Assembly: GCA_003223415.1 (NCBI GenBank)
Contig: QHUY01000028.1
Location: forward strand, 1,270-65,269
Reading direction: 5' to 3'
Length of the DNA: 64,000 nt
Source: Gemmatimonadota bacterium
GTDB lineage: Bacteria; Gemmatimonadota; Gemmatimonadetes; Gemmatimonadales; GWC2-71-9
Below are positions 1 to 64,000 of the stretch, piece after piece. Position numbers and translations under genes: made by a program. Numbering within the stretch: position 1 is the first letter of the stretch; each line of letters opens with the position of its first letter. The notes below the pieces were generated by a model. It was not told where the DNA came from and did no database searches. It was given only the letters and a program-made list of their open reading frames with translations.

Positions 1-30
1 GGCTAGGGGCTCGGGGATCGGGGCTCGGGC
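1..30. repeat. Tandem heptamer array, family D (GGGGCTC/GGGGATC units), truncated by the window edge
   Basis: Read directly as ggctagg ggctcgg ggatcgg ggctcgg. The unit is the same as in the arms of 52271-52357. The array abuts the stop codon (32-34) of the minus-strand CDS. Confidence 0.6.
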
Positions 31-31
31 G

Positions 32-943
32 TCACGGAGCGGCGATCAAGCGCCGAATCAGATCCGCCCTCGTCAAGAAACCAACGACGGTGCCCTCGCG
101 CACCACGGGGAAGCGGTCGACGTCCTTGCTGTTCATCAAGTTCGCCACGTCGGAGAGCGTTTGCTCCTCCGAGAGACACAGCACGGTGCGCGCCATCGCT
201 TCCTTCACGAGGAGCCGACGAGGGTCGGCGCTGCCGCGCTGGAGCTGCGCGGCTGTGGGGGCGCGGAACTCGCCGCTCTTGGTGCGCTGCAAGTAGCTCG
301 GGATCAGGTGGCGCAGCAGCTCGCGGTGCGTGATGATGCCGACCAGCGCGCCGGAATCGTCCACCACGGGCAGCGCGCGCACGTCGTGCTCGAGCAGGAA
401 CTTGGCCACCTCCCCGAGCGTCTGGTCGGGCTTGGCCGTGTAGACGTGCGGGGTCATGACGTCCCGGACCGTCAGGTGGGTGGGCAGCTCGATCGCCCCG
501 AAGGCGCCCAGGGCCACTACCTGCTCCGGCGTCTTAGCGGCGAGCAGCGAAAGCACCGTCTCCGGGTTGCTGAGCGCGCGCGCGAAGGCGCCCACCACCT
601 GCAGGTAGGTCGGCGTCTCGCGCGGTGGGGCCACGATCAGGATCACCACCCGTGCCGTGCGGTGGGGGTCTTTTTCCCAGCGGATCGGCGTCGGGGCGAT
701 GCCCACCGCGGACACCAGACCGGTCACCGCCTCGGTGCGGAAATGCGGCAGGAAGGCGTGCTCGCCGACGCTGACCATGTCTTCGGGCCAGGCGTGCTTG
801 ATGACGGCCGTGAGCCGCTGCGGCTCGGTCACCGCGCCCGCCGCGATCAGGCGCTCGGCCAGCTGCTCGGTGGCGTCCTTCACGGTGGCGGCCTGGAGCG
901 GTACCACCACGTGCTCGGGCTTCAGGACGTCGCCGAGCTTCAC
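32..943 (-). CDS. PTS EIIA type-2-like domain plus tandem CBS domain protein
   Basis: The C-terminal 303 aa of ORF 32..1924 are protein-like. The GTG start forms a GTGA overlap with the sucD stop. The N-terminal half resembles an EIIA-2 fold and the C-terminal half has two CBS repeats (VMTP...[13 protein letters not shown]). Confidence 0.6.
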
Positions 944-1809
944 AACCGTTCCTTCAGCAGCGGCACGACGTCGGCGGGGCGTTTCATCACGCCGATCCCG
1001 GCCGCGGCGAGGGCCCGCATCTTCTCGGCGGCGGTGCCGCTCGACCCGGAGATGATGGCGCCGGCGTGCCCCATGCGGCGGCCCGGCGGCGCCGTCTGCC
1101 CGGCGATGAAGCCGACCACGGGCTTGGTCATCCCTCCCTTGACGAACTCGGCGGCGAGCTGCTCGTCGGTGCCGCCGATCTCGCCGATCATGACGACGGC
1201 CTCGGTCTCCGCGTCGGCCTCGAACGCGGAGAGGCAGTGAATGAAGCTGGTGCCGATGATCGGGTCGCCGCCGATGCCGACGCACGTAGACTGGCCGAAG
1301 CCCTGGGTCGACAGCTGATGGATGATCTCGTAAGTGAGCGTGCCGCTGCGCGACACCACGCCGATCTTGCCCGGCGTGCAGATGTTGCCGGGGATGATGC
1401 CCACCTTGCTCTGGCTTGGGGAGATGAGCCCCGGGCAGTTCGGCCCGATGAGCCGGGCGCCGCGCTCGTGCACGAACGGGATGACCTTCGTCATGTCGAG
1501 CACCGGGATGCCCTCCGTGATGCACACGACCAGGCCGAGCCCCGCGTCCACGGCTTCGAAGATCGCCGAGGCCGCCGCGGCGGCGGGCACGTAGATCACC
1601 GCGGTGTTCGCCGCGGCCTCCGCAACCCCTTCCGCGACGGTATTGAACACCGGCACCAGGCCCTCGAACAGCTGGCCCCCTTTGCCGGGCGTCACGCCGG
1701 CCACGACCTTGGTGCCGTAGCTCAACATCTGCTTGGCGTGGAAGGAGCCGTCCCGCCCGGTGATGCCCTGGATGAGCAGGCGCGTCTCCTTGTTGATGAA
1801 GATGCTCAC
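940..1809 (-). CDS. sucD: Succinyl-CoA synthetase alpha subunit
   Basis: Motifs SRSGTLTYE and [10 protein letters not shown] (phosphohistidine loop). GTGA overlap with the sucC stop. 289 aa. Confidence 0.93.
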
Positions 1810-2942
1810 GCCGCCCGCTCCACAGCCTGCTTGACCGCTTCGTCCATGTCGGTGAGGGCAGAGTAACCGGCCTTGGTGAGGATTTCCACCGCCTCCCGCT
1901 CGTTGGTGCCGGTGAGCCGGACAATCAACGGTACCCTGAGGGGGAACCGACTCGTCGCCTGCACGATCCCGTTGGCGACGTCGTCGCAGCGGGTGATGCC
2001 GCCGAAAATGTTGAAGAGGATCGCCTTCACGTTGGGGTCGGCGGTGATGATCGCGAGCGCGTCCACGACCTTCTGCGGGTTGGAGCTGCCGCCGATGTCG
2101 AGGAAGTTGGCGGGCGCGCCGCCGTAGTATTTCACCAGGTCCATGGTGGCCATGGCGAGGCCCGCCCCGTTGACGCAGCAGCCGACCGTCCCCTCCAGCT
2201 TGATGAACGTGAGCCCGGCTTTCCGGGCCGCGACCTCCGATGGCGCTTCGGCGGTGGCGTCCCGCAGGGCGGCAATCTCCGGCCGGCGCTCGAGCTCGTT
2301 GTCGTCCACCACGATTTTCGCGTCGAGCGCCACCACCGCGCCGTCGGGTGTGGTCACGAGGGGGTTGATCTCCGCGAGCGAGGCTCCGACCGCGTAGACC
2401 GCGGCGGCGAGTTTCTGCATGATGTCCGCGGCGGCGCGCGCCGCGCCCAGGCCCGGATAGAGCTTGAAGCCGAGGCCGAGCGCCTGGTGCGGCAGCAGCC
2501 CGAAGCGGGGATCGATCGCGAGCCGGTAGATCTGCTGAGGTGTCTGTGCGGCGACTTGCTCGATGTCGATCCCGCCCGCCGGGCTGACCATCAGCACGGG
2601 GCGCTGCGAGGCGCGGTCGACGATGATGCCGACGTAGCTCTCGGATGCGATCTCGGCCGCCGGCGTGACCAACACCTTGTGCACCGGCAATCCCTTGATG
2701 GTCATGCCCAGGATCTGCGTCGCGGCCGCGGCGGCCTCGGCTGCGCCGCTCGCCAGTTTGACGCCGCCGGCTTTGCCGCGGCCGCCGGCATGCACCTGGG
2801 CCTTCACCACGACCTTGCCGCCCCCCCCCAGGCGAGCGGCGATGGCGCGTGCCTCCTCGGGGCTCGCGGCCACGGCGGCCGCGGGCATGGGAATGCCGTG
2901 GCGCTGGAGGATCTCTCGCGCCTGGTATTCGTGCAGGTTCAC
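1806..2942 (-). CDS. sucC: Succinyl-CoA synthetase beta subunit
   Basis: [12 protein letters not shown] and [15 protein letters not shown] (ATP-grasp). 378 aa. Confidence 0.93.
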
Positions 2943-3895
2943 CCGCGCTCCTGCGTGATCGTGGTCCCCGCCTCGCCCTCCCTCGCAAGGGCGGCGAGCC
3001 CCTGCGACAGCTCGGCGATGACCGCGCGCTCGCCTCCCGAGCGGACGAACGCCGCCGCCGCTTCGACTTTCGGACGCATGCTCCCGGTGCCCAGCTCGCT
3101 GCCCGCCAGTAGCTGGTCCGCCTCGGCGAGGCTGAGCTGGCGAACCGCCGTCTGGTGCGGCGTCCCGAAGCCGCGGTACACCGCATCCACGTTCGTCAGG
3201 ATCAGCAGCACCTGGGCCCCGATTTCGCGGCCCAGGATCGCTGCCACGCGGTCTTTGTCGACTACTGCGTCAATGCCCTCCAGCCCGAGCGGGGGATCGG
3301 TGTACACCGGCGGCCCGCCGCCGCCGCAGGCAATCACGATGTGCCCGGCGCTCACGAGGTGGCGGATCATGTGCCGTTCGACGATCCCGATGGGCACCGG
3401 GCTGGGCGTCAGCCGTCGCCAGCGCCCCGCTTGCTCTTCCCGCACGGGCACGCCGCGTGCCTGCAGCCGCGCCACCTGCACCCGGTCGAGCGGATGGCCG
3501 ATCGGCTTGGTCGGCGTCCGCAGATTCCGGTCGTGGGCGTCGCACAGCGTCTGCGTGATCAGCGTGACCACCGTGCGCTCGACCCCGGCGCGTGCCAACG
3601 CGTTCTGCAGCGATTGCTGGATCATGTAGCCCATCCAGCCTGCGGTCGCGGCCACGAGCACGCCGAGCGGCAGCGGCTCCACTTGGTCGGCGGCGAGCTC
3701 GTTGCGAGCCAGGTCGTCGCCGACCTGCGGTCCGTTGCCGTGCACCAGCGTGATGTGCCACCCGCCGCGCGCCAGCTCCACGATCGGCGCCAGACTCTCC
3801 CGCGTGTGGCGGAACTGGTTGGCGATCGTGGGCCGCTCCCCCGGAGGGGCGACGGCGTTACCGCCGAGCGCGACGACGATCGATCCGGGGTTCAC
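2939..3895 (-). CDS. arcC: Carbamate kinase
   Basis: VVALGGNA and HGNGPQVG motifs. 318 aa. 4-nt overlap with the sucC start. Confidence 0.85.
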
Positions 3896-3906
3896 GCGCG
3901 CGCAAC

Positions 3907-4014
3907 CTAGTGCCGTTCCAACCTGACGGCAATGGGGAAAAAGCGCGCTCCGAGTCCAACGCGAGCGGTTGGTGTCTCACCGTTACTCGACGAGTATGCT
4001 TGGAACGGCACTAG
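3907..4014. repeat. Intercistronic element bounded by a perfect 15-bp inverted repeat (CTAGTGCCGTTCCAA / TTGGAACGGCACTAG)
   Basis: The arms are at 3907-3921 and 4000-4014, read directly. The element fills the gap between the UPF0182 stop and the arcC start. Confidence 0.7.
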
Positions 4015-4019
4015 CCAGG

Positions 4020-6521
4020 TCAGGGGGAGTGAGCAAGCTTGAGCAGCTCCGAGAGCCGGCGGTACAGCGCGGCGAACCGCTCCAGGTCCCCGGCGGCCAG
4101 GGCGGCATCGGCTGCGGCGGCGAGGCGTTGGGCCTCCCGCCAGCGGCCCCGGAGCGTCGTGTCGGCCGGGGCCCCAGGGGTCGACAACATGTTCCGGAGG
4201 GCGGCGAGCGGCGTCGGCCCCACGCCCCGCCGGTTGCCCAGTGACAGGTAGACGCGCAGCAGCCGAGGGGGGGGGGCGCCGTCGGTGTCGATCGCCTGGG
4301 CGAACTGCGCTTGGGTGGCGAGCAGCTCGCCGCCCGCCGGCCAGAGACGCAGCACCCCCGGCTTCGTATCCGCGGCGCCGAGCACATCCGGCGGCCGGGG
4401 CTCTCGCCGCATGGGGCGCCACAGGTAGAGCCGGCGGCCGAGGGGCGTCACGGTGCCGGCGAGCAGCGCCTCGAAGCGCTTCTCCGTCGTGGCGTTGGAC
4501 TCGAACCCCTGCGCGGTCCAGCGGGTGAGGTGCGCTCCGCCGTCCGGGTCCGGCGCGACGAGGTCGAAGGGGTCGCTCGGCCGCGGGGCCCAGCCGAGCG
4601 AGTCGCCCTCGAGGCGCTCGAGCGCGGCCGCGGCGAGTCGGAAGGCGCCGCGTGGATAGGGCAGTTGGGCGCGCAGACCGGCCGGCAGGCTGTCGAGCGG
4701 CTGGACGAGCGGGGCGAACAGCCGCGCCCACGCCGACGTGAGCGAGTCCGTGCCAGGCGCAAACCAGAGACGCGTCTCTCCGGTGGCGGCGTTCACGCCC
4801 CCGAGCAGCCCGGCCCGGCGAAAGCCCACCGGGCGGTCCTGCCAGGTGATGGGCCGCGCGAGCGGGAACGCGTCGCTCTCCACATAGCCGTAGGCGAGCC
4901 ACCACAGGGCCCCCCCCCGAGCGAGGACGGGTGCCGGCCGATCGAACTCCGCGAAGGGCGCAAGCCGCGAGAGTCGTTCCGTCACGTCGCGCCGCCACAG
5001 GAGGAGCCAGCCGCGCGTCCCGGCGCGGGCCAGCTCGGGACTCTGCAGCACCCACGCCAACGCCAGCCGCCGCCAGCGGCCTTCGAGGGGAATGCCCGCG
5101 GCGCGCAGCACCCGCCCTTCCCTGCCGGCCGTGTCCGCGATGACGAACTGCCCGAACCCGGGACCGAACCAGGTCTCGGCCGGCGCTTCCACGAGCGGCT
5201 CGAGGGCCAGCCCGGTGTCCGTCTCCTGAGCGGCGAGCGGCGGGCCCGTGTGCGCCCAGGCGCCGCGGTGGACGTCGTCCCAGGCGGGCTGGGGCTGGAG
5301 CAGCAGCAGGGATGAGTCGTCGGGCGCCGGGGCGACGATCCAGCGGCGCCGCGCGGGGACGGTGGGCAGGGGAGCGCCGTCGGGCGAGGCGGCGAGAGCA
5401 ACGCCCGCCACGGTGGCGCGGGGGCCGAGCTGGGAGGTGCGGCCAACGACCATGGCTACGCGGCCGGCGTCCCACTGCGGCAGCGCCCCCAGCGCCTGGT
5501 CCACGCCGGCGAACTCAGGCGGCGCGCGCCGCTCGAGGCTACCCCCGTCGGCTCCGAACGCGAGCCGCTCGAACTGGGCACGCTGGGCCGGATAGGGAGG
5601 ATCGAGGCCGCGATCAGCGCGCGTACGCCTGCCCCCGGCCGCCCCACGAGCGATCGCCGGGAGCAGGCCGTACACGCCGACGAGGGCCAGCAGCAACGCC
5701 CCCCAGGTACCGCCGAGGAATCCGGTGCGATCGCGCCAACCCCACGCGAGACTCGCCAGCGCCGCCGCCACTGCGAGCACGGCCACGACGGGCGCTCCCG
5801 GTAGCCGCACGTTGAGGAGCGCGCGGTCTACCACACCGTGCAGCCCTGCCACGACCTCGGCGGGATCGAGCCACGCGCCCCACGCGAGCGCCATGGCGAC
5901 GCACGCGAGCAGCACACCGAGATGGCCGCGTGCATGCTGGCTCGCCACCGGGCGACCGCGCGAAAACCGCAGTGAGCCGATCCCCATGTAGAGCAGCGCG
6001 ACGACGACGGTGGCCGTCGCCGCCGCGAGCAACGCGAAGCTCTGGCGGGTCTGCGCCCACGGCAGCTCGCCGACGTAGTAACCGAGGTCCTTGCCGAGCA
6101 CGGGATCTGAGATCCCGAACTGCGGGGGTGCCGTTGCCAGGGCCGCCTGGCGCCACCAGTCCCCTGTGCCCCACGAGAGCCCGATCCCGAAGAGCAGCCC
6201 GCTTGCCAGCGTCACGGCGAGCAACACGCGCTGCGGCACGGCCTCGACGATCTCGAGGTTGCCGAGGCGGCGAGGCATCTGCACCGAGCCGATCACCCGG
6301 TAGACGAAGTAGACGTGGATGGTGCCCCAGGCGACGGCGAGCAGCAGGATGGCGAGCCGCACGACGCGCGCGAGGGCCCGGGCGTCGAGGTAGACGCTCC
6401 CCGCCGGCACACCGGCGGCCCACGCTCGCTCGGCGGTCTCCAGCGCCAGCCACCGCCCCCCCACCAGCAGGACGACCAGCACCGCGGCGGCCGCGACCAC
6501 GCTCCAGCGGCGCCGGGCCAT
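4020..6521 (-). CDS. UPF0182 family large membrane protein
   Basis: N-terminal multi-TM region containing DPVLGKDLGYYVGELP, the family-typical D-P-x-x-G-x-D-L-G-x-Y-x-x-E-L-P. Large soluble C-terminal part. The internal ATG at 6521 (MARRRWSVV) was chosen because upstream ORF sequence is Arg/Ala-rich low complexity. 833 aa. Confidence 0.75.
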   Translation of the reverse strand: MARRRWSVVAAAAVLVVLLVGGRWLALETAERAWAAGVPAGSVYLDARALARVVRLAILLLAVAWGTIHVYFVYRVIGSVQMPRRLGNLEIVEAVPQRVLLAVTLASGLLFGIGLSWGTGDWWRQAALATAPPQFGISDPVLGKDLGYYVGELPWAQTRQSFALLAAATATVVVALLYMGIGSLRFSRGRPVASQHARGHLGVLLACVAMALAWGAWLDPAEVVAGLHGVVDRALLNVRLPGAPVVAVLAVAAALASLAWGWRDRTGFLGGTWGALLLALVGVYGLLPAIARGAAGGRRTRADRGLDPPYPAQRAQFERLAFGADGGSLERRAPPEFAGVDQALGALPQWDAGRVAMVVGRTSQLGPRATVAGVALAASPDGAPLPTVPARRRWIVAPAPDDSSLLLLQPQPAWDDVHRGAWAHTGPPLAAQETDTGLALEPLVEAPAETWFGPGFGQFVIADTAGREGRVLRAAGIPLEGRWRRLALAWVLQSPELARAGTRGWLLLWRRDVTERLSRLAPFAEFDRPAPVLARGGALWWLAYGYVESDAFPLARPITWQDRPVGFRRAGLLGGVNAATGETRLWFAPGTDSLTSAWARLFAPLVQPLDSLPAGLRAQLPYPRGAFRLAAAALERLEGDSLGWAPRPSDPFDLVAPDPDGGAHLTRWTAQGFESNATTEKRFEALLAGTVTPLGRRLYLWRPMRREPRPPDVLGAADTKPGVLRLWPAGGELLATQAQFAQAIDTDGAPPPRLLRVYLSLGNRRGVGPTPLAALRNMLSTPGAPADTTLRGRWREAQRLAAAADAALAAGDLERFAALYRRLSELLKLAHSP

Positions 6522-6523
6522 GG

Positions 6524-7900
6524 TCACAAGTGGACGCCGTTCGCCGCCAGCCAGCCTTCGACCTCGGCCCGGTAGGCGGCGAGCGCCTTGTCCGAGGTCG
6601 CCTCGAAGCGGAGCACCAGTGCGGGCTGCGTGTTGGAGGCCCGGAGCAGCCCCCACCCCTCCGCGAACGTGATCCTGACCCCATCCAGCGTGAACACCGG
6701 ATACTTCGCGGCGAAGTGCCGCGCGGCGCGCTCGACGACGTCGAACTTGCGCTCGTCGGGGCAGTCCACCCGGAGCTCCGGCGTCGACACCGTCCGCGGC
6801 AGATCGGCGAGGAGGCGCGACAGCGGCCCGCCCTCCCGCGCGACGTAGTGCAGCAGCCGCGACGCGGCAAACAACGCATCGTCGAAGCCGTACCAGTCGC
6901 CGCCGAAGAAGATGTGGCCGCTCATCTCTCCGGCGAGCGCCGCGCCGCTCTCCTTCATCTTCTGCTTGATCAGCGAGTGGCCCGTCTTCCACATCAGCGG
7001 CACGAGGCCGGCGCGCTGCAGCATCTGCGGCAGCACCTCGGAGCACTTCACGTCGAAGATGACCGGCTTGCCCGGGCCGAAGCGCCACGCCAAGTCCCGG
7101 CCGAACAGCACCAGCAGCGTGTCGCCGAACACCGGCGTGCCCCGCTCGTCCACGGCCCCGATGCGGTCGCCGTCGCCATCGAAGGCAATGCCGAGCTCCG
7201 CCCGCTCCTGTACGACGGCGGCCTGAAGGTCCTTCAGGTTCTCGAGCACCGTCGGGTCGGGGTGGTGGTTGGGGAACCTGCCGTCCGACTCGGCGAACAA
7301 GGGCACGACGTCCGCGCCGAGCTGCCGCAACGTGTCGATCGCGATCAAGCTCGCTACGCCGTTGCCGCAGTCCGCGACCACCTTCACACGTCGGGCGAGC
7401 GGTGCGTTACGGGCGACGATAGCGTCGCGGTACTCGGTGAGGAGGGAGCCATGCGCGGTGAGCCGACCCCCGGTCCGGGTCTCCGTGCGGTTGTCGTCGA
7501 TCATCTCGCGGAGGCCTTGGATCTCCTCCCCGTAGATCGCCTCGTCGCCCAGCACGAGCTTGAAGCCGTTGAACTGCGGAGGGTTGTGCGAGCCGGTGAC
7601 CTGCACTCCCCCGTCCACGTCGAGCGTGTGCGTCGCGAAGTACAGCGCGGGGGTCGGGCATTCCCCCACGTCCACCGCAGTGCCGCCCGCCGCCACGATC
7701 CCCGTGCGCACGCCGTCCGCGAGGTCCGCGCCCGAGGGACGATTGTCCCGCCCCACGGCGAGGCGTGGGGCGCGGCCCAGTCGCTGGCTACCGAGCGTCG
7801 TGACCGCCGCGGCGATGGCGTGCGCGACGTGGGCCGTGAGCTGGTCGCCCACGGTGCCGCGGATGTCGTATTCCCGGAAGATGGTGGCGGGGACGTACAC
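6524..7900 (-). CDS. Phosphomannomutase/phosphoglucomutase
   Basis: IFREYDIRG and TGSHNPPQFNGFK (active-site Ser loop). GTG start at 7900. 458 aa. Confidence 0.88.
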   Translation of the reverse strand: MYVPATIFREYDIRGTVGDQLTAHVAHAIAAAVTTLGSQRLGRAPRLAVGRDNRPSGADLADGVRTGIVAAGGTAVDVGECPTPALYFATHTLDVDGGVQVTGSHNPPQFNGFKLVLGDEAIYGEEIQGLREMIDDNRTETRTGGRLTAHGSLLTEYRDAIVARNAPLARRVKVVADCGNGVASLIAIDTLRQLGADVVPLFAESDGRFPNHHPDPTVLENLKDLQAAVVQERAELGIAFDGDGDRIGAVDERGTPVFGDTLLVLFGRDLAWRFGPGKPVIFDVKCSEVLPQMLQRAGLVPLMWKTGHSLIKQKMKESGAALAGEMSGHIFFGGDWYGFDDALFAASRLLHYVAREGGPLSRLLADLPRTVSTPELRVDCPDERKFDVVERAARHFAAKYPVFTLDGVRITFAEGWGLLRASNTQPALVLRFEATSDKALAAYRAEVEGWLAANGVHL

Positions 7901-7920
7901 TGGGGAAACCCGCCTGGGGA

Positions 7921-9444
7921 TCAGTGACCGGGGGAGAACGTCGGCGCAGCGATGGCGCCCGCTGCCGCGCCGCGCTGCACCGTCGCGCTCGTCTTGGACA
8001 GGTCGAGGAGCCGGTTGGGGGCCACGCCGAAAAACAGCAGGCCCGCCACCGCCACCGCCATCGCGACGCGCCCGAAGCCGTCGAGGCACACCTCGGCGTG
8101 CGCCTCGGTCGAAACAGCTGGCTGCATGTACATCGCCATGACCACGGGGAGATAATAGCCTGCCGACACCACGCTGGTGAGCACCAACAGGGCGGCGAGC
8201 CAGCCCTGCCCCGTGCTCATCGCCGCCACCAGGATGTACCACTTGCCGATGAAGCCGGCGGTGCCCGGGAAACCGAGCAGCGACAGCATGCAGACGCTCA
8301 GCGCGAAGGCCAGCCAGGGCCGCTGCGCGGCGAGGCCTGCCAGGTCGTCGATCTGCACGTCGCTCTCGCCGCCGCGCCCCTTGGCGGCCAGCAGGGCGAA
8401 CGCGGCGAGCGTCGTGAGGCTGTAGGCGACGAGGTAGAAAACGAACGCCGCCGAGCCCGCCGCCACGCCGGTCGCCACGGCCACCAGCAGGTAGCCGGCG
8501 TGGGCCACGGACGAGTAGGCGAGCATCCGCTTGAGCGAGCGCTGCGCCAGGGCGATCAGGTTGCCCGCGACCATGGTCGTGATCGCCAGGCCGGCCACGA
8601 TCTCGCGCCAGGCGCCCACGGGGCCGAATGCTTCGCCCACCACCCGGAACAGCGCCGCGAACGCGGCGGCTTTCACCGCGGTCGCCATGTAGCCCGCCAC
8701 CGGCGTCGGCGAGCCGTCGTAGACGTCTGGCGCCCACATGTGGAACGGCACGGCGGCGACCTTGAAGCCGAAGCCGATCAGCAGCAGCGCGACTCCCAGG
8801 AGGAGCAGCGGGGCGTGCTGCAGCTCGAGGGACACGACCTGGACGCCGATGAGAGAGAGGTTGGTGGTCCCCGTGGCGCCGTACACCAGGGCGATGCCGT
8901 ACAGCAGGAACGCCGAGGCGAACGCTCCTAGCAGGAAGTACTTCAGACCCGCCTCCGCGGCGCGTGGGCTCCGGCGGTTGAACCCGGCCAGCGCGTACAG
9001 GCAGATCGACATGAGCTCGAGGCCGAGAAAGATCACCATCAGGTCTTCCCCGCCCCCCATCAGCATCATGCCGATCGTCGCGAACACGAGCAGCACGTAG
9101 TACTCCGGGGCGAGCAACCCTTCGCGCTCGAGGTAGCGCATCGAGAACAGCACCGTGAGCAGCGCGCCGCCCAGGAAGATCCAGTCGGCGACGAAGCGGA
9201 AGTCGTCCACGGCGATCATGGTGCTGATGCCTGCCGCGTGGGCGCTCTGCCACCACAGCCACCAGGCGGCACCAGCCGCCGTGGCCAGGGCGACCAGCGT
9301 CAGCCAGCCGGCCAGGCGTAAATCGCGCGCAGTGCCGTGCCGCCACGCCACCACCAGAAGCAGAATCAGGGCCCAGGCCGAGAGGACGAGCTCCGGCAAC
9401 AGGGCCGTGAGCAGCTGCGGGTAGTTGGAGACGTCCAGAGTCAA
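7921..9444 (-). CDS. nuoN: NADH-quinone oxidoreductase subunit N
   Basis: Polytopic antiporter-like protein. TTG start forms a TTGA overlap with the nuoM stop. Last gene of the nuo operon. Confidence 0.85.
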   Translation of the reverse strand: MTLDVSNYPQLLTALLPELVLSAWALILLLVVAWRHGTARDLRLAGWLTLVALATAAGAAWWLWWQSAHAAGISTMIAVDDFRFVADWIFLGGALLTVLFSMRYLEREGLLAPEYYVLLVFATIGMMLMGGGEDLMVIFLGLELMSICLYALAGFNRRSPRAAEAGLKYFLLGAFASAFLLYGIALVYGATGTTNLSLIGVQVVSLELQHAPLLLLGVALLLIGFGFKVAAVPFHMWAPDVYDGSPTPVAGYMATAVKAAAFAALFRVVGEAFGPVGAWREIVAGLAITTMVAGNLIALAQRSLKRMLAYSSVAHAGYLLVAVATGVAAGSAAFVFYLVAYSLTTLAAFALLAAKGRGGESDVQIDDLAGLAAQRPWLAFALSVCMLSLLGFPGTAGFIGKWYILVAAMSTGQGWLAALLVLTSVVSAGYYLPVVMAMYMQPAVSTEAHAEVCLDGFGRVAMAVAVAGLLFFGVAPNRLLDLSKTSATVQRGAAAGAIAAPTFSPGH

Positions 9445-10931
9445 GCGGCCCCGGGCTGAACGGACTGGATGAACTGCCGTGCGGCCGGCTCCATCCGCTC
9501 GAGAATCGGCTTCGGATACACGCCGATCCACACGATCCCGGCGAGCAGCGGGATCAGGACGGCCAGCTCCCGCGGCGTCAGATCGAGCAGGCTCTCGTTC
9601 TCGTGCTTGTCGAGCGGGTTGTAGATCACGCGCTGCAGCGCGCCCAGGAGGTACATCGCGGCGACGATCACGCCGCCGGTCGCGATGGTCGCGGCCACCG
9701 GGTGGGTCTGGAACACGCCGAGCAGCACCAGGAACTCGCCGACGAAGCCGTTCGTGCCGGGCAGCCCGATGGCGGAGAGGGAGACCACGGTGAGCGTGGC
9801 GGCGAGCAGCGGCACGACCTTGGCGATCCCTCCGAAGGCCGCGACCAAGCGGCTGTGCCGGCGCTCGTACAGCATGCCCACGAGAAAGAACAGCGCCCCC
9901 GTCGAGATGCCGTGGTTGATCATCACCAGCAGGGCCCCCTGCACGCTCTGCAGCGTGAGGGCCCAGATGCCGAGCATCACGAAGCCGAGGTGCGCGACCG
10001 ACGAATACGCGATGAGCTTCTTGAAGTCGGGCTGCACCATCGCGACCAGGCCGCCGTAGATGATCCCGATGAGCGACAGCGTGACGATGGCGGTCGTGAC
10101 CGTCGGATGCAGGGCGACCGTGGGGAAGAACGGCAGCGCGAAGCGCAGGAACCCGTACGTCCCCATCTTCAGCAGGATGCCGGCCAGGATCACGGAGCCG
10201 GCCGTCGGCGCCTCCACGTGGGCGTCGGGGAGCCAGGTGTGGAAGGGGAACATCGGCACCTTGATCGCGAAGGCGAGGAAGAAGGCGCCGAAGAACCACC
10301 ACGCCGCGGGGCCGAGGTCGCCGAGGTTGCCGAGCACGTGGGTGTAATCGAAGGAGTACGTCCCCGTGCGCGCGCCCACGGCGAAGTACAGCCCGAGGAT
10401 CGCCACCAGCATCAGCAGCGACCCCAGCATCGTATAGATGAAGAACTTGATCGCCGCGTACAGCCGGTTCTCGCCGCCCCACACGCCGATGATGAAGTAC
10501 ATCGGAATGAGCATCACTTCCCACATCACATAGAAGAAGAAAAGATCGAGGGCGACGAATACCCCGATCATCCCCGTGGTGAGCACGAGCAGCAGCGCGT
10601 AGAAGGAGCGCTCGCGCTTGGTGATGTAGCTGTAGCTCCCCAACACCGACAACGGCACGAGGAAAGTCGTGAGCAGCACCAGGAAGAGCGAGATGCCGTC
10701 CACGCCCACCTTGTACGAAATGCCCCAGCCGGGAATCCACGCGAACGTCTGGACGAGCTGCATCCCGGCGGCCGGTACGAAGATCCACCACAGCGGCAGC
10801 GAAAGGGCGAACTCGACCAGGCTCGCGGCCAGGGCGAGATGCTTGGCCGCTCGCTCGGGGGCGATCCAGATCACGGCCGCGGCAACGAGCGGCCAGACCA
10901 GCAGCGCGGTGAGGACCCAATGGGCGTACAT
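9441..10931 (-). CDS. nuoM: NADH-quinone oxidoreductase subunit M
   Basis: 496-aa antiporter-like subunit with the expected position in the operon. Confidence 0.88.
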   Translation of the reverse strand: MYAHWVLTALLVWPLVAAAVIWIAPERAAKHLALAASLVEFALSLPLWWIFVPAAGMQLVQTFAWIPGWGISYKVGVDGISLFLVLLTTFLVPLSVLGSYSYITKRERSFYALLLVLTTGMIGVFVALDLFFFYVMWEVMLIPMYFIIGVWGGENRLYAAIKFFIYTMLGSLLMLVAILGLYFAVGARTGTYSFDYTHVLGNLGDLGPAAWWFFGAFFLAFAIKVPMFPFHTWLPDAHVEAPTAGSVILAGILLKMGTYGFLRFALPFFPTVALHPTVTTAIVTLSLIGIIYGGLVAMVQPDFKKLIAYSSVAHLGFVMLGIWALTLQSVQGALLVMINHGISTGALFFLVGMLYERRHSRLVAAFGGIAKVVPLLAATLTVVSLSAIGLPGTNGFVGEFLVLLGVFQTHPVAATIATGGVIVAAMYLLGALQRVIYNPLDKHENESLLDLTPRELAVLIPLLAGIVWIGVYPKPILERMEPAARQFIQSVQPGAA

Positions 10932-10934
10932 CGG

Positions 10935-12920
10935 TCACCGCACCGCGACGTGCAGCACGAACAGCACGCCTGCCACGAACAGCACCACGTAGAAGCCGAG
11001 CTCGCCGGTCTGCAGCCTGGAGCCGACCCAGCCGAGGGCGCGCGAGACGGCCGCGGCGCCGTTCACCCCCGCGCCGTCCACGAGCCGGACGTCCACGATC
11101 TTCCAGAGCACTTCACGCGACAGCCACATGATCGGCCGCACGATCAGGGCGTCGTAGATCTCGTCGCCGTACCATTTCTTCCACAGGACCCGCGCGAAGC
11201 CGGTCTCGGCCGGCGCCCGCTGGGCCGGCAGGAGGTCCGCGGGGCGAAGCATCCGCAACGCGCCCGCTATGCCGGCGAGCGCCACCGCCACGGCGATCCC
11301 GATCAGCGTCCACTCGGTGCCGGACGCGACCGCGTGCGCGGGCAGCAGCGCAGCGCCGGCCTCGGTGACGGGCGCCAGCCAGCGCTCCAGGCGGCTGCTG
11401 CCGCCCAGCAATGCCGGGAGGTTGAGCACCCCGCCGACGGCCGACAGCACGCCCAGCGCCACGAGCGGTCCGGTCATGACCCATGGCGCCTCACGCAGGA
11501 GGGGACGTTCCCGCTCGCCAGTGCGGTTCGGGCCGTGGAAGGTGTAGAGCATCAGGCGCGTCATGTAGAACGCCGTGAGCGACGCGGCCGCCAGGCCCAT
11601 TCCCCAGAACAGGTACCAGATCCGCTCGACGCCGCCGCGGGCGAACGCCGCGCTCAGGATCTCGTCCTTGGAGAAGAAGCCCGAGAGCGGCGGCACGCCC
11701 GCGATGGCGAGCGTCGCGATCCACATCAGCACCCACGTCCACGGCAGGTGAGCCTTGAGCCCGCCCATGTTGCGCATGTCCTGCGCGTCTTCATGGGAAT
11801 GGGTCGCGTGGTAGGCATGGTGGATCGCGTAGATGACGCTGCCCGAGCCGAGGAACAACAGCGCCTTGAAGAACGCGTGGGTGGCGAGGTGGAAGATGCC
11901 GGCGACGGTCGCTCCTCCCCCCGTCCCCACGCCGAGGAACATGTAGCCCAGCTGGGAGATCGTGGAGTACGCGAGGACGCGCTTGATGTCCCACTGTTTG
12001 AGGGCGATGGTCGCCGCGAACAACGCGGTGAGCGCCCCGACGCCGGCGACCACGGCGCTCGAGACCGGGGCGAGCGCGAACAAGAGGTTGCAGCGCGCCA
12101 CGAGGTACACACCCGCCGTCACCATGGTCGCGGCGTGGATGAGGGCCGAGACGGGGGTCGGGCCCTGCATCGCGTCGGGGAGCCAGGTGTACAGGGGGAT
12201 CTGCGCCGACTTGCCGGTGCAGCCGAGGAACAGGAACAGCGTGATCGCGGTGACGGCGGCGCTGCCGAGCGGGAACAGGCTCCGGGCCTTCGCGAACACA
12301 TCGGTGAAATTCAGGCTCCCGGCGTGCTGGAAAATCAGAAACATGGCGACCAGGAACCCGAAGTCGCCGACGCGGTTGACGATGAACGCCTTCTTGCCGG
12401 CGTCGGCGTTGATCTGCTCGGTGAACCAGAACCCGATCAGGAGGTAGGAGCAGAGTCCCACGCCTTCCCAGCCCACGAACATCACCGGGAAGCTCGCCCC
12501 GAGCACCAGCGTCAGCATGAAGAAGACGAACAGGTTCAGGTAGGCGAAATAGCGGGCGTAGCCGTCGTCCTCCCGCATGTAGCCGACGCTGAAGAGATGG
12601 ATCAGCGAGCCGACGCCGGTCACCACGAGCAGCATGACCGCCGACAGTGGATCGACCTGCAGGGCGGCGTTCACCTGCAGGCTGCCTACGGGCATCCAGG
12701 ACCAGTAGGTGAACACGACCGGCTCCGCCGCGTGGCCGACGGCGAGCGCGCGGACCACCGCGACTGCCACGCCGAAGGCCGCGACCACCGCGCCCACACC
12801 GATCACGGAGACGGCGGTCTTGGCCGTCGGCCGCACCAGGGCGAGGGTCCCGTTCAGCACGAACCCCAGCAGCGGCAGGAGGGGAACCAGCCAGACGAGG
12901 CTCATGGCGGTGCGAGTCAT
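10935..12920 (-). CDS. nuoL: NADH-quinone oxidoreductase subunit L
   Basis: 661-aa antiporter-like subunit. TGATG overlap with nuoK. An alternative ATG lies at 12905. Confidence 0.88.
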   Translation of the reverse strand: MTRTAMSLVWLVPLLPLLGFVLNGTLALVRPTAKTAVSVIGVGAVVAAFGVAVAVVRALAVGHAAEPVVFTYWSWMPVGSLQVNAALQVDPLSAVMLLVVTGVGSLIHLFSVGYMREDDGYARYFAYLNLFVFFMLTLVLGASFPVMFVGWEGVGLCSYLLIGFWFTEQINADAGKKAFIVNRVGDFGFLVAMFLIFQHAGSLNFTDVFAKARSLFPLGSAAVTAITLFLFLGCTGKSAQIPLYTWLPDAMQGPTPVSALIHAATMVTAGVYLVARCNLLFALAPVSSAVVAGVGALTALFAATIALKQWDIKRVLAYSTISQLGYMFLGVGTGGGATVAGIFHLATHAFFKALLFLGSGSVIYAIHHAYHATHSHEDAQDMRNMGGLKAHLPWTWVLMWIATLAIAGVPPLSGFFSKDEILSAAFARGGVERIWYLFWGMGLAAASLTAFYMTRLMLYTFHGPNRTGERERPLLREAPWVMTGPLVALGVLSAVGGVLNLPALLGGSSRLERWLAPVTEAGAALLPAHAVASGTEWTLIGIAVAVALAGIAGALRMLRPADLLPAQRAPAETGFARVLWKKWYGDEIYDALIVRPIMWLSREVLWKIVDVRLVDGAGVNGAAAVSRALGWVGSRLQTGELGFYVVLFVAGVLFVLHVAVR

Positions 12921-13215
12921 CAACCCTTCAGGAGGTTGATGTTGCCCAGGTCCACCGTCTCCCGGTGGCGGTAGATCGCCAGGATGATCGCCAGCCCGAC
13001 GGCCGCCTCCGCCGCCGCCACCGCCATCACGAAGAAGACGAAGATCTGTCCCGCGACGCCGAGCCGCTGGGCGAAAGCGACGAACGTGAGATTCACGGCG
13101 TTGAGCATCAGCTCGACGCACATGAAGATCACGATCGCGTTGCGGCGCACGAGCACGCCCGTGACGCCGATTGTGAACAGCACGGCCGAGACGGCGAGGG
13201 AGGGTCCGAGGAGCA

Positions 13216-13216
<1 letters not shown>
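12920..13216 (-). CDS. nuoK: NADH-quinone oxidoreductase subunit K
   Basis: 98 aa with 3 TM segments. TGATG junctions on both sides. Confidence 0.88.
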
Positions 13217-13752
<536 letters not shown>

Positions 13753-13756
13753 CGAG

Positions 13757-14263
13757 TCACTCGCCCTTGGGATCGGAGGGGTCCCACAGCGTCGAGACCG
13801 GGTGGGTCTGGGCGCAGAGGCGCTCCAGGTCGTACACGAACCGGTCGCGCGAGTACTCGGCGTTCTCGTAGTGCACGCCCACGTGGATGGCCTCTTCGGG
13901 ACAGACCTCCTGGCAGTAGCCGCAGAACACGCAGCGGAACTCGTCGATCTCGTAGATCAGCGGGTAGCGATTGCCCTGCTCGTCCTCGCCGGGGACCAGC
14001 TTGATGCAGTTGGCCGGGCAGATCTGGGGGCACAGGCCGCATGCCACGCACTTGGCCCGCCCCTGCTCGTCCGTGAGCATGCGGTGCGTGCCGCGCCAAC
14101 GGCCGGAGATCGTCCAGCTGGCGGTGCTGCGCTCCTCGGGGTATTGCATCGTTACCTTGGGCCGGAACAGGTGTTGCAGCGTGAGCGCCATGCCCTTGAG
14201 CGTGGCCCGGAGGTAGGAGGTCCGCTCGGTCGGCCGCTTCAGCACCTTCACGCCGATCGCCAT
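13757..14263 (-). CDS. nuoI: NADH-quinone oxidoreductase subunit I
   Basis: Two 4Fe-4S motifs, CVACGLCPQICP and CVFCGYCQEVCP. The ATG start forms a TGATG overlap with the nuoH stop. Confidence 0.9.
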   Translation of the reverse strand: MAIGVKVLKRPTERTSYLRATLKGMALTLQHLFRPKVTMQYPEERSTASWTISGRWRGTHRMLTDEQGRAKCVACGLCPQICPANCIKLVPGEDEQGNRYPLIYEIDEFRCVFCGYCQEVCPEEAIHVGVHYENAEYSRDRFVYDLERLCAQTHPVSTLWDPSDPKGE

Positions 14264-15426
14264 CAGGCGGCCCTCCGAGCGACCGAGCCCGAGACGATGC
14301 GTCCGCGGTCGAGTCCCCACACGGCCGCGACGAGCAACACGAGGTTCGCCGCCCCCAGCGTGAGGGCCATCGGCCGGTCATACGCCCAGCCCAGGTGCCC
14401 GTGCAAGTACCAGATGACCGTCGCCATGATCGTCAGATACACGAGGGTGGACGGCAAGAGGACCTTCCACCCGAGCGCCATCAGCTGATCGTAGCGGAAC
14501 CGCGGCAGCGTCCAGCGGATCCAGATGTAGGTGAAGAGGAAGGCGCCGGTCTTGATGCAGAACACCACTAGCGTCAGGAGGGTTTTCAGAACGCTCGGGT
14601 CGCCCGTATCGTCCCAGTGAGTGAACGGGATGTCCCAACCGCCGAAGAACAGCGTGGCCATCAGCGCCGAGGCGGTCACCATGTTCGAGTACTCGGCGAT
14701 GTAGAACATCGAGAACTTCATCGCGCTGTACTCGGTATGGTACCCGGCGATCAGCTCGCCTTCGGCTTCCGGCAGATCGAAGGGCAGCCGGTTGGTCTCG
14801 GCGAGCGCGCTGATGAAGAAGACGAGGAACGCGAGCGTCAGCGAGATCACGAACCAGCCTCCCTGTTGCTGCTGGGCGATCACCTGGGACAGGGTGACGT
14901 TCCCGGCGAGGAGCAACACCGCCACGGTGCTCATTCCCATCGCGATCTCGTAAGAGATCATTTGCGCACTGGCGCGCAGGCCGCCGAGCAGAGCGTACTT
15001 GTTGTTCGACGACCAACCCGCCAGCACGATCCCGTAGACCCCGAGCGAGCTGATGGCGAGGATGTAGAGGAACCCGACCGGGAGGTCGGCCACCACCATC
15101 GGGACCAGGCCCCACTGCGTGGGCAGCGGAGCCGCGAACGGGATCACGGCGAAGGTGAGGAGGGCCGGCGTGAAGGAGAGCGCCGGGGCGAGGACGAAGG
15201 TCCAGAAGTCCGCCTGCGCGGGGTACGTTTCCTCTTTGAGGAAGTTCTTCAGGCCGTCGGCCGCCGGCTGCAGGAGGCCTTGCGGACCGACGCGGTTGGG
15301 GCCGAGGCGGTCCTGCATCCACGCGCAGATGCGCCGCTCGGCGAGCGTGAGCAGTGCCACGCCCACCATGATGGCGGTGAAGACCACCACGATCTTGATG
15401 ATCGAGCTGACGAGGAAAAACGTCAC
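14263..15426 (-). CDS. nuoH: NADH-quinone oxidoreductase subunit H
   Basis: RLGPNRVGPQGLLQPAADGLK motif. GTGA overlap with the nuoG stop. 387 aa. Confidence 0.9.
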   Translation of the reverse strand: MTFFLVSSIIKIVVVFTAIMVGVALLTLAERRICAWMQDRLGPNRVGPQGLLQPAADGLKNFLKEETYPAQADFWTFVLAPALSFTPALLTFAVIPFAAPLPTQWGLVPMVVADLPVGFLYILAISSLGVYGIVLAGWSSNNKYALLGGLRASAQMISYEIAMGMSTVAVLLLAGNVTLSQVIAQQQQGGWFVISLTLAFLVFFISALAETNRLPFDLPEAEGELIAGYHTEYSAMKFSMFYIAEYSNMVTASALMATLFFGGWDIPFTHWDDTGDPSVLKTLLTLVVFCIKTGAFLFTYIWIRWTLPRFRYDQLMALGWKVLLPSTLVYLTIMATVIWYLHGHLGWAYDRPMALTLGAANLVLLVAAVWGLDRGRIVSGSVARRAA

Positions 15427-17000
15427 GCCGGCACCCCCGCTCCCTGACCTATCCCCTTCCCCGTCACTCCCAACGCCGCGTAGGACAGCCCCGCGAAGGC
15501 GTCCACCGTCCCCGCCAGCAGGTCGAAGGCCTCGGCAGCGCTGCCCGGCCGGTCGGGCGCCTCGAGCAGCTCGCCCAACGCCCACCACGCTGGCCGCGCC
15601 ATGCCGGGAGCGGGCTTGGCCGGGAAGTAGCGCTGCACTCGGCCGTCGCGGTTGACGAAGGTGCCTTCCTCCTCCGCCACGTTGGCGATCGGGAGCACGA
15701 TGTCGGCGCCACGAGCGCTCTCGGGGAGCGTCACGCCGAGGTAGATCAAGGCCCCCGCGCCGTGCGCCGGAACGTCGGGCTCGTCCAGCACCAGCACCAC
15801 GGCCGCGGTCTGGGCGACCCGGAGGGCGGACGAGACGCCGTTCGTGTAGCCCAACAGCTCGGCCCCCTTCACGTTGGGCGCGCGCTCCGGCCGGAGCGCG
15901 AGGTTCGGCACCCCCGCCAGCGGCGCTTCCTCGCCCATCGTGACCTGGAAGGCGCCGGTCCATTCGTGCTCCCGTTCTTTTCCCGCCAGCACCCGGCGCG
16001 CCAGGAACAATGCCTCGGTCGAAGCCTTGGGCGACACGATCGCCACGGCCGCGCCCCCCCTCCCCCGCCGCCCCCTAGTGCCGCGTAGCAGTGCGCGCGC
16101 CCGGTCCAGCGCTTCGTCCCAATCCACCGCCCGCAGCTCCCCGTCCTGCTTGACGAGCGGGGCCTCGATGCGGTCGCCGCGGTTCATCCAGCGGTAGCTC
16201 ATGCGGCCGTGGTCGCAGATGAAGTAGCGGTTCACCTCGAGGTTCGGCCGTGGGCGCACGCGCACGATGACGTTGTCGCGCACGTCGAGCGTGACGTTGC
16301 AGCCCTGGGTGCAGCCGGTGCACACCGAGGCCGACTTGTCCAGCTCCCAGGCCCGCGCCTTATGGAGGAAGTCCTTGGACAAGAGCGAGCCCACCGGGCA
16401 GAGGTCTACGACGTTCCCCGCCCAGGGATGGTCGAGCCGCGCATCGGGGTGGATGCCGATGTAGGCCCGGTCGCCGCGCTCGGAGACGTTGAGCACCGGC
16501 TCCTGGGCCACGTCCTCCATGAAGCGGACGCAGCGGGTGCAGAGGATGCAGCGGTTCGCCACGTACAGTACGTCCGGGCCGAAGTCTTCGACCGGATTGA
16601 AGCGCTTGGGATACTCGGCGTAGCGCGTGCCGGCCCGCCCCTCCTGGAAGACGAAGTCCTGCAGCTCGCACTCGCCCGCCTGGTCGCAGATCGGGCAGTC
16701 GAGCGGATGGTTGATGAGCAAGAACTCGAGCACGCTCTGCCGCGCGTCTTTGGCCTGGGACGACTGCGTCCTCACGATCATCCCTTCGGTCACCGGTGTC
16801 GCGCAGGCGATCTGCAGCTTCGGGGCCTTCTCGATCTCGACCAGGCACATGCGGCACACCCCGGCCACGGGCAGGCCCGGGTGGTAGCAGTAGTGCGGGA
16901 CCAACACTCCCGCCTGCTTGGCGGCCTCGATGACCAACGTCCCCGGCGCGACGCTCACCGGGACGCCATCGACTGTGAGATTGATCAGGCCATCAGGCAT
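15423..17000 (-). CDS. nuoG: NADH-quinone oxidoreductase subunit G (short form, 525 aa)
   Basis: N-terminal 2Fe-2S and 4Fe-4S cysteine clusters (CRMCLVEI, CPICDQAGECELQD, CILCTRCVRF). Confidence 0.88.
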   Translation of the reverse strand: MPDGLINLTVDGVPVSVAPGTLVIEAAKQAGVLVPHYCYHPGLPVAGVCRMCLVEIEKAPKLQIACATPVTEGMIVRTQSSQAKDARQSVLEFLLINHPLDCPICDQAGECELQDFVFQEGRAGTRYAEYPKRFNPVEDFGPDVLYVANRCILCTRCVRFMEDVAQEPVLNVSERGDRAYIGIHPDARLDHPWAGNVVDLCPVGSLLSKDFLHKARAWELDKSASVCTGCTQGCNVTLDVRDNVIVRVRPRPNLEVNRYFICDHGRMSYRWMNRGDRIEAPLVKQDGELRAVDWDEALDRARALLRGTRGRRGRGGAAVAIVSPKASTEALFLARRVLAGKEREHEWTGAFQVTMGEEAPLAGVPNLALRPERAPNVKGAELLGYTNGVSSALRVAQTAAVVLVLDEPDVPAHGAGALIYLGVTLPESARGADIVLPIANVAEEEGTFVNRDGRVQRYFPAKPAPGMARPAWWALGELLEAPDRPGSAAEAFDLLAGTVDAFAGLSYAALGVTGKGIGQGAGVPA

Positions 17001-17023
17001 CGGCTGTCAGACCCCCCCCCCCC

Positions 17024-18301
17024 TCAGGCCGCCACGGGGCGCTTCTTCCCCGTGATGTAGGCTTCGAACTCGCTCTTGAACTTCTTGATCCCGCTCACGA
17101 CCGGTGCGGCGCACGAGTCCGACAGCACGCAGATCGTCTTCCCCGTCATGTTGTCGGCGAGGTCGAGCAGCAGGTCGAGGTCTTTCATGGCGCCCTGCCC
17201 GGTGAGGATCCGCTCCAGAATCCTGGTGGTCCAGGCGGTGCCCTCGCGGCACTGGGTGCACTGGGCGCACGACTCGTGCGCGTAGAACCGTGCGAGTCGC
17301 ATGATCTGGTAGACCATGTCGGTCGAGTCGTCGAACACGATCACGCCGCCCGAACCGAGCATCGTCCCCTTCTCAACGCAGCCCTCGTAGTCCAGCAGGC
17401 AACTCTCGCTCTCCTCCCGGTTGAGAATCGGCACCGAGGAGCCGCCCGGGATGCACGCCTTGAGGGTGCGGCCCGGCCGCATCCCGCCGCCCAACTCGTA
17501 GAGCAGGTCCTTGAGTGGGAACCCCATGGTCACCTCATAGTTGCCGGGCTTGGCGAGATGGCCGCACACGGAGAACAGCTTGGTGCCGGTGCTCTTGGGG
17601 TTGGACAGGCTCAGGCCTTTGTACCAGGCGGCGCCGTTCTTGAGGATGTGGGGGACGGCGACGAGGGTCTCGACGTTGTTGATCGTCGTGGGCATGCCGA
17701 ACACGCCGGCGGCCGCCGGGAACGGCGGCTTGATGCGCGGGTTCCCGCGCTTGCCCTCGATCGAATTCATCATCGCCGTCTCCTCGCCGCAGATGTAGGC
17801 GCCCGCGCCGCGGTGCAGGTAGATCTTCATGTTCCCGAACACGCCGGCGGTGCTCGCTTCGGCGAGCGCCTTCTCCAGGATGGCGAGCGGCTCGGTGAAC
17901 TCGCCACGCACGTAGATGTAGGTCACCTCGGCGCGGATCGCGTGCGCGGCGATCGCCGTCCCTTCCAGCAAGGCGTGCGGCGTCCAGCGCATGATCTCGC
18001 GGTCCTTGAACGTCCCTGGCTCGGACTCGTCCGCGTTCACGCACAGGTAATGGGGCTTCGTTTTCTCCTTCGGCATGAACGACCACTTGAGCCCGGTGGG
18101 GAAGCCCGCGCCGCCGCGGCCGCGCACCCCGGATGTCTTCACTTCTTCGATGATCGCCGCGGGGTCCGTGGCCAGCGCGTTTTTCAAGGCCTCGTAGCCC
18201 CCCCGCCGCACCCAGCCTTTGTAGGTGCGCGCCTCGGGGTCTCCGAAGTGCTTGGAGAGGACGACGGTCTCCCTGGGATGCGGTTTGTGGGGGTAGCCCA
18301 T
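17024..18301 (-). CDS. nuoF: NADH-quinone oxidoreductase subunit F
   Basis: GRGGAGFPTGLKW (FMN/NADH site) and ESCAQCTQCREG (N3 cluster). ATG at 18301, or the adjacent GTG at 18304. Confidence 0.92.
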   Translation of the reverse strand: MGYPHKPHPRETVVLSKHFGDPEARTYKGWVRRGGYEALKNALATDPAAIIEEVKTSGVRGRGGAGFPTGLKWSFMPKEKTKPHYLCVNADESEPGTFKDREIMRWTPHALLEGTAIAAHAIRAEVTYIYVRGEFTEPLAILEKALAEASTAGVFGNMKIYLHRGAGAYICGEETAMMNSIEGKRGNPRIKPPFPAAAGVFGMPTTINNVETLVAVPHILKNGAAWYKGLSLSNPKSTGTKLFSVCGHLAKPGNYEVTMGFPLKDLLYELGGGMRPGRTLKACIPGGSSVPILNREESESCLLDYEGCVEKGTMLGSGGVIVFDDSTDMVYQIMRLARFYAHESCAQCTQCREGTAWTTRILERILTGQGAMKDLDLLLDLADNMTGKTICVLSDSCAAPVVSGIKKFKSEFEAYITGKKRPVAA

Positions 18302-18316
18302 CACCGGTCCTCAAGA

Positions 18317-18436
18317 GTGCGGAATGCGGAATTCGGAATGCGGAATTGGCCGTGCCATGTTCGACCTGGACGGCAGGCCGCGGGGATCGAACCTGCTCCT
18401 GCCATTCCGCATTCCGCACTCCGTATTCCGCATTGG
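18317..18436. repeat. Mirrored heptamer element, family A (unit ATGCGGA, four copies per arm, about 50-nt spacer)
   Basis: Left arm 18317-18350 reads GTGCGGA ATGCGGA ATTCGGA ATGCGGA. Right arm 18401-18436 is its imperfect reverse complement. It lies in the nuoE-nuoF gap and is flanked by TCACCGGT at 18301-18308 and 18441-18448. Confidence 0.85.
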
Positions 18437-18440
18437 TTCT

Positions 18441-18938
18441 TCACCGGTACTTCCTCACCAGCTCGGGGACCTTCTCCGGCGTCACGCTCTCGATAAAGTC
18501 ATCGTTTATGAGGACCGGCGTCGCGAAGCCGCAAGCGCCCAGGCACTCCACCTCGATCACGGTCCACTGGCCGTCGGGGCTCGTCGCGCCCAGGTCCTTC
18601 GCCCCCGTGTGCTCGAGCAGCGCGCGGACCACGCCCTCCGCCCCGCAGATGTTGCACGGCGACGTCGTGCACACCTGCACGAAGTTCTTCCCCACCGGAT
18701 GCTGGTGGTACATCGTGTAAAAAGTGACGACGCCTTTCACGTAGGCCGGCGTGAGCCCCAGCACCTCCGCCACCTCGGTCATGCTGCGGTCGGAGATCCA
18801 GCCGCGCTCGCGCTGCACCAGCCACAGTGCCGGCAGCAGGGCGGCCTGCTTGGCGGGATAGCGCGTCAGGATCTCGTCGAGCTGCGCCCGCGTCTTGCCG
18901 GCGAAGACCGCCTGATACTCCTGCGTCGCGGTGCTCAT
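18441..18938 (-). CDS. nuoE: NADH-quinone oxidoreductase subunit E
   Basis: 2Fe-2S motifs CTTSPCNICG and CLGACGFATP. ATGA overlap with the nuoD stop. 165 aa. Confidence 0.9.
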   Translation of the reverse strand: MSTATQEYQAVFAGKTRAQLDEILTRYPAKQAALLPALWLVQRERGWISDRSMTEVAEVLGLTPAYVKGVVTFYTMYHQHPVGKNFVQVCTTSPCNICGAEGVVRALLEHTGAKDLGATSPDGQWTVIEVECLGACGFATPVLINDDFIESVTPEKVPELVRKYR

Positions 18939-20218
18939 CGGTCCACTTCGCCCATCACGATGTCCACCGACGCATTGATCGCGATCAAGTCCGAGAGGAG
19001 GTGTCCCTCGGCCATCTTCGAGATCGCGGCCAGGTTGATGAACGACGGCGGCCGGATGCGCCACCGCACCGGCTTCGCGCTGCCGTCGGAGACGAAATAG
19101 TTCCCGAGCTCGCCCTTGGGGTTCTCGATCCCGACGTAGGCCTCCCCCACCGGCGCCTTCACGCCCTCCATCACCTGCTTGAAGTGGAAGATCATGGCTT
19201 CCATGTCGCTCATCGCGCGCGACTTGGGCGGCAGGATCACGCGCGGATCGTCCACGTTGACCGGGCCGTCGGGCAACCGGTCGAGGGTTTGCTGCAGGAT
19301 GCGGTTCGATTGATGGCACTCCTCGAGCCGCAGCAGGTAGCGGTCGTACACGTCTCCGTGCTCGCCCACCGGGACGTCGAAGTCGTACGTCTCGTAGTCC
19401 AGGTAGGGCTGGTCCTTGCGCATGTCCCACGGCACGCCGCTGGCGCGCAGCATCGGGCCAGAGAGCGAATAGTTGATCGCCTCGTCGGCCGTGAGCACGC
19501 CGATGCCCTGGGTGCGCCCCGCCCACACGGCGTTGCGCGTCAGGACCCGGTCGATCTCGTTCAGCGTGTTGGGGTACGTCTGGGTGAATTGGCGCAGCCC
19601 CTCGACGAAGCCGTCGGGCACGTCGGCCATCAGGCCGCCGACGCGGGTCAGGCTCGTGGTGAGCCGGGCCCCGGTCCACATCTCCTGGAGGTTGTAGATC
19701 CGCTCGCGCTCCTGGAACGCCCACAGGAACGGCGTGAAGGCGCCCAGGTCGATCGAGGTCGTGCCGAGCCAGACCATATGGGAGATGATGCGGCTCATCT
19801 CGCAGGCGATCACCCGCAGCACCTTGCAGCGCGGCGTGATCTCGATCCCCATCAGCTTCTCGGCCGCCATCGCCATGCCGACGTTGTTCGCCATGGGCGA
19901 CAGGTAGTCGGTGCGGTCGGTCAGCGGGATGATCTGGTTGTAGTGGCGGTATTCGCCGAGCTTCTCGAATCCCGAGTGCAGGTAGCCGACGTGCGGGATC
20001 ACCCGCACCACCGTCTCGCCGTCGAGCTCGACAACCAACCGCAGGACGCCGTGTGTAGCGGGGTGCTGGGGGCCGAGGTTGATCAGCAGGTGCTCGCCGC
20101 CGAGGTCGTGCTCCTGCCCCTCCCCTGCGGGCCCGGCGGCGAGCGGGACCCGGGTGGGGGCGCCTCCGGCGCCGAGCCCCGGGGTCGCCAGCTCGAAGTC
20201 GATGGTGCGCTTGCTCAT
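18935..20218 (-). CDS. nuoD: NADH-quinone oxidoreductase subunit D
   Basis: NLGPQHPATHGVLRL motif. ATGA overlap with the nuoC stop. 427 aa. Confidence 0.92.
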   Translation of the reverse strand: MSKRTIDFELATPGLGAGGAPTRVPLAAGPAGEGQEHDLGGEHLLINLGPQHPATHGVLRLVVELDGETVVRVIPHVGYLHSGFEKLGEYRHYNQIIPLTDRTDYLSPMANNVGMAMAAEKLMGIEITPRCKVLRVIACEMSRIISHMVWLGTTSIDLGAFTPFLWAFQERERIYNLQEMWTGARLTTSLTRVGGLMADVPDGFVEGLRQFTQTYPNTLNEIDRVLTRNAVWAGRTQGIGVLTADEAINYSLSGPMLRASGVPWDMRKDQPYLDYETYDFDVPVGEHGDVYDRYLLRLEECHQSNRILQQTLDRLPDGPVNVDDPRVILPPKSRAMSDMEAMIFHFKQVMEGVKAPVGEAYVGIENPKGELGNYFVSDGSAKPVRWRIRPPSFINLAAISKMAEGHLLSDLIAINASVDIVMGEVDR

Positions 20219-20832
20219 TCGGATTCGGGGACCGTGCCGCGCTGCCCGCGGCGCAGGCGCTCGCGCATGTCGGGGGGAAGCTCGTCGTAGGCTTCGGCGA
20301 TCGACAGCTCCTCGATCGAGTAATGGGCCTCCGGGTTGGCGTTCAGCGCTTGGCGCACCTGCTCCGCGCGGCTGAACCGCCCCCGCAGCGGGAAGTCCTT
20401 GCGGAGGGGGTAGCCCTCGGCATAGGTCTCCCACATCAAGATGCGGCGCAGGTCGGGGTGCCCCGCGAACACGATCCCGAACATGTCGTAGACCTCGCGC
20501 TCCAGCCAGTTGGCGCCCGCCCACAGCGGCGTCACCGAGTCCACGGTCAGCTCGCCGCTCGGGTCGAGCTCCACTTTCACCCGCAGGTCCGCCTTGCGCT
20601 CCAGCGAGCGCAGGAAATAGACGACCTCGAGCGGCCGCTCGCGGTCGCGGTATTCGACCGCCGTGATGTCCACGAGGTAATCGTGGCGCTGGCCGGGGGT
20701 GTCCCGCAGCCAGCGCATGATCTCGAGAAGGTTGGCGGACCCGACGGTCACGATCGTGTCGCCGCACGCCTCCTGCGCGCGGCCGATCGCGGAGCCGAAG
20801 GTCGCACGGAGCGCGTCGACGGACGGGTTCAC
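20215..20832 (-). CDS. nuoC: NADH-quinone oxidoreductase subunit C
   Basis: 205 aa with 30-kDa subunit signatures ([24 protein letters not shown]). Confidence 0.9.
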
Positions 20833-21431
20833 GCCGAGCGGTACTGATGAATGGAGTTGCCGAAGGGCTCCGAGATCTCGTCGATCTGCTCGGGCGGGAG
20901 CCGGAGCCCGTGCGCATCGAGCGGCTGCTCGTCGCGCAGGCCGGGGATCGCGAGGGATTCACCTTTGATCTTCTTGTGGAGCAGCAGCACGCCGTACAGC
21001 AGCCCCTCAGGGCGCGGCGGGCAGCCCGGGACGTAGACGTCCACGGGCACGATTGTGTCGATGCCCTGCACCATCGCGTAGTTGTCGAAGATGCCGCCAG
21101 TCGAGGCACAGGCGCCCATCGAGATGACCCACTTGGGCTGGGGCATCTGGTCGTAGATGGTGCGGATGACCGGCGCCAGCTTGAACGGCAGCCGGCCGGC
21201 ACAAATGAGCACGTCCGCCTGGCGCGGGGAGAAGGCCTGCCGCTCCATCCCGAAGCGCGCGAAGTCGTAGCGGCTCGCCGCAGTGGCCATGAACTCGATC
21301 GCGCAGCAGGCGGTGCCGAACGGCATCGGCCACAGGGAGTTGGCGCGCGCCCAGTTCACCAGCGCGTCGAACCGGGTCAACAGCCAATTCTGGCTCCCCG
21401 ACACCTCTTTGGTCTCGAAGACTCGTTTCAT
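20829..21431 (-). CDS. nuoB: NADH-quinone oxidoreductase subunit B
   Basis: N2-cluster cysteines in [16 protein letters not shown] and VPGCPPRPE. 200 aa. Confidence 0.92.
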
Positions 21432-21433
21432 AC

Positions 21434-21546
21434 TACGAAATCCGTCGAGGAAAGGCGTCGAGAGGCAAGGCGTCGAGGGAATACGTCAAGGGAGTACGTC
21501 TCCCCTCGACGATTCTCCTCGACGTTTCTCCTCGACGCCTTCGTAG
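21434..21546. repeat. Mirrored tandem-repeat element, family B (unit CGTCGAGG plus purine-rich tail)
   Basis: Four direct units followed by three to four inverted units. The termini are CTACGAA...TTCGTAG. It fills the entire nuoA-nuoB gap and is homologous to 25161-25248. Confidence 0.85.
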
Positions 21547-21945
21547 TCAGTCCCATTTCAACGCCCCCCGCTTCCACACGTACACGTATCCCACGAACAA
21601 AATGACCAGGAACACCAGCATCTCGATCAGCAGGAACCCCATCGCCGGCCCGCCCGTCCCCGCCCCGGTGAAGAAGATCGTCCCCCACGGGATCAGGAAT
21701 ACGGTCTCAATGTCGAACAGAATGAACAGCATCGCCACCAGGTAGAACTTGATCGAGAAGCGCTCGCGCGCGCTCCCCAGCGGCGGCATGCCGCTCTCGT
21801 ACGGGGCGGCCTTGGCGTGCGTGGGGCGGCGCGGCGCGGCGAAGTGGGAGAGGACGATCATCATCACCGCCGTTCCGGCGGCGACGGCGAGCAGGATCAG
21901 GAACGGGAGGTAGGGCTGGAGCATGGAGTTCGTGAAAAAATTCAC
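21547..21945 (-). CDS. nuoA: NADH-quinone oxidoreductase subunit A
   Basis: PYESG...FYLVAMLFILFDIE signature. GTG at 21945, or ATG at 21924 (MLQPYLPFL). Confidence 0.88.
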   Translation of the reverse strand: MNFFTNSMLQPYLPFLILLAVAAGTAVMMIVLSHFAAPRRPTHAKAAPYESGMPPLGSARERFSIKFYLVAMLFILFDIETVFLIPWGTIFFTGAGTGGPAMGFLLIEMLVFLVILFVGYVYVWKRGALKWD

Positions 21946-21946
21946 G
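21931..21946. promoter_or_regulatory. AT-rich perfect palindrome CGTGAAAAAATTCACG at the 5' end of nuoA, in the nuoA/dcd divergent region
   Basis: Read directly. It is a 6-4-6 palindrome that covers the upstream GTG start candidate of nuoA. Confidence 0.35.
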
Positions 21947-22034
21947 TAGTCGCAAAGAAGCTATCCCGCCCGGGGCTGCAAGTCAACCGGACCGAGTGGC
22001 GTAAGTCAAGGCGACGCCGTTACATTGCGCGCCT

Positions 22035-22595
22035 ATGTCCATCAAGTCCGACCGCTGGATCAAGCGCATGGCCACCGAGCACCGGATGATCGAACCCTTC
22101 GCCGACGGCCAAGTGCGCGCGGGCGTGATCTCCTTCGGCGTGTCGTCCTACGGCTACGACATGCGCGTGGCGCCGGAGTTCAAGATCTTCACCAACGCCC
22201 TCTCGGCGGTGGTCGATCCCAAGCACTTCGATCCGAAATCGTTCGTCGAGTTCACCGGCGAGGTGTGCATCGTCCCGCCGAACTCCTTCGCCCTGGCCCG
22301 CTCGGTGGAGTACTTCCGGATCCCGCGCAACGTGCTGACGGTATGCGTCGGCAAGAGCACGTACGCGCGCTGCGGCATCATTACCAACGTCACGCCGTTC
22401 GAGCCGGAGTGGGAGGGCTACGTGACGCTGGAGATCTCGAACACGACGCCGCTGCCGGCCAAAATCTACGCCGATGAGGGGATCGCCCAGGTCCTCTTTT
22501 TCACCGCGGACGAGGGCGACGAATGCGAGCTCAGCTACGCGGACAAGAAGGGCAAGTACCAGGCGCAGCGGGGGATCACGCTGCCGAGGCTGTAG
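22035..22595 (+). CDS. dcd: dCTP deaminase
   Basis: 186 aa. [20 protein letters not shown] and [20 protein letters not shown] are typical of the Dcd family. Confidence 0.9.
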
Positions 22596-22992
22596 CCGAG
22601 CCGTAGAGCGTAATGGCCGCCGCCGCCACGGCCAGGATGACGATGTCCGGCCCCCAGCCGAGCTCGGTCTTGGGCACGACCATCTGCACGAAGTTGAGGA
22701 CCAAGTCGAACAGCCCGATGAGCAGGCCGAGCAGCACGGTCTTCTCCAATCCGCGCCCGAGCCGGGCTAGCACGCTCCCCGTGAGCACCGCCACCGCTCC
22801 CTGCCCCGCCGCGATGGCGAGCGCCGCCTCGATGTCACTGACCAGGGTTTGCAGGAAGCCCGACCGCCCCACGTGGTAGCTGAAGAACCAGGTGTGCACC
22901 AGCGCGACGGCGATGCCCGCCAGGGCCGCGCAGATCGTTGCCCAGACGGCGTAATAGATCACGACTCTCATTCGATTATCCGACTCGACCAT
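22576..22992 (-). CDS. Hypothetical membrane protein (about 4 TM)
   Basis: 138-aa hydrophobic ORF with GGAGGA 4 nt upstream of the ATG. It overlaps the dcd 3' end convergently by 20 nt. I recognise no family. Confidence 0.5.
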
Positions 22993-23009
22993 ACGGTCCT
23001 CCTTGGGCA

Positions 23010-23069
23010 GCCATCAGCCATCAGCCATCAGCCGTCAGCTCTCAACCATCAGCTCTGATGGCTGACGGC
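23010..23069. repeat. Tandem heptamer array, family C (GCCATCA x3, GCCGTCA, GCTCTCA, ACCATCA) ending in a bulged hairpin
   Basis: Read directly. TGATGG/CTGACGGC (23056-23069) pairs back onto ACCATCA and GCCGTCAG. It lies between the M28 peptidase stop and the start of the 22992 gene. Confidence 0.75.
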
Positions 23070-23074
23070 TCTCC

Positions 23075-25147
23075 TCAACGCAGGGCGGTCGCCGCCTGCT
23101 CCAGCGCTTCGCGGGCCTGGTCGATATGGGCGGCGAGGTCCTGCAGCTCCCGTCCGGTCGTCGCCTCGTCCGCGTAGCGAATCGCCTCGTTCACCGACGG
23201 GAAGGCCATGGTGGAGTAGCCGTTGTCGATGTCCGAGGCGAACTGCAGGCTCCGCATCCACGGGCGGCTCGCCAGACCCTGGGGTCGCGCCAGCCGGCGC
23301 TCGACCTGCAGCAGCGCCTGGGTGGCGCGCGTCACTCGTGCGGGCTCCGCGCCCGCCGCGAGTGCGCTGTCGCGCACCGCCGCGAAGGCCCGCGCCGCCT
23401 CGGTAAGCCGACCCAGCGCGTAACGCAGCGGCGCGGTACTCACGGTCCAGTGCTTCTGGGAGATCCCGTTGTCGAGCTCGGCGACAAGCCCCGTCATCTC
23501 GGTGCCGAAGGCGACGTAATCGAGGGGCACGACGTCCGCGTTCGCGAGCCGGGAGAGAATCACCGCGACGACCTGGGCGGCCGCGCGGTGGGCGCGGTAC
23601 TGCGGGTCCCCGAACGTCGTCATCCAGTGATAGGAATCGTACATCGAGTGGTACACCCCGCCCGGCCCCCCGAACCCGATGCCACCCGAGGGAATGCCGA
23701 GGTGGTGATAGAACCCGGCGAAGTCGGAGCCGCCTCCCAGGTTCCCGAGCGTCAGCTGGGTCGTGTCGCCCTTCCGCTGTCGCAGCCAGGTGTCGTACAC
23801 GTTGCCGTTTCCCTCCGGGTCCGGCACCACCTGCGTCGCCCCCCGGATCAACGGCTTCAGCGACGGCGAGCCGGAACCGCCGAACTGCATTCCCGTCGCC
23901 ACATCGTCCTCATTGATGTACGCCACGAGGCGCGCCCGGAGCGTGTCCTCCATCTCCTCGACCCACTCGGTGGAGCCGATGAGGCCCCACTCCTCGGCGT
24001 CCCACGTCGCGAACACCAGGGTTCGCGCCGGCCTGATCCCCTGCTTCGCCAGCTCGGCGAAGGCCCGCGCCGCTTCGAGCACCGTGACCGTTCCGCTGAT
24101 GTTGTCGGCGGCGCCCGGTGACCAGGCGTCGCGGTGGCCGCCCACGACGACCCATTCGTCCGGAAAGCGGGCGCCGCGGATCATCCCGAAGGTGTCCCAG
24201 ATGGCGTGCATGGCCCGCGCGCCGCGCTCGGTCTTCACCTTGAGGCGCGCGCGTGTCGGCCCCGGGCCGGCGTGGTAGCGGAACGGCAGGGCTCCCTGCC
24301 AGGCCTGGGGCACCGAGGCGCCGGCGAGCCCCTGCAGGAACCGCTGGGCGTTGCCGTAGCCCATCGGAAGTACAGGGATATGCGGGATCGCGAGCGAGTC
24401 TTCAGGCACGCGGTGCGCGCCTGCCAGCGAGGCGTAGCCGGGGGTGGTCGGGTCGCCGTCGTCGTTCATGATGCTGCCGCGCTGGAGGCCGCCGGCCGGC
24501 CGCATCGGGCCTTTGGCGTAGACGTCACCCCGGAAGTAGCCGTCGTCCTGGGGGTCCGAGTAGATGATCAACCCCACGGCGCCGTGGCGCTCCGCCTCGC
24601 GCGCCTTGATGCCCCGGAACGAGCGGCCGTAGCGCGCGATCGCGATCCTGCCCTTCACTCTGATGCCGAGCGAGTCGAGGGTCTTGTAATCCTCGATCAG
24701 CCCGTAGTTGACGTATACCACTTCGGCGGTGACGTCCCCGTCGCCGGTGTAGCCGTTGAACGGCGGCACCTGCGGCCCAAGCGTCGTCGAGTCCGACGGG
24801 ATCGCCGGCTCCCGCAGCGAGAGCGGCTGCGCGGCGCTGCCCGGCGGGGGGAGGAGCAGCCACGCGCGCACCGTATCGGGCCACGGAAGGTAGACGCGGT
24901 ACTCCTTGGTCCACGTTTCGAGACCCCAGGCTCGCATGCGGTTGATCACGGAGTCGCGGGTCGCCGCCTGCTCGGGTCGGCCGGCCACGTGGGGTCGGAG
25001 CGACAGTTCCCGCGTCATCAGCCGGGCGCTCTGAGTGTCGGGGATGGCGAGCAGGAGACGCTCGATCGAGTCTTGCCGCGCCGCGGCCGCCGCACTGAAG
25101 CCGGGCTGTTGGGCGAGCGTCAGGACGGCCAGCAGGATGGGTGTCAT
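23075..25147 (-). CDS. M28 family metallopeptidase with PA and transferrin-receptor-like dimerisation domains (glutamate carboxypeptidase II-like), secreted
   Basis: GGHRDAW and WDAEEWGLIGS metal-ligand motifs plus a signal peptide MTPILLAVLTLAQQ. ATG at 25147; an upstream TTG at 25156 is also possible. Confidence 0.8.
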   Translation of the reverse strand: MTPILLAVLTLAQQPGFSAAAAARQDSIERLLLAIPDTQSARLMTRELSLRPHVAGRPEQAATRDSVINRMRAWGLETWTKEYRVYLPWPDTVRAWLLLPPPGSAAQPLSLREPAIPSDSTTLGPQVPPFNGYTGDGDVTAEVVYVNYGLIEDYKTLDSLGIRVKGRIAIARYGRSFRGIKAREAERHGAVGLIIYSDPQDDGYFRGDVYAKGPMRPAGGLQRGSIMNDDGDPTTPGYASLAGAHRVPEDSLAIPHIPVLPMGYGNAQRFLQGLAGASVPQAWQGALPFRYHAGPGPTRARLKVKTERGARAMHAIWDTFGMIRGARFPDEWVVVGGHRDAWSPGAADNISGTVTVLEAARAFAELAKQGIRPARTLVFATWDAEEWGLIGSTEWVEEMEDTLRARLVAYINEDDVATGMQFGGSGSPSLKPLIRGATQVVPDPEGNGNVYDTWLRQRKGDTTQLTLGNLGGGSDFAGFYHHLGIPSGGIGFGGPGGVYHSMYDSYHWMTTFGDPQYRAHRAAAQVVAVILSRLANADVVPLDYVAFGTEMTGLVAELDNGISQKHWTVSTAPLRYALGRLTEAARAFAAVRDSALAAGAEPARVTRATQALLQVERRLARPQGLASRPWMRSLQFASDIDNGYSTMAFPSVNEAIRYADEATTGRELQDLAAHIDQAREALEQAATALR

Positions 25148-25160
25148 GGGGGACAAGAAT

Positions 25161-25248
25161 ACGTCGAGGGAGAACGTCGAGGGAAGGCGTCGAGGGGAAT
25201 CGTCAACGTCTCTCCTCGACGGTTTTCCTCGACGTTCTCCCTCGACGT
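25161..25248. repeat. Mirrored tandem-repeat element, family B, with a perfect 22-bp outer stem
   Basis: 25161-25182 (ACGTCGAGGGAGAACGTCGAGG) is the exact reverse complement of 25227-25248. The units are CGTCGAGG-like, as in 21434-21546. Confidence 0.88.
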
Positions 25249-25250
25249 AG

Positions 25251-27728
25251 TCAAGTCTTGGGGTTCAAGATGTGATCGATCCGGGCCTGCAAGTCCCCGA
25301 AGTGCGCCCGCGTGGTGCGATCCGTGGCTCGCGCGAGCGCCGTCCGCAGGGTCGCCTGGAGCTCCTGGAGCTCCAGCCGCGCCAGCGCGCGCGCGTCGCC
25401 GGGGCGCGGCGGCGGCGGCACGAAACCCGGGAACTGGCCGAAACCCGGCGGCGGCGTGGTCACGAGCGGCGTGTTGATCAGCCGATCCATCTGGTCCACG
25501 AACGCCCGCTGCAGATTGCGCCGGTAGGCATCCACGACCGGCCGGGTGGCGACGAGCTCGGTGAAGATCCCCCGCCGCACGTCGCTGAACAGGTCGGCCA
25601 GCGTGTAGGCGGTGCCGGGCGGCAGGGTGGCCCCTTGCTCGGCAAGACGCGAGAGACGGGCGTCCTGGAAGAGCGTGTTCAGAATCGCCGTCTGACGCGT
25701 GCGGATGCGCTCCACGAACCCCGTCGGCTCGATGCGCCGCAACACCTGGGCATCGAGGAAGTACAGCGGCGTGGTGAACGCGTGTTCGTTTAAGAACCGG
25801 ACTGCTTCCGCTTGGCGCGCGCGCGGCACGGCGGTGTGGATGACGCCCGCCTGGTCGGGATACTTCTCTTGGCGCCACACGCCCCCCGGCACGACGGCGA
25901 CATGGCCCATCTCGAACGCCCACTGACCGATGAGCCGGCCGTACAGGTCGTCGAGCAACGAGTAGTCCTCGAGCCGGTCGGTCGTCGTCGCCGGGAGCAG
26001 CATCGGCACCAGCCGCATGATGTTCGCGAGGCCGTAGCCGGTGGCCTTCACCGGGTCATCCCCCAGCGCCTCGGTTTGGGTGCGCGGGTCGATGCCGTCC
26101 GGGTTGCCGAACCGCAGCCACGGCATCGAGTCCTGCAGTCGGGCGAGCGAGTCGAGGACGGGGCGCTCGGCGTCCGGCGTCGTGGCGCGAGGAATCCGGC
26201 GGTAGCCCCAGTCGATGACGTAGTAGTCCCACGGGCCGATCTTCGGCATCAACTGCGCGTCGTCCCCCGGCTGGGCCACGTAGTTGTTGCGGGCGTAGTC
26301 CATGATGGAGTACGACGTGCCATTGCGCCGGGAGTAGGTCGGGCTCCGCAGCGAGTCCACCGGATAATAGCCCGACGAGAGCTGGTTGTGCGGAAGACCC
26401 AGAGTGTGCCCGACCTCATGGGTGGCCACGTACGCTACCATCTGCCCCATGAGCGAATCGGGCAGCGGGAGGTGCCGGGCACGCGGGTCCACGGCGCCGA
26501 CCTGGACCCACCACCAGGCCTCGAGCAGGCTGGTGATGTTGTGATACCACCCGATGTTGGATTGGAGGATCTCCCCCGTCCGCGGATCGCTCGTGTGCGG
26601 GCCGTAGGCGTTCTCGATTTGCGAGGGGAGCCAGCGGATGGTCGAGTAGCGCGCGTCGTCCAGGTCGAATGCCGCGTCCTCCTGCGGGGTGGGTGCCCGG
26701 CGCGCCGTGATGGCGTTGGAGAATCCCGCCGCCCGGAACACCGGCTCCCACGCCTCGACTCCCTTGATGAGCCAGGGCGCCCATTTCTCGGGCGTCGCGG
26801 GGTCGAGGTAGAACACGATCGGCTTGACGGGATCGCTAACCGTGGCGCTGGGGTCCTTGGGGTCGAGCCGCCAGCGCGTGATGTAGCAGCGCTCGGCGAC
26901 GCGGTGCCCCTCCCGGCCGTAGTCGAGCTGCCGCACCGAGAAGAAGCCCACCCGGTTGTCGCACAGCCGCTCCGCCATGGGATGGTCGGGCAGCAGCACC
27001 ATCGAGTAGTGCATCTCGAACGACATGGTGCCGAGCCCGCGGTCTCCCGGGACGGAATCGTTCTCGAAGGTGTGGAGCGCCTTGACGTCGATGTTCGTCG
27101 GGAACGAGCGGGCCGTTTCCACCATGGAGCGTGCCGGATCCAGGCGCCGCAGGCGGAAGGCCCGCCGCGCCGTGAGTTCGGGGACGTCCGTCGTGAACAG
27201 CCGAGTCACCTCGATCACGAGGTTCGAGTCGGCGTTCGGGCTGAAGGCCGCCACGTCGAAGCTCATCAGCACCGGCTCGAGGTTCGAGAGGCGCACCGCG
27301 CGCGACACGGGTGTGGAGCTGTCCGCCACGACATCGTAGCTCACGCTGCGCAGCAGTACGCGGTTCCCCATTCGTTGCCAGCGGATGACGCGGCTGTCGA
27401 GGTTCTCACCGCCGTAGCGCGTGCCCTCGGGCGTGGCGGCGTAGTCCACGACGAGCAGGAACTCCTTGCCGAGCTGCGCGCGCGGGATCTCGTAGAACAG
27501 CTTCTCCATCAGGCGGTGCACGATGAACACGCCGGAGTCCGTGGTGGCCCCACGCGTGATCACCTGGGCATACGGCTTTGGTCCCTCCTGCCCAGGGCCG
27601 CCCGGACGTCCACGGGTGGTGTCCTGCGCTTGGGGTTGGGAGGGAGTCGGTTGCCGAGCCGGGAGGGGAGCGGGAGCGGCGGCGCCGGCCAGACCGGCGA
27701 GCGCCAGCAGGACGCGGAAGGCTCGCAT
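25251..27728 (-). CDS. Secreted zinc-dependent metalloprotease (metzincin-like, DUF5117/DUF4953-type)
   Basis: HEVGHTLGLPHN zinc motif and a signal peptide MRAFRVLLALAGLAGA. ATG at 27728. The longer ORF upstream is antisense to the SBP gene. 825 aa. Confidence 0.8.
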   Translation of the reverse strand: MRAFRVLLALAGLAGAAAPAPLPARQPTPSQPQAQDTTRGRPGGPGQEGPKPYAQVITRGATTDSGVFIVHRLMEKLFYEIPRAQLGKEFLLVVDYAATPEGTRYGGENLDSRVIRWQRMGNRVLLRSVSYDVVADSSTPVSRAVRLSNLEPVLMSFDVAAFSPNADSNLVIEVTRLFTTDVPELTARRAFRLRRLDPARSMVETARSFPTNIDVKALHTFENDSVPGDRGLGTMSFEMHYSMVLLPDHPMAERLCDNRVGFFSVRQLDYGREGHRVAERCYITRWRLDPKDPSATVSDPVKPIVFYLDPATPEKWAPWLIKGVEAWEPVFRAAGFSNAITARRAPTPQEDAAFDLDDARYSTIRWLPSQIENAYGPHTSDPRTGEILQSNIGWYHNITSLLEAWWWVQVGAVDPRARHLPLPDSLMGQMVAYVATHEVGHTLGLPHNQLSSGYYPVDSLRSPTYSRRNGTSYSIMDYARNNYVAQPGDDAQLMPKIGPWDYYVIDWGYRRIPRATTPDAERPVLDSLARLQDSMPWLRFGNPDGIDPRTQTEALGDDPVKATGYGLANIMRLVPMLLPATTTDRLEDYSLLDDLYGRLIGQWAFEMGHVAVVPGGVWRQEKYPDQAGVIHTAVPRARQAEAVRFLNEHAFTTPLYFLDAQVLRRIEPTGFVERIRTRQTAILNTLFQDARLSRLAEQGATLPPGTAYTLADLFSDVRRGIFTELVATRPVVDAYRRNLQRAFVDQMDRLINTPLVTTPPPGFGQFPGFVPPPPRPGDARALARLELQELQATLRTALARATDRTTRAHFGDLQARIDHILNPKT

Positions 27729-27908
27729 TGGATCGTGGACCTGGAGTTGGGGTGGAGATGAGATAGGCTGCCCATGGTGATACGTCCAGAGCGGTCGCTG
27801 CGCTGCGTTGCGCCCTGGCCCGAGGCTCGGCACATTCCTGAGGTGCCGCGCCGACCCATCCCCGTCTCCCTCTCGCCGGCCGCTCACCCCGTCAGCCGTG
27901 GTCCCCCC

Positions 27909-29039
27909 GTGCGCCCCCGACTCCCCGGCCGCTGCCGCCACCTGGTCTGTACCCCCGGCGTGGGCGTTCTGGGACTGGCCGCGCTGCTCGGGTGCCGCGC
28001 GTCGCCCCGCGTGGCCTTGATCGGGTGGGCCTTCCCCATCGCCGTCACGAGCAACGCGCAAGTGGCGCGGGACGAGCTCGACTCCTGGCCGGCCGCTGGT
28101 CGACCGCCGATCAGAATCATCTCCGACAGTGTCGTCCAGGGAGACTCGCCGGACCGTGAGGTCGAGCGGGCGGGCCGGCTTGCCGCGCTGCCAGGCATGG
28201 TGGTCGTGGTTGGCCACGGCGGCAGCCGGGGCTCGCTGGCCGCCGCTCCGGTCTACAACCAAGCGGGTATCCCGCAGATCGTGCCGAGCAGCACCAGCCG
28301 CCTGCTCCACAAAGCGGGGCCTTGGACCTTCATGCTGCCCCCGGACGACTCGATCGAAGGGGCGTTCATGGGGGCGTTCGCGGTGGAGCGGCTGCACGTG
28401 CGGCGCGCGAGCATCTTCTACATCAATGACGAGTACGGGGCGGGCCTGCGCGACGGGATCGTCGCCGCGCTCGGTGGCCGTGGGGTCCGGATCGTCGATC
28501 GCGTCAGCTTCGAGACGCAGAGCGACATGCCCACGCTGGTCGCGGCCACGCTGCATCGGGGGGTGCCGGACGTTCTGCTCGTCGCCGGCCGCCAGCGCGA
28601 GACCGGTGCCATCGCCCGGCTCGCCCAGCGGCGCGTGCCGGGGCTGCGCATCGTGGCGGGGGACGGCGCGCTGGTGCTCCCGACCCTCGCCGACAACGCC
28701 GGTGCGGCCGCGGAATCCGTCTACGTTGTGGCGTTCTGGCTGCCGGACGCGCCGGACTCCCTGTCTCGAGCCTTCGTCGAGCGGTTTCGCCGCGTCGTCG
28801 GCCGGGACCCGCAATCCACCGACGCCATGTCGCACGACGCGCTGCTGCTCGCGGCGACGGCGATCCGAGCCGTTGGGGCGCGCCGGGGCGCCGTGCGGGA
28901 CTACCTGCGGGCGCTCGGGCGGTCCCGGCCGGCGTTCCTGGGAGTGACCGGGCCCATCACGTTCACCGCGAACCGCCCCGTCCGTCTGGTCATGACTCAT
29001 CTACAGCACGGCGTGCCCGTGCGGGTCACAGGTCCGTGA
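27909..29039 (+). CDS. Periplasmic substrate-binding protein (type 1 PBP, LivK-like), probable lipoprotein
   Basis: Lipobox LAALLGC after a positively charged N-terminus. A PBP1-like body follows (IFYINDEYGAGL...). The GTG start at 27909 is uncertain, with 27960 as an alternative. GTGA overlap with the kinase gene. Confidence 0.65.
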   Translation: MRPRLPGRCRHLVCTPGVGVLGLAALLGCRASPRVALIGWAFPIAVTSNAQVARDELDSWPAAGRPPIRIISDSVVQGDSPDREVERAGRLAALPGMVVVVGHGGSRGSLAAAPVYNQAGIPQIVPSSTSRLLHKAGPWTFMLPPDDSIEGAFMGAFAVERLHVRRASIFYINDEYGAGLRDGIVAALGGRGVRIVDRVSFETQSDMPTLVAATLHRGVPDVLLVAGRQRETGAIARLAQRRVPGLRIVAGDGALVLPTLADNAGAAAESVYVVAFWLPDAPDSLSRAFVERFRRVVGRDPQSTDAMSHDALLLAATAIRAVGARRGAVRDYLRALGRSRPAFLGVTGPITFTANRPVRLVMTHLQHGVPVRVTGP

Positions 29040-31225
29040 CCGTCCCGCGCTTCGTCCCCGCCCGTGGCATCAGCCTGCGCATGCTGCTGATCCTGCTGGT
29101 GCTGGTCGGGAGCCTTTTCGGCGGGGTGCCTTCTCTGTACCTCGGCTTCGTGGTCGGCTCCCCCGCGTTCACGCTGGGATCCGGGACCGAGGCGATCGTC
29201 GCGCTGCTCGAGGACCTGGACCGGCGGCACAGCGCTCTCGACCGAGCGCACGGCGTCGCGCGGTCCCTCGTCGCGGGACGGCACTGGCCCGGTGCGGCGG
29301 GGAGGCTGGCCCGTCTGGCAGCGCTGGGGAGCGTGCGCGCCGCGCCGCAGCCGTACGCGCAAGTCAATCCCGCGTTGCGGGTGCGGTTGGGGCGCACCGA
29401 CGAAGCGATGTCCCAGCTCGGCAACATGCTCTCCGAGATCGGGGCGATGGTGGAGTTGCGTCGCTCCGCGGAGGCGCGTCGGCGGCTGCTGCAGGCGGAT
29501 TCCCTGCACGCGGTGGTCGATGTGGAGATGTCGGGGGCGGCATCGCTCGGGCGATCGGAGCTGATCGATCGGCAACGTAACCTGCAAGCGGCGGCGCAGG
29601 AGGCGACGCGGGATACGGCGCTGTGGCTGCTGGCCGGCGCGTGCCTGGTGCCGTTGCTGGTGATCGTCGTCCGGCGGCGCATTTGGCAGCCGCTCGCGAG
29701 CCTTGAGCAGGGCTTGACCAAGGTCTCCGAGGGCGACCTCACCGCGCAGGTGCCGGTGGGGAAGGACGACGAATTGGGCAGGCTGGCCGAGCACTTCAAC
29801 GCCATGACGTACGTGCTGCGCGACCGCGCCGAGGAGCAGGGCCGCTTCGCGGCGGCGGGGGAGCTGCTGGCGGGAATCGCCCACGAGGTGAACAACCCCC
29901 TGATGGCGATCGCGGCCCACGCCGAGGGGCGGCTCGCCGAGCCGGGCGGCAGCGCGGAGCAACGCGCGGAGATGCAGCAGATCCTGCGGCAGGCGCAGCG
30001 CGCCACGAAGCTGCTGCGCGGCCTGCTGCGCTTCGTGCGCGCCGGCGAGCGCCGGGTCACGAACGTCAACCTCAACGAGATCGTGCGCGCCGCCCTCGAC
30101 CTGGTTTCGTATCGGTTCGTCGTCGACGAGATCACCGTCAGTGGTCGCCTGGACCAGACGTTGCCGCCCGTGGACGCCGACGGCAACCGGCTCGAGCAGG
30201 TGATGGTCAATCTGCTCAGCAACGCGCTCGACGCTCTGCGCACAGTGCGGCCCCCGCGCGTGCTGACGGTGGACTCGTGGCTGGAGGTGGAGCGGGTCCA
30301 CGTCGCGGTGCAGGACAACGGGCCGGGCATCGCGCCGGAGATCGCCGAACGGCTGTTCCGGCCGTTCGCCACCACCAAGGGGCGCCGCGGCACCGGGCTG
30401 GGCCTGTACATCTCCCGCCAGCTCGTGCGTGAAGTGGGCGGTGATCTCACGGTCACGTCGCACCCGGGGGCCGGAGCGCGCTTCGTGGTCACCCTGCCGA
30501 TCGGCACGCTCGCGCCGGCGCCAATTCCCGAGCCTGCGGCGCCGGCTGCCGCGCCGACGTATCCGCTGGCGGGAGTGCGCGTCCTTCTGGTGGACGACGA
30601 AGAACCGATTCGCCGCCCCATCGCCCGCTTCCTGGCGCGCCGCGGCGCCGTGGTGACCGAGGCGGCGGACGGCGTGGCAGCGCTGGAGCTGTTGAACGGC
30701 GAGCCCGTGGATGTGATCCTCGCGGACCTGCGGATGCCCCGGCTGGACGGGCCCGGACTGCACGCGCGCCTGCAGGCGACGCGGCCGGCCCTCGCCGAGC
30801 GGATGCTGTTTCTGTCGGGGGACATCACCCAGCTGGCGGGCCGCGGCCTCGCGCCGATGCCCCGCGAGCGCCTGCTGGTCAAGCCGGTGGAGCTGAGCGA
30901 GCTGCAGCACCGCATCGAGGAATTCCTCAAAGGGACGGGAGGCGGGCGCGTGCTGATCGTCGGAGTGCTGCTGGTGACGGTGCTGATGCGCTATGTGATG
31001 GTAGGCTGCGTCGTGTACTTCCTCCTGCCCCGCGGCACTCTCTGCCCGGCGTGCGGGATCGAGATGCTGCCCATCCGCCATCTGGTGCTCGACCGCGTGT
31101 TCCCGTGGCTGCAGCGGCGCTGGTGTTTGGGGTGCGGGTGGAACGGCGTGGTGCGGCGCGAGCCGCCGGCCCGGGAAGAGCTCCCCACTCCCCGGGCACC
31201 CTCCCGGCCGGTCACTCGGGCGTGA
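29036..31225 (+). CDS. Hybrid sensor histidine kinase/response regulator with a C-terminal TM plus four-Cys tail
   Basis: Two N-terminal TM segments and a HAMP-like linker. H-box AHEVNNPL and ATPase motifs DNGPGI / GTGLGLYIS. Receiver domain LLVDDE...DLRMPRLDG...KP. The tail is 30947-31225. Confidence 0.85.
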   Translation: MTVPRFVPARGISLRMLLILLVLVGSLFGGVPSLYLGFVVGSPAFTLGSGTEAIVALLEDLDRRHSALDRAHGVARSLVAGRHWPGAAGRLARLAALGSVRAAPQPYAQVNPALRVRLGRTDEAMSQLGNMLSEIGAMVELRRSAEARRRLLQADSLHAVVDVEMSGAASLGRSELIDRQRNLQAAAQEATRDTALWLLAGACLVPLLVIVVRRRIWQPLASLEQGLTKVSEGDLTAQVPVGKDDELGRLAEHFNAMTYVLRDRAEEQGRFAAAGELLAGIAHEVNNPLMAIAAHAEGRLAEPGGSAEQRAEMQQILRQAQRATKLLRGLLRFVRAGERRVTNVNLNEIVRAALDLVSYRFVVDEITVSGRLDQTLPPVDADGNRLEQVMVNLLSNALDALRTVRPPRVLTVDSWLEVERVHVAVQDNGPGIAPEIAERLFRPFATTKGRRGTGLGLYISRQLVREVGGDLTVTSHPGAGARFVVTLPIGTLAPAPIPEPAAPAAAPTYPLAGVRVLLVDDEEPIRRPIARFLARRGAVVTEAADGVAALELLNGEPVDVILADLRMPRLDGPGLHARLQATRPALAERMLFLSGDITQLAGRGLAPMPRERLLVKPVELSELQHRIEEFLKGTGGGRVLIVGVLLVTVLMRYVMVGCVVYFLLPRGTLCPACGIEMLPIRHLVLDRVFPWLQRRWCLGCGWNGVVRREPPAREELPTPRAPSRPVTRA

Positions 31226-32450
31226 TGATCCGCACGGCCCGCTCATAGAAGAAGTAATCCCACGCCCAGTTGATCAGCACGAGCAGCTTGTTGCGGAACC
31301 CGATCAGCTGGATCAGGTGCACCACCAACCACACGACCCACGCCGGGAAGCCCTTGAACGCGAAGCCTCTGATGTAGGCCACCGCCGCGTTGCGCCCGAT
31401 CGTCGCGAGCGAGCCGGGATCGCGGTAGCGGAACGGCCGCGGTGGCTCGCCGCGCAGCGTGCGGAGCACGTTCCGCGCGGCCGTCTCGGCCATCTGGATC
31501 GCCACGGGAGCCATCATCGCCAGCGCCTGACCCTCGGCTTCGAGGTAGGCCGCGTCCCCGACCACGGAGACAGCGGGCTGCCCAGGGACCTGCAGCGTCG
31601 GTTCGACGACGATGCGTCCCTGCCGCGCCGTCCGCAGGCCAAGCCGCCGCGCCAGGCCCGCCGCCTGCACCCCCGCCGCCCAGAGGAGTGTGCGCGCCGG
31701 AATCACCTCGCCGCCCTTGAGCCGCACCCGGGACCCGTCGAACTCCTCCACGGCGGCGCCGAAGCGCACCTCGACGTGCTTCTTCCACAACGTGTCGGCC
31801 GCCGCCTCGCGCAGCTTCGCGGGCATCGCCCCCAGCAGCTTGTCCGTCGCCTCGAGGAGCAGGACGCGGACGTTGGCGATATTGAGCCGCGGGTAGTCCT
31901 TCACGAGGACGAGCCGGATCAGCTCGGCGAGGGCGCCGGCCATTTCGACGCCGGTCGGGCCGCCGCCCACGACCACCAGGGTGAGCAGGGCGCGGCGCCG
32001 GTCCGGATCCTCCTCGAGCATCGCCTGCTCGAAGCAGCGCAGCACGTGGTTGCGGATCGCCACGGCCTCGGGGATGTCTTTGAGGCCGATCCCGTTGCGC
32101 TGCACGCTTTCGAGCCCGAAGAAGTTCGTCTCTCCGCCGAGTGCGAGAATGAGATGGTCGTAGGCCATCGGGCCGGCGTCGGTCACTACGCGGCGCGCGG
32201 CGAAGTCCACGCCGGTCACCTCCGCGAGCCGGAATTCGAGGTTCGCCTGGCCGCGCAAGATCGCCCGCACCGGCTTGGCGATCTGCTCGGGCTCAAGCCC
32301 CGCGGTCGCCACCTGATACAGGAGCGGTTGGAAGAGATGGTAGTTGTGCCGGTCGATCAGGATCACCTCGACCGGGGCGCGGCGCAGCGTCCGCGCCGCG
32401 CGCAGCCCACCGAATCCGGCGCCGACAATGACGACCGTGGGGCGGCTCAT
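31212..32450 (-). CDS. ndh: Type II NADH dehydrogenase (NDH-2)
   Basis: Two Rossmann motifs, VVIVGAGFGG and VVVGGGPTGVE. 412 aa. Confidence 0.85.
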   Translation of the reverse strand: MSRPTVVIVGAGFGGLRAARTLRRAPVEVILIDRHNYHLFQPLLYQVATAGLEPEQIAKPVRAILRGQANLEFRLAEVTGVDFAARRVVTDAGPMAYDHLILALGGETNFFGLESVQRNGIGLKDIPEAVAIRNHVLRCFEQAMLEEDPDRRRALLTLVVVGGGPTGVEMAGALAELIRLVLVKDYPRLNIANVRVLLLEATDKLLGAMPAKLREAAADTLWKKHVEVRFGAAVEEFDGSRVRLKGGEVIPARTLLWAAGVQAAGLARRLGLRTARQGRIVVEPTLQVPGQPAVSVVGDAAYLEAEGQALAMMAPVAIQMAETAARNVLRTLRGEPPRPFRYRDPGSLATIGRNAAVAYIRGFAFKGFPAWVVWLVVHLIQLIGFRNKLLVLINWAWDYFFYERAVRIITPE

Positions 32451-32465
32451 GCGCGCGCCGCGGAG

Positions 32466-32822
32466 CTACTCCAGGACCACCGCCGTCCCGTAGCACAGGA
32501 CCTCGGTCGAGGCGCTGCGATTGCCGCCGACGTCGGCGGCGTCGTAGCGCACGCCGACGATCGCGTTGGCGCCCAGCTGCCGGGCGTGCTCCACCATGTA
32601 ATCGTACGCCGTCTGGCGCGCCTGCTCGCACATCTCGGTGTAGGCGCCGATCTGGCCGCCGACGATCGCCTTCAGGCCGCCCAGAATGCCCTGCCCGATC
32701 GTGGGCGCGCGCACGGTGATGCCGCGCACCAAGCCTTTGTACTCGCGGATGCGCCGGTTCTGGATGTCGAACGTCGTGGACACGAGCATGGACGACTGGA
32801 TCGCCATGAGGACCTCCGTCAA
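32466..32822 (-). CDS. YbjQ/UPF0145 family protein
   Basis: 118 aa. Family-typical GANAIVGVRYD and YGTAVV. Confidence 0.75.
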   Translation of the reverse strand: MTEVLMAIQSSMLVSTTFDIQNRRIREYKGLVRGITVRAPTIGQGILGGLKAIVGGQIGAYTEMCEQARQTAYDYMVEHARQLGANAIVGVRYDAADVGGNRSASTEVLCYGTAVVLE

Positions 32823-33578
32823 TCAGTCGTTGGACTTCCCGGTCAGCTTCCGCCAGAGCGCCGCCAGGGGATCATAGTGCGCGTCCACCACCCGCTCCTT
32901 GAGGGGGATGATGGCGTTGTCGGTGATGGTGATCGACTCCGGGCAGACCTCCGTGCAGCACTTCGTGATGTTGCACAAGGCGATGCCGCCCTCGGTCTTC
33001 AGGAAGTCGCGCCGCTCCGCCACGTCGAGCGGATGGGTTTCGTAGGCGGCGGCGCGCACCAGGAAGGCGGGCCCGATGAATTCCTGGTGCTTCCCGTGCG
33101 TGCGGAGGACGTGGCACACGTCCTGGCACAGGAAGCACTCGATGCACTTCCGGAACTCCTGCGGTCGCTCCACTTCGTATTGGAACATCCGCCACGTCCC
33201 GTCCGGAGCATCGGGCGTGCGGGGCCGGAAGCCGGGGATCCGCTTGTTGACCTCGTAGTTCCAGGAGACATCGGTCACCAGGTCCCGGACGAGCGGGAAG
33301 GCCTTCATCGGCGTGATCGTGATCGGCTGCTCGACGGGATAGTCCGAGAGCCGGGTCATGCACATCAGCTTGGGTCGCCCGTTGACCTCGGCCGAGCACG
33401 AGCCGCACTTCCCCGCCTTGCAGTTCCAGCGCACCGCGAGGTCCGGCGCCTGCTCCGCCTGGATCTTGTGGACGGCGTCGAGCACCACCATGCCTTCCCC
33501 GGCCTCGACCGCGTACTCCTTCAGCTCCCCGGAGCTCCGAGTCCCTCGGAAGATCCGCAACCGGCGCTGCTCGCTCAC
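32823..33578 (-). CDS. sdhB: Succinate dehydrogenase/fumarate reductase iron-sulfur subunit
   Basis: CKAGKCGSCSAEVNG (2Fe-2S), CIECFLCQDVC and CTEVCP clusters. 251 aa. Confidence 0.92.
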   Translation of the reverse strand: MSEQRRLRIFRGTRSSGELKEYAVEAGEGMVVLDAVHKIQAEQAPDLAVRWNCKAGKCGSCSAEVNGRPKLMCMTRLSDYPVEQPITITPMKAFPLVRDLVTDVSWNYEVNKRIPGFRPRTPDAPDGTWRMFQYEVERPQEFRKCIECFLCQDVCHVLRTHGKHQEFIGPAFLVRAAAYETHPLDVAERRDFLKTEGGIALCNITKCCTEVCPESITITDNAIIPLKERVVDAHYDPLAALWRKLTGKSND

Positions 33579-33579
33579 G

Positions 33580-35379
33580 TCACGCCCCTTCCTTAATCAG
33601 CTTGGCGAGGTCGGCCGGCAGCTCGGGCTGAGCTTCCCAGCGGACCGTCATCCGGTCCGCGTCGCGCCGCACCACGACCTGACGGCGCTCCTGCTTGGGG
33701 TCCGAGTCGGGGTGATCGCCGCGCGTGTGGGCGCCACGACTCTCGGTGCGCTCGAGCGCAGCGCGGGCGGTCATCTCCGACACGGCGAGTAGGGAGCGCA
33801 GGTCGAGCGCGGTGTGCCACCCCGGATTGTACTCCCGGCTGCCCGCGATGCCCACGTGGCGCGCGCGCTCGGTGAGCCGCTCCAGCTCGGCGAGCGTCTG
33901 CTCGAGTCCCGAGCGGTCGCGCACGATCCCCGCCTTGCGCTGCATCACGTCTTGCAGCGCCGCCTGCACCGCGAACGGATTCTCCCCGGTGGGGCGCTCG
34001 AAGGGTGCCAGCGCGCCCTGTACCGCGGCGTCGACCGCCGCGCGCGGACTCGCCGGCGGCCGGCCGCGCCGCTTGGCGAGCTCGGCCGCGTGCTGTCCCG
34101 CGCGCCGGCCGAACACCAGCAGGTCCGAGAGCGAGTTTCCCCCCAGCCGGTTCGCGCCGTGCATGCCGCCGGCGACCTCCCCGGCCGCGAACAGCCCCGG
34201 CACCGTGGACATCTGGCTCTCGGCGTCCACTTTGACGCCGCCCATCACGTAGTGCGTCGTCGGGCCGATCTCCATCGGATCCTTCGTGATGTCCACGTCC
34301 GCCAGCTCCTTGAACTGGTGGTACATGCTCGGCAGCTTCTGCTTGATGAAGTCCGCCGGGCGCTTGGAGGCGATGTCGAGGAAGACGCCGCCATGCGGGG
34401 TGCCGCGCCCGTCCTCGATCTCCTTGACGATTGCCTTCGACACGACGTCCCGGGTCAGCAGCTCCGGCGGCCGGCGGTTCTTCATCCGGTCGCCCGTCAC
34501 CCAGGCGTCGGCCTCCTGCTCGGTGGCGGCGAAGTCCCCCTTGAACATCTCGGGCATGTAGCGGAACATGAATCGCTCGCCCTGCGAGTTCCGCAATACG
34601 CCGCCTTCACCCCGCACACCCTCCGTCACCAGGATCCCGCGCACGCTGGGCGGCCAGACCATGGCCGTCGGATGGAACTGGACGAATTCCATGTCGATGA
34701 GCTCGGCACCGGCGTCGTAGGCGAGGTAGTGGCCGTCACCGGTGTACTCCCAGGAGTTGGACGTCACCTGCCATGCTTTCCCGATGCCGCCCGTCGCGAG
34801 CACGACGGCGCCGGCGCGGAACAGCGCGAACCGCCCGGTCTCGCGGAAGTAGCCGAGGGCGCCGGCCGCCCGCTCGTCCACGACCAGGACCTTGATGACC
34901 GTGCACTCCATGTGCACTTCGACGCCCGCATGCACGGCTTTGTCCTGCAGGACGCGGATCATCTCGAGCCCGGTGCGGTCGCCCACGTGCGCCAGGCGCT
35001 GGTAGGTGTGGCCGCCGAAGGGCCGCTGGTTGATGCGACCGTCCGCCGTACGGTCGAACAGCGCGCCCCACGCCTCGAGCTCGCGGATCCGGTCCGGCGC
35101 CTCCTGAGCGTGGATCTGGGCCATGCGCCAGTTGTTGTGCATCTTCCCGCCGCGCATGGTGTCGCGGAAGTGCACCCGCCAGTTGTCCTGGTCGACCACC
35201 GTGCCCAGCGCCGCGGCCGCGCCGCCCTCGGCCATGACCGTGTGGGCTTTGCCGAGGAGCGACTTGCAGATCAGGGCGACCTTCGCACCGTGGGCCGCGG
35301 CCTCGATGGCGGCGCGCAGCCCCGCGCCGCCCGCGCCGATCACCAGGACATCGTGCTCGTAGCTCCGGACGTCGCCCAC
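33580..35379 (-). CDS. sdhA: Succinate dehydrogenase/fumarate reductase flavoprotein subunit
   Basis: VLVIGAGGAGLRAA and AHTVMAEGG (FAD histidine region). The GTG start overlaps the sdhC TAG by 1 nt. 599 aa. Confidence 0.92.
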   Translation of the reverse strand: MGDVRSYEHDVLVIGAGGAGLRAAIEAAAHGAKVALICKSLLGKAHTVMAEGGAAAALGTVVDQDNWRVHFRDTMRGGKMHNNWRMAQIHAQEAPDRIRELEAWGALFDRTADGRINQRPFGGHTYQRLAHVGDRTGLEMIRVLQDKAVHAGVEVHMECTVIKVLVVDERAAGALGYFRETGRFALFRAGAVVLATGGIGKAWQVTSNSWEYTGDGHYLAYDAGAELIDMEFVQFHPTAMVWPPSVRGILVTEGVRGEGGVLRNSQGERFMFRYMPEMFKGDFAATEQEADAWVTGDRMKNRRPPELLTRDVVSKAIVKEIEDGRGTPHGGVFLDIASKRPADFIKQKLPSMYHQFKELADVDITKDPMEIGPTTHYVMGGVKVDAESQMSTVPGLFAAGEVAGGMHGANRLGGNSLSDLLVFGRRAGQHAAELAKRRGRPPASPRAAVDAAVQGALAPFERPTGENPFAVQAALQDVMQRKAGIVRDRSGLEQTLAELERLTERARHVGIAGSREYNPGWHTALDLRSLLAVSEMTARAALERTESRGAHTRGDHPDSDPKQERRQVVVRRDADRMTVRWEAQPELPADLAKLIKEGA

Positions 35380-36176
35380 TACAGGATCCGGATGTCGGTG
35401 ATCACACCCATCGCGCAGAGGCGGATGTAGAGGTCGGTGAGGGCCACGGAAAAGAGGGAGCACCACGCCCATGTCATGTGGTGGCGGTTCAGCCCGCTCA
35501 CTCCGCGCCACAGCCGATAGCGGAGCTGGCCGGCGCGCGCGCAGGAGAAGCAGTCCACCTGGCCGCCGACCAGGTGTCGCAGCGAATGACACCCGAACGT
35601 GTAGCACGCCAGCAGCCCGACGTTGGCCGCCATGACGATTGTGCCGAGGCCGATGCCGAAGGTGCGCGGGCTGCCGGCGGGGATGATGCCCGCCGCCCGC
35701 CAGGCGCCGTCGACCGGCCAGCGCAGCGCCAGGATCACGTCGTAACTCAGAATGAAGATGAACACCACCGCCGCGTACATGAAGAAGCGGTGGACGTTCT
35801 GCAGCAGGAAGGGAAGCTTGGACTCCCCCTTGTAGCCGTGCCGCGCCTCGCCCACCGCGCACGCGACGGGGTCGAGGAAGAACGCCCGATAGTAGGCCTT
35901 GCGGTAGTAGTAGCACGTCACGCGGAAGCCGAGCGGGAAGACGAGGATGAGGAACGCCGGGGAGAGCGGCCACCAGGACGTCTGGATGAGCGGCGAGTAG
36001 AAGGGCGAGAGGTAGGGCCCCCACTCATAGTGCGTCCCGGTCCCCGCCGCCCACGTCGCGTACACCGCGAACGAGAGCAGGACGGTGGCCGTCAGTGCCG
36101 GCGCCACCCACCAGGAGTCGCGCCGCAGCGTCGCGCCGAAGCCCCCCTCGTGCAGGTCTCGCAGCGAAGTTGCCAT
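35379..36176 (-). CDS. sdhC: Succinate dehydrogenase cytochrome b subunit (single large 5-TM, b558-type)
   Basis: 265-aa polytopic protein immediately upstream of sdhA, with conserved His residues in TM segments. Confidence 0.75.
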   Translation of the reverse strand: MATSLRDLHEGGFGATLRRDSWWVAPALTATVLLSFAVYATWAAGTGTHYEWGPYLSPFYSPLIQTSWWPLSPAFLILVFPLGFRVTCYYYRKAYYRAFFLDPVACAVGEARHGYKGESKLPFLLQNVHRFFMYAAVVFIFILSYDVILALRWPVDGAWRAAGIIPAGSPRTFGIGLGTIVMAANVGLLACYTFGCHSLRHLVGGQVDCFSCARAGQLRYRLWRGVSGLNRHHMTWAWCSLFSVALTDLYIRLCAMGVITDIRIL

Positions 36177-36187
36177 AGGCCTTCCAG

Positions 36188-37117
36188 TCAGAGTTTCACC
36201 GCCCCCATCGTCTGCTTCACGGCTTCCGCGGATTTACGCAGGTCCGCCGCTTCCTGGGACGTGAGCTGCACGGTGACGATCTGCTCCAGCCCCCGGCGGC
36301 CCAGCTTGCATGGCACCCCGCAGTACATCCCCGATAGCCCGTATTCCCCCTCCAGCCACGCCGCGCAGGGCAACATGCGCTTCTTGTCGAGCACGATGGC
36401 CTCGACCATCTGGGCCGCGGCGGCGGAGGGGGCGTAGTAGGCGGAGCCGGTCTTCAGGTACTGCACGATCTCGGCGCCGCCGTTGCGGGTACGGTCTACG
36501 ATCGCCTTGAGCGTGGCGTCGTCGAGCAGCTGGCCGACCGGGATGCCCGACACGGTCGTGTAGGAAACGAGCGGCACCATCGTGTCGCCGTGGCCACCCA
36601 GCACCATCGCCTGGATGTCCTCGACCGCGACGTCGAGCGCCTCGGCGAGGAACGCGCGGTAGCGGGCCGTGTCGAGCACGCCGGCCATGCCGATCACCCG
36701 CTCGCGGGGGAAACCGGTCACCTGCTTCGTGACCCAGCACATCACGTCGAGCGGGTTGGACACCACGATGACGATCGCCTGCGGCGAGGCCTTCTTGACC
36801 TGCTCGGAGACCTGCTTCACGATGTCGGCGTTGGTGCGCACCAGATCGTCGCGGCTCATGCCCGGCTTGCGCGCGATGCCGGCGGTGACGACGAACAGCT
36901 CGCTGCCCTGCGCCGGCCCGTAGTCGTTCGACCCGACGACGCGGGTGTCGAAGCCCTCGATCGGCGCCGACTGCCACTGGTCGAGTCCTTTGCCCTGCGG
37001 CACTCCCTCGATGACGTCGACGAGGACGACCGCGCGGGCGAGCTGCTTCTCGGCAAGGCGCTGCGCCGTCGTGGCACCGACATTCCCCGCACCGACGACC
37101 GTAATCTTGTTGAGCAT
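36188..37117 (-). CDS. mdh: Malate dehydrogenase (LDH-like family)
   Basis: [20 protein letters not shown] and [12 protein letters not shown] at 37117. 309 aa. Confidence 0.92.
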
Positions 37118-37152
37118 GGAATCGGGTTGTGTGGAGGCGCCTAAAGCTAACC

Positions 37153-38130
37153 TCACCCGCCGCGCGTGTGCATCTCCCGGTGCGGGTCGGCGCGCAACGC
37201 CTCGCGCGGATACAACACGCCGCGCCGCTCCAGCGCCAGGCGCTCCTCGGCGCCGCGATCGCGGCGGCCGCGCCAGACGGAGGCGATCAGAGCCGCGAGC
37301 TCCGCGTCGCTCGCGCCCGCGCGCAACGGCTCACGGAGATCGACACCCTGCCCCGCGTACAGGCACAGGAACCAGGTGCCATCGGCCGTCAGCCGGCTGC
37401 GGTCGCAGCCGCGGCAGAACGGCATCGTCACGGATGCGATGATCCCGAACGTCGTCCCGTCGGGCAGCCGAAATCGCTCGGCGGGCGCCGACGCGTCATC
37501 GGTCGGGAGAGACTCGATCGGCCCGTAGCACCGGCCCAGCACGTCCAGCATCTCGCGCTGCGAGACCACCTGCTCGCGGGACCAGTGGGTCGCGCCGCCC
37601 ACGTCCATGTACTCGATGAACCGCACCTCGGCCGCGTGGGCGCGGGCGAACTCGATCAGGTCCGCCAGCTCGTCGTCGTTGTAGCCGCGGATCACCACTG
37701 TGTTGAGCTTCACCCGCTCGAATCCGGCGGCACGGGCCCCCGCGATTCCGTCGAGCACCTCCGCGTGTCGCGGGCTGCGGGTGAACGCCTGCATCCGCTC
37801 GGGCCGCAGCGTGTCGAGGCTGACGGTCACCCGCCGCAACCCCGCCTCCCGCAGCGGCCGGGCCCACCTCGCGAGCAGCAGCCCGTTGGTGGTCATGGCG
37901 AGGTCGCGGAGGTCGAGGCCCGCCAGCAGGCCGACCAGCGTCGGCAGATCGTGCCGCAGCAGCGGCTCCCCGCCGGTGAGCCGCACCTTGCGCGCGCCCA
38001 GCCCCGCGAACGCCGCGACCAGCCGCTTGATCTCCTCGAAGCTGAGGATCGAGGACTTGGGGAGCCAGACGTACTCGGCCTCGGGCATGCAGTAGCGGCA
38101 CCGCAGGTTGCAGCGGTCCGTCACCGACAC
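37153..38130 (-). CDS. moaA: GTP 3',8-cyclase MoaA (N-terminus appears short)
   Basis: Radical-SAM motif [16 protein letters not shown]. The only canonical start is the GTG at 38130, directly at the LRVSVTD motif. The upstream frame has no ATG/GTG/TTG before an in-frame TGA. Confidence 0.8.
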
Positions 38131-38560
38131 GCGCAGGCTGCCGAGGGGACCCGTGGGGATCCACCCACAGCGCGGAGCCGTCGGCCCGCAGCTCCTTCTT
38201 CCAGATGGGGAGTCGCTTCTTCACTTCCTCGACCACGTAGCGGCACGCGTCGAACGCGTGAGCGCGGTGCGGCGCCGCCGCGGCGATGACGATGCTCGCC
38301 TCCTCGGTCTCCACCAGGCCGAGCCGGTGCCGCAGCGCGATGCGGCTCTCGGGCCAGCGCTTCGTCGCTTCGGCCAGGATGCGGTCGAATTCCGCGTCCG
38401 CCATCGCGTCGTACGCGGAGTATTCGATTCCCGTCACACCGCCGTCCCCGGGAGCGTCGCGCACCGTGCCGAGAAAAACGCACGTCCCCCCCCGCTCCGG
38501 GCCGCCGACTTCACGGACGAGGACGTCGATCGAGATGGGACCTCGTGTCAAATGGCTCAT
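37496..38560 (-). CDS. moaE: Molybdopterin synthase catalytic subunit MoaE. Only about the first 140 codons (about 38141-38560) are MoaE-like, and the frame has no stop until 37496.
   Basis: MoaE signatures ([30 protein letters not shown]) end near ...[11 protein letters not shown]. The rest is Arg/Gly/Ala-rich read-through that overlaps moaA out of frame. Confidence 0.7.
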
Positions 38561-38601
38561 ATCTCACCAGGGTGGGCTGACCCCCGGGCGGCGCCCCGGG
38601 G

Positions 38602-38850
38602 TCAGCCGCCCGCCAAAGGGGGCAATAGGGCCACTTCATCACCATCCACGACGGGGGCATCGAGCCTCGCGTGCCGCAGGTTCACCGCCGTGAGCGGCCG
38701 CTCGGGGAGCGCCCGGGTGCCGGGAAGCTGCTCACGCACGCGCCGTACGACATCCTCCACAGTGGCGGGGAGCGGCAGGTCGACGGCCGTGGTCTCGCAG
38801 CCGGCGAGCTCGGCGTAGCTCGCGAAGAAGCGCACTCGGACCATGCTCAT
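38602..38850 (-). CDS. moaD: Molybdopterin synthase sulfur-carrier subunit MoaD
   Basis: 82 aa, ubiquitin-like, with a C-terminal PPLAGG (Gly-Gly). Confidence 0.85.
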   Translation of the reverse strand: MSMVRVRFFASYAELAGCETTAVDLPLPATVEDVVRRVREQLPGTRALPERPLTAVNLRHARLDAPVVDGDEVALLPPLAGG

Positions 38851-38871
38851 GAGCAGAGAGTATAGCCCCAG

Positions 38872-40662
38872 TCAGCTCCCGGTGGTACCGGTTGCGATCC
38901 CGTGCCAGATCTTGGCCGGTTTCGGCGCCGGGTTCGGCAGGGCGCCTACCGAGAAGGTGAACAGCTGGCGCTCGCGGACGTGCGTGGTGAGCGTCATCGG
39001 TTGCGCGCCGCGCAGCACTCCCAACGTCAGGGGAGCGCCGGCCTGCCCCTTGTAGCGGGCGCGGAACGCTCCGGCCCAGTCCTGATCCACCGTCACCGCG
39101 ATCTCGCCGACCTTGTTCAGCACGTCGCCCGGCTGCACCCCGGCCTCGGCGGCGGCACTGCCCGGACTGACGGTTTGCACGACGATCTGTCCCTGCGGGG
39201 ACACGCCGGTGGACACGCCCATGAACGGCGTCGTGGTGACTTGGCGCGCGAAGGCGATCCCCGCTTTCGCGAACACCGCGGCGTACGGAAGCGAGTCCCG
39301 CCCGTTGATGTAGCGCTGGTAGAAGCCGTCCACGTCGGGCATCCCCATTTCGCGCAGCACCGCGAGCAAGTCGGCCGTCCGGAAGCCTTTCCCTTGCTTG
39401 TAGTAGCGGGTGAACAGCGCCCGCATCACGTCGTCCAGACTGTGCGCGTTGTCGGTGGCGTCGCGGATCGAGATGTCGAGCAGCAACCCGGTGAGCGAGC
39501 CCTTCCAATAGTAGAACTGCGAGCTGTTCACGTAGACCTCGTTGATCCACGTCGCCACGCTGGCGTCCTCCTCGCTCCACGGCTCGAGCGTGGACTCGAC
39601 CTGCTCGATGTTCTGCTCCGTGTTGGCGAAAAACCGCTCCGGCGTCCACAGGCCCGCCCGCAGGTTCGTGACGTCGGCGTAATAGTCGGTCACACCCTCG
39701 GACCACCACAAGAGCGGCGCATACTGCTCGGCGTGGTAGTCGTAGGGCCACATCTCCGCGGGACGGATCCGTTTCACGTTCCAGAGATGGAAGAACTCAT
39801 GCGACAACAGCGGCAGCATGAAGTCGCCGAAGTTCCCGGCCTGGTCGGCAAACGCTCCCGCCGGCATGATGTCGTATTGTGAGGCGAGGTGTTCGAGCCC
39901 GCCCCCGAACCCGATGGGCTCGTGGATCACGTTGAAGAAGATCGTGTACACGTCGTAGGGCGGCCCACCCATCAGCTGATCCTGGATCCTGGCCATTTTC
40001 TCGACGCTCGCGCGCATGTTGCGGGCCACGGCCGGCGTGTAGTCGGCGGCCGGCCACACGGCGATGCGGATCCAGCGGCCCTCCACCTGGAGCGAGTCGA
40101 GGCTGTACTTGCCGACGAACGTCATCGCGTCGGCGAGCTCATCGTAGCTGGCCGCGGTGTACGTGCCACCCGCCGGCAGCGCCGGCCGCAGCGCGGTCGT
40201 CACCTGCCAGCCCGCCGGCAGCGCGAAGCGCACTTCGGCAGGGCGCGTGAGCTGCCCTTCCTCGTAGAGAAAAATGTTGGTGCCGAGGACTTCGCCGAAC
40301 TCGCCCGCAATGCGCGCCAGCGAGAGGTCGATCGTATCGGCCAAGTAGTCGAACTCGACCGTGACACGCTCGCTCTTTCCCGTCGCCACCCGCCAGGTGT
40401 CCTTGTCGAACCGGTCCCAGAAGAGCGACCGCCCGGCGGACGACTGCGCTCGGAAGTGGCGCACATACCGCGCGTAGTTCTGGATCTCATAGGCGCCGGG
40501 GCTCCACGCCGGTAGCGATAGGTAGAGCGTCTCCTTGGCGGCGGCCGGGAATGCCGCCTTCACATGAAAGAGACGCTCCTCCGGAGCCGGAACCGAGACT
40601 TCGTAACGGACGGTCTGACCTGCGAGCGGCGACGCGAGCAGCAGGGCGAGCAGGACGCGCAC
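38872..40662 (-). CDS. M61 family (glycyl aminopeptidase-like) metallopeptidase with C-terminal PDZ domain, secreted
   Basis: HEFFHLWN zinc motif and a PDZ-like region (GSAAAEAGVQPGDVLNKVG). The GTG start at 40662 lies 6 nt downstream of AAGGAG. Signal peptide VRVLLALLLASPLAGQ. Confidence 0.82.
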   Translation of the reverse strand: MRVLLALLLASPLAGQTVRYEVSVPAPEERLFHVKAAFPAAAKETLYLSLPAWSPGAYEIQNYARYVRHFRAQSSAGRSLFWDRFDKDTWRVATGKSERVTVEFDYLADTIDLSLARIAGEFGEVLGTNIFLYEEGQLTRPAEVRFALPAGWQVTTALRPALPAGGTYTAASYDELADAMTFVGKYSLDSLQVEGRWIRIAVWPAADYTPAVARNMRASVEKMARIQDQLMGGPPYDVYTIFFNVIHEPIGFGGGLEHLASQYDIMPAGAFADQAGNFGDFMLPLLSHEFFHLWNVKRIRPAEMWPYDYHAEQYAPLLWWSEGVTDYYADVTNLRAGLWTPERFFANTEQNIEQVESTLEPWSEEDASVATWINEVYVNSSQFYYWKGSLTGLLLDISIRDATDNAHSLDDVMRALFTRYYKQGKGFRTADLLAVLREMGMPDVDGFYQRYINGRDSLPYAAVFAKAGIAFARQVTTTPFMGVSTGVSPQGQIVVQTVSPGSAAAEAGVQPGDVLNKVGEIAVTVDQDWAGAFRARYKGQAGAPLTLGVLRGAQPMTLTTHVRERQLFTFSVGALPNPAPKPAKIWHGIATGTTGS

Positions 40663-40703
40663 AAAGGACTCCTTCGAGTCGGGAGTGCAATGGCAGCCGG
40701 AAG

Positions 40704-40737
40704 ATACACCGCGCAAAACAAGGCGGCCCAGACGGTT
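40704..40737 (-). terminator. Candidate rho-independent terminator downstream of the HU/IHF gene
   Basis: Minus-strand stem GGCCCGGAC/GTCTGGGCC (one G-U pair) with a 5-nt loop, then GCCTTGTTTTG. Confidence 0.5.
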
Positions 40738-40771
40738 AGTCCGGGCCGCAATCCGCAACGTTGGCGCGGCG

Positions 40772-41086
40772 TCAGGGCGAGACCTTCTCGCTCGCCTCCG
40801 CCACCATAGCTCGCAACTCCTTGCTGGGCTTGAAGACAGGTACAGGACGGGCCGCCACCTCGACGGGATCACCGGTGCGCGGATTACGCGCCATCCGGGT
40901 CTTGCGCTGGCGGATCTTGAACGTGCCAAACCCTCTGATTTCAATGTTATGCTGCTCGGACAGAGCCGCCTTCACCGCATCGAGGAACGAATCCACGACG
41001 CGGGCGCAGTCCTTCTTCGAAATGAGGGGACCGGCGGTGCGAGCGATTTGTGCGGTGACCTTTTCGACCAGATCGGCCTTCGTCAT
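40772..41086 (-). CDS. HU/IHF family DNA-binding protein (IHF-like)
   Basis: 104 aa. IRGFGTF...RNPRTGDPV...VPVFKPSKEL beta-arm signature. Confidence 0.85.
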   Translation of the reverse strand: MTKADLVEKVTAQIARTAGPLISKKDCARVVDSFLDAVKAALSEQHNIEIRGFGTFKIRQRKTRMARNPRTGDPVEVAARPVPVFKPSKELRAMVAEASEKVSP

Positions 41087-41142
41087 CCGTCCCCCCTGCA
41101 GGGCCCAGAGGAACCAAATCGGGGGCCAACATACGGGCTTAC

Positions 41143-42222
41143 CTATTGACTGTCAAGAGCTTGGAGGAACTGCCGGAAATGGCCCTGGGCATCGTGCGGC
41201 CCGGGAGAAGCCTCCGGGTGGTACTGGACGGCGAAAATCGGGTACTCGCGGTGTCGCACGCCTTCGACCGTGCCGTCATTGAGGTTAAGGTGGGTGACCT
41301 CGAGCGCGCTCGCGCCGGGAACGCCGCTGGTATCGCCCTGCACCGCGAATCCGTGGTTCTGTGACGTGATAAGTACTTGCCCCGTATCGAGATCCCGCAC
41401 CGGGTGGTTGCCGCCGCGATGACCGTAGGGGAGCTTCACGGTTTGCCCTCCCAGGGCGAGTCCGAGTAGCTGGTGGCCGAGGCAGATGCCGAAGATCGGC
41501 AGCCTGCCGTCGGCGAGCTCGCGAATCGTGTCGATCGCATAGCCGACGGCCGCCGGATCGCCCGGACCGTTGGAGAGGAACAGCCCGTCGGGTTTCAGGT
41601 CGCGCACGCGAGCGGTGGTAGTGCCGGCCGGGACGACTGTGACCCGGCAGTCGCTCCGGACGAAGAGCCGCAGGATGTTCCGCTTCATCCCGTAGTCGTA
41701 AGCGACAACGTGGTGCCGCGCGTCGGCCGGTCCCTCAGTGTATTCGGCGCCGATCGTGGCTGCGCTCGCCAGGTCGAGCCCGTCCATCGACGGTGAGCCG
41801 GCGAGCGCGGCGCGGACCTCCGTGGTGGGCTCCTCGCCGACCGCCACCACGCCGCGCATGGCGCCGCGCGAGCGGATGTGGCGAGTGAGCTGCCGGGTGT
41901 CCACGTCCGCAACGATCGGCACCCGCGCCTCCGCGAGCCAGTCGAGCAGGCTGCCGGTCGCGCGCCAGTTCGAGGAGTGCGCGGACAGCTCGCGCACCAC
42001 GACGCCCGCGACGCGGGGCCGGTCGGACTCGATATCCTCAGGGTTGATCCCGTAGTTGCCGATCATCGGCGCCGTCATCACCACGAGCTGGCCGAGGTAG
42101 GAGGGGTCGGTGAAGACTTCCTGGTAGCCGCTCAGATTCGTGGTGAAGACGACTTCGGCGTACGCGGGTTCGAAGCGGAGAGGCGCGGTTCCGCGGAACC
42201 AGGCGTCGTCCTCCAGGAGCAC
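41143..42222 (-). CDS. carA: Carbamoyl-phosphate synthase small (glutaminase) subunit
   Basis: VVFTTNLSGYQEVFTDPSY, GICLGHQLL (active-site Cys) and QYHPEASPGPHD. I chose the GTG at 42222 (MLLEDDAWFRG). The ATG at 42309 would add an Arg-rich extension overlapping secG. Confidence 0.85.
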   Translation of the reverse strand: MLLEDDAWFRGTAPLRFEPAYAEVVFTTNLSGYQEVFTDPSYLGQLVVMTAPMIGNYGINPEDIESDRPRVAGVVVRELSAHSSNWRATGSLLDWLAEARVPIVADVDTRQLTRHIRSRGAMRGVVAVGEEPTTEVRAALAGSPSMDGLDLASAATIGAEYTEGPADARHHVVAYDYGMKRNILRLFVRSDCRVTVVPAGTTTARVRDLKPDGLFLSNGPGDPAAVGYAIDTIRELADGRLPIFGICLGHQLLGLALGGQTVKLPYGHRGGNHPVRDLDTGQVLITSQNHGFAVQGDTSGVPGASALEVTHLNLNDGTVEGVRHREYPIFAVQYHPEASPGPHDAQGHFRQFLQALDSQ

Positions 42223-42238
42223 GTAGGCCGGGTGCGGG

Positions 42239-42595
42239 TCAGCGATTGGATGGCCTCTTGGTTTGCGGTTGCGGCGCCGGCGTGGAGCTCTGGATCGGGA
42301 GCGGGGCACTCTGCACCGGCGCCGGCGGCGGCGTGGCCCCCTCGAGGACGGACCGTGGCGTGCCGGAATGGGCGGACATCACTGCGAGGATGAGTGCGAG
42401 GAACAGGAAGATGCCCGCGGTCCACCAGGTGATCTTATGGAGCAGCGTCGTCGCCTGGCGGCCGCCCATGAACATCTCGGTGCCGGAGCCGCCGCCGAGC
42501 GACGCCAGCCCGCCGCCCTGCCCCGCCTGCAGCAGCACCGCGATGGTCAGGATCAGCGCATCAAGCAGCAGGACGAACTTCAAGAGGGTGAACAT
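42239..42595 (-). CDS. secG: Preprotein translocase subunit SecG
   Basis: MFTLLKFVLLLDALILTIAVLLQAGQGGGLASLGGG signature. 118 aa. Confidence 0.85.
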   Translation of the reverse strand: MFTLLKFVLLLDALILTIAVLLQAGQGGGLASLGGGSGTEMFMGGRQATTLLHKITWWTAGIFLFLALILAVMSAHSGTPRSVLEGATPPPAPVQSAPLPIQSSTPAPQPQTKRPSNR

Positions 42596-42611
42596 GCCGC
42601 GAGGAAAATAC

Positions 42612-44495
<1,884 letters not shown>

Positions 44496-44499
<4 letters not shown>

Positions 44500-45506
44500 C
44501 GGCGCGAGGCGATGTACGCAAGCAGGTCGACGCAGCGCGCCGAATAGCCCATCTCGTTGTCGTACCAGGACGAGACGTGCACGAAGGTGCCGTCGATCAC
44601 CGCTGTGGACATCGCGTCCACGACGCTCGAATACAGACTGCCGATGTAGTCCACGGAGACGAGGGGCTCGTCACTGACGTCGAGAATGCCCTTCAGGGGG
44701 CCCTGCGCGGCCTGCTTGAACGCGGCGTTGACCTCGACGACCGTCGTCGGCTTCTGCACTTGGGCCGTGAGCTCGACGATCGAGACGTCCGGGGTCGGCA
44801 CGCGCAGGGAGATGCCGTCGATTTTCCCTTTCACCTCGGGGATCACGAGGCTCGTCGCCTTGGCGGCGCCGGTGGTGGTCGGGATGATGCTCAGGGCCGC
44901 CGCGCGGGCGCGCCGCAGGTCGCGATGCGGCAGGTCGAGGATCTGCTGGTCGTTCGTGTAGCTGTGCACCGTGGTCATGTACCCGTGCACGAACCCCCAA
45001 TTGTCCAGCACGACCTTCACGACGGGCACGAGGCAGTTCGTCGTGCACGAGGCGTTCGAGATCACATGGTGCTTGCTGGGGTCGTACTTCTGGTGATTCA
45101 CCCCCAGGACGATCGTGATGTCCTCACCTTTGGCAGGCGCGGAGATCACGACCTTTCTGGCGCCGGCGGCGAGGTGCTTGGCCGCAGCATCGCGGTCGGT
45201 GAAGCGGCCCGTGCTCTCCAATACGAGCTCTACGCCGAGGTCCTGCCACGGAAGGTGCTCGGGCTCCTTGATCGCGGAGACCGTGATCGCCCTGCCGTTC
45301 ACGACCAGGGCGTCGCCCTTGGCTTCGACGGCGCCCGGGAAGCGACCGTGCACCGAGTCGTACTTCAGCAAGTGGGCCAACGTCTTGGTGTCGGTGATGT
45401 CGTTGACGGCCACGAACTCGAGCGCGGTCTGTTTGTTCAGGACAGCGGCGCGCAGCACGTTTCGCCCGATGCGGCCGAACCCGTTGATCCCCACACGCAC
45501 TGCCAT
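44496..45506 (-). CDS. gap: Glyceraldehyde-3-phosphate dehydrogenase
   Basis: [19 protein letters not shown] and WYDNEMGYS. 336 aa. Confidence 0.95.
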
Positions 45507-45517
45507 CGCAATGGCTC

Positions 45518-46273
45518 CTAGGTGAAATCCGGAATGACGGCGCGGCCGAACGTCACGGCGGTGATGATCGCACCGGTGCCAGCCGCGGCCAGAGTCCGCG
45601 CCGCCTCGCTGAGCGTCGCCCCGGTGGTGAAGACGTCGTCGACCAAAACCAGTGTGGAGTGCGGCATGCGGGGTGCGGAGTCTTCGGGGGCGCGCTCATT
45701 CCGCATTCCACCCTCCGCATTCGGCACTTGAAACGCCCCCGCCACATTCGCCAGACGCGCGGCCGGTGTCAACGCCGTTTGCGAGACAGTGTCCCGGCAT
45801 CGCACGAGGAGATCGGCCCGCACGGAGAGACGCCACCGGCGCCCCAGCGACCGGGCGAGCCGCTCGCTCTGATTGTAGCCCCGCTCCTTCAGCCGTCGGG
45901 GGCCGAGGGGGACGGGCACCAGCACCGCCGGCGGCACGGGGCGCGGCAGGTGGCGGACCATCGCGTCGGCGAGGTCGTCGGCGCTGCGCGGCAGGCCGCC
46001 GTACTTGAGCGCGTGGACCACCTCGCGCGCGCCGGCGTCCAGCCACACCGCCGAGCGCACGGTGGCGAGCGCGCCCGGCCAGTCGCGGCACAGGCGACAC
46101 AGGCCGAAATGCGGCTCCGGCTGGCCGCACCGCTCGCACCAGGGCGGTCGCACCGCACGCCAGCGGGAACGGCAGGCAGGACACACCACTGCGTCGGCTT
46201 GCGCCCACAGCAGCAGTCCCCGACAGCGCAAGCACTCGGCGGGGAGGAGGAGCTGCTCGAGCGCGCTAGGCAC
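45518..46273 (-). CDS. ComF family protein (phosphoribosyltransferase domain with N-terminal Cys-rich zinc ribbon)
   Basis: CLRC...CPAC...CERCG...CRLC N-terminus. RGYNQSE and [17 protein letters not shown] motif. It contains the family A repeat in frame. Confidence 0.8.
45657..45728. repeat. Mirrored heptamer element, family A (short-spacer copy), inside the comF-like CDS
   Basis: The left arm reads GTGCGGC ATGCGGG GTGCGGA. The right arm reads TCCGCAT TCCACCC TCCGCAT TCGGCAC. The element is about 72 nt. Confidence 0.75.
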
Positions 46274-47111
46274 GGAGCGCGCGGGCGACGGCCGCGCGCA
46301 TCACGTCCAGGGGAGGCACTTCGCCCGGGAAGAAGCGCGTGAACGCGGCCGCCCCCTGGTGCACCAGCAGCTCGCGCCCGTCGCACGCCGTGATCCCCGC
46401 GGCGCGCAGCGCGCGGACCCAGGGCGTCTCCCCGGGGGCGTAGACGAGGTCCAGCGCGGCCCGGGTGCCGTTCAGATGCGTCGGTAGGATCGGCAAGGCG
46501 TCGGTTTCCTTGAGCCCGAGGGGCGTGGTGTTGATCACGATGTCGCACGGCTCCGTTGCCGCCGCGACACGCGCGGCGACCTTGCGGGAGGCGGCCCAGT
46601 CGACGAACGCCCGGGCGCGGCCCGGCTCGCGCGAGCGCACCAGCACCAGCGCCCGGACGTCGGCGGCGGCGATCGCGACGGCCCGAGCGGACCCACCCGT
46701 GCCGAGCACCAGCCACCGCTCGGCTCCGTCGACCCCCTCCCCCCCGCCCCCCCCCCCGACCAGGGTGTGCAGGGCGGCGCGCACGCCCGGCACGTCCGTG
46801 TTGTCGCCGACCAGCGCGCCGTGCTCGGTCCAGAACGTATTGCACGCCCCCACGCGCTCGCACAGATCCGTTTTCCGCGCGACGTACCGTTCCGTCGCTT
46901 CTTTGTGCGGCACGGTTACGTTGCCGGCCGCCTCCACGGCGGCGAGCGCCTGCAGCACGGTCGGCAAGGCCGTGGCCGAGGTGCGCAGCGCGACGAAAGC
47001 GGCATCCAGGCCCAGGGCGCGGATGGCGGCGTTGTGCATGCAAGGCGAGAGGGAATGAGCGACGGGGTCGCCGAGGACGGCGAGGAGCCGGGTACTAGCG
47101 CCGATCTCCAT
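46266..47111 (-). CDS. aroE: Shikimate dehydrogenase
   Basis: SLSPCMHNAA, NVTVPHK, GDNTD and LGTGGSARAV. It contains the in-frame G-tract GGGGGGEG. Confidence 0.88.
   Translation of the reverse strand: MEIGASTRLLAVLGDPVAHSLSPCMHNAAIRALGLDAAFVALRTSATALPTVLQALAAVEAAGNVTVPHKEATERYVARKTDLCERVGACNTFWTEHGALVGDNTDVPGVRAALHTLVGGGGGGEGVDGAERWLVLGTGGSARAVAIAAADVRALVLVRSREPGRARAFVDWAASRKVAARVAAATEPCDIVINTTPLGLKETDALPILPTHLNGTRAALDLVYAPGETPWVRALRAAGITACDGRELLVHQGAAAFTRFFPGEVPPLDVMRAAVARALRA
46733..46757. repeat. G-rich tract in aroE (coding strand G11-C-G7-A-G5)
   Basis: The plus strand reads C5 T C7 G C11, counted directly. It shares GTC-G11-C-G7 with the tpiA tract. Confidence 0.9.
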
Positions 47112-47574
47112 GCTGTCCCTCCTTCGCGAGGCGCTCGACCACGGCGGTGACCAGGGCCTCCAGCTCGGCGCAGGTGTCGCGGTAGACGTCGAGGTCGCCG
47201 CCGAAGGGGTCGCTTACCTCGGCCTCGTCGCCCTCACGCCCCCCGTACTCGCCGAGCACGAACACCCGCCCTTCCCCGCCCAGCTCGTCCACCCGCGCGC
47301 GGTGGTGGCGGGCCATGGTGAGGATCAGGTCGGCCTCCTCCACCAGCTCACGCGTGAGCAAGCGCGCGCGGTGTCCCGAGAGGTCGAGGCCGCGCTCCAG
47401 GCCCACCAGATAGGCTCCCTCGGAGGCGGGCGCGCCGTCCCACGCCCCGGTACCGGCCGAGGTGACGCTCACGCCTGCCACGCTGCGTTCCTCGAGCGCG
47501 CGGCGCAGGAGGGCTTCGGCCAGCGGGCTGCGGCAGATGTTGCCGGTGCAGACGAGCAGAATTCTCTTGATCAT
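47095..47574 (-). CDS. Low-molecular-weight protein tyrosine/arginine phosphatase
   Basis: P-loop VCTGNICRSP. 159 aa. Confidence 0.88.
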   Translation of the reverse strand: MIKRILLVCTGNICRSPLAEALLRRALEERSVAGVSVTSAGTGAWDGAPASEGAYLVGLERGLDLSGHRARLLTRELVEEADLILTMARHHRARVDELGGEGRVFVLGEYGGREGDEAEVSDPFGGDLDVYRDTCAELEALVTAVVERLAKEGQHGDRR

Positions 47575-47579
47575 GCGGG

Positions 47580-48233
47580 TCAGGGCGCGCGAATCCCGGC
47601 CGCGCGGCGCAGCTCGCTGACCGGTAGCGCGCCGGCCCGCACGACACGCGGGGTGGGACTGGTGCAGTCAACCACCGTGGAGGGGGGGCGGTTCCCCAGC
47701 ACCCCGCCGTCGAGCACCAGCAACTGGCCGGCGGTGATCGCGGCGGCGAAGTCGCGCGCGACGGCGTCGGCCCCGGGCGCCGGCGGCGCGCCCGGCAGGT
47801 TGGCGGACGTCGAGGTCAACGGCTCGCCCAGCACGGCGACGAGCCGGGCGGTGTGCGGGTGCGACGTCCAGCGCACCGCGATGCCTCCCTCCGGGCCGCG
47901 CAGCGAATCCGGCAGCCGCCCGCCGCCGCCGGGCAGCACCAGGGTGAGCGGGCCCGGCCAAAACGCGCGCGCCAGCGCGCTCGCGGACTCGTTGAAGGCG
48001 AGCCCCTGCGCCTCGGCCATCTCGCGACTCGCGACGAGCAGCAGAAACGGCTTGTCGGGCCGGCGGCCCTTGAGCTCCGCCAGCGCGCGCACCTCGCCGG
48101 CGCGCGGTCGGGAGCCAAGACCGTAGACGGTCTCGGTGGGATAGGCGAGCAGTCCGCCGCCGCGTAGGTGCGCCACGACGCGCCCCAGCGCGGCCTCCGC
48201 CTCCGCCGCGGTGCGAAACGGAATCGACGTCAC
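47580..48233 (-). CDS. tsaC: L-threonylcarbamoyladenylate synthase (TsaC/YrdC/Sua5 family)
   Basis: YPTETVYGLG, KGRRPDKPF and STSANLPG. 217 aa. Confidence 0.85.
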   Translation of the reverse strand: MTSIPFRTAAEAEAALGRVVAHLRGGGLLAYPTETVYGLGSRPRAGEVRALAELKGRRPDKPFLLLVASREMAEAQGLAFNESASALARAFWPGPLTLVLPGGGGRLPDSLRGPEGGIAVRWTSHPHTARLVAVLGEPLTSTSANLPGAPPAPGADAVARDFAAAITAGQLLVLDGGVLGNRPPSTVVDCTSPTPRVVRAGALPVSELRRAAGIRAP

Positions 48234-48934
48234 CGCAGCTCACGCGCCAGCGCCTCGGCGACCCGGAAATCGTCGGGGGTCGTGATCTTGAGGTTGTGCG
48301 GCAGGTCCGCCACGACTTCCACCGGATAGCCGGCGCGCTCGCACAGCTCGGCGTCGTCCGTCGCCGCGTCGCCGTTCTTCTTCTTGCCGTACACCTCGTC
48401 CAGCCAGGCGCGGGGGAATCCCTGCGGCGTCTGGGCGCGCCACAGGCGCTCGCGGGTGACCGTGCGTGCGATGCGAGTGCCGCCGGTCGTTTCTTTGACG
48501 GTGTCGCTCATCGGCAGCGCCGCCACCGCGCCGACGCCGGCGCGCGCGCGCGCGATTACCGCGTCGACCGTCGTGCGGCTCACGAACGGCCGCGCGCCGT
48601 CGTGCACCAGCACCACCGGGAGCCCCGGCCGCAGGGCCCGCAGGGCCGCGCGGACGGACTCCGGGCGAGTGGCGCCGCCGGCCACCAGGGTGAGCCGCTC
48701 CCCCACCAGCTTGCCGAGCCACTCGGGGGGCCGCTCCGCGAGGCCCTTCGGCAGGGCCACGACCACGTGCTCCACATCGGGATGAGAGCTGAAGGGCCGC
48801 AGCGCCCGCAGGAGCATCGGGACGCCGAGGATGGAGCGGAACTGCTTGGGCTCCCCCGGGCCGGCTCGGAGGCCTGCCCCGGCGGCTACGATGACGACGC
48901 CGACGTCAGGCGGCGAGACGACGGGCGAGCTCAC
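48230..48934 (-). CDS. ispD: 2-C-methyl-D-erythritol 4-phosphate cytidylyltransferase
   Basis: VIVAAGAGLRAG..PKQF N-terminal motif. 234 aa. Confidence 0.85.
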   Translation of the reverse strand: MSSPVVSPPDVGVVIVAAGAGLRAGPGEPKQFRSILGVPMLLRALRPFSSHPDVEHVVVALPKGLAERPPEWLGKLVGERLTLVAGGATRPESVRAALRALRPGLPVVLVHDGARPFVSRTTVDAVIARARAGVGAVAALPMSDTVKETTGGTRIARTVTRERLWRAQTPQGFPRAWLDEVYGKKKNGDAATDDAELCERAGYPVEVVADLPHNLKITTPDDFRVAEALARELR

Positions 48935-50264
48935 CGATGCCTTCCAGCCCCACGACGTCCAGACCCGCTGGAGTGACGCGAGAGCGGGCGGAGCAGAACA
49001 CCCGGCGGAATCCTTGGCGCGCCGCCTCGACGAGCCGGCGCTCGACGCCGGCCACGGGCCGGATCTCGCCCCCCAGGCCTACCTCGCCGAGGAACAGTGC
49101 GTCGGGGGGAGTCGGGCGGTCGTGGATGCTGGAGACCAGGGCCGCCGTGACGGCGAGGTCGGTCGAGGGCTCCAGCAATCGCACCCCGCCCGTGACGTTC
49201 ACGAATACGTCCAAATCGCCGACCGGCAACCCCCCGCGCCGCTCCAGCACGGCCAACAGCACGGCGAGCCGCCGGTGGTCGAGGCCGGTCGCCACGCGCT
49301 GCGGGGTGCCGAAGCCCGCCTTGGAGGCGAGCGCCTGGATCTCGACGAGCATCGGGCGCGTCCCTTCCATGAGGGCGGTCACGGCCGAGCCGGAGACGCC
49401 CGTGTGACGGCCGGCGAGGAACGCTGCGGCCGGGTTCGCCACCGGCGCGAGGCCGGCCCCGGTCATCTCGAAGACGCCGATCTCATCGACCGAGCCGAAG
49501 CGATTCTTGACGGCGCGCAGAATCCGATGGTCGAGGGTTGCCTCGCCCTCGAAGTAGAGCACCGTGTCCACGATGTGCTCGAGCGTGCGGGGGCCGGCGA
49601 TGCCCCCGCCCTTGGTGACGTGGCCGACGAGCAGCACCGCAGGCCCCGCATCCTTGGCGAAGCGCATCAGCCGGGCGGCGCACTCGCGGACCTGGCCGAC
49701 GTTGCCCGGGGCGCCCTCCAGCTCGTCGGTATAGGTGGTCTGAATCGAGTCCACGACGACGACGCGCGCGGCGAGGGCCGCGGCGTGGTGCACGATGGCC
49801 TCGAGCCGGGTCTCGCCGAGGACACGGACAGCGCCGGCGTCGTCGCCGAGGCGGTCGGCGCGCAGGCGGATCTGCTCGGGGGATTCCTCGCCGGAGACGT
49901 ACAGCGTCGCCACGCCGGCCTGCTCGAGGCGCGCCGCGCACTGCAGCAGCAGGGTCGATTTGCCGATCCCGGGCTCGCCCCCCACCAGGACGATGGAGCC
50001 CGGCACGATCCCGCCGCCGAGCACGAAGTCGAATTCGGCGAGGCCCGTGCGCCACCGCGCCGCCGCCGCGCCACCGACGTCGGCCAGTCGCACGGGCGGA
50101 CGGGCCGACGGTAGCGGCCCCGTCCTGGCCGCCCGAGCGCCCGGCCGCCCGACCGCCTCTTCCAAGAGCGTGTTCCAGGCGCCGCACGCATCGCAGCGGC
50201 CCGCCCACTTGGGCTGCTCGGCGCCGCATTCGGTGCAGCGGAACACCGACCGCGCTCTAGCCAT
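48906..50264 (-). CDS. radA: DNA repair protein RadA/Sms
   Basis: Zinc finger CTECGAE..CDACGAWNT, Walker A GGEPGIGKSTLLLQ, KNRFG, and a Lon-like C-terminus. 452 aa. Confidence 0.93.
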   Translation of the reverse strand: MARARSVFRCTECGAEQPKWAGRCDACGAWNTLLEEAVGRPGARAARTGPLPSARPPVRLADVGGAAAARWRTGLAEFDFVLGGGIVPGSIVLVGGEPGIGKSTLLLQCAARLEQAGVATLYVSGEESPEQIRLRADRLGDDAGAVRVLGETRLEAIVHHAAALAARVVVVDSIQTTYTDELEGAPGNVGQVRECAARLMRFAKDAGPAVLLVGHVTKGGGIAGPRTLEHIVDTVLYFEGEATLDHRILRAVKNRFGSVDEIGVFEMTGAGLAPVANPAAAFLAGRHTGVSGSAVTALMEGTRPMLVEIQALASKAGFGTPQRVATGLDHRRLAVLLAVLERRGGLPVGDLDVFVNVTGGVRLLEPSTDLAVTAALVSSIHDRPTPPDALFLGEVGLGGEIRPVAGVERRLVEAARQGFRRVFCSARSRVTPAGLDVVGLEGIGELARRLAA

Positions 50265-51672
50265 GCGCGGTCCCCGACGGGGCCTCGAGCTTCGAGAGGT
50301 TGTCGAAGCGGGTGTATTCCTTCTTGAAGTAGAGCTTCAAGGTCCCCGTCGGCCCGTTGCGCTGCTTGCCGACGATCAGCTCGGCCAGCCCTTCGATACT
50401 CTCGTTCGTTTTCGGGTCCACCGGGCCGTCGTAGAGCTCCTGGCGGTAGATGAAGCAGACCACGTCGGCGTCCTGCTCGATGGCGCCCGACTCGCGCAGG
50501 TCGGAGAGCTGGGGCCGGCGGTGCTCGCCCCCCCGTTGCTCCGGGGCGCGCGACAGCTGCGACAGCGCAACGACCGGCACGTCCAGCTCCTTGGCGAGCG
50601 CCTTGAGGGCACGCGAGATGTAGGAGATCTCCTGCTGGCGGTTTTCGGCGTCGCTCGGCCCCTGCATCAGCTGGAGGTAGTCCACGACGATCAGCCCGAC
50701 ATCCTGGTCCACCTTGAGCCGTCGCGCCTTGGACCGCATCGCCAGTGGTGTGAGGGCGGCGGAGTCGTCGATCCAGATCGGCGCCGTGCCGAGCAGGCCC
50801 GCGGCGCGGGCCAGCTTGGGGTAGTCGTCGTCCCGCAGTTGACCGCGCCGCAGCCGTTGGGCGTCCACCAGCCCTTCGGAGCAGAGCAGCCGCTGCACCA
50901 GCGCGTCCTTGGACATTTCCAGCGAGAAGATGGCGACGCCAACCTGGTGCTCGATGGCGGCGTGCTGCACCACGTTGAGGACCAGCGCGGTCTTTCCCAT
51001 GGCGGGCCGCGCGGCGATGATCACGAGGTCGCCCCGCTGGAACCCCGCCGTCAGCCGATCGAGGTCCACGAACCCGCTCGGGACGCCCGTCACCGAGCCG
51101 TGGCCGCTCTGGAGCCGCTCGATGCGCTCCATGGTCGGCCAGATCAGCTCCTTGAGGCGGGTGAACTCCTCGGCGCGCCGGAACTGCGCCACCTGGAAGA
51201 TCCGGTGCTCGGCGTTGTCGAGCACCTCCCCCGACGTGCCGCGCGATTCGTAGACGTCCTGGACGATTTCGGTGGCGGCCTCGACCAGCCGGCGCAGCAC
51301 CGCCTTGTCGCGAACGATGCGAACGTGGTAGTCGAGGTTCGCGGCCGTGGGGACGACGTCGATGAGCGCGGCGACGTACTCCATGCCGCCCGCGCGGTCC
51401 AGGTCGCCGCGACGCTGCAGCTCGTCGCGCAGGGTGACCGGGTCGATGACGTCGCCGCGCTCGGCGAGGGCCTGCATCGCCCGGAACAACAGACGGTGGC
51501 CCTCCCGGTAGAACATCGTATCGTCGAGGAACTCGGCCGCTTTGAGGGCCGCGTCCTGGTCGAGCAGCATCGCGCCCAGGACCGCCTGCTCCGCCTCGTT
51601 GCTCCACGGAGCCTGGCGCCCGACAAACGCGCGCTCAGCGGTCGAGGAGGCGGCGGGCGATACGGACGTCAT
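50257..51672 (-). CDS. dnaB: Replicative DNA helicase DnaB
   Basis: AEQAVLGAML N-terminal domain and Walker A ARPAMGKTALVLN. 471 aa. Confidence 0.93.
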   Translation of the reverse strand: MTSVSPAASSTAERAFVGRQAPWSNEAEQAVLGAMLLDQDAALKAAEFLDDTMFYREGHRLLFRAMQALAERGDVIDPVTLRDELQRRGDLDRAGGMEYVAALIDVVPTAANLDYHVRIVRDKAVLRRLVEAATEIVQDVYESRGTSGEVLDNAEHRIFQVAQFRRAEEFTRLKELIWPTMERIERLQSGHGSVTGVPSGFVDLDRLTAGFQRGDLVIIAARPAMGKTALVLNVVQHAAIEHQVGVAIFSLEMSKDALVQRLLCSEGLVDAQRLRRGQLRDDDYPKLARAAGLLGTAPIWIDDSAALTPLAMRSKARRLKVDQDVGLIVVDYLQLMQGPSDAENRQQEISYISRALKALAKELDVPVVALSQLSRAPEQRGGEHRRPQLSDLRESGAIEQDADVVCFIYRQELYDGPVDPKTNESIEGLAELIVGKQRNGPTGTLKLYFKKEYTRFDNLSKLEAPSGTAHG

Positions 51673-52435
51673 CCCAGGTCGGTCGCTTCCAGTTGGGGTT
51701 GCGCAGCAGGGCCGCCGGGTGATAGGTGACGATCAGCGGAATGCCCCGGAAGCGGTGCATCTTGTTCCGCAGGGCACCCAGCGCCTGCTTGGTGTCGAGC
51801 AGCGTCTGCGCCGCCGTCCCGCCCATCGCCAGGATCACCTTGGGGGCCAACAGCTCGAGCTGGCGGAACAGGTACGGCGTGCACGCGGCGATTTCATCGT
51901 ACTGCGGAGCCCGATTCTCCGGCGGGCGGCACTTCACGACGTTGCAGATGAACACCAGCTCGCGCGGCAGGTCGATGGCGGCGAGGATCTTGGTCAGCAG
52001 CTCGCCCGCTTGCCCCACGAACGGCCGGCCGGTCGCATCCTCCGTGCGGCCCGGCCCCTCTCCCACCACGACGAGACGCGCGTCCACCGGGCCCTCGCCC
52101 GGGACCGTGTGCGTGCGGCTCTCGCACAGCCGGCACCTGGTGCAATCGGCCACCAGCCGGGCGACGGCGCCCAAGTCGGCGGCCTGCTGGACCGGATCCG
52201 TGGAGAACAGGTCGCCGGATGGCGGGTCGAACGAGAGCCCTGGAGGTAGGAGCTCGGATGGGGCGGCGGCGGGACTCGGGGCTCGGGACTCGGGACTCGG
52301 GGGGAGCGCGCCCGACCTCGAGCCCCCCGAATCCCGAGCCCCGAGCCCCGAGTCCCCAGGCAGCACGACCGTGTCTCCCCCCACGAGCCGCTGCTGTTCC
52401 AGGTATGCGCGCGCCAGTGCCCGAGCGTCGCTCAC
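51635..52435 (-). CDS. udg: Family 4 uracil-DNA glycosylase with N-terminal extension
   Basis: CTRCRLCE, VGEGPGRTEDATGRPFVGQAG and HPAALLRNP. GTGA overlap with the coaBC stop. The linker contains the family D hairpin. Confidence 0.85.
   Translation of the reverse strand: MSDARALARAYLEQQRLVGGDTVVLPGDSGLGARDSGGSRSGALPPSPESRAPSPAAAPSELLPPGLSFDPPSGDLFSTDPVQQAADLGAVARLVADCTRCRLCESRTHTVPGEGPVDARLVVVGEGPGRTEDATGRPFVGQAGELLTKILAAIDLPRELVFICNVVKCRPPENRAPQYDEIAACTPYLFRQLELLAPKVILAMGGTAAQTLLDTKQALGALRNKMHRFRGIPLIVTYHPAALLRNPNWKRPTWDDVRIARRLLDR
52271..52357. repeat. Mirrored heptamer element, family D (GGGACTC/GGGGCTC), about 34-bp stem with 2 mismatches, inside the udg CDS
   Basis: Left arm 52271-52304 and right arm 52319-52357, compared base by base. 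The spacer is 14 nt. Confidence 0.88.
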
Positions 52436-53622
52436 GTCAACGCCTGCTCCACCGCGTCGAGGATCCGTTCCGCCACGTCGCGCTTGGGGAGGAGCGGCAA
52501 CTCCACCGGCGCCCCGTCCTTGCGCAGGATCGTGACCTTGTTGGTGGCGACTGCGAACCCCGCGCCGGGCTCGAGCGCGTCGTTCAACACCACGAAATCG
52601 AGCCGCTTATCTTGCAACTTCTGCTGCGCCTTGGCTAGGCCGTCCCCCGTCTCGAGCGCGAACCCCACCATCACGCACCCCTTCGGCCGCTTGAGCGAAG
52701 TGAGGATGTCGGGCGTCGCCTCGAGCTGTACGGAGATCCTGCCGTTCGCGCGTGGCCGTTTGGTCGGCGCGCTCTCGAGGGGCCGGTAGTCGGCGGGGGC
52801 GGCGGCCATGATCAGCGCGTCGGCGCCTTTCATGACCGCTTGCACCGCACGCTGCATGTCGGCCGTCGTCTCGACCCGGACTGCTTTGACGCCGGATGGG
52901 AGCGGCAGGTCGGTCGGCCCGACGATGAGAATCACTTCCGCGCCGCGCGTCCACGCCGCTTCGGAGAGGGCGATCCCCATGCGTCCGCTGGATGGGTTGG
53001 TGATCACCCGCACCGGGTCGAGGTGTTCGCGCGTCGGGCCGGCGGTCACCACGACCGTCCGTCCCTGCCACCGGCCCGCGGGGGCCAGCAGCCGCTGCGC
53101 GGCGGCCAGGATCGTCTCGGGCTCACTCATGCGGCCCTGCCGCTCGCTCGGCCCCTCGGCCAGTGGGCCGGTCTCGGGGCCTACGAACCGCCACCCGCGC
53201 TGGGCGAGCGTCTTGATGTTGGCCTGGGTCGCGGGGTGCGCATACATGGCATCGTTCATCGCGGGGGCGCAGAGCACCGGCCCCGTCCGTGCGAGCAGCA
53301 GCGCGGTCAGGAGATCGTCGGCCTGGCCCTGCGCGGCCCGCGCCAGGAGCTGTGCGGTCGCCGGGGCGAGAATGATGAGGTCCGGGGTCTTGGCGAGTCC
53401 GATGTGGGCCAGGGCGTGGTCCCGCTCCCACAGCGAGGCTAGGACCTTCCGGCCGGTGAGGGCTTCGAAGGTGAGAGGCCGGACGAACTCCGCCGCGCCG
53501 GCGGTCATCACCACCTCCACCGTCGCGCCGTCTTCCAGGAGCCGCCGGACCAGCATGCAGCTCTTGTAACAGGCGATCCCGCCCGACACGCCGAGGACGA
53601 CGTGACGGCCGGCGAGCGGCAT
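52432..53622 (-). CDS. coaBC: Bifunctional phosphopantothenoylcysteine decarboxylase/phosphopantothenate-cysteine ligase
   Basis: GVSGGIACYK, PAMNDAMY and the C-terminal CoaB domain. 396 aa. Confidence 0.92.
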   Translation of the reverse strand: MPLAGRHVVLGVSGGIACYKSCMLVRRLLEDGATVEVVMTAGAAEFVRPLTFEALTGRKVLASLWERDHALAHIGLAKTPDLIILAPATAQLLARAAQGQADDLLTALLLARTGPVLCAPAMNDAMYAHPATQANIKTLAQRGWRFVGPETGPLAEGPSERQGRMSEPETILAAAQRLLAPAGRWQGRTVVVTAGPTREHLDPVRVITNPSSGRMGIALSEAAWTRGAEVILIVGPTDLPLPSGVKAVRVETTADMQRAVQAVMKGADALIMAAAPADYRPLESAPTKRPRANGRISVQLEATPDILTSLKRPKGCVMVGFALETGDGLAKAQQKLQDKRLDFVVLNDALEPGAGFAVATNKVTILRKDGAPVELPLLPKRDVAERILDAVEQALT

Positions 53623-53834
53623 CAGACCTCCTGCCGCCGCCGCCGGACGAGCTTGTACTTGAGATGCGCCTGCACGAGCTCGTCGAGCGCCCGGGTGGTG
53701 AGCTTCTCCTCGAAGTCCACCGAGCGGTCGCGCGGGAATTCGTTGACGAACCGGGCGAACTTCGCCGCGACCAGGACGCCGAGGTACTTGTTTTGCGTCT
53801 GCACGGCGACTTCCTGCGGGGTGATGATGCGCAT
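53622..53834 (-). CDS. rpoZ: DNA-directed RNA polymerase subunit omega
   Basis: 70 aa. NKYLGVLVAAKFAR core and the conserved gmk-rpoZ neighbourhood. Confidence 0.8.
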   Translation of the reverse strand: MRIITPQEVAVQTQNKYLGVLVAAKFARFVNEFPRDRSVDFEEKLTTRALDELVQAHLKYKLVRRRRQEV

Positions 53835-53843
53835 TCCTACTCC

Positions 53844-54512
53844 TTAGTGCGTTTGCTTCAGCTGGCTCAACTCGGCCGCCAGCCCTCGAATGATCTCGCC
53901 GATGATCAATGGGTCCGCCCGATGGCCCTCCTGCACAGGCGCATCGATGAGGTCGCTGACCTCGCGAACCGCCTTCTCGAGATCGTCGTTCACGATCCAG
54001 TAGTCGTACAGTACCGCCCCGGCGACATTTTGCTGGGCCCGCTGCAATTCCTCGCGCGCCTTTTCGAGGCGCAGCCGCAACGTCTGTCCTGATTCACTGT
54101 GTCTCTGCCGCAACCGCTGCACCAAGACCTCGGCCGACGGTGGCAGGATGAACATGCTGACCGACCGTGGCCGCGGGAACTGACGGCGAACCTGAATGGC
54201 TCCCTGGACCTCAATGTCCAAGAGGACGTGCTTCCCAAGGCCCAGGACTCGCTCGACCTCGCTCTTCAGCGTCCCGTAGAGCTCACCGGCATACCGGGCG
54301 GTTTCGAGGAACTCCCCGTCGACCTCTCGCTTGAGAAACTCCTCGCGGGTGAGGAAATAATAGGCCTCACCATGCTTCTCCCCTTGTCGTGGTTTGCGCG
54401 TCGTCGCCGAGATTGAGTAACCGACGTCGGAGCGCCGCGCCAGGAGCGTCTTCGATATCGTCGTCTTGCCGCCGCCCGAAGGCGCCGACAGCACGACGAC
54501 TCGCGGCGTCAC
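53844..54512 (-). CDS. gmk: Guanylate kinase
   Basis: P-loop SAPSGGGKTT and ISATTRKPRQGE. GTGA overlap with the yicC stop. 222 aa. Confidence 0.9.
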   Translation of the reverse strand: MTPRVVVLSAPSGGGKTTISKTLLARRSDVGYSISATTRKPRQGEKHGEAYYFLTREEFLKREVDGEFLETARYAGELYGTLKSEVERVLGLGKHVLLDIEVQGAIQVRRQFPRPRSVSMFILPPSAEVLVQRLRQRHSESGQTLRLRLEKAREELQRAQQNVAGAVLYDYWIVNDDLEKAVREVSDLIDAPVQEGHRADPLIIGEIIRGLAAELSQLKQTH

Positions 54513-55390
54513 TCCAGGTTCTCCAGCTGTTCCCGAAACCGCTCGAGCTCGCCCTTCATGGCGATGACGGCCTGGGTCATCGCGGCGTCGTTCGCCTTCG
54601 CGCCCATCGTGTTGACTTCGCGCAGCAATTCTTGCGCGAGGAATCCCAGCTGCTTGCCCACCGCCCCGTTCGCCTGCAGCGCCTCCCGGCAAGCGGCCAG
54701 GTGGGTGCGGAACCGGACCAGCTCCTCGGTAATGTCCACCCGGTCGGCCATCAACGCGATCTCGAGCGCCAGCCGCTGCTCGTCCAGCTGGACTCCGGCC
54801 GCGAGCTCCGCCACCGCCTTCTTCAGCCTCTCGTATTCCACCGCGAGCCGCGCTGGGGCCCGGTCAGCGACGACCCCCGCGTGCGTCTCCAAGGCGTCCA
54901 GCCGGTCCACCAGGTCTGCGGCGAGGGCCTGCCCCTCCCGCTCCCGCATCGCCACAACCTCACGGGCCGCCAGCTCCACCAGCGGCTGGAGGTCCGCCCA
55001 CGTCACGGCCGCAGCGGTCCCGCCGTTGCCCGACACCGTGAGGACGTCGGGGTGGCGGGCCACGAACGCCAGGTCGGGCTCGCCCTTCAGCCGGAGCTTC
55101 TTCTTCAGCTCTCGCAGCGCGGCGACCACCTGCCGCGCCCGCGCGAGGTCGAGGGAGACCGCGGCCTCGGTCTCCGGCGCCTCGAGCCAGCGGGCCGACA
55201 CCGACACGTGGCCGCGCTCGAGCAGGGTCCGCAGCCGCTCGCGCAGCTCACCCTCGACGCCGGCGAGGTCGAACGGCAGTCTGAGCTGGGGGTTGAAATA
55301 GCGATGGTTGACGGTGCGGATCTCGATCCGCAGCCGTCCACCGAGGACCTTCCCATCGGCAGAGCCGAACCCCGTCATGCTCCGCGGCAC
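54509..55390 (-). CDS. YicC/YloC family protein
   Basis: The MPRSMTGFG N-terminus and C-terminal helical domain are typical of the family. 293 aa. Confidence 0.85.
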   Translation of the reverse strand: MPRSMTGFGSADGKVLGGRLRIEIRTVNHRYFNPQLRLPFDLAGVEGELRERLRTLLERGHVSVSARWLEAPETEAAVSLDLARARQVVAALRELKKKLRLKGEPDLAFVARHPDVLTVSGNGGTAAAVTWADLQPLVELAAREVVAMREREGQALAADLVDRLDALETHAGVVADRAPARLAVEYERLKKAVAELAAGVQLDEQRLALEIALMADRVDITEELVRFRTHLAACREALQANGAVGKQLGFLAQELLREVNTMGAKANDAAMTQAVIAMKGELERFREQLENLE

Positions 55391-55431
55391 TGTCGATAAA
55401 CCTAGCCGCGGACTGCACTTAATTCAACGAG

Positions 55432-57246
55432 TCAGTTGGTGAAGATCCAGCGGACCCCGAAGAATTGAGCACGGCGGGGATAGTCCAGCCCGTGCACGTA
55501 CCCACCGTGAAAGAATCTGCTGTTGCGCTGCAGCCAGAACGCCGTGACGCCCACGATCTGCAGCTGCACGTTGAACTCGGAGAACGTGGCCCCCGGCAGG
55601 GGGAGCCGCGACGCGTTTCCCAGCGAGTCGCGGTGCACGCCGCCCAGGCCGCCGCTCCAGGACTCGAACGCGTACTCCGCCCGCAACGCAAACGCCCCGC
55701 TGCGGAAGTGCCGCCAGAACTTCGAGTAGAAGGTGACGGAGAGGCGGCCGTGGTAGGGCGGCTCGAAGTCCCCACCGCCGGCGAGGGGGTTGAAATACCA
55801 GCCGGAGAGCGTAAGCCCCGGCAGCGGCCGCACGGCGCCCTGGACTGTGACGTAGTTGCTGCGGGGTGTCGCGCCGAGGCCGTTGATCGAGTCCCGGCCC
55901 ACGAGCCCCGCGGCGAAGCCCATGGGGGAGAACGGATCGCGCCGCACGCCGCCGAGCTCCAGGGAGGCGAAGCGGCCGTCCCAGCGGACCGCGCCGGCCA
56001 CGTCGGTTGCACGCTGCGCCGTGTCGGCCTGCAGCGCGGGGGCGTCGAGGTCCTTCCCCGCCGCGAGGTCGCCGTGCGCCGAAAAGCCGAACGGGAGCCG
56101 CAGGCCGGCGGAGAGATGGGCCCGCTCTCCAACGCGGCCGAGCGTGTAGGCAGTGTGGCGCGCGTCCGCGGCGAGGGTAAGGAACGGCAGCGGCATCCAT
56201 GCGGCCTGCCCTTCCAGGCCCCAGGACCTCTGGAATCCGCCTGACGTCATTGCTACCGAGGCGCTGGCGCGGTGCCAGGTGTCGCTCAGCGCCAGTCGCG
56301 CCGCGGCCACGGTGCGGTCGGCGACGGCCGAGTCGCCGAGGACGGTGGTGCTGGCGATCGTGCCGTCGATCCGGGGTCCTGGCCCGACGCTGTCCGGCCG
56401 CGCGGCGAGGAAGAACCGCAGCAGGCGGTCCTGCCGCTTCTCCTTCCGGTGGTCGACGACGCCGGCCAGGGCTTTGCGCTCCCACGTCGAAGTCAGGATC
56501 TGATAGGAGATCCCGCCGCGATCGTTCGGCACGTACTCGCCTTTGAGCCACAGGTCCACGCTGTTGAACGCCGTGGTCGGCGTTCCCGGCACGCCGGCGA
56601 TGGCGTTCCAGTCGGCGCCGATGGAAAGCCCGGCCCCCGAGCGCCAGCGCTTGTGGAAGCCGCCGCGATAATCGGCGATGGAGTAGTCGCCGGTCTGGAT
56701 CCGCACCTCCGAGACCGGGACCGTGGAGCGCGGCCGCATCGAGACGAGGTAGACGCGCAGCGTCGCGGGCAGGACGACGACGTCCACGCGCTCGAGCATG
56801 GCCAGGGAGATGCGCGCGGGGTCGAGGAGCACCGAGTCCCGCCCCATCGGCAGATAGGGCATGCCGTCCCAGTAGATCTCGATCCCCTGGCCGCCGCGGC
56901 CGCCGTACAGCACGACCTCCGGCGCGCCATAGAACCCGCCGCGCGCCACATAGACACCGGGGACGTGCAGCAGCAGATCGCTCAGCGTGGCCGCGTTGGT
57001 GAACACGAGCGAGTCGAGGGGAAAGCTGTAACGGGCGCCCAGCGGGAGGGGGCCCGGGAGGATGGCGGCCGGGAAGGTGGGCAGGTAAGCGGTTGTGGTG
57101 TCGTGCCGGGAAGTGGTGTCGGCCTTCGCGCCGCGGCGGCGGGTCGTGTCTTGGAGCGCGGGTCTCCCGAGCGAATCGACCTGCGCGGCGGCCGCCCGCG
57201 CCGCCGCGGTCAGAGCCCCCGCCAGGAGGAGGCTCCGCAGGATCAA
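55432..57246 (-). CDS. Outer-membrane beta-barrel protein with TonB-dependent-receptor plug-like N-terminal domain
   Basis: Signal peptide (M)[21 protein letters not shown]. Plug-like segment (YVARGG...IEIYWDGMP...LERVDVV). Alternating beta-strand pattern with a C-terminal ...VRWIFTN. TTGA overlap with the pepA stop. Confidence 0.65.
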   Translation of the reverse strand: MILRSLLLAGALTAAARAAAAQVDSLGRPALQDTTRRRGAKADTTSRHDTTTAYLPTFPAAILPGPLPLGARYSFPLDSLVFTNAATLSDLLLHVPGVYVARGGFYGAPEVVLYGGRGGQGIEIYWDGMPYLPMGRDSVLLDPARISLAMLERVDVVVLPATLRVYLVSMRPRSTVPVSEVRIQTGDYSIADYRGGFHKRWRSGAGLSIGADWNAIAGVPGTPTTAFNSVDLWLKGEYVPNDRGGISYQILTSTWERKALAGVVDHRKEKRQDRLLRFFLAARPDSVGPGPRIDGTIASTTVLGDSAVADRTVAAARLALSDTWHRASASVAMTSGGFQRSWGLEGQAAWMPLPFLTLAADARHTAYTLGRVGERAHLSAGLRLPFGFSAHGDLAAGKDLDAPALQADTAQRATDVAGAVRWDGRFASLELGGVRRDPFSPMGFAAGLVGRDSINGLGATPRSNYVTVQGAVRPLPGLTLSGWYFNPLAGGGDFEPPYHGRLSVTFYSKFWRHFRSGAFALRAEYAFESWSGGLGGVHRDSLGNASRLPLPGATFSEFNVQLQIVGVTAFWLQRNSRFFHGGYVHGLDYPRRAQFFGVRWIFTN

Positions 57247-58739
57247 GCGCCCGCGCGCCGCAGCAGGAATTCGGTGAAGAGCCGCACGCCGATCGCCGTG
57301 GGTCCCTTCACCTGGTGCGGACCTTCGCCTTCGGTATAGGCGGTCCCGGCGATGTCGAGGTGGACCCACGGGTAACCCTCGACGAACTCCCGTAGAAACC
57401 AGCCGCCCGCGATCGTCCCGGCCCCGCGCCCGCCCGAGTTCTTCACGTCGGCGATCTCGGACTTCACGAGGTCGCGGTACTCGTCCCACAACGGCAGCGG
57501 CCAGCAGCGCTCGCCGGCACGCTCGCCGGCGTCACGCACTTCGGCGATCAGGGTCTCGTCGTTGCCCATGAGTCCGATCGCCTGGCTGCCCAGGGCGATG
57601 GAGACCGCGCCAGTGAGGGTCGCGGCATCGAGGGCGGCAGCGGGCTTGTAGCGGCGGGCGTAGGAGAGCGCGTCGCACAGGATCAGCCGCCCCTCAGCGT
57701 CGGTGTTGACGATCTCGATCGTCTTGCCAAGGTGACTTTTGACCACGTCTCCGGGCTTCACCGCGCTGCCGGAGGGCAGGTTTTCGGTGGACGGGATCAG
57801 GCCAATCACATTGAGCTTCGGCTTCAGGCGCCCCAGCACCTCGAAGGTGCCCAGCACCGCCGCCGCCCCGGACATGTCGTACTTCATGTCCTCCATATTC
57901 TGCGAAGGCTTGATCGAGATGCCGCCGGAGTCGAAGGTGACCCCTTTCCCCAGCAGGGCCAGCGGCGCCGCGTCCCCTGCCCCGGTGTACTCCAGGGCGA
58001 TGAACCGCGGCTCCTGCTGCGAGCCCTGCGCCACGGCGAGCAGCGCTCCCATCCCTTCCTTCTTGATGGCCGCCAGATCGAGCACGGTGACGGTGAAGCC
58101 GTGGGTCTTGCCCAGCTGCACCGCCCGTTCGGCGAGATACCGGGGCGTGCAGACGTTGCCGGGCTCCATCTGCAGGGTGCGGGCGAGGTGGGCGCCCGCC
58201 GCGATCGCCGCGCCCAGCTGGCGGCCGGCCTCGGCGTCCTTGGACTCCTTCGCGTCGACGACCAGGTCGACCGCCGCGACCTCACGCCGCGGCTCGTCGT
58301 TGCTCAGCTGCTTGAATTCGTTGAAGATCCACGCGCCGTGGGCGGCGCCCTCGGCCACCACCTGGCCAAGGTCACGGGCCGACACGTCGTTGCGAGATTC
58401 GGGCGCGACGGCGAAGGCGAACGTGGTCGCACCGAGCGTGCGCGCGCGCTTGCCGGCGACGGCGGCGGCCCGGCGCAACGCGGTGCGGGTGACCTCGGCC
58501 GCCTTGCCCACGCCGACGAGCAGCAGGCGCTGCGCCGTGCCGGCCGTGGGATAGAGCAGCAGCATCTCGTCGCGCTTGCCCTTGAAGTCGCCGCTCGCGA
58601 GCGCGCGGGCCACCACGCCCCCCGCCGCCCGGTCGAGCTCGGTGAGCGAGGCGGGAAGCTCGCCGCCCGCGACGAGCGCCACCGCGAGCAGCGGCGTCTC
58701 CACCTGGGCGAGGGGCTTGGTGGTGAGGGAGCTGTTCAT
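57243..58739 (-). CDS. pepA: Leucyl aminopeptidase (M17)
   Basis: [12 protein letters not shown] and NTDAEGRL motifs. ATGA overlap with the icd stop. 498 aa. Confidence 0.92.
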
Positions 58740-59950
58740 GTCAGGTGCTCGATTATGGCGTCCCCGAAGGCGGAGGTCGAGACCGTCGTGGCGCCGGGCC
58801 TGAGCCGGGCCAGATCGTAGGTCACGCGGCCGGCGCCGATGGCGCCCTCCAGCGCGCGAGCGATCGCGGCCGCGACGTCCCTCCAGCCCAACTCTTCGAA
58901 CATCATGGCGCCCGAAAGGATCACGCTCCCGGGGTTCACCTTGTCCTGCCCCGCGTACTTGGGCGCGGTGCCGTGCGTCGCCTCGAACACGGCATAGCCG
59001 TCCCCAATGTTCGCGCCGGGCGCCATGCCGAGGCCGCCCACCTGCGCCGCGCACGCGTCCGAAAGGTAATCGCCGTTCAGGTTCGGCGCGGCGATGACCG
59101 CGTACTCTTCGGGGCGCAGCAACAGCTGTTGGAACATCGCATCGGCGATGCGGTCCTTGATGACCACCTTGCCCGGCGGCCTCTTCCCGTCTCCCGCTTC
59201 CACTTCGGTCATCGTCCGGTCCCCGAACCGTTCTTTCGCGACCTCGTACCCCCAGTCCCGGAAGGCGCCCTCGGTGAACTTCATGATGTTCCCCTTGTGC
59301 ACCAGGGTCACCGACGGGCGGCCGGCGGTCAGGGAGTACTGGATCGCTTTCGCGACCAGGCGTTGCGAGCCGAACCGCGACATCGGCTTGATGCCGATGG
59401 CGCTGTGCTCGCGAATCATGGCGCCCATCTCCTTGGTCAGGAAGTCGCGCACCCGGCTTGCCTTGTCGCTGCCCGCCGGGTACTCGATGCCGGCGTAGAC
59501 GTCCTCGATGTTTTCGCGGAAGATCACGACGTCGAGCCGTTCAGGCGCCTTCATGGGTGAGGGGACGCCGCGGAACCACCGGACGGGTCGGATGCAGGCG
59601 TACAGATCGAGCAGTTGGCGCAGCGTCACGTTGAGCGAGCGGATACCGCCGCCCACGGGCGTGGTGAGCGGCCCCTTGATGGCCACGCGATGCTCGCGGA
59701 TGACTGCGAGCGTCTCCTCGGGGAGCCAGGTGCCGCAGCGTTGGAAGGCCTTCTCCCCGGCCAGTGTCTCTCGCCAGACGACCCGGCGCTGCCCGCCGGA
59801 GGTCTTGGCGACCGCTGCGTCGAACACCAGCCGCGCGGCGCGCCAAATGTCGGGGCCAGTGCCATCACCCTCGATGAACGGGATGATCGGTTGGTCCGGG
59901 ACGAGCCAGCGGCTGTCCCGGTAGTCGATTTTCTGACCCGCATCGCTCAC
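58736..59950 (-). CDS. icd: NADP-dependent isocitrate dehydrogenase
   Basis: [10 protein letters not shown] and NLNGDYLSD motifs. GTGA overlap with the gltA stop. 404 aa. Confidence 0.92.
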
Positions 59951-61140
59951 GCGGGGCCCTCCCCTCCCCCGGCGCCGCCGCCGCCGCTGCTCCCGCCGCC
60001 CTCGCCCCGCTTGCGCACGGGGACCCACTTGCGGTCCATCGCGCCGACGTACTCGGCGCGGGGGCGGATCAGCCGATTGTCGCCGTGCTGCTCGAGCACG
60101 TGAGCGCACCAGCCGCTGACCCGGCTCACCGCGAAGATCGGCGTGTACAGGTCGAGCGGGATGCCCATGACGTAGTAGGTGGAGGCGGAGTAGAAGTCGA
60201 CGTTGCAGTACAGCCCCTTGTCGCGCTTCATCAGGTCCTCGATGGTGCGTTGCATCGCGAACCATTGGGACTGGCCGGCCTTGCGACCCAGCTCCTCGGA
60301 CATCCGCCGCAGGTGCGCCGCCCGGGGGTCCTCGGTGCGATATACACGGTGCCCGAAGCCCATGATCTTCTGCTTCCGCGCCAGCGCCTCGCGGATCCAC
60401 GCCTCGGCGCGATCCGGCGTCTTGATGTCCAGGAGCATCTTCATCACTTCGGTGTTGGCGCCGCCGTGCAGCGGCCCCGCGAGCGCCGCGATCGCGCCGG
60501 TCACCGCCCCGTGCATGTCGGCCAGCGTCGCCGCGATCACCCGGGCGGCAAAGGTCGAGGCGTTGAGCTCGTGGTCGGCGTGGAGAATGAGCGCGATGTC
60601 CAAGGCGTGCTCGACCTCGGTCTCCGGGACCGCGCCCGACGTCATGTACAGGAGGTTGGCGGCCAGGGCGAGCCCACGACGCGGCGCGAGCGGCTTCTGG
60701 CCGTTCCGCAGCCGGTGGAACATGGCCACCATCGTCGGCAGCTGCGCGATCAGCCGCACCGCCTTGCGGTACTCGGCGGCGGCCGAGTTGTCGTGGCGAT
60801 CCGGGTCCCCGAACACCGAGGCGCTCACCGCGGTCCGCAGCACGTTCATCGGATTCGCGCTGAGCGGCGCGTCTTTGATGACACGCTGCACGACCTTGTC
60901 CAGCTTCTGGGCCGCTTTGAGCTGGGCCGCGAATGTTTTGAGCTGCTCGCGCGTCGGCAGGTCGCCCTTGAGGAGCAGATAGGCCGTCTCCTCGAAGGTG
61001 GAGTGGTCGGCCAGGTCGTGGATGTCGTAGCCGCGATAGATGAGCCGGCCTTCCTCGCCGAACACGTAACAAATGGCCGACTCGTTGGCTACGACCCCTT
61101 CCAGGCCCCGGGACAGCGCGGTTTCAGCAGCGGTGGGCAT
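59947..61140 (-). CDS. gltA: Citrate synthase (short type II-like form with Gly-rich C-terminal tail)
   Basis: GFGHRVY and [10 protein letters not shown] motifs. 397 aa. Confidence 0.9.
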
Positions 61141-61225
61141 AGGTCGGGAACACCAATTCGAAGTTGAGGTAAATGCTCTAGACGGTGCAGTCTACCTAGC
61201 CCGGGGCGGGTTGCGCCAGCCGCGG

Positions 61226-61239
61226 GTGTACGCGTACAC
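61226..61239. promoter_or_regulatory. Perfect 14-bp palindrome GTGTACGCGTACAC, candidate operator upstream of the plus-strand four-gene cluster
   Basis: Read directly. It ends 10 nt before the ATG at 61250 and just before the GAGG ribosome-binding motif. Confidence 0.4.
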
Positions 61240-61249
61240 TTGAGGCCCG

Positions 61250-61597
61250 ATGCGACGCGGATCGCTGTTGCCGACTCTCGTACTGGCCGCGGGCACCTGG
61301 CTCGCCGCCGGGTCGGGCGGCGTGACGCTGCGGGCGATCGCCGCCTGCCGGCACCACGCCGCCGCGCACGCATCGCACGCCGGGCACCATACCGAGGTGC
61401 CGCCCGGCACGCCGTGCTGGTGCGACGAGATGACCGGCGGCGGTGACGCGCTGCTGGCACCCGCCCTGCCGGCTCCGACGGTGGTCGCACCGATCACCGA
61501 GGCGGTGATCGCTGCCTTGCCATTCCCCATTCCCCTTTCCCCCTTCCCCGGTTTCGTCCGGGGTCCGATTCCACCCCCTCCGAACCCGCTCGCCTGA
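61250..61597 (+). CDS. Small secreted His/Cys-rich protein (hypothetical)
   Basis: Signal-like N-terminus MRRGSLLPTLVLAAGTWLAAG, then CRHHAAAHASHAGHH...CWC. GAGG lies upstream. The C-terminal approximately 25 aa are encoded by a heptamer array. Confidence 0.5.
   Translation: MRRGSLLPTLVLAAGTWLAAGSGGVTLRAIAACRHHAAAHASHAGHHTEVPPGTPCWCDEMTGGGDALLAPALPAPTVVAPITEAVIAALPFPIPLSPFPGFVRGPIPPPPNPLA
61522..61582. repeat. Half-array of heptamers (ATTCCCC x2, TTTCCCC, CTTCCCC) plus an ATTCCACCCCCTCCG segment related to family A
   Basis: Read directly. ATTCCACCC(C)CTCCG also occurs in the right arm of 45657-45728. No mirrored partner was seen. Confidence 0.6.
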
Positions 61598-61645
61598 CGG
61601 GCGCGACGCCGCTCGCAGTTCCCACAACCGTTCGGAGGAGTCCTT

Positions 61646-62698
61646 ATGCACAGTGCGCTGGTGTGCGCGCTGTCCTGCGCCATTGCGGCGACAGCCGCGT
61701 CGCAGGAGCGCCAGGTGACGTTCGAAGAGCCCCAGCCGGTCACGATCACCGGCTTCGCCGTGGGCCGCGCGGACTTGGACCGCGCCGCCCGCAGCAGCTC
61801 GTTCTCGGCCGGTAAGCTGGCCGTGAGCTTCTTCAAACCGGTCGGGGATGCCTACGTGTTCGGGCAGCTCACCACCGCCCTCCAAGACGGGGTGTCCTCG
61901 ACGGAGATCGACAACCTCATCGTGAGCTGGACGCCCCACACGGCGACGCGCTGGACCGCCGCGTTCGGTCGGTTCGACGCGCCGATCGGCTTCGAGCGGG
62001 ACGACGAGCCGCTCAACTTCGTCCCGACTTCTTCCTTCAACTTCGAGCTTGCCCGGCCGTCCAAGCTGACCGGCGCCATCATGCGCTTCACCGCCTCGCC
62101 TACGGTCGAGCTCGTCGCCGCTGTGGCCAACGGCTGGAACGTCGCCGTGGACAACAATCGCAACAAGACCGGCCTGCTCCGCGCGCAGTGGATCTCACGG
62201 CCGGGCCTCACAGTGGCCGTGACGGGCGTATACGGCCCCGAGCGGGACAGCACGAGCGGGCATCTGCGGGCGCTGCTCTCGAACGATGTCACCTTGGAGA
62301 TCGGCCGTGTCATCGTCGGCACCGAATTGAACCTCGGCCGGGAGCGCGCAGTGCCGGGAGTCGACCTCTCGTGGACGGGGGCGGCGGCCACCGGGTTCGC
62401 GCGCCTGGGCCGGCAGTGGGGTCTCACCGCACGCTACGAGTACCTCGATGATCGCCATGGCGCTCTCGGCGCCGGGACCATCTTGCAGTCGCTCACGATG
62501 GGCCCGATGTGGTTCTTCCGCAGTGCGCAGGAGGGAATCTTCAGCAACATCGAGCACACCACGTTTCATCTGCCCCAGGTGGGGATCCGGGCGGCCGTGC
62601 GGCTCGACGACGCGCGCTCCCCCTTCTTCAAAGACTCTGGAGCCTCACTCCAGCGCACCAACACCCGCGCGGTGATCGAGTTGGTATACCTCTTCTAA
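61646..62698 (+). CDS. Outer-membrane beta-barrel porin-like protein
   Basis: Signal peptide, alternating amphipathic strands, and a C-terminal ...IELVYLF (terminal Phe). 350 aa. Confidence 0.65.
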   Translation: MHSALVCALSCAIAATAASQERQVTFEEPQPVTITGFAVGRADLDRAARSSSFSAGKLAVSFFKPVGDAYVFGQLTTALQDGVSSTEIDNLIVSWTPHTATRWTAAFGRFDAPIGFERDDEPLNFVPTSSFNFELARPSKLTGAIMRFTASPTVELVAAVANGWNVAVDNNRNKTGLLRAQWISRPGLTVAVTGVYGPERDSTSGHLRALLSNDVTLEIGRVIVGTELNLGRERAVPGVDLSWTGAAATGFARLGRQWGLTARYEYLDDRHGALGAGTILQSLTMGPMWFFRSAQEGIFSNIEHTTFHLPQVGIRAAVRLDDARSPFFKDSGASLQRTNTRAVIELVYLF

Positions 62699-62707
62699 GG
62701 AGCGAAG

Positions 62708-63259
62708 ATGCTCTACGATCTGCGGCGGGCGAACGTGTCGGTGAAGTGGCTGGTCACCTGCCTGCTCGCCACTTTCGGCGTCGCCTACCTGTTCGGCGGA
62801 TGGATGGTCGGGCTCTACGCCGGGTTCACGCCTGGGAAGGTGGCCGCGACGTACGCCGGTCCGGAAATGGCAATGCCCATGCCCCCGGAATCGACGTTGG
62901 TGGTGGAGCATCCTATGACCATGAGCGCCTTCGGCGAATCCGACGTGCACCAGGTAGACGAAAATCTGTTGATCCAGGACACCCACGTGCACGTCCCGAT
63001 GTACGGCGTGATCGCCGGCGCCTTGTCGCTCGTCGTCCTCGGCCTGGCCCTGCCCAAAGCTTGGCATCTCGGAATGATCACGCTGCTGTTTGCGGCGCCC
63101 TGGCTCGACTTCGCGGGGATGTGGCTCACGAAGCTCGTCTCCCGCGATTTGGCGTTCGTCACCTTGCTGGGCGGCTGGGCAATGGGGCTCGGCTACACTC
63201 TGGTGACGGCGGTCGCGATGTGGCAAATGTGGCCGCGAAAGAGAGGAGGCACGGCATGA
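62708..63259 (+). CDS. Hypothetical inner-membrane protein (about 4 TM, conserved His cluster DTHVHVP)
   Basis: 183-aa hydrophobic ORF. AAGGAG lies 6 nt upstream of the ATG. I recognise no family. Confidence 0.55.
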   Translation: MLYDLRRANVSVKWLVTCLLATFGVAYLFGGWMVGLYAGFTPGKVAATYAGPEMAMPMPPESTLVVEHPMTMSAFGESDVHQVDENLLIQDTHVHVPMYGVIAGALSLVVLGLALPKAWHLGMITLLFAAPWLDFAGMWLTKLVSRDLAFVTLLGGWAMGLGYTLVTAVAMWQMWPRKRGGTA

Positions 63260-63798
63260 GCTGGCTCATTCGCGCCGCCGTCGCCGGTGCGCTCCTGCAT
63301 ATCACCCCGACGGTGATTCTCGAAAAGCGCCCCGAGGCGGCGACGCGCCTCGCCCCCGGGGCGGATGCGTTCTTCGCCCGTGAGGTGCACCTCAGCGACC
63401 CCGACGCCCACAAGCTCCACGAAGCGGTCGACTGGAGCCCCGAGGACGGACTGCTCACGTTCTACACCGGCAAGCGCGGCGCAAACGTGGTAAGCGCGTT
63501 CCTGTTCGTACGAGTCGATACACCGCATGGCCCGATCGAGGTCGCGGTCGGCTTCGACCCGGCCGGAGCGGTCCGCGGAGTCGAAATCACCAAGGCGACC
63601 GTGGAGACCAAGCCGTGGGTGCTCGAGGCTCTGCGCGCAGGTCTCACCGACGCGTATAGGGGCTTGAAGCCGGGCCACACGCCCGAGGGCGCCTCCAGAG
63701 TGCGGGACAAGGTCGGCCAACTGCCGGCGTACATTGCTGGAGAAATCGATAAAGGGGTGGCGCGGGCCTTGGCGGCCTACGGGGCGTTCTACAGGTAG
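63256..63798 (+). CDS. Periplasmic protein with FMN-binding-domain-like core (hypothetical)
   Basis: ATGA overlap with the upstream gene and a GAGAGGAGG RBS. The segment HGPIEVAVGFDPAGAVRGVEITKATVET resembles an FMN_bind fold with an (E)ITKAT flavinylation-like motif. The similarity is judged by eye only. Confidence 0.5.
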   Translation: MSWLIRAAVAGALLHITPTVILEKRPEAATRLAPGADAFFAREVHLSDPDAHKLHEAVDWSPEDGLLTFYTGKRGANVVSAFLFVRVDTPHGPIEVAVGFDPAGAVRGVEITKATVETKPWVLEALRAGLTDAYRGLKPGHTPEGASRVRDKVGQLPAYIAGEIDKGVARALAAYGAFYR

Positions 63799-63809
63799 GA
63801 CGAGACGCG

Positions 63810-63992
63810 CTAGCTGACCTGGCGTGAGAGGTAGGGGTCGCTCCAACCCACCTCGAAGAACCCGTTGCACTTGGGGCAGCGCAGCGACTGCGGGTGGTTG
63901 ATCAGCTGCGCGCGCTCGCGGCACCCCGGACACACCCCGTACTCCGGGCCCCACCCCAGCGGCAGCCGCGGGGACTTGCGGGGGCGCGGCAC
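63810..63992 (-). CDS. Small zinc-ribbon protein (hypothetical)
   Basis: 60 aa with CPGC...(14)...CPKC. It lies close to the window edge, so the start is uncertain. Confidence 0.4.
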   Translation of the reverse strand: MPRPRKSPRLPLGWGPEYGVCPGCRERAQLINHPQSLRCPKCNGFFEVGWSDPYLSRQVS

Positions 63993-64000
63993 GACGGCAC

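Follow-up and report, generated by a model that had tools for sequence, protein, structure and literature searches.

Mirrored tandem-repeat hairpins of a Gemmatimonadota bacterium as possible REPIN-like palindromic microsatellites

The 64,000-nucleotide stretch of DNA from a soil bacterium of the Gemmatimonadales (Gemmatimonadota) analyzed in the present study (the window) carries elements in which a short tandem array, with units usually of 7 nt and sometimes of 8 or 13-14 nt, is followed 0-115 nt downstream by its reverse complement. Since the arrays are paired in this manner, either DNA strand or the transcript can fold into a 25-45-bp stem. With about even confidence, we propose that these elements are REPIN-like palindromic microsatellites that would maintain themselves at the DNA level and be largely selfish or neutral, and that their RNA stem-loops are secondary. 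The sites are as follows (coordinates in the window; no strand is assigned to the elements themselves).

D1, 1-29: lone heptamer array, GGCTCGG/GGGGMTC, 4.1 units, at the window edge
A1, 18305-18440: mirrored heptamer hairpin, unit TGCGGAA/AATGCGG
B1, 21432-21546: mirrored hairpin, 13-nt unit consisting of CGTCGAGG plus a purine tail
C, 23008-23074: GCCATCA array with the short inverted copy TGATGGCTGACGGC
B2, 25157-25250: mirrored hairpin with a 13-nt unit, paralogue of B1
A2, 45657-45728: decayed mirrored AATGCGG element
Possible ninth element, 50085-50165: decayed, octamer-type arms GGTCGGGCGG... and ...CCGTCCGCCCG
D2, 52262-52365: mirrored heptamer hairpin, GGGACTC/GGGGCTC
A3, 61520-61549: lone heptamer array, CCATTCC/ATTCCCC, 4.3 units

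The initial annotation of this DNA listed eight mirrored hairpins with unrelated units. Five of these sites (A1, B1, B2, C, and D2) are strong mirrored tandem-repeat hairpins, with fold z-scores of -5.3 to -10.7 as RNA and -3.8 to -11.3 as single-stranded DNA; A2 is decayed, A3 and D1 are lone arrays, and a possible ninth element with octamer units, likewise decayed, in the linker of radA (approximately 50085-50165) was overlooked. Eight arrays in the window have a reverse-complement partner within 120 nt. The shuffled-sequence control suggested at that time excludes chance as their source, as 100 dinucleotide shuffles of the window yielded a mean of 0.02 mirrored arrays and a maximum of 1. 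Reverse-only or complement-only partners numbered 1-2 versus 18 for the reverse complement. The suggested Rfam search matched the elements to no family, and the view that they are not CRISPR arrays was upheld. The units of B and C are distinct, as claimed; however, this claim was overstated for A, A3, and D, which in a common register read GCGGAAT, GGGGAAT, and CGGGACT and are 1-3 bases apart. A3, located in the divergent gap between the genes for citrate synthase (minus strand) and a porin (plus strand), was assigned the unit ATGCGGA, but is a C-rich array of ATTCCCC/GGGGAAT without a mirrored partner (partner scores 4 and 3) and with z of about 0 on both strands. D1 directly adjoins a minus-strand PTS-EIIA/CBS gene on its 3' side (stop at 32) and has no partner inside the window (partner score 5).

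The intergenic copies all start 0-5 nt past a stop codon inside transcribed operons, and the stems of intercistronic copies close 0-12 nt from the stop and start codons alike. A1 (arms 18318-18346 and 18404-18432, 57-nt spacer, inverted repeat 90% complementary; RNA dG -69, z = -5.7; DNA z = -5.7) fills the nuoE|nuoF gap (stop at 18441, start at 18304, both genes on the minus strand) and is flanked by the 8-nt direct repeat ACCGGTGA. The gap measures 136-143 nt in the window and in the related locus L001 versus 0-3 nt in L002, L004, and L036; L001, L005, and L006 carry an A1 orthologue, and L002, L004, and L036 do not. B1 (RNA dG -65.4, z = -7.1) fills the entire gap between the nuoA stop (21547) and nuoB start (21431), and its stem closes 0-1 nt from both codons. 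The gap is 115 nt in the window versus 4-22 nt in L003, L004, L005, and L036; in L001, it is 108 nt and holds a related element. The genes flanking A1 and B1 were assigned by Pfam. B2 (RNA dG -65.4, z = -10.7) fills the gap from the stop of a DUF4953 zincin gene (25251) to the start of an M28 peptidase gene (25156); L001 has an orthologue with the unit GCGTCTAACAAAG, and the site is empty in L003. C occupies the junction of the M28 peptidase gene, which stops at 23075, with the following gene, which starts at 22992. Its arms are asymmetric, as the array (23008-23053) comprises 6.6 units versus about 2 in the inverted arm (z = -5.3, partner score 13), and no array was found at this site in L003 or L004.

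Other elements are translated. D2 (arms 52270-52304 and 52323-52356; dG -92.4 kcal/mol, z = -7.8) encodes, in frame, part of the linker of a family-4 uracil-DNA glycosylase (UDG; ORF 51635-52435, minus strand), the UDG domain of which comprises residues 112-256; in relatives, the N-terminal 24 residues are conserved and keep the reading frame. The linker hairpins of relatives carry other units; across the orthologous UDG linkers, the units are GGGACTC, GGGGCTC, GGGAGAC, and GGGATGC and turn over in both arms. A2 is in frame in a ComF-like phosphoribosyltransferase (ORF 45518-46273, minus strand) between the GAF and LVDDV motifs. Its fold is weak (z = -1.7, partner score 9), whereas its orthologues in relatives are intact and covary significantly; the site is empty, with a comF loop of 11-13 residues, in L217, L238, L240, L257, L259, L271, and L278-280. 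The candidate ninth element lies in frame in the RadA/Sms linker (ORF 48906-50264, minus strand), with z = -1.1 in the window and -6.6 in the L245 orthologue. Similar in-frame elements occur in the coding linkers of UDG, ComF, RadA, BioA, and RsmA. In L145, the arms flank and partly replace the native rsmA coding sequence and the spacer is native coding sequence; therefore, conversion fits better than simple insertion.

The two arms change together. The comF units of different lineages are AATGCGG, ATTGCGG, AACGCGG, and AGTGCGG, and the encoded peptide varies while arm pairing is kept. Paired cells make up 90.8% of the comF alignment versus 80.1% in shuffles, and double-sided changes number 39 versus 12.7 expected; none of 500 shuffles reached either value. 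Slid controls were 24-54% paired. Regarding family B, B1 and B2 are identical at 84 of 92 positions (91%) over their full length including the center, and the paralogues in L001 at 61 of 75, whereas copies at an orthologous site in different genomes are only 67-76% identical with many gaps. Copies within a genome are thus more alike than same-site copies of different genomes, and one related MAG has at least 10 B copies. The earlier contrast of a common generative mechanism or structure-specific function with the spread of one sequence family is a false dichotomy, as whole elements do spread or homogenize. Some B copies have terminator-like A-rich and T-rich flanks, and a T-rich run follows the copy in L292.

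The architecture extends beyond this lineage. In 2.24 Mb of fetched loci from many phyla, 187 of 390 period-7 arrays (48%) have a mirrored partner versus 1 of 69 with period 6 and 6 of 92 with period 9. The mirrored units are very diverse (AGGAGTC, GTTGAAG, TAAGTGA, AGACAGG, TGATCAT, and others). The G-rich arm is the 5' arm in mirrored pairs at ratios of 93:11, 33:3, and, for family B, 18:0, counts that include non-independent events from orthologous sites and from a single family; C breaks this rule. The proposal of a structural class defined by architecture and not by one sequence is borne out by this prevalence, unit diversity, and common polarity.

The elements may instead be functional RNA stem-loops under selection at the RNA level, which would act in RNase III intercistronic processing, as protective 3'-end hairpins, as factor-independent terminators or attenuators, or as enforcers of translational coupling. 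Their position just past stop codons within transcribed operons, the compensatory changes that preserve pairing, and the T-rich runs after some B copies, such as that in L292, are consistent with such roles. An experimental precedent is the heptamer-SSR hairpin in the hmw 5'-UTR of Haemophilus influenzae, which is cleaved by RNase III (PMC12721329), and the Xanthomonas repeats, on average 28 nt from the upstream ORF, are transcribed (PMC4692102). However, the sense strand shows no G.U bias: G.T versus A.C mismatches are 11:15 in one count and 20:28 in a second, in which the sense strand was assumed for some hairpins, and the sense-minus-antisense ddG is of mixed sign. Moreover, similar elements are in frame in five protein linkers, in many close relatives the corresponding junction has no element, no window element passed a scan for a hairpin plus U-tract, and termination within the nuo operon would be harmful. 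We regard an RNA function as the primary cause as rather unlikely.

Non-autonomous mobile elements of the MITE or REPIN type, the hairpins of which are recognized and moved by a trans-acting enzyme (a RAYT or IS200/IS605-like single-strand DNA transposase, or another enzyme), would account for dispersed multi-copy families homologous over their full length (B1/B2; 10 B loci in one MAG), presence or absence at tight junctions, the direct repeat around A1, and sites shared with REP-like doublets. REP dimers, too, typically have arms of fixed orientation and are mostly head-to-head (PMC3733652). However, flanking direct repeats were not enriched over a displaced-flank control, indicating no general target-site duplication. 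HUH-type transposition makes no such repeats. Several unrelated unit families in one genome are difficult to reconcile with one sequence-specific enzyme, the scanned subset of the window proteins included no transposase, units evolve in place at orthologous sites, and the L145 spacer is native coding sequence. Enzyme-driven mobility is an unlikely explanation.

G-quadruplex regulatory repeats have been proposed for the Xanthomonas GGGAATC and Nostoc GGGGAYT arrays. Family D and A3 have GGG or GGGG every 7 nt, about four units are common, and such oligonucleotides form G-quadruplexes in vitro (PMC4692102). However, most units have no G-runs (AATGCGG, CGTCGAGG, GCCATCA, TGATCAT, GATTTTG, and others), and a perfect complement nearly always accompanies the G-rich arm, which favors the duplex stem; a G-quadruplex function is highly improbable. 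Chance similarity or an assembly artefact may be dismissed: the genome is GC-rich with low complexity and the comparison sequences are mostly MAGs, but the shuffles (0.02 versus 8 mirrored arrays) and orthologous in-frame elements in dozens of independent assemblies, with lengths always multiples of three, refute it.

We prefer self-maintaining palindromic microsatellites, which may arise as follows. Replication slippage would make and homogenize units within one arm, and intramolecular template switching or hairpin-templated repair (quasi-palindrome correction) would copy the changes to the other, such that units turn over jointly in both arms. Whole elements may occasionally be copied to, or gene-convert, other sites, generating genome-specific families, and would persist only at places that can accommodate a compact symmetric hairpin, namely, at operon stop/start junctions and in frame in flexible linkers. 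Intercistronic stems probably keep or enforce translational coupling, and such long duplexes are plausible substrates of RNase III. However, compensatory selection on a functional structure would yield identical covariation, the long persistence of near-perfect stems in three genes of an order-level clade could hint at function, and slippage with template switching leaves the G-first polarity and period-7 specificity unexplained.

The nearest known counterpart is found in Xanthomonas, the GGGAATC repeats of which form inverted pairs, rather than in the cyanobacterial STRR arrays named previously. Each genome has 70-75 convergent inverted pairs (Rehm et al. 2015, PMC4692102). As in the present elements, tandem heptamers of approximately 4 units are transcribed and lie mostly in intergenic regions that separate co-oriented ORFs, near the upstream stop; about 75% form inverted pairs in which the G-rich array leads on each strand, and the type is preserved between sister species while length and sequence vary (PMC4692102). 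In contrast, that description covers a single unit type, which was taken to be a G-quadruplex motif, and includes no set of unrelated unit families, units of 8 or 13 nt, in-frame covarying copies, paralogue homogenization, or cross-phylum distribution (PMC4692102). Dokdonella, a genus related to Xanthomonas, has CGGGAAT pairs between nuo genes.

The elements were previously distinguished from REP-type palindromes; however, they behave like REP doublets (REPINs), as they occupy permissive sites that in sister genomes hold REP-like double palindromes. REP doublets, REPINs, and BIMEs similarly have two inverted modules of fixed orientation that form a long hairpin, constitute dispersed genome-specific families between co-directional or convergent genes, occasionally lie in frame inside genes, notably those for replication and repair, and are long-lived within lineages. 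REP doublets and REPINs were reportedly treated by Bertels and Rainey in 2011. A REP module is itself palindromic, measures 20-40 nt, bears a GTAG or CGTC tag, and is linked to a RAYT transposase, whereas the arm of the window elements is a non-palindromic tandem array without a conserved tag. Intragenic REPs are documented and often lie in genes for replication and repair (Di Nocera et al. 2013, PMC3733652). Rickettsia palindromic elements, likewise palindromic repeats translated in frame within protein-coding genes, are also mentioned (PMC3733652). They are 100-150-bp sequence families without tandem-unit arms and, to our knowledge, are restricted to Rickettsia.

In the H. influenzae hmw 5'-UTR, a heptamer SSR also forms one arm of a long RNA hairpin, the structure of which in turn influences changes in repeat number (Rapun-Araiz et al. 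2025, PMC12721329). However, this is a single phase-variation locus, the SSR pairs with a G-rich region that is not a repeat, and the pyrimidine-rich arm precedes the G-rich one, the opposite polarity to the window class (PMC12721329). Cyanobacterial STRR and Beggiatoaceae TAACTGA arrays are likewise tandem heptamers that abound in intergenic regions and are sporadically distributed across the phylogeny, but are essentially direct only (PMC4679880); 1 of 170 TAACTGA sets is inverted, and Nostoc has few inverted pairs. The elements in this Gemmatimonadota bacterium belong to a class related to bacterial REP elements that is widespread and has hardly been described.

Eight sites in the window had been proposed as mirrored arrays, in which tandem short units are followed downstream by reverse-complement units that form the second arm of a hairpin. 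These sites and a decayed ninth element are listed below. The minus strand carries almost all genes in the window, which has a G+C content of 69.5%.

Repeat sites of the window, named by unit family (window positions; intergenic assignments from Pfam annotation)
D1, 1-29: lone array, partner absent inside the window; not upheld as a hairpin
A1, arms 18318-18346 and 18404-18432: mirrored TGCGGAA units, read from the sequence; fills the gap between nuoE (stop 18441) and nuoF (start 18304)
B1, 21432-21546: mirrored units of CGTCGAGG plus a purine tail, period 13; fills the gap between nuoA (stop 21547) and nuoB (start 21431)
C, 23008-23074: mirrored GCCATCA units, about 6.6 against about 2 in the inverted arm; fills the gap between an M28 peptidase gene (stop 23075) and a 138-residue ORF (start 22992)
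B2, 25157-25250: mirrored, unit type as in B1; fills the gap between a DUF4953 zincin gene (stop 25251) and the M28 peptidase gene (start 25156)
A2, 45657-45728: weak fold (z = -1.7); not upheld as a hairpin
Ninth element, about 50085-50165: decayed, octamer-type arms, in the RadA/Sms linker (z = -1.1)
D2, arms 52270-52304 and 52323-52356: mirrored GGGACTC/GGGGCTC units
A3, 61520-61549: lone array, partner absent; not upheld as a hairpin

The predicted RNA folds of A1, B1, B2, C, and D2 had free energies of -41 to -92 kcal/mol and z-scores of -5.3 to -10.7 against dinucleotide shuffles, and the z-scores of their single-stranded DNA folds were -3.8 to -11.3. TRF assigned period 7 with 4.1-6.6 copies to A1, C, D2, A2, A3, and D1, while the period of family B was 13. 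In a TRF-plus-partner scan, A1, B1, B2, C, and D2 had reverse-complement partner scores of 13-27 versus 10 or less for background arrays. Shuffled-sequence controls, as proposed in the initial annotation, did not reproduce the mirrored arrays: the window contained 8, whereas 100 dinucleotide-preserving shuffles averaged 0.02 and never exceeded 1. Similarly, 708 kb of Gemmatimonadota DNA yielded only 1-2 reverse-only or complement-only partners versus 18 mirrored ones. The fold z-scores, partner scores, and shuffle and control counts together show that the observation is real, for five sites and not eight; A2 folds weakly, and A3 and D1 have no partner.

The genes flanking B1, A1, B2, and C are co-directional in all four cases. 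In the predicted intergenic folds, the stem opens 0-5 nt past the stop codon and closes 1-12 nt short of the next start. D2 lies in frame in the linker of a family-4 uracil-DNA glycosylase (UDG; ORF 51635-52435), the first 24 residues of which overlap the coaBC stop and are conserved, in frame with the UDG domain, in dozens of relatives. A2 is likewise in frame; its host is a ComF-like phosphoribosyltransferase, with the GAF and LVDDV motifs on either side. UDG, RadA, and ComF are three DNA-metabolism genes within 7 kb, each hosting such elements.

Several features of the neighboring genes were also noted. The nuoE ORF (18441-19724) encodes 427 residues, with the 2Fe-2S thioredoxin-like domain only at residues 283-427. 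Since tblastn aligned query residues 1-427 in close relatives, the long N-terminal extension of NuoE appears to be conserved. A 38-nt poly-C run (sense poly-G; 42905-42942) is located inside a pgk-tpiA fusion ORF (42580-44499, minus strand). The Pfam TIM match ends exactly at this run (profile positions 3-138 of 245), the length of which is not a multiple of three, and the rest of TIM is probably encoded by the high-GC3 ORF 42612-42872 in another frame. Possible explanations are a homopolymer frameshift affecting an essential gene, an error of assembly, or a site of slippage. Another homopolymer-like, C-rich run (46733-46757) encodes in-frame poly-Gly between the N- and C-terminal domains of an aroE-like shikimate dehydrogenase.

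The source of the window is a Gemmatimonadales bacterium; its NuoF shares 91% identity with that of a Gemmatimonadota metagenome-assembled genome (MAG), and CoaBC shares 92% with that of a Gemmatimonadales MAG. We compared orthologous sites in relative loci around nuoF (L001-L038) and coaBC (L201-L280). The nuoE-nuoF element is present in the window, L001 (AATGCGG/AGTGCGG), L005 (ATTGCGG), and L006 (TGATCAT), while L002, L004, and L036 have a bare 0-3-nt stop/start junction. Between nuoA and nuoB, the window has 115 nt and L001 has 108 nt, versus 4-22 nt in the other relatives. In comF, a loop of 11-13 residues in more distant genomes is occupied by an in-frame mirrored heptamer hairpin in most Gemmatimonadales. 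Its unit differs by lineage (AATGCGG, ATTGCGG, AACGCGG, or AGTGCGG), and the two arms always changed jointly. Across 16 comF orthologues, 90.8% of alignment cells were paired versus 80.1% in shuffles, and double-sided changes numbered 39 versus 12.7 expected; neither value was reached in 500 shuffles. Pairing was only 24-54% when the partners were slid. The encoded peptide varies (RNAECGMRN, RIADCGLRI, RNAEGGTRN) with pairing preserved.

Units also turn over in the UDG linker, with GGGACTC in the window, GGGGCTC in L202, GGGAGAC in L204, GGGATGC in L206, a GGCGGAC-like unit in L213 and L214, and a decayed copy in L203. Several Gemmatimonadales carry an in-frame mirrored octamer hairpin of the GGACGGTT or GGGCGGTC type in the RadA/Sms linker between the zinc ribbon and ATPase (L245:13487-13580, L256, L270, and L202). 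In many sister genomes, a REP-like double palindrome (ACCCCGGGCnnnnGCCCGGGGTCAG and its inverse) occupies the same positions in UDG (L207, L209, L211, L212, L215, L216, L219, L223, L229, L231, L232, L238, and L241) or ComF (L241, L251, L261, and L270). It has the look of a REPIN and is translated in frame as TPGLRPGS...LTPGASPGK. AT-rich mirrored units of the TGATCAT and ATTGGACATTGATCA types were observed where relatives have GC-rich units (L006:2560-2636 at nuoE-nuoF; L232, L245, and L272 in the comF loop). L226 contains identical comF element copies with identical flanks 633 nt apart (17904-17981 and 18537-18614), which may be due to local duplication of this comF segment or to misassembly.

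Whole elements are homogenised within genomes. B1 and B2 are identical at 84/92 positions (91%) over their full length, including the center. The L001 elements at the same two sites share 61/75 positions with each other and have a different tail (AACAAAG), whereas same-site B pairs across genomes show only 67-76% identity with many gaps. A three-unit search for family B returned 23 Gemmatimonadales loci, 10 from MAG DATNDQ01, and 15 were mirrored. Outside Gemmatimonadota, 3/52 pattern matches were mirrored; we assumed that these matches were mostly coding-sequence coincidences and left them out. Individual families have clearly spread or been homogenised as whole elements, which qualifies the earlier view that the shared architecture arose by something other than the spread of one sequence family. 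CCTTGACG (G.T) variants of B were dismissed as wobble evidence because the search pattern had demanded a perfect CGTCGAGG arm. A mirrored B-family element is also located between a tRNA 3' end and the tuf (EF-Tu) start (L322:3700-3900).

The same architecture with other units extends across phyla. An exact search with 2.7 units of the A repeat matched at least 120 loci. Among the matches listed, hosts included Acidobacteriota, Planctomycetota, Verrucomicrobiota, Nitrospirota, Chloroflexota, Gemmatimonadota, Clostridia, Bacteroidia, and Cyanobacteria, approximately 40% of arrays were mirrored, and copies were in frame in bioA (L084) and rsmA (L145). This number does not single out AATGCGG as a special universal unit; by a rough estimate, any heptamer could reach at least 120 loci if arrays are common. 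In Dokdonella (Gammaproteobacteria), the nuoF loci contain mirrored CGGGAAT, GGGATTC, and GGGAATG hairpins between nuo genes (L066:9255-9400 and 11330-11475; L071:1125-1260, 5660-5830, and 7775-7885), a counterpart to the Gemmatimonadales nuo operon and to the repeats already published for Xanthomonas. In some Planctomycetota and Blastocatellia loci (L091, L107, L139, L142, and L143), several heptamer arrays stand back to back in one intergenic region, such as (GGCAAAT)n-(AATGCGG)n-(GGGGAGT)n or (AATGCGG)n followed by (GAGTGAA)n. When all arrays in the 2.24 Mb of fetched loci were counted, the fraction with a mirrored partner depended strongly on the period.

Arrays with a mirrored partner, by period (2.24 Mb)
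Period 6: 1 of 69 arrays
Period 7: 187 of 390 arrays (48%)
Period 8: 10 of 31 arrays
Period 9: 6 of 92 arrays
Period 13: 6 of 10 arrays

Bystander units in these loci were highly diverse. The proposal that one architecture is common to unrelated units is therefore borne out and extends across phyla, with the qualification that, within the window, A, A3, and D share a single theme (GCGGAAT, GGGGAAT, CGGGACT).

The elements also follow a polarity rule. Since the reverse complement of a hairpin retains its 5' arm, arm order is an intrinsic property of the element. With a G-rich array defined as G>C and usually purine-rich, the 5' arm was G-rich in 93/106 mirrored pairs (93:11), and in 59 versus 10 for non-A units; L081-L200 had been chosen for having an A array. 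In 1.9 Mb of Gemmatimonadota DNA, tandem-arm hairpins were G-first in 33 cases versus 3, many being orthologues of three sites, while non-periodic hairpins of similar strength were split 6 versus 8. Family B, which is a single family, was G-first in 18 versus 0. In the window, A1, B1, B2, and D2 are G-first, whereas C has the opposite polarity. A mirrored homopolymer hairpin at L261:17170-17290 (a G-run followed by a C-run) likewise has its G-rich arm first. Replication or transcription direction cannot explain the rule because stem stability is equal either way and the rule is strand-independent. The polarity may stem from a process that builds the G-rich strand towards the center, or from kinetic selection against a C-rich RNA arm exposed on the 5' side, an idea based on the preference of Rho for RNA that is rich in C and poor in G.

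The nearest precedent is the GGGAATC repeat of Xanthomonas, with 186 and 183 arrays per genome and 70-75 convergent inverted pairs; these arrays are intergenic, near the upstream ORF, transcribed, and were read as G-quadruplex motifs (Rehm et al. 2015, PMC4692102). Tandem heptamer arrays of two or more units, as in Xanthomonas, occur at A1, C, D2, A2, A3, and D1, and close convergent arrays with the G-rich one first at A1, B1, B2, and D2, with C opposite. The G-quadruplex-capable unit GGGNATC/GGGANTN is not shared: only D (GGGACTC) and A3 (GGGGAAT) resemble it, unlike A (AATGCGG), B (CGTCGAGG...), and C (GCCATCA). Rehm et al. call the Xanthomonas pairs 'convergent', a term that would fit the G-first polarity. 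Cyanobacterial STRR heptamers, previously named as the closest analogue, match in period and, as stated, are direct only, as are TAACTGA arrays; however, they belong to heterocystous cyanobacteria, the present host is a member of Gemmatimonadota with mirrored arrays, and the Xanthomonas repeat is closer.

Other known systems fit less well. The exclusion of CRISPR stands, as the units are 7-13 nt and contiguous, in contrast to repeats of 23-50 nt with unique spacers of similar size. An Rfam search, suggested with the initial annotation, gave no match at or above the gathering threshold across the whole window. ARAGORN detected no tRNA in the window. A tRNA T-arm-like motif, GTTCGATCC, in the A1 and L100 loops was rejected; GTTCGA occurred in 5/91 spacers versus 3.2% of random windows, which is not significant. 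None of the elements showed a U-tract directly after its hairpin; a terminator scan called no element between 17000 and 26000, and terminator-like sites were at shuffle expectation. Some B copies elsewhere have T-rich 3' flanks. The elements were also correctly separated from single REP-type palindromes: the arms are tandem and individually non-palindromic, in contrast to the 20-40-nt imperfect palindrome with a terminal GTAG/CGTC tag. Family B ends in CTAC...GTAG, but neither the position nor the orientation is that of a GTAG REP, and the B unit forms no stem-loop, so that B was rejected as a CGTC- or GTAG-tagged REP. Nevertheless, as in REPINs, inverted doublets fold into one long hairpin and form dispersed, multi-copy, genome-specific families (the B1/B2 pair, the B variant of L001 at both sites, and the 10 B loci in DATNDQ01), with the multi-copy status of the window genome judged from 64 kb. 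Further likenesses are the intragenic REP copies in replication and repair genes (PMC3733652) and the long vertical persistence reported for REPINs.

The reading we favor, at about even odds, is that the elements are REPIN-like palindromic microsatellites that maintain themselves through DNA-level processes, RNA stem-loops being a by-product. Slippage would act inside the arms, quasi-palindrome template switching or hairpin-templated repair between them, and gene conversion or copying between paralogues. Quasi-palindrome template switching is established for E. coli quasi-palindromes. RNA consequences would still follow: the elements are co-transcribed, and stems joining a stop to the next start would sequester the start region, a layout expected to enforce translational coupling. 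RNase III could plausibly cleave duplexes of 25-45 bp. The hmw case of H. influenzae supports this idea (PMC12721329).

That a functional RNA hairpin is instead the object of selection seems unlikely. Selection for pairing in the mRNA should cause sense-strand G.U to exceed A.C; however, the counts were 11 versus 15 in the comF alignment and 20 versus 28 in 37 hairpins, with the sense strand assumed from locus orientation. Sense minus antisense fold energies were of mixed sign, and we rejected sense-strand RNA selection. Equally tentative is the reading that the elements are a distinct cross-phylum class with a period of approximately 7, a G-rich strand that invariably runs 5' to 3' towards the center from both sides, and co-renewed arms. 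A dedicated DNA process, such as reiterative 3'-end synthesis or fold-back copying at breaks or stalled forks, would produce them, and a DNA-level or co-transcriptional role would account for their retention, also within udg, radA, and comF. A transposase-driven MITE or REPIN is also improbable. An 8-nt ACCGGTGA repeat around A1 hinted at transposition; however, flanking direct repeats in 37 elements were no longer or more frequent than in displaced-flank controls, the exceptions being A1 (7-8 nt) and one L250 element. Terminal inverted repeats with a target-site duplication, as in MITEs, were thus not found, and no transposase, including RAYT (an IS200/IS605-type tyrosine transposase), was detected among the 20 window proteins scanned against Pfam. 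In L145, conserved native rsmA coding sequence (NVEVVAGDALK) lies between the two arms and is partly replaced by them, instead of being interrupted by a block insertion. The lack of a sense-strand bias, the lack of direct-repeat enrichment, and the L145 replacement favor a DNA-level process that treats both strands alike. A G-quadruplex motif is a very improbable explanation given the units of A, B, and C, and chance or an assembly artefact has a negligible probability.

The class is real, statistically robust, and partly anticipated by one Xanthomonas paper. The present study adds many unit families, period-7 specificity, the polarity rule, translated copies maintained by covariation, and concerted evolution of paralogues. 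Heptamers were reported to be the most common long simple-sequence repeat in prokaryotes (PMC4679880, citing Mrazek 2007), and approximately half of the heptamer arrays sampled here are hairpin halves. With unrelated units, the architecture recurs in Gemmatimonadota, Acidobacteriota, Planctomycetota, Verrucomicrobiota, Nitrospirota, Chloroflexota, Clostridia, and Xanthomonadales-type Gammaproteobacteria, turning the 'G-quadruplex repeat' puzzle of Xanthomonas into a general problem of hairpin microsatellites. An annotation hazard arises because the low-complexity inserts of UDG, ComF, RadA, BioA, and RsmA represent nucleic-acid elements instead of protein features. The stems are long-lived, even when translated, through changes that are symmetric at the DNA level, and the elements offer a natural covariation data set for separating DNA- from RNA-level maintenance. 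If they represent a distinct class, unit slippage would also switch udg, radA, and comF on and off. The polarity rule is obeyed independently of strand; should it arise from the way the elements are generated, an uncharacterised bacterial pathway of DNA synthesis or repair would be implied.

Follow-up and report, generated by a model that had tools for sequence, protein, structure and literature searches.

The closest described kind of element to the one analysed here is the intergenic inverted heptamer pair of Xanthomonas, (GGGAATC)n ... (GATTCCC)n, to which the GGGGA(T/C)T repeats of Nostoc are related (Rehm et al. 2015, PMC4692102). The Xanthomonas heptamers clearly favour arrays of four, are found mainly where the neighbouring genes are co-directional or convergent, at an average distance of 28 nt from the upstream stop codon, form some 70-75 convergent inverted, stem-loop-capable pairs per genome and are not associated with insertion sequences (PMC4692102). 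REP, BIME and REPIN elements, with their RAYT (Y1) transposases, are extragenic palindromes present in large numbers at the 3' ends of genes and in operons, the REPs being single imperfect palindromes of 20-40 nt with a conserved 5' tetranucleotide (PMC3116915, PMC3333891), and bacterial MITEs such as the Correia/NEMIS elements have been reviewed (PMC3184786). As to translation, NTGA and TGATG are standard coupling overlaps for termination-reinitiation, and coupling through structured spacers is known, e.g. for genes VII/IX of phage f1 (PMC12548453).

Here we analyse a heptamer-built hairpin between nuoE and nuoF in a 64,000-nucleotide stretch of DNA from a soil bacterium of the Gemmatimonadales, phylum Gemmatimonadota (the window). 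Based on its anatomy, on the same junction in relatives and on other copies of its family, we favour, with some reserve, the following account: a copy of a dispersed repeat family landed in a TGATG junction, duplicated at least 8 bp of it, and persists as a relay-coupled frame of 47 codons.

The insert and its flanking repeat

The complex I operon comprises 14 genes with a stop/start overlap at almost every junction, and the TGATG junctions that the earlier note had listed at nuoH/I, nuoJ/K and nuoK/L are indeed present. The nuoE/nuoF junction is arranged as follows.

18441-18938, minus strand: nuoE, 165 aa, 2Fe-2S thioredoxin-like fold
18441-18448, minus strand: upstream repeat copy (8 bp), coding strand ACCGGTGA, including the nuoE stop TGA (18443-18441)
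18309-18440, minus strand: insert of 132 nt, one of the long-core members of the GCGGAAT mirrored-heptamer family
18404-18434, minus strand: 5' arm (in the direction of transcription), AATGCGG AATACGG AGTGCGG AATGCGG AAT
18347-18403, minus strand: core, 57 nt, including an imperfect inner stem of its own, GGTTCGA ... TCGAAC
18316-18346, minus strand: 3' arm (in the direction of transcription), mirrored heptamers ATTCCGC ATTCCGA ATTCCGC ATTCCGC ACT
18301-18308, minus strand: downstream copy of the 8-bp repeat, whose TGA (18303-18301) closes the relay frame
18301-18444, minus strand: putative relay ORF, 47 codons plus stop, VKNQCGIRSAECGMAGAGSIPAACRPGRTWHGQFRIPNSAFRTLEDR and the stop
17024-18301, minus strand: nuoF, 425 aa

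Coordinates and anatomy of the direct repeat described in the earlier note were reproduced: on the plus strand, TCACCGGT is present at 18301-18308 and at 18441-18448, on either side of the insert that separates the nuoE stop from the nuoF ATG. On the coding strand, the upstream copy reads TAC CGG TGA, and a GTG at 18444-18442 (repeat copy plus base 18444) overlaps the nuoE stop and opens the relay frame. The downstream copy reads CCG GTG ATG, its TGA sharing an A with the nuoF ATG (18301-18299). In coding direction, the insert runs from a 5' linker, AGAACC, through four heptamers, the core and four mirrored heptamers to a 3' linker, CTCTTGAGG, which together with the first A of the repeat yields the Shine-Dalgarno-like motif GAGGA 6 nt before the nuoF ATG. 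The hairpin of roughly 30 bp noted earlier within the complex I polycistron is formed by arms of 29 nt (18318-18346 and 18404-18432) that are 90% complementary and hold four TGCGGAA units each; the predicted RNA fold of the insert has -69 kcal/mol (z = -6.4 against shuffles). Six of the eight repeat bases (ACCGGT) are palindromic, so that the two copies of the 8-mer also pair together in this fold.

The 8-mer occurs five times in the window against 2.2 expected, and the possibility that it is a common gene-boundary word is rejected, as the remaining three occurrences all lie within coding sequence. Nor does it belong to the end of the element itself, since none of 80 other family copies has it within its 30-nt flanks. 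Judged from cross-paired flanks of 76 elements, the window copy included, exact direct repeats of at least 8 nt between 25-nt flanks arise by chance about 0.4 times per 76 elements (about 0.5% per element), and a chance origin of the repeat around this insert is unlikely. The similarity extends to 10 of 11 bases, AG[T/G]ACCGGTGA. Of the eight bases of the repeat, four or five (G-TGA) could be retained by function alone. A tRNA-like nature of the core, in which the 22-mer GGTTCGATCC resembles a T-arm, was rejected: ARAGORN found nothing, and Rfam returned no match at gathering score, with merely chance-level hairpin matches at E <= 1. The 22-mer occurs once in the window.

Insertion history and the dispersed family

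Excision of the insert with one repeat copy gives GTACCGGTGATGGGC, as the earlier note had worked out, and the empty site of the relative L214, GTACCGCTGATGGGC, equals this product except for one synonymous base. The junction is likewise empty in L215, L014, L012 and L051, reading gtaccgcTGATGGGCTACCCCCACAAACCGCAC in L214, TAATG in L215 and tatcgcTGATGGGG in L014, and it is occupied in the window, L011, L167, L015 and L016; most Gemmatimonadales have a -1 overlap here. These comparisons support the view that the insert entered what had been a TGATG junction and that target sequence was duplicated. The element is also found at the identical position in L011 and L224, where its core has diverged and the repeat has decayed (ACCGATGA / AGCGGTAAG). 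The closest relative in pairwise comparison, L213 (about 85-92% nucleotide identity in six 150-nt segments taken from nuoE and nuoF), has a gap of 25 nt in which, in a by-eye alignment, 18 of 25 positions match the 5' linker, first heptamer and downstream repeat of the window. As L213 is closer to the window than is L011, and the full element is present in both the window and L011, the simplest reading of the short L213 spacer is a remnant left by deletion. With the element common to the window and L011/L224, and a remnant in L213, the insertion is old, predating the split of the window organism from its nearest sampled relatives. The repeat unit at this junction differs by lineage (GCGGAAT, GCGGATT or TGATCAA). 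Homologous recombination as the route by which L167 acquired its element from the window lineage was rejected, the flanks of L167 being closest to those of its empty-site sister L051.

The insert belongs to a multi-copy dispersed family, in line with the earlier note, and its core is homologous to the cores of other copies. The family consists of palindromic repeats of about 100-120 nt (median 100 nt) in soil Gemmatimonadales, in each of which a structured core common to the family stands between four GCGGAAT heptamers and four mirrored ones; the search pattern had matches in more than 120 metagenome stretches. Four units are found in 80 of 110 arms, and mirrored arms in every retrieved copy, the latter partly by construction, since the pattern demanded them. 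At unrelated loci, 33 copies share a non-repetitive core of 40-57 nt together with the same four-unit arms, which favours copying of whole elements. Copies usually follow a stop codon by 0-8 nt (median distance 4 nt, with 39 of 50 distances at 8 nt or less), and 35 have a co-directional, 7 a convergent and 1 a divergent context. Between stop codon and arm, at distances of -5 to +7 nt (mode 4), no conserved linker, target motif or tetranucleotide was detected. Selection on the arms specific to the RNA strand was rejected: the numbers of G:U and A:C (74 vs 82) show no asymmetry of sense against antisense, and without such a bias no tuning of the hairpin to the mRNA strand is visible. A search of the literature on repeats in Gemmatimonadetes yielded nothing relevant. 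The window holds two copies, the other of which is retained in orthologues of its host gene.

45650-45730, minus strand: second, degenerate family copy, inside a ComF-like gene and read in frame

Target duplications of 8 bp are typical of several insertion-sequence families (ISfinder), and the exact duplication at nuoE/nuoF, together with the predicted empty site in a relative, would fit a classical MITE, i.e. a non-autonomous insertion-sequence derivative mobilised in trans by a DDE transposase with 8-bp staggered cuts, the relay frame then being incidental. The family is also small, multi-copy and devoid of coding capacity of its own, with inverted arms, and by-eye alignments indicate weaker repeat-like flanks around the GCGGATT (about 7/10) and TGATCAA (about 6/9) elements of the same junction. 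Against this, the 8-bp duplications for which the earlier note proposed to test other copies did not appear: the flanks of 75 other copies are no more alike than cross-paired control flanks, exactly or with mismatches (Mann-Whitney p = 0.09 and 0.69), and among the copies tested only that of the window has the flanking 8-mer. Family-wide target duplication is therefore rejected, the 8-bp duplication may not mirror the usual insertion mode of the family, and a single clean flanking repeat is insufficient for a MITE when the family overall is without that signature. Moreover, the arms begin 6-9 nt inside the duplication and not at its edge, the outermost 8-9 nt of the insert (AGAACCAA and CTCTTGAGG) are not mutual inverted repeats, and the arms are tandem heptamers instead of a unique terminal repeat. 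The earlier observation that the window has no transposase agrees with our finding no transposase or integrase Pfam domain in its 36 non-nuo proteins, and the similar Xanthomonas pairs have no reported link to insertion sequences (PMC4692102). Hence, an insertion with target duplication stands, its extension to the family does not, and the MITE reading is only partly supported; as an account of its origin in full we regard it as unlikely.

The missing family-wide duplication is what would be expected of a REP/REPIN-like or HUH (Y1)-moved element, inserting by a short motif without duplication and leaving a 3'-end hairpin, with the 8-mer arising from chance and selection for the two coupling signals. 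Such an origin is compatible with strong hairpins just past stop codons of co-directional or convergent, almost never divergent, genes, and function would explain the G-TGA within the 8-mer. However, function does not explain the remaining ACCG identity or the 10/11 match, and a decayed version of the repeat is still present in L011. The arms have no conserved tetranucleotide or linker beside them, no RAYT-like gene was seen in the 64 kb scanned, and an element of about 100-120 nt with heptamer arrays and a shared core is bigger than a typical REP and unlike its 20-40-nt palindrome, so we hold this origin to be distinctly unlikely.

A third possibility is local growth of the hairpin from a short spacer, by heptamer slippage and hairpin-templated copying, with the 8-mer as a slippage duplication; the same processes have been floated to explain heptamer repeats of other bacteria. 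The three different units at one junction, and spacers of about one unit in L213 (nuoE/nuoF) and L226 (nuoA/nuoB), could be read in this way, and some bacteria over-represent heptamer repeats (PMC4692102). Yet the core and four-unit arms that 33 copies share at unrelated loci argue against local growth, the metagenome sample suggests identical whole elements, arms and core, at non-homologous loci within one genome, and the pairwise identities make the L213 spacer a remnant more simply than a seed. We consider local growth highly improbable.

A reading frame across the hairpin

The relay ORF opens in a GTGA overlap with nuoE and closes in a TGATG overlap with nuoF, and an orthologous 47-aa ORF is called in L224/L225 by a public gene caller. 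An RTGA start overlapping the nuoE stop, followed by an open frame, is present in 10/10 sampled occupied junctions, and RTGA in 0/5 empty sites; the ten lineages are phylogenetically non-independent and the RTGA background at gene starts is high, at an estimated 0.3-0.4. The occupied gaps measure 139, 140, 149, 106 (twice), 82, 52, 31, 25 and 29 nt and involve three different repeat units, and the terminal stop of the frame shares sequence with the nuoF start where the gap is 1 mod 3 and directly adjoins it where the gap is 2 mod 3. Where the start is ATGA, its A is retained via the rare codons CGA and CAA.

The spanning frame may be a mere by-product of stop-free arms and an inherited TGATG, nuoF being initiated independently from the GAGGA motif. 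Perfect GCGGAAT arrays are without stop codons in all six frames, and about 69% of all frames are open through family copies; openness alone is for this reason weak evidence. The family-wide tests were not significant either: among 26 tightly spaced co-directional copies, a strict relay frame is found in 11, against 2-3 and 8 when the loop is shifted by one or two bases, and the comparison of coupled with other frames gave p = 0.11, so that the relay frame as a general family property is rejected. The by-product reading nevertheless leaves several observations at this junction aside. Nine different gap lengths all conform to the length rule by which RTGA start and terminal stop are locked together, the long inserts had, given their length, chances of 0.14-0.30 each of staying open, with the frame-lock costing a further 1/3 each, and RTGA divides occupied from empty sites. 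In the AT-rich TGATCAA element, the relay frame is the only one kept open, and the deletion remnants retain it. The same pattern occurs at a second junction, nuoA/nuoB, where it holds at gaps of 115, 28 and 154 nt, the frame of a fourth lineage ending 7 nt before the start. We thus find the by-product reading somewhat unlikely. Both further candidates in the window span mirrored 13-mer hairpins, that of nuoA/nuoB (21432-21546) in the same operon, and among the 17 co-directional gaps of at least 20 nt in the window, a relay frame is present only at the three strongest mirrored-repeat hairpins.

21428-21556, minus strand: second putative relay ORF, 42 codons, from an ATG inside the last nuoA codons to an ATGA overlap with nuoB
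25144-25254, minus strand: third putative relay ORF, 36 codons, TTGA ... ATGA, at the junction of a DUF4953 met-zincin and an M28 peptidase gene

A hairpin of -69 kcal/mol in a coupled junction should disrupt the hand-over of ribosomes. The nuoE/nuoF junction carries an inserted family member with a duplicated target and a frame-lock conserved across relatives, and we propose that the relay frame is translated, is conserved for that reason, and would keep translational coupling through the hairpin by the following mechanism. A family copy inserted into the ancestral overlapping TGATG junction and duplicated at least 8 bp of target (ACCGGTGA), which would have rebuilt a coupling signal on each side, GTGA at the nuoE stop and TGATG at the nuoF ATG, linked by a stop-free frame of 47 codons. 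With these overlaps and the connecting frame, ribosomes ending nuoE could therefore reinitiate at the GTG, translate through the hairpin and melt it; they would then end translation at the start codon of nuoF and begin again from it, relaying coupling across the insert. The element presumably persisted in the complex I operon because the duplication rebuilt the signals on both sides. Taken together, the sequence comparisons suggest that the insert was retained as a frame-locked bridge, which would explain its tolerance.

If the bridge is translated, it offers a concrete, testable mechanism by which translational coupling can persist alongside selfish or structural repeats, mini-ORFs derived from repeats are to be expected within operons by gene callers and in small-ORF surveys, and the heptamer repeat pairs of Xanthomonas, unexplained there, reach another phylum. 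More tentatively, hairpin repeats landing in tightly coupled operon junctions may survive only as translated relay mini-ORFs, which would be a general and undescribed operon rule; we regard this as conceivable but doubtful. The family may be built for relay, with a stop-free heptamer and 5'-arm ATGs in successive frames in either orientation, as one ATG per GCGGAAT unit places successive ATGs in different frames. Were the rule true, these features would also allow in-frame copies within genes, and many 'intergenic' repeats of GC-rich bacteria would actually be translated.

Comparison with known systems

In common with the Xanthomonas repeats, the Gemmatimonadales family has a 7-nt unit in tandem that includes GGAAT, a preference for four units, convergent pairing and a position near the upstream stop, mostly between co-directional or convergent genes. 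It differs in its host phylum, Gemmatimonadota, in the unit GCGGAAT, and in arms that enclose a conserved non-repetitive core; as GCGGAAT has no run of three G, the G-quadruplex idea put forward for Xanthomonas is not transferable. Neither a target duplication at the flanks nor a reading frame across the repeats has been reported for Xanthomonas, and the literature searched here held no description of a repeat-derived relay mini-ORF between two genes.

The family resembles REP/BIME/REPIN elements in being extragenic, hairpin-forming and without family-wide target duplication, and departs from REPs in its size, its tandem-heptamer arms and core, and the flanking duplication of the nuoE/nuoF copy. 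With the Correia/NEMIS MITEs it shares small, non-coding, multi-copy elements with inverted arms that can sit co-transcribed in operons, and, at nuoE/nuoF, a flanking direct repeat and relatives with an empty site; unlike them, it shows no fixed-length duplication across the family, and its arms do not abut the duplication. Rickettsia palindromic elements (RPEs) are in-frame, translated insertions of palindromic repeats in genes. The stop-free Gemmatimonadales family is comparable in its in-frame copy in the ComF-like gene and in the nuoE/nuoF copy lying inside an open frame, whereas most of its copies are extragenic, the sequences are unrelated, and the nuoE/nuoF copy forms a separate mini-ORF and not part of a protein. 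Finally, as in coupling of the phage f1 VII/IX type, stop and start overlap and an upstream ribosome would open a hairpin otherwise blocking the downstream start; in contrast to f1, the proposed intermediate is a mini-ORF, consisting mostly of a repeat element, between two real genes.

The nuoE/nuoF insertion and its history

The 8-bp direct repeat TCACCGGT (plus strand) is present at 18301-18308 and again at 18441-18448, spaced by 132 nt, as proposed in the earlier note. On the coding (minus) strand of the complex I operon, the upstream copy reads ...TAC CGG TGA, the 3' end of the gene for a 165-aa NuoE, and the downstream copy CCG GTG ATG, with the nuoF ATG at 18301-18299. The enclosed element consists of:

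18318-18346, TGCGGAA arm of four units
between the two arms, core of 57 nt
18404-18432, mirrored arm of four units

The arms, 29 nt each, are 90% complementary, and the insert is predicted to fold as RNA with -69 kcal/mol (z = -6.4). Together with its flanks the value is -79 kcal/mol, with the two 8-mers base-paired to each other, because ACCGGT is a palindrome. The TGATG junctions reported at nuoH/I, nuoJ/K and nuoK/L are real; most of the remaining nuo genes either overlap as NTGA or lie 3-4 nt apart.

Five occurrences of the 8-mer were counted in the window, where 2.2 are expected. It is not a common gene-boundary word, as the three occurrences outside this junction all lie within coding sequence. 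When 76 family copies were compared by their 25-nt flanks, a control in which flanks were cross-paired gave an expectation of about 0.4 exact repeats of at least 8 nt per 76 elements, and such a repeat was observed in the window copy only. The 8-mer was not found in the 30-nt flanks of 80 other family copies, and was therefore not carried in by the element.

Relatives were collected through a NuoF scan of species-representative genomes, and nearer ones via NuoE homologues. The scan yielded Gemmatimonadales relatives, in most of which nuoE and nuoF meet in a one-base stop/start overlap. In the relative L214 (NuoE 88% identical) the junction is gtaccgcTGATGGGCTACCCCCACAAACCGCAC, a single synonymous base away from GTACCGGTGATGGGCTACCCCCACAAACCGCAT, i.e. 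the window without the insert and one 8-mer, and hence the predicted empty site exists. Insertion with target duplication is supported at this locus.

A NuoE identical at every residue is encoded on soil metagenome contigs and on the Gemmatimonadetes MAG GCA_001918085.1, and all of these share the insert. Two single-base variants occur among them, one of which (ACCGG to ATCGG, L006) lies inside the downstream 8-mer, so that this part is not under strict constraint. In the relatives L011/L224 (NuoF 91% identical) this position is occupied by the same element, with similar heptamer arms, a strongly diverged core and decayed 8-mers (upstream ACCGATGA, downstream AGCGGTAAG). In L213, the closest relative pairwise (~85-92% nucleotide identity in six windows of 150 nt taken from nuoE and nuoF), the gap is only 25 nt, 18 positions of which match the 5' linker, first heptamer and downstream repeat of the window in a by-eye alignment. 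We read this short gap as a hairpin that was probably deleted internally. With the element in the window and L011/L224, and a remnant in L213, the insertion is older than the split of these three lineages. In a neighbour-joining (NJ) tree, L167 (GCGGAAT element) pairs with the empty L051 and L016 (TGATCAA element) with the empty L014, while L015 (GCGGATT element) groups with relatives that include the empty L012. Either the junction has been struck by insertions repeatedly, or a single old insertion was cleanly lost several times; the flanks of L167 display no sign of import of its element from the window lineage.

A reading frame across the hairpin

A frame-locked bridge between the two genes is the result of greatest interest and the one that lends itself best to testing. 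In the window, the bridging frame starts at a GTG overlapping the nuoE stop (GTGA), runs stop-free for 47 codons across the entire hairpin, and closes at a TGA overlapping the nuoF ATG. The same start-overlap-to-stop frame is found at every occupied nuoE/nuoF junction sampled in the clade.

Spanning frames at occupied junctions of relatives
L011: ATGA ... TAA|GTG, 47 codons
L167, L015 and L220 (ATGA, 36 codons)
L016: AT-rich element, spanning frame is the only open frame
L013, L211, L213, L017: short spacers, same pattern

The occupied gaps measure 139, 140, 149, 106, 82, 52, 31, 25 and 29 nt, and each length fits the rule tying an RTGA start (ATGA or GTGA, overlapping a stop) to an overlapping (1 mod 3) or abutting (2 mod 3) stop. 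RTGA is present at none of the five empty sites. The rare codons CGA or CAA supply the A of ATGA in L011, L015 and L220, and between the latter two this A is retained though the amino acid differs. A fourth solution is seen in L216/L219 (1701-1719), where four additional in-frame codons (EGRR) bring nuoE itself to a TGATG. With gap length and end fixed, only 14-30% of shuffles leave the long inserts open, and for each independent length the frame-lock carries a further cost of a third. Public annotation independently calls a 47-aa bridging ORF in L224/L225 (5498-5641).

A second junction, nuoA/nuoB, holds in the window a mirrored 13-mer hairpin (21432-21546) and a frame of 42 codons, from an ATG within the last nuoA codons to an ATGA overlap with nuoB. 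Relatives with 28- and 154-nt gaps retain both start and overlap; in one with a 105-nt gap the frame stops 7 nt short of the ATG. The start arises from A-ending codons (AAA, CAA, GAA) or from the G preceding a conserved TGG. Among the 17 co-directional window gaps of at least 20 nt, only nuoE/F, nuoA/B and 25148-25250 contain a spanning frame, and these three are the strongest mirrored-repeat hairpins of the set.

Overlaps of the NTGA and TGATG type are known to bring about termination-reinitiation, and inhibitory hairpins are opened by translating ribosomes (PMC12548453). We propose that ribosomes leaving nuoE would restart at the overlapping GTG, melt the hairpin during translation of the 47 codons, terminate at the start codon of nuoF and reinitiate on it. 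Both overlaps may have been supplied at the moment of insertion by the 8-bp duplication, given an insert length of 2 mod 3, as is the case here (140 nt with one repeat copy). The bridge peptide itself is unlikely to be of consequence, since the part encoded by the core shows no conservation between the window and L011.

On sequence grounds, such a relay appears well supported at the nuo junctions. Perfect GCGGAAT arrays are stop-free in every frame, and among the matches listed 69% of all frames run open through family copies. Of 26 tightly spaced co-directional family loci from these matches, 11 have the relay, compared with 2-3 and 8 once the loop is shifted, an enrichment that is not significant, and a second family-wide test on the listed matches gave p = 0.11; the relay is therefore not supported as a family rule.

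Other hairpins and tracts in the window

The hairpins at 21432-21546 and 25148-25250 are mirrored 13-mers with a unit of about CGTCGAGGGAGAA, each occupying a co-directional gene gap, and their mini-ORFs run from start-overlap to stop-overlap in the same repeat register (…RRNVEENRRGET… and …RENVEENRRGET…). Further features are:

22963-23074, mirrored CAGCCAT heptamer hairpin between two minus-strand genes; no spanning frame, with stops in all three frames; coding-strand unit contains TGATG; a strong AAGGAGGA ribosome-binding site of its own precedes the downstream gene
52270-52356, mirrored CGGGACT / AGTCCCG heptamer hairpin in the 257-nt gap from a uracil-DNA-glycosylase-family gene to coaBC
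61520-61549, one-sided CCATTCC heptamer array (complement of GGAATGG) in a gap of 580 nt between divergent genes, ahead of the gene at 61646; a mirrored partner was not seen in 301 nt examined
17012-17023, run of 12 G (coding strand) making up most of the 23-nt nuoF/nuoG spacer, presumably the ribosome-binding site; no spanning frame in this gap
42905-42942, 38-nt poly-C run in a pgk-tpi ORF, read as 14 glycine codons within the triosephosphate isomerase half; past the run the isomerase frame is shifted
46733-46757, second poly-C/G tract, within a shikimate-dehydrogenase-like gene

The last two look like poly-G artefacts of sequencing or assembly, or hypermutable tracts.

The repeat family and its closest known kind

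Metagenomes yielded at least 120 stretches matching the mirrored GCGGAATGCGG ... CCGCATTCCGC, of which 80 loci were kept. Among the matches listed, the consensus of 33 copies (95-125 nt) comprises four AATGCGG units, TTGCAGGGnAAGGTCG, a loop, CGAnnCccgCCCTGACA and four TTCCGCA units, and the family forms two size classes, with the window copy in the longer one. A non-repetitive core common to copies argues for whole-element copying and not growth in place. In the same matches, 80 of 110 arms (55 GC-rich loci) have four units, the median distance to a stop codon is 4 nt (at most 8 nt in 39 of 50 stop-side distances), and gene contexts are co-directional in 35 cases, convergent in 7 and divergent in 1, with five copies within called genes; neither a conserved linker adjoining the arms nor a G:U versus A:C strand bias in the arms was found among them.

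Mirrored GCGGAAT heptamer hairpins were also observed on AT-rich metagenome contigs (L106, L113, L160; contig GC 41-47%), whose hosts cannot be Gemmatimonadales-like, and thus the heptamer, or the element, spans more than one phylum.

The earlier note went from target-site duplication to MITE-like transposition; a place for the element among MITEs is not established. The element is small and multi-copy, has inverted arms, and displays one clean duplication at the window copy, and in a relative the site is empty. However, the flanks of the 75 other copies among the matches listed are no more similar than controls, exact or with mismatches; the arms begin 6-9 nt inside the duplication, the outermost bases of the two ends lack complementarity, and no transposase or integrase domain was found in 36 non-nuo window proteins, in agreement with the note on transposases. 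Possibly, duplications decay quickly at ordinary sites and both copies were kept here by selection.

A degenerate family copy (45650-45730) lies inside a ComF-like gene (45518-46273, minus strand) with double zinc ribbon and phosphoribosyltransferase domains, and is read in frame, as are copies of differing length in the orthologues L130 and L139. In being in frame and retained in orthologues at varying length, it resembles Rickettsia palindromic elements. The nearest published description is that of the Xanthomonas GGGAATC heptamer repeats, which mostly have four units, are ~90% intergenic, lie very near upstream stop codons, form 70-75 inverted pairs per genome and have no link to insertion sequences (PMC4692102). 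These heptamer inverted pairs are the closest known kind to the family described here, with features that also recall REP and RPE elements.
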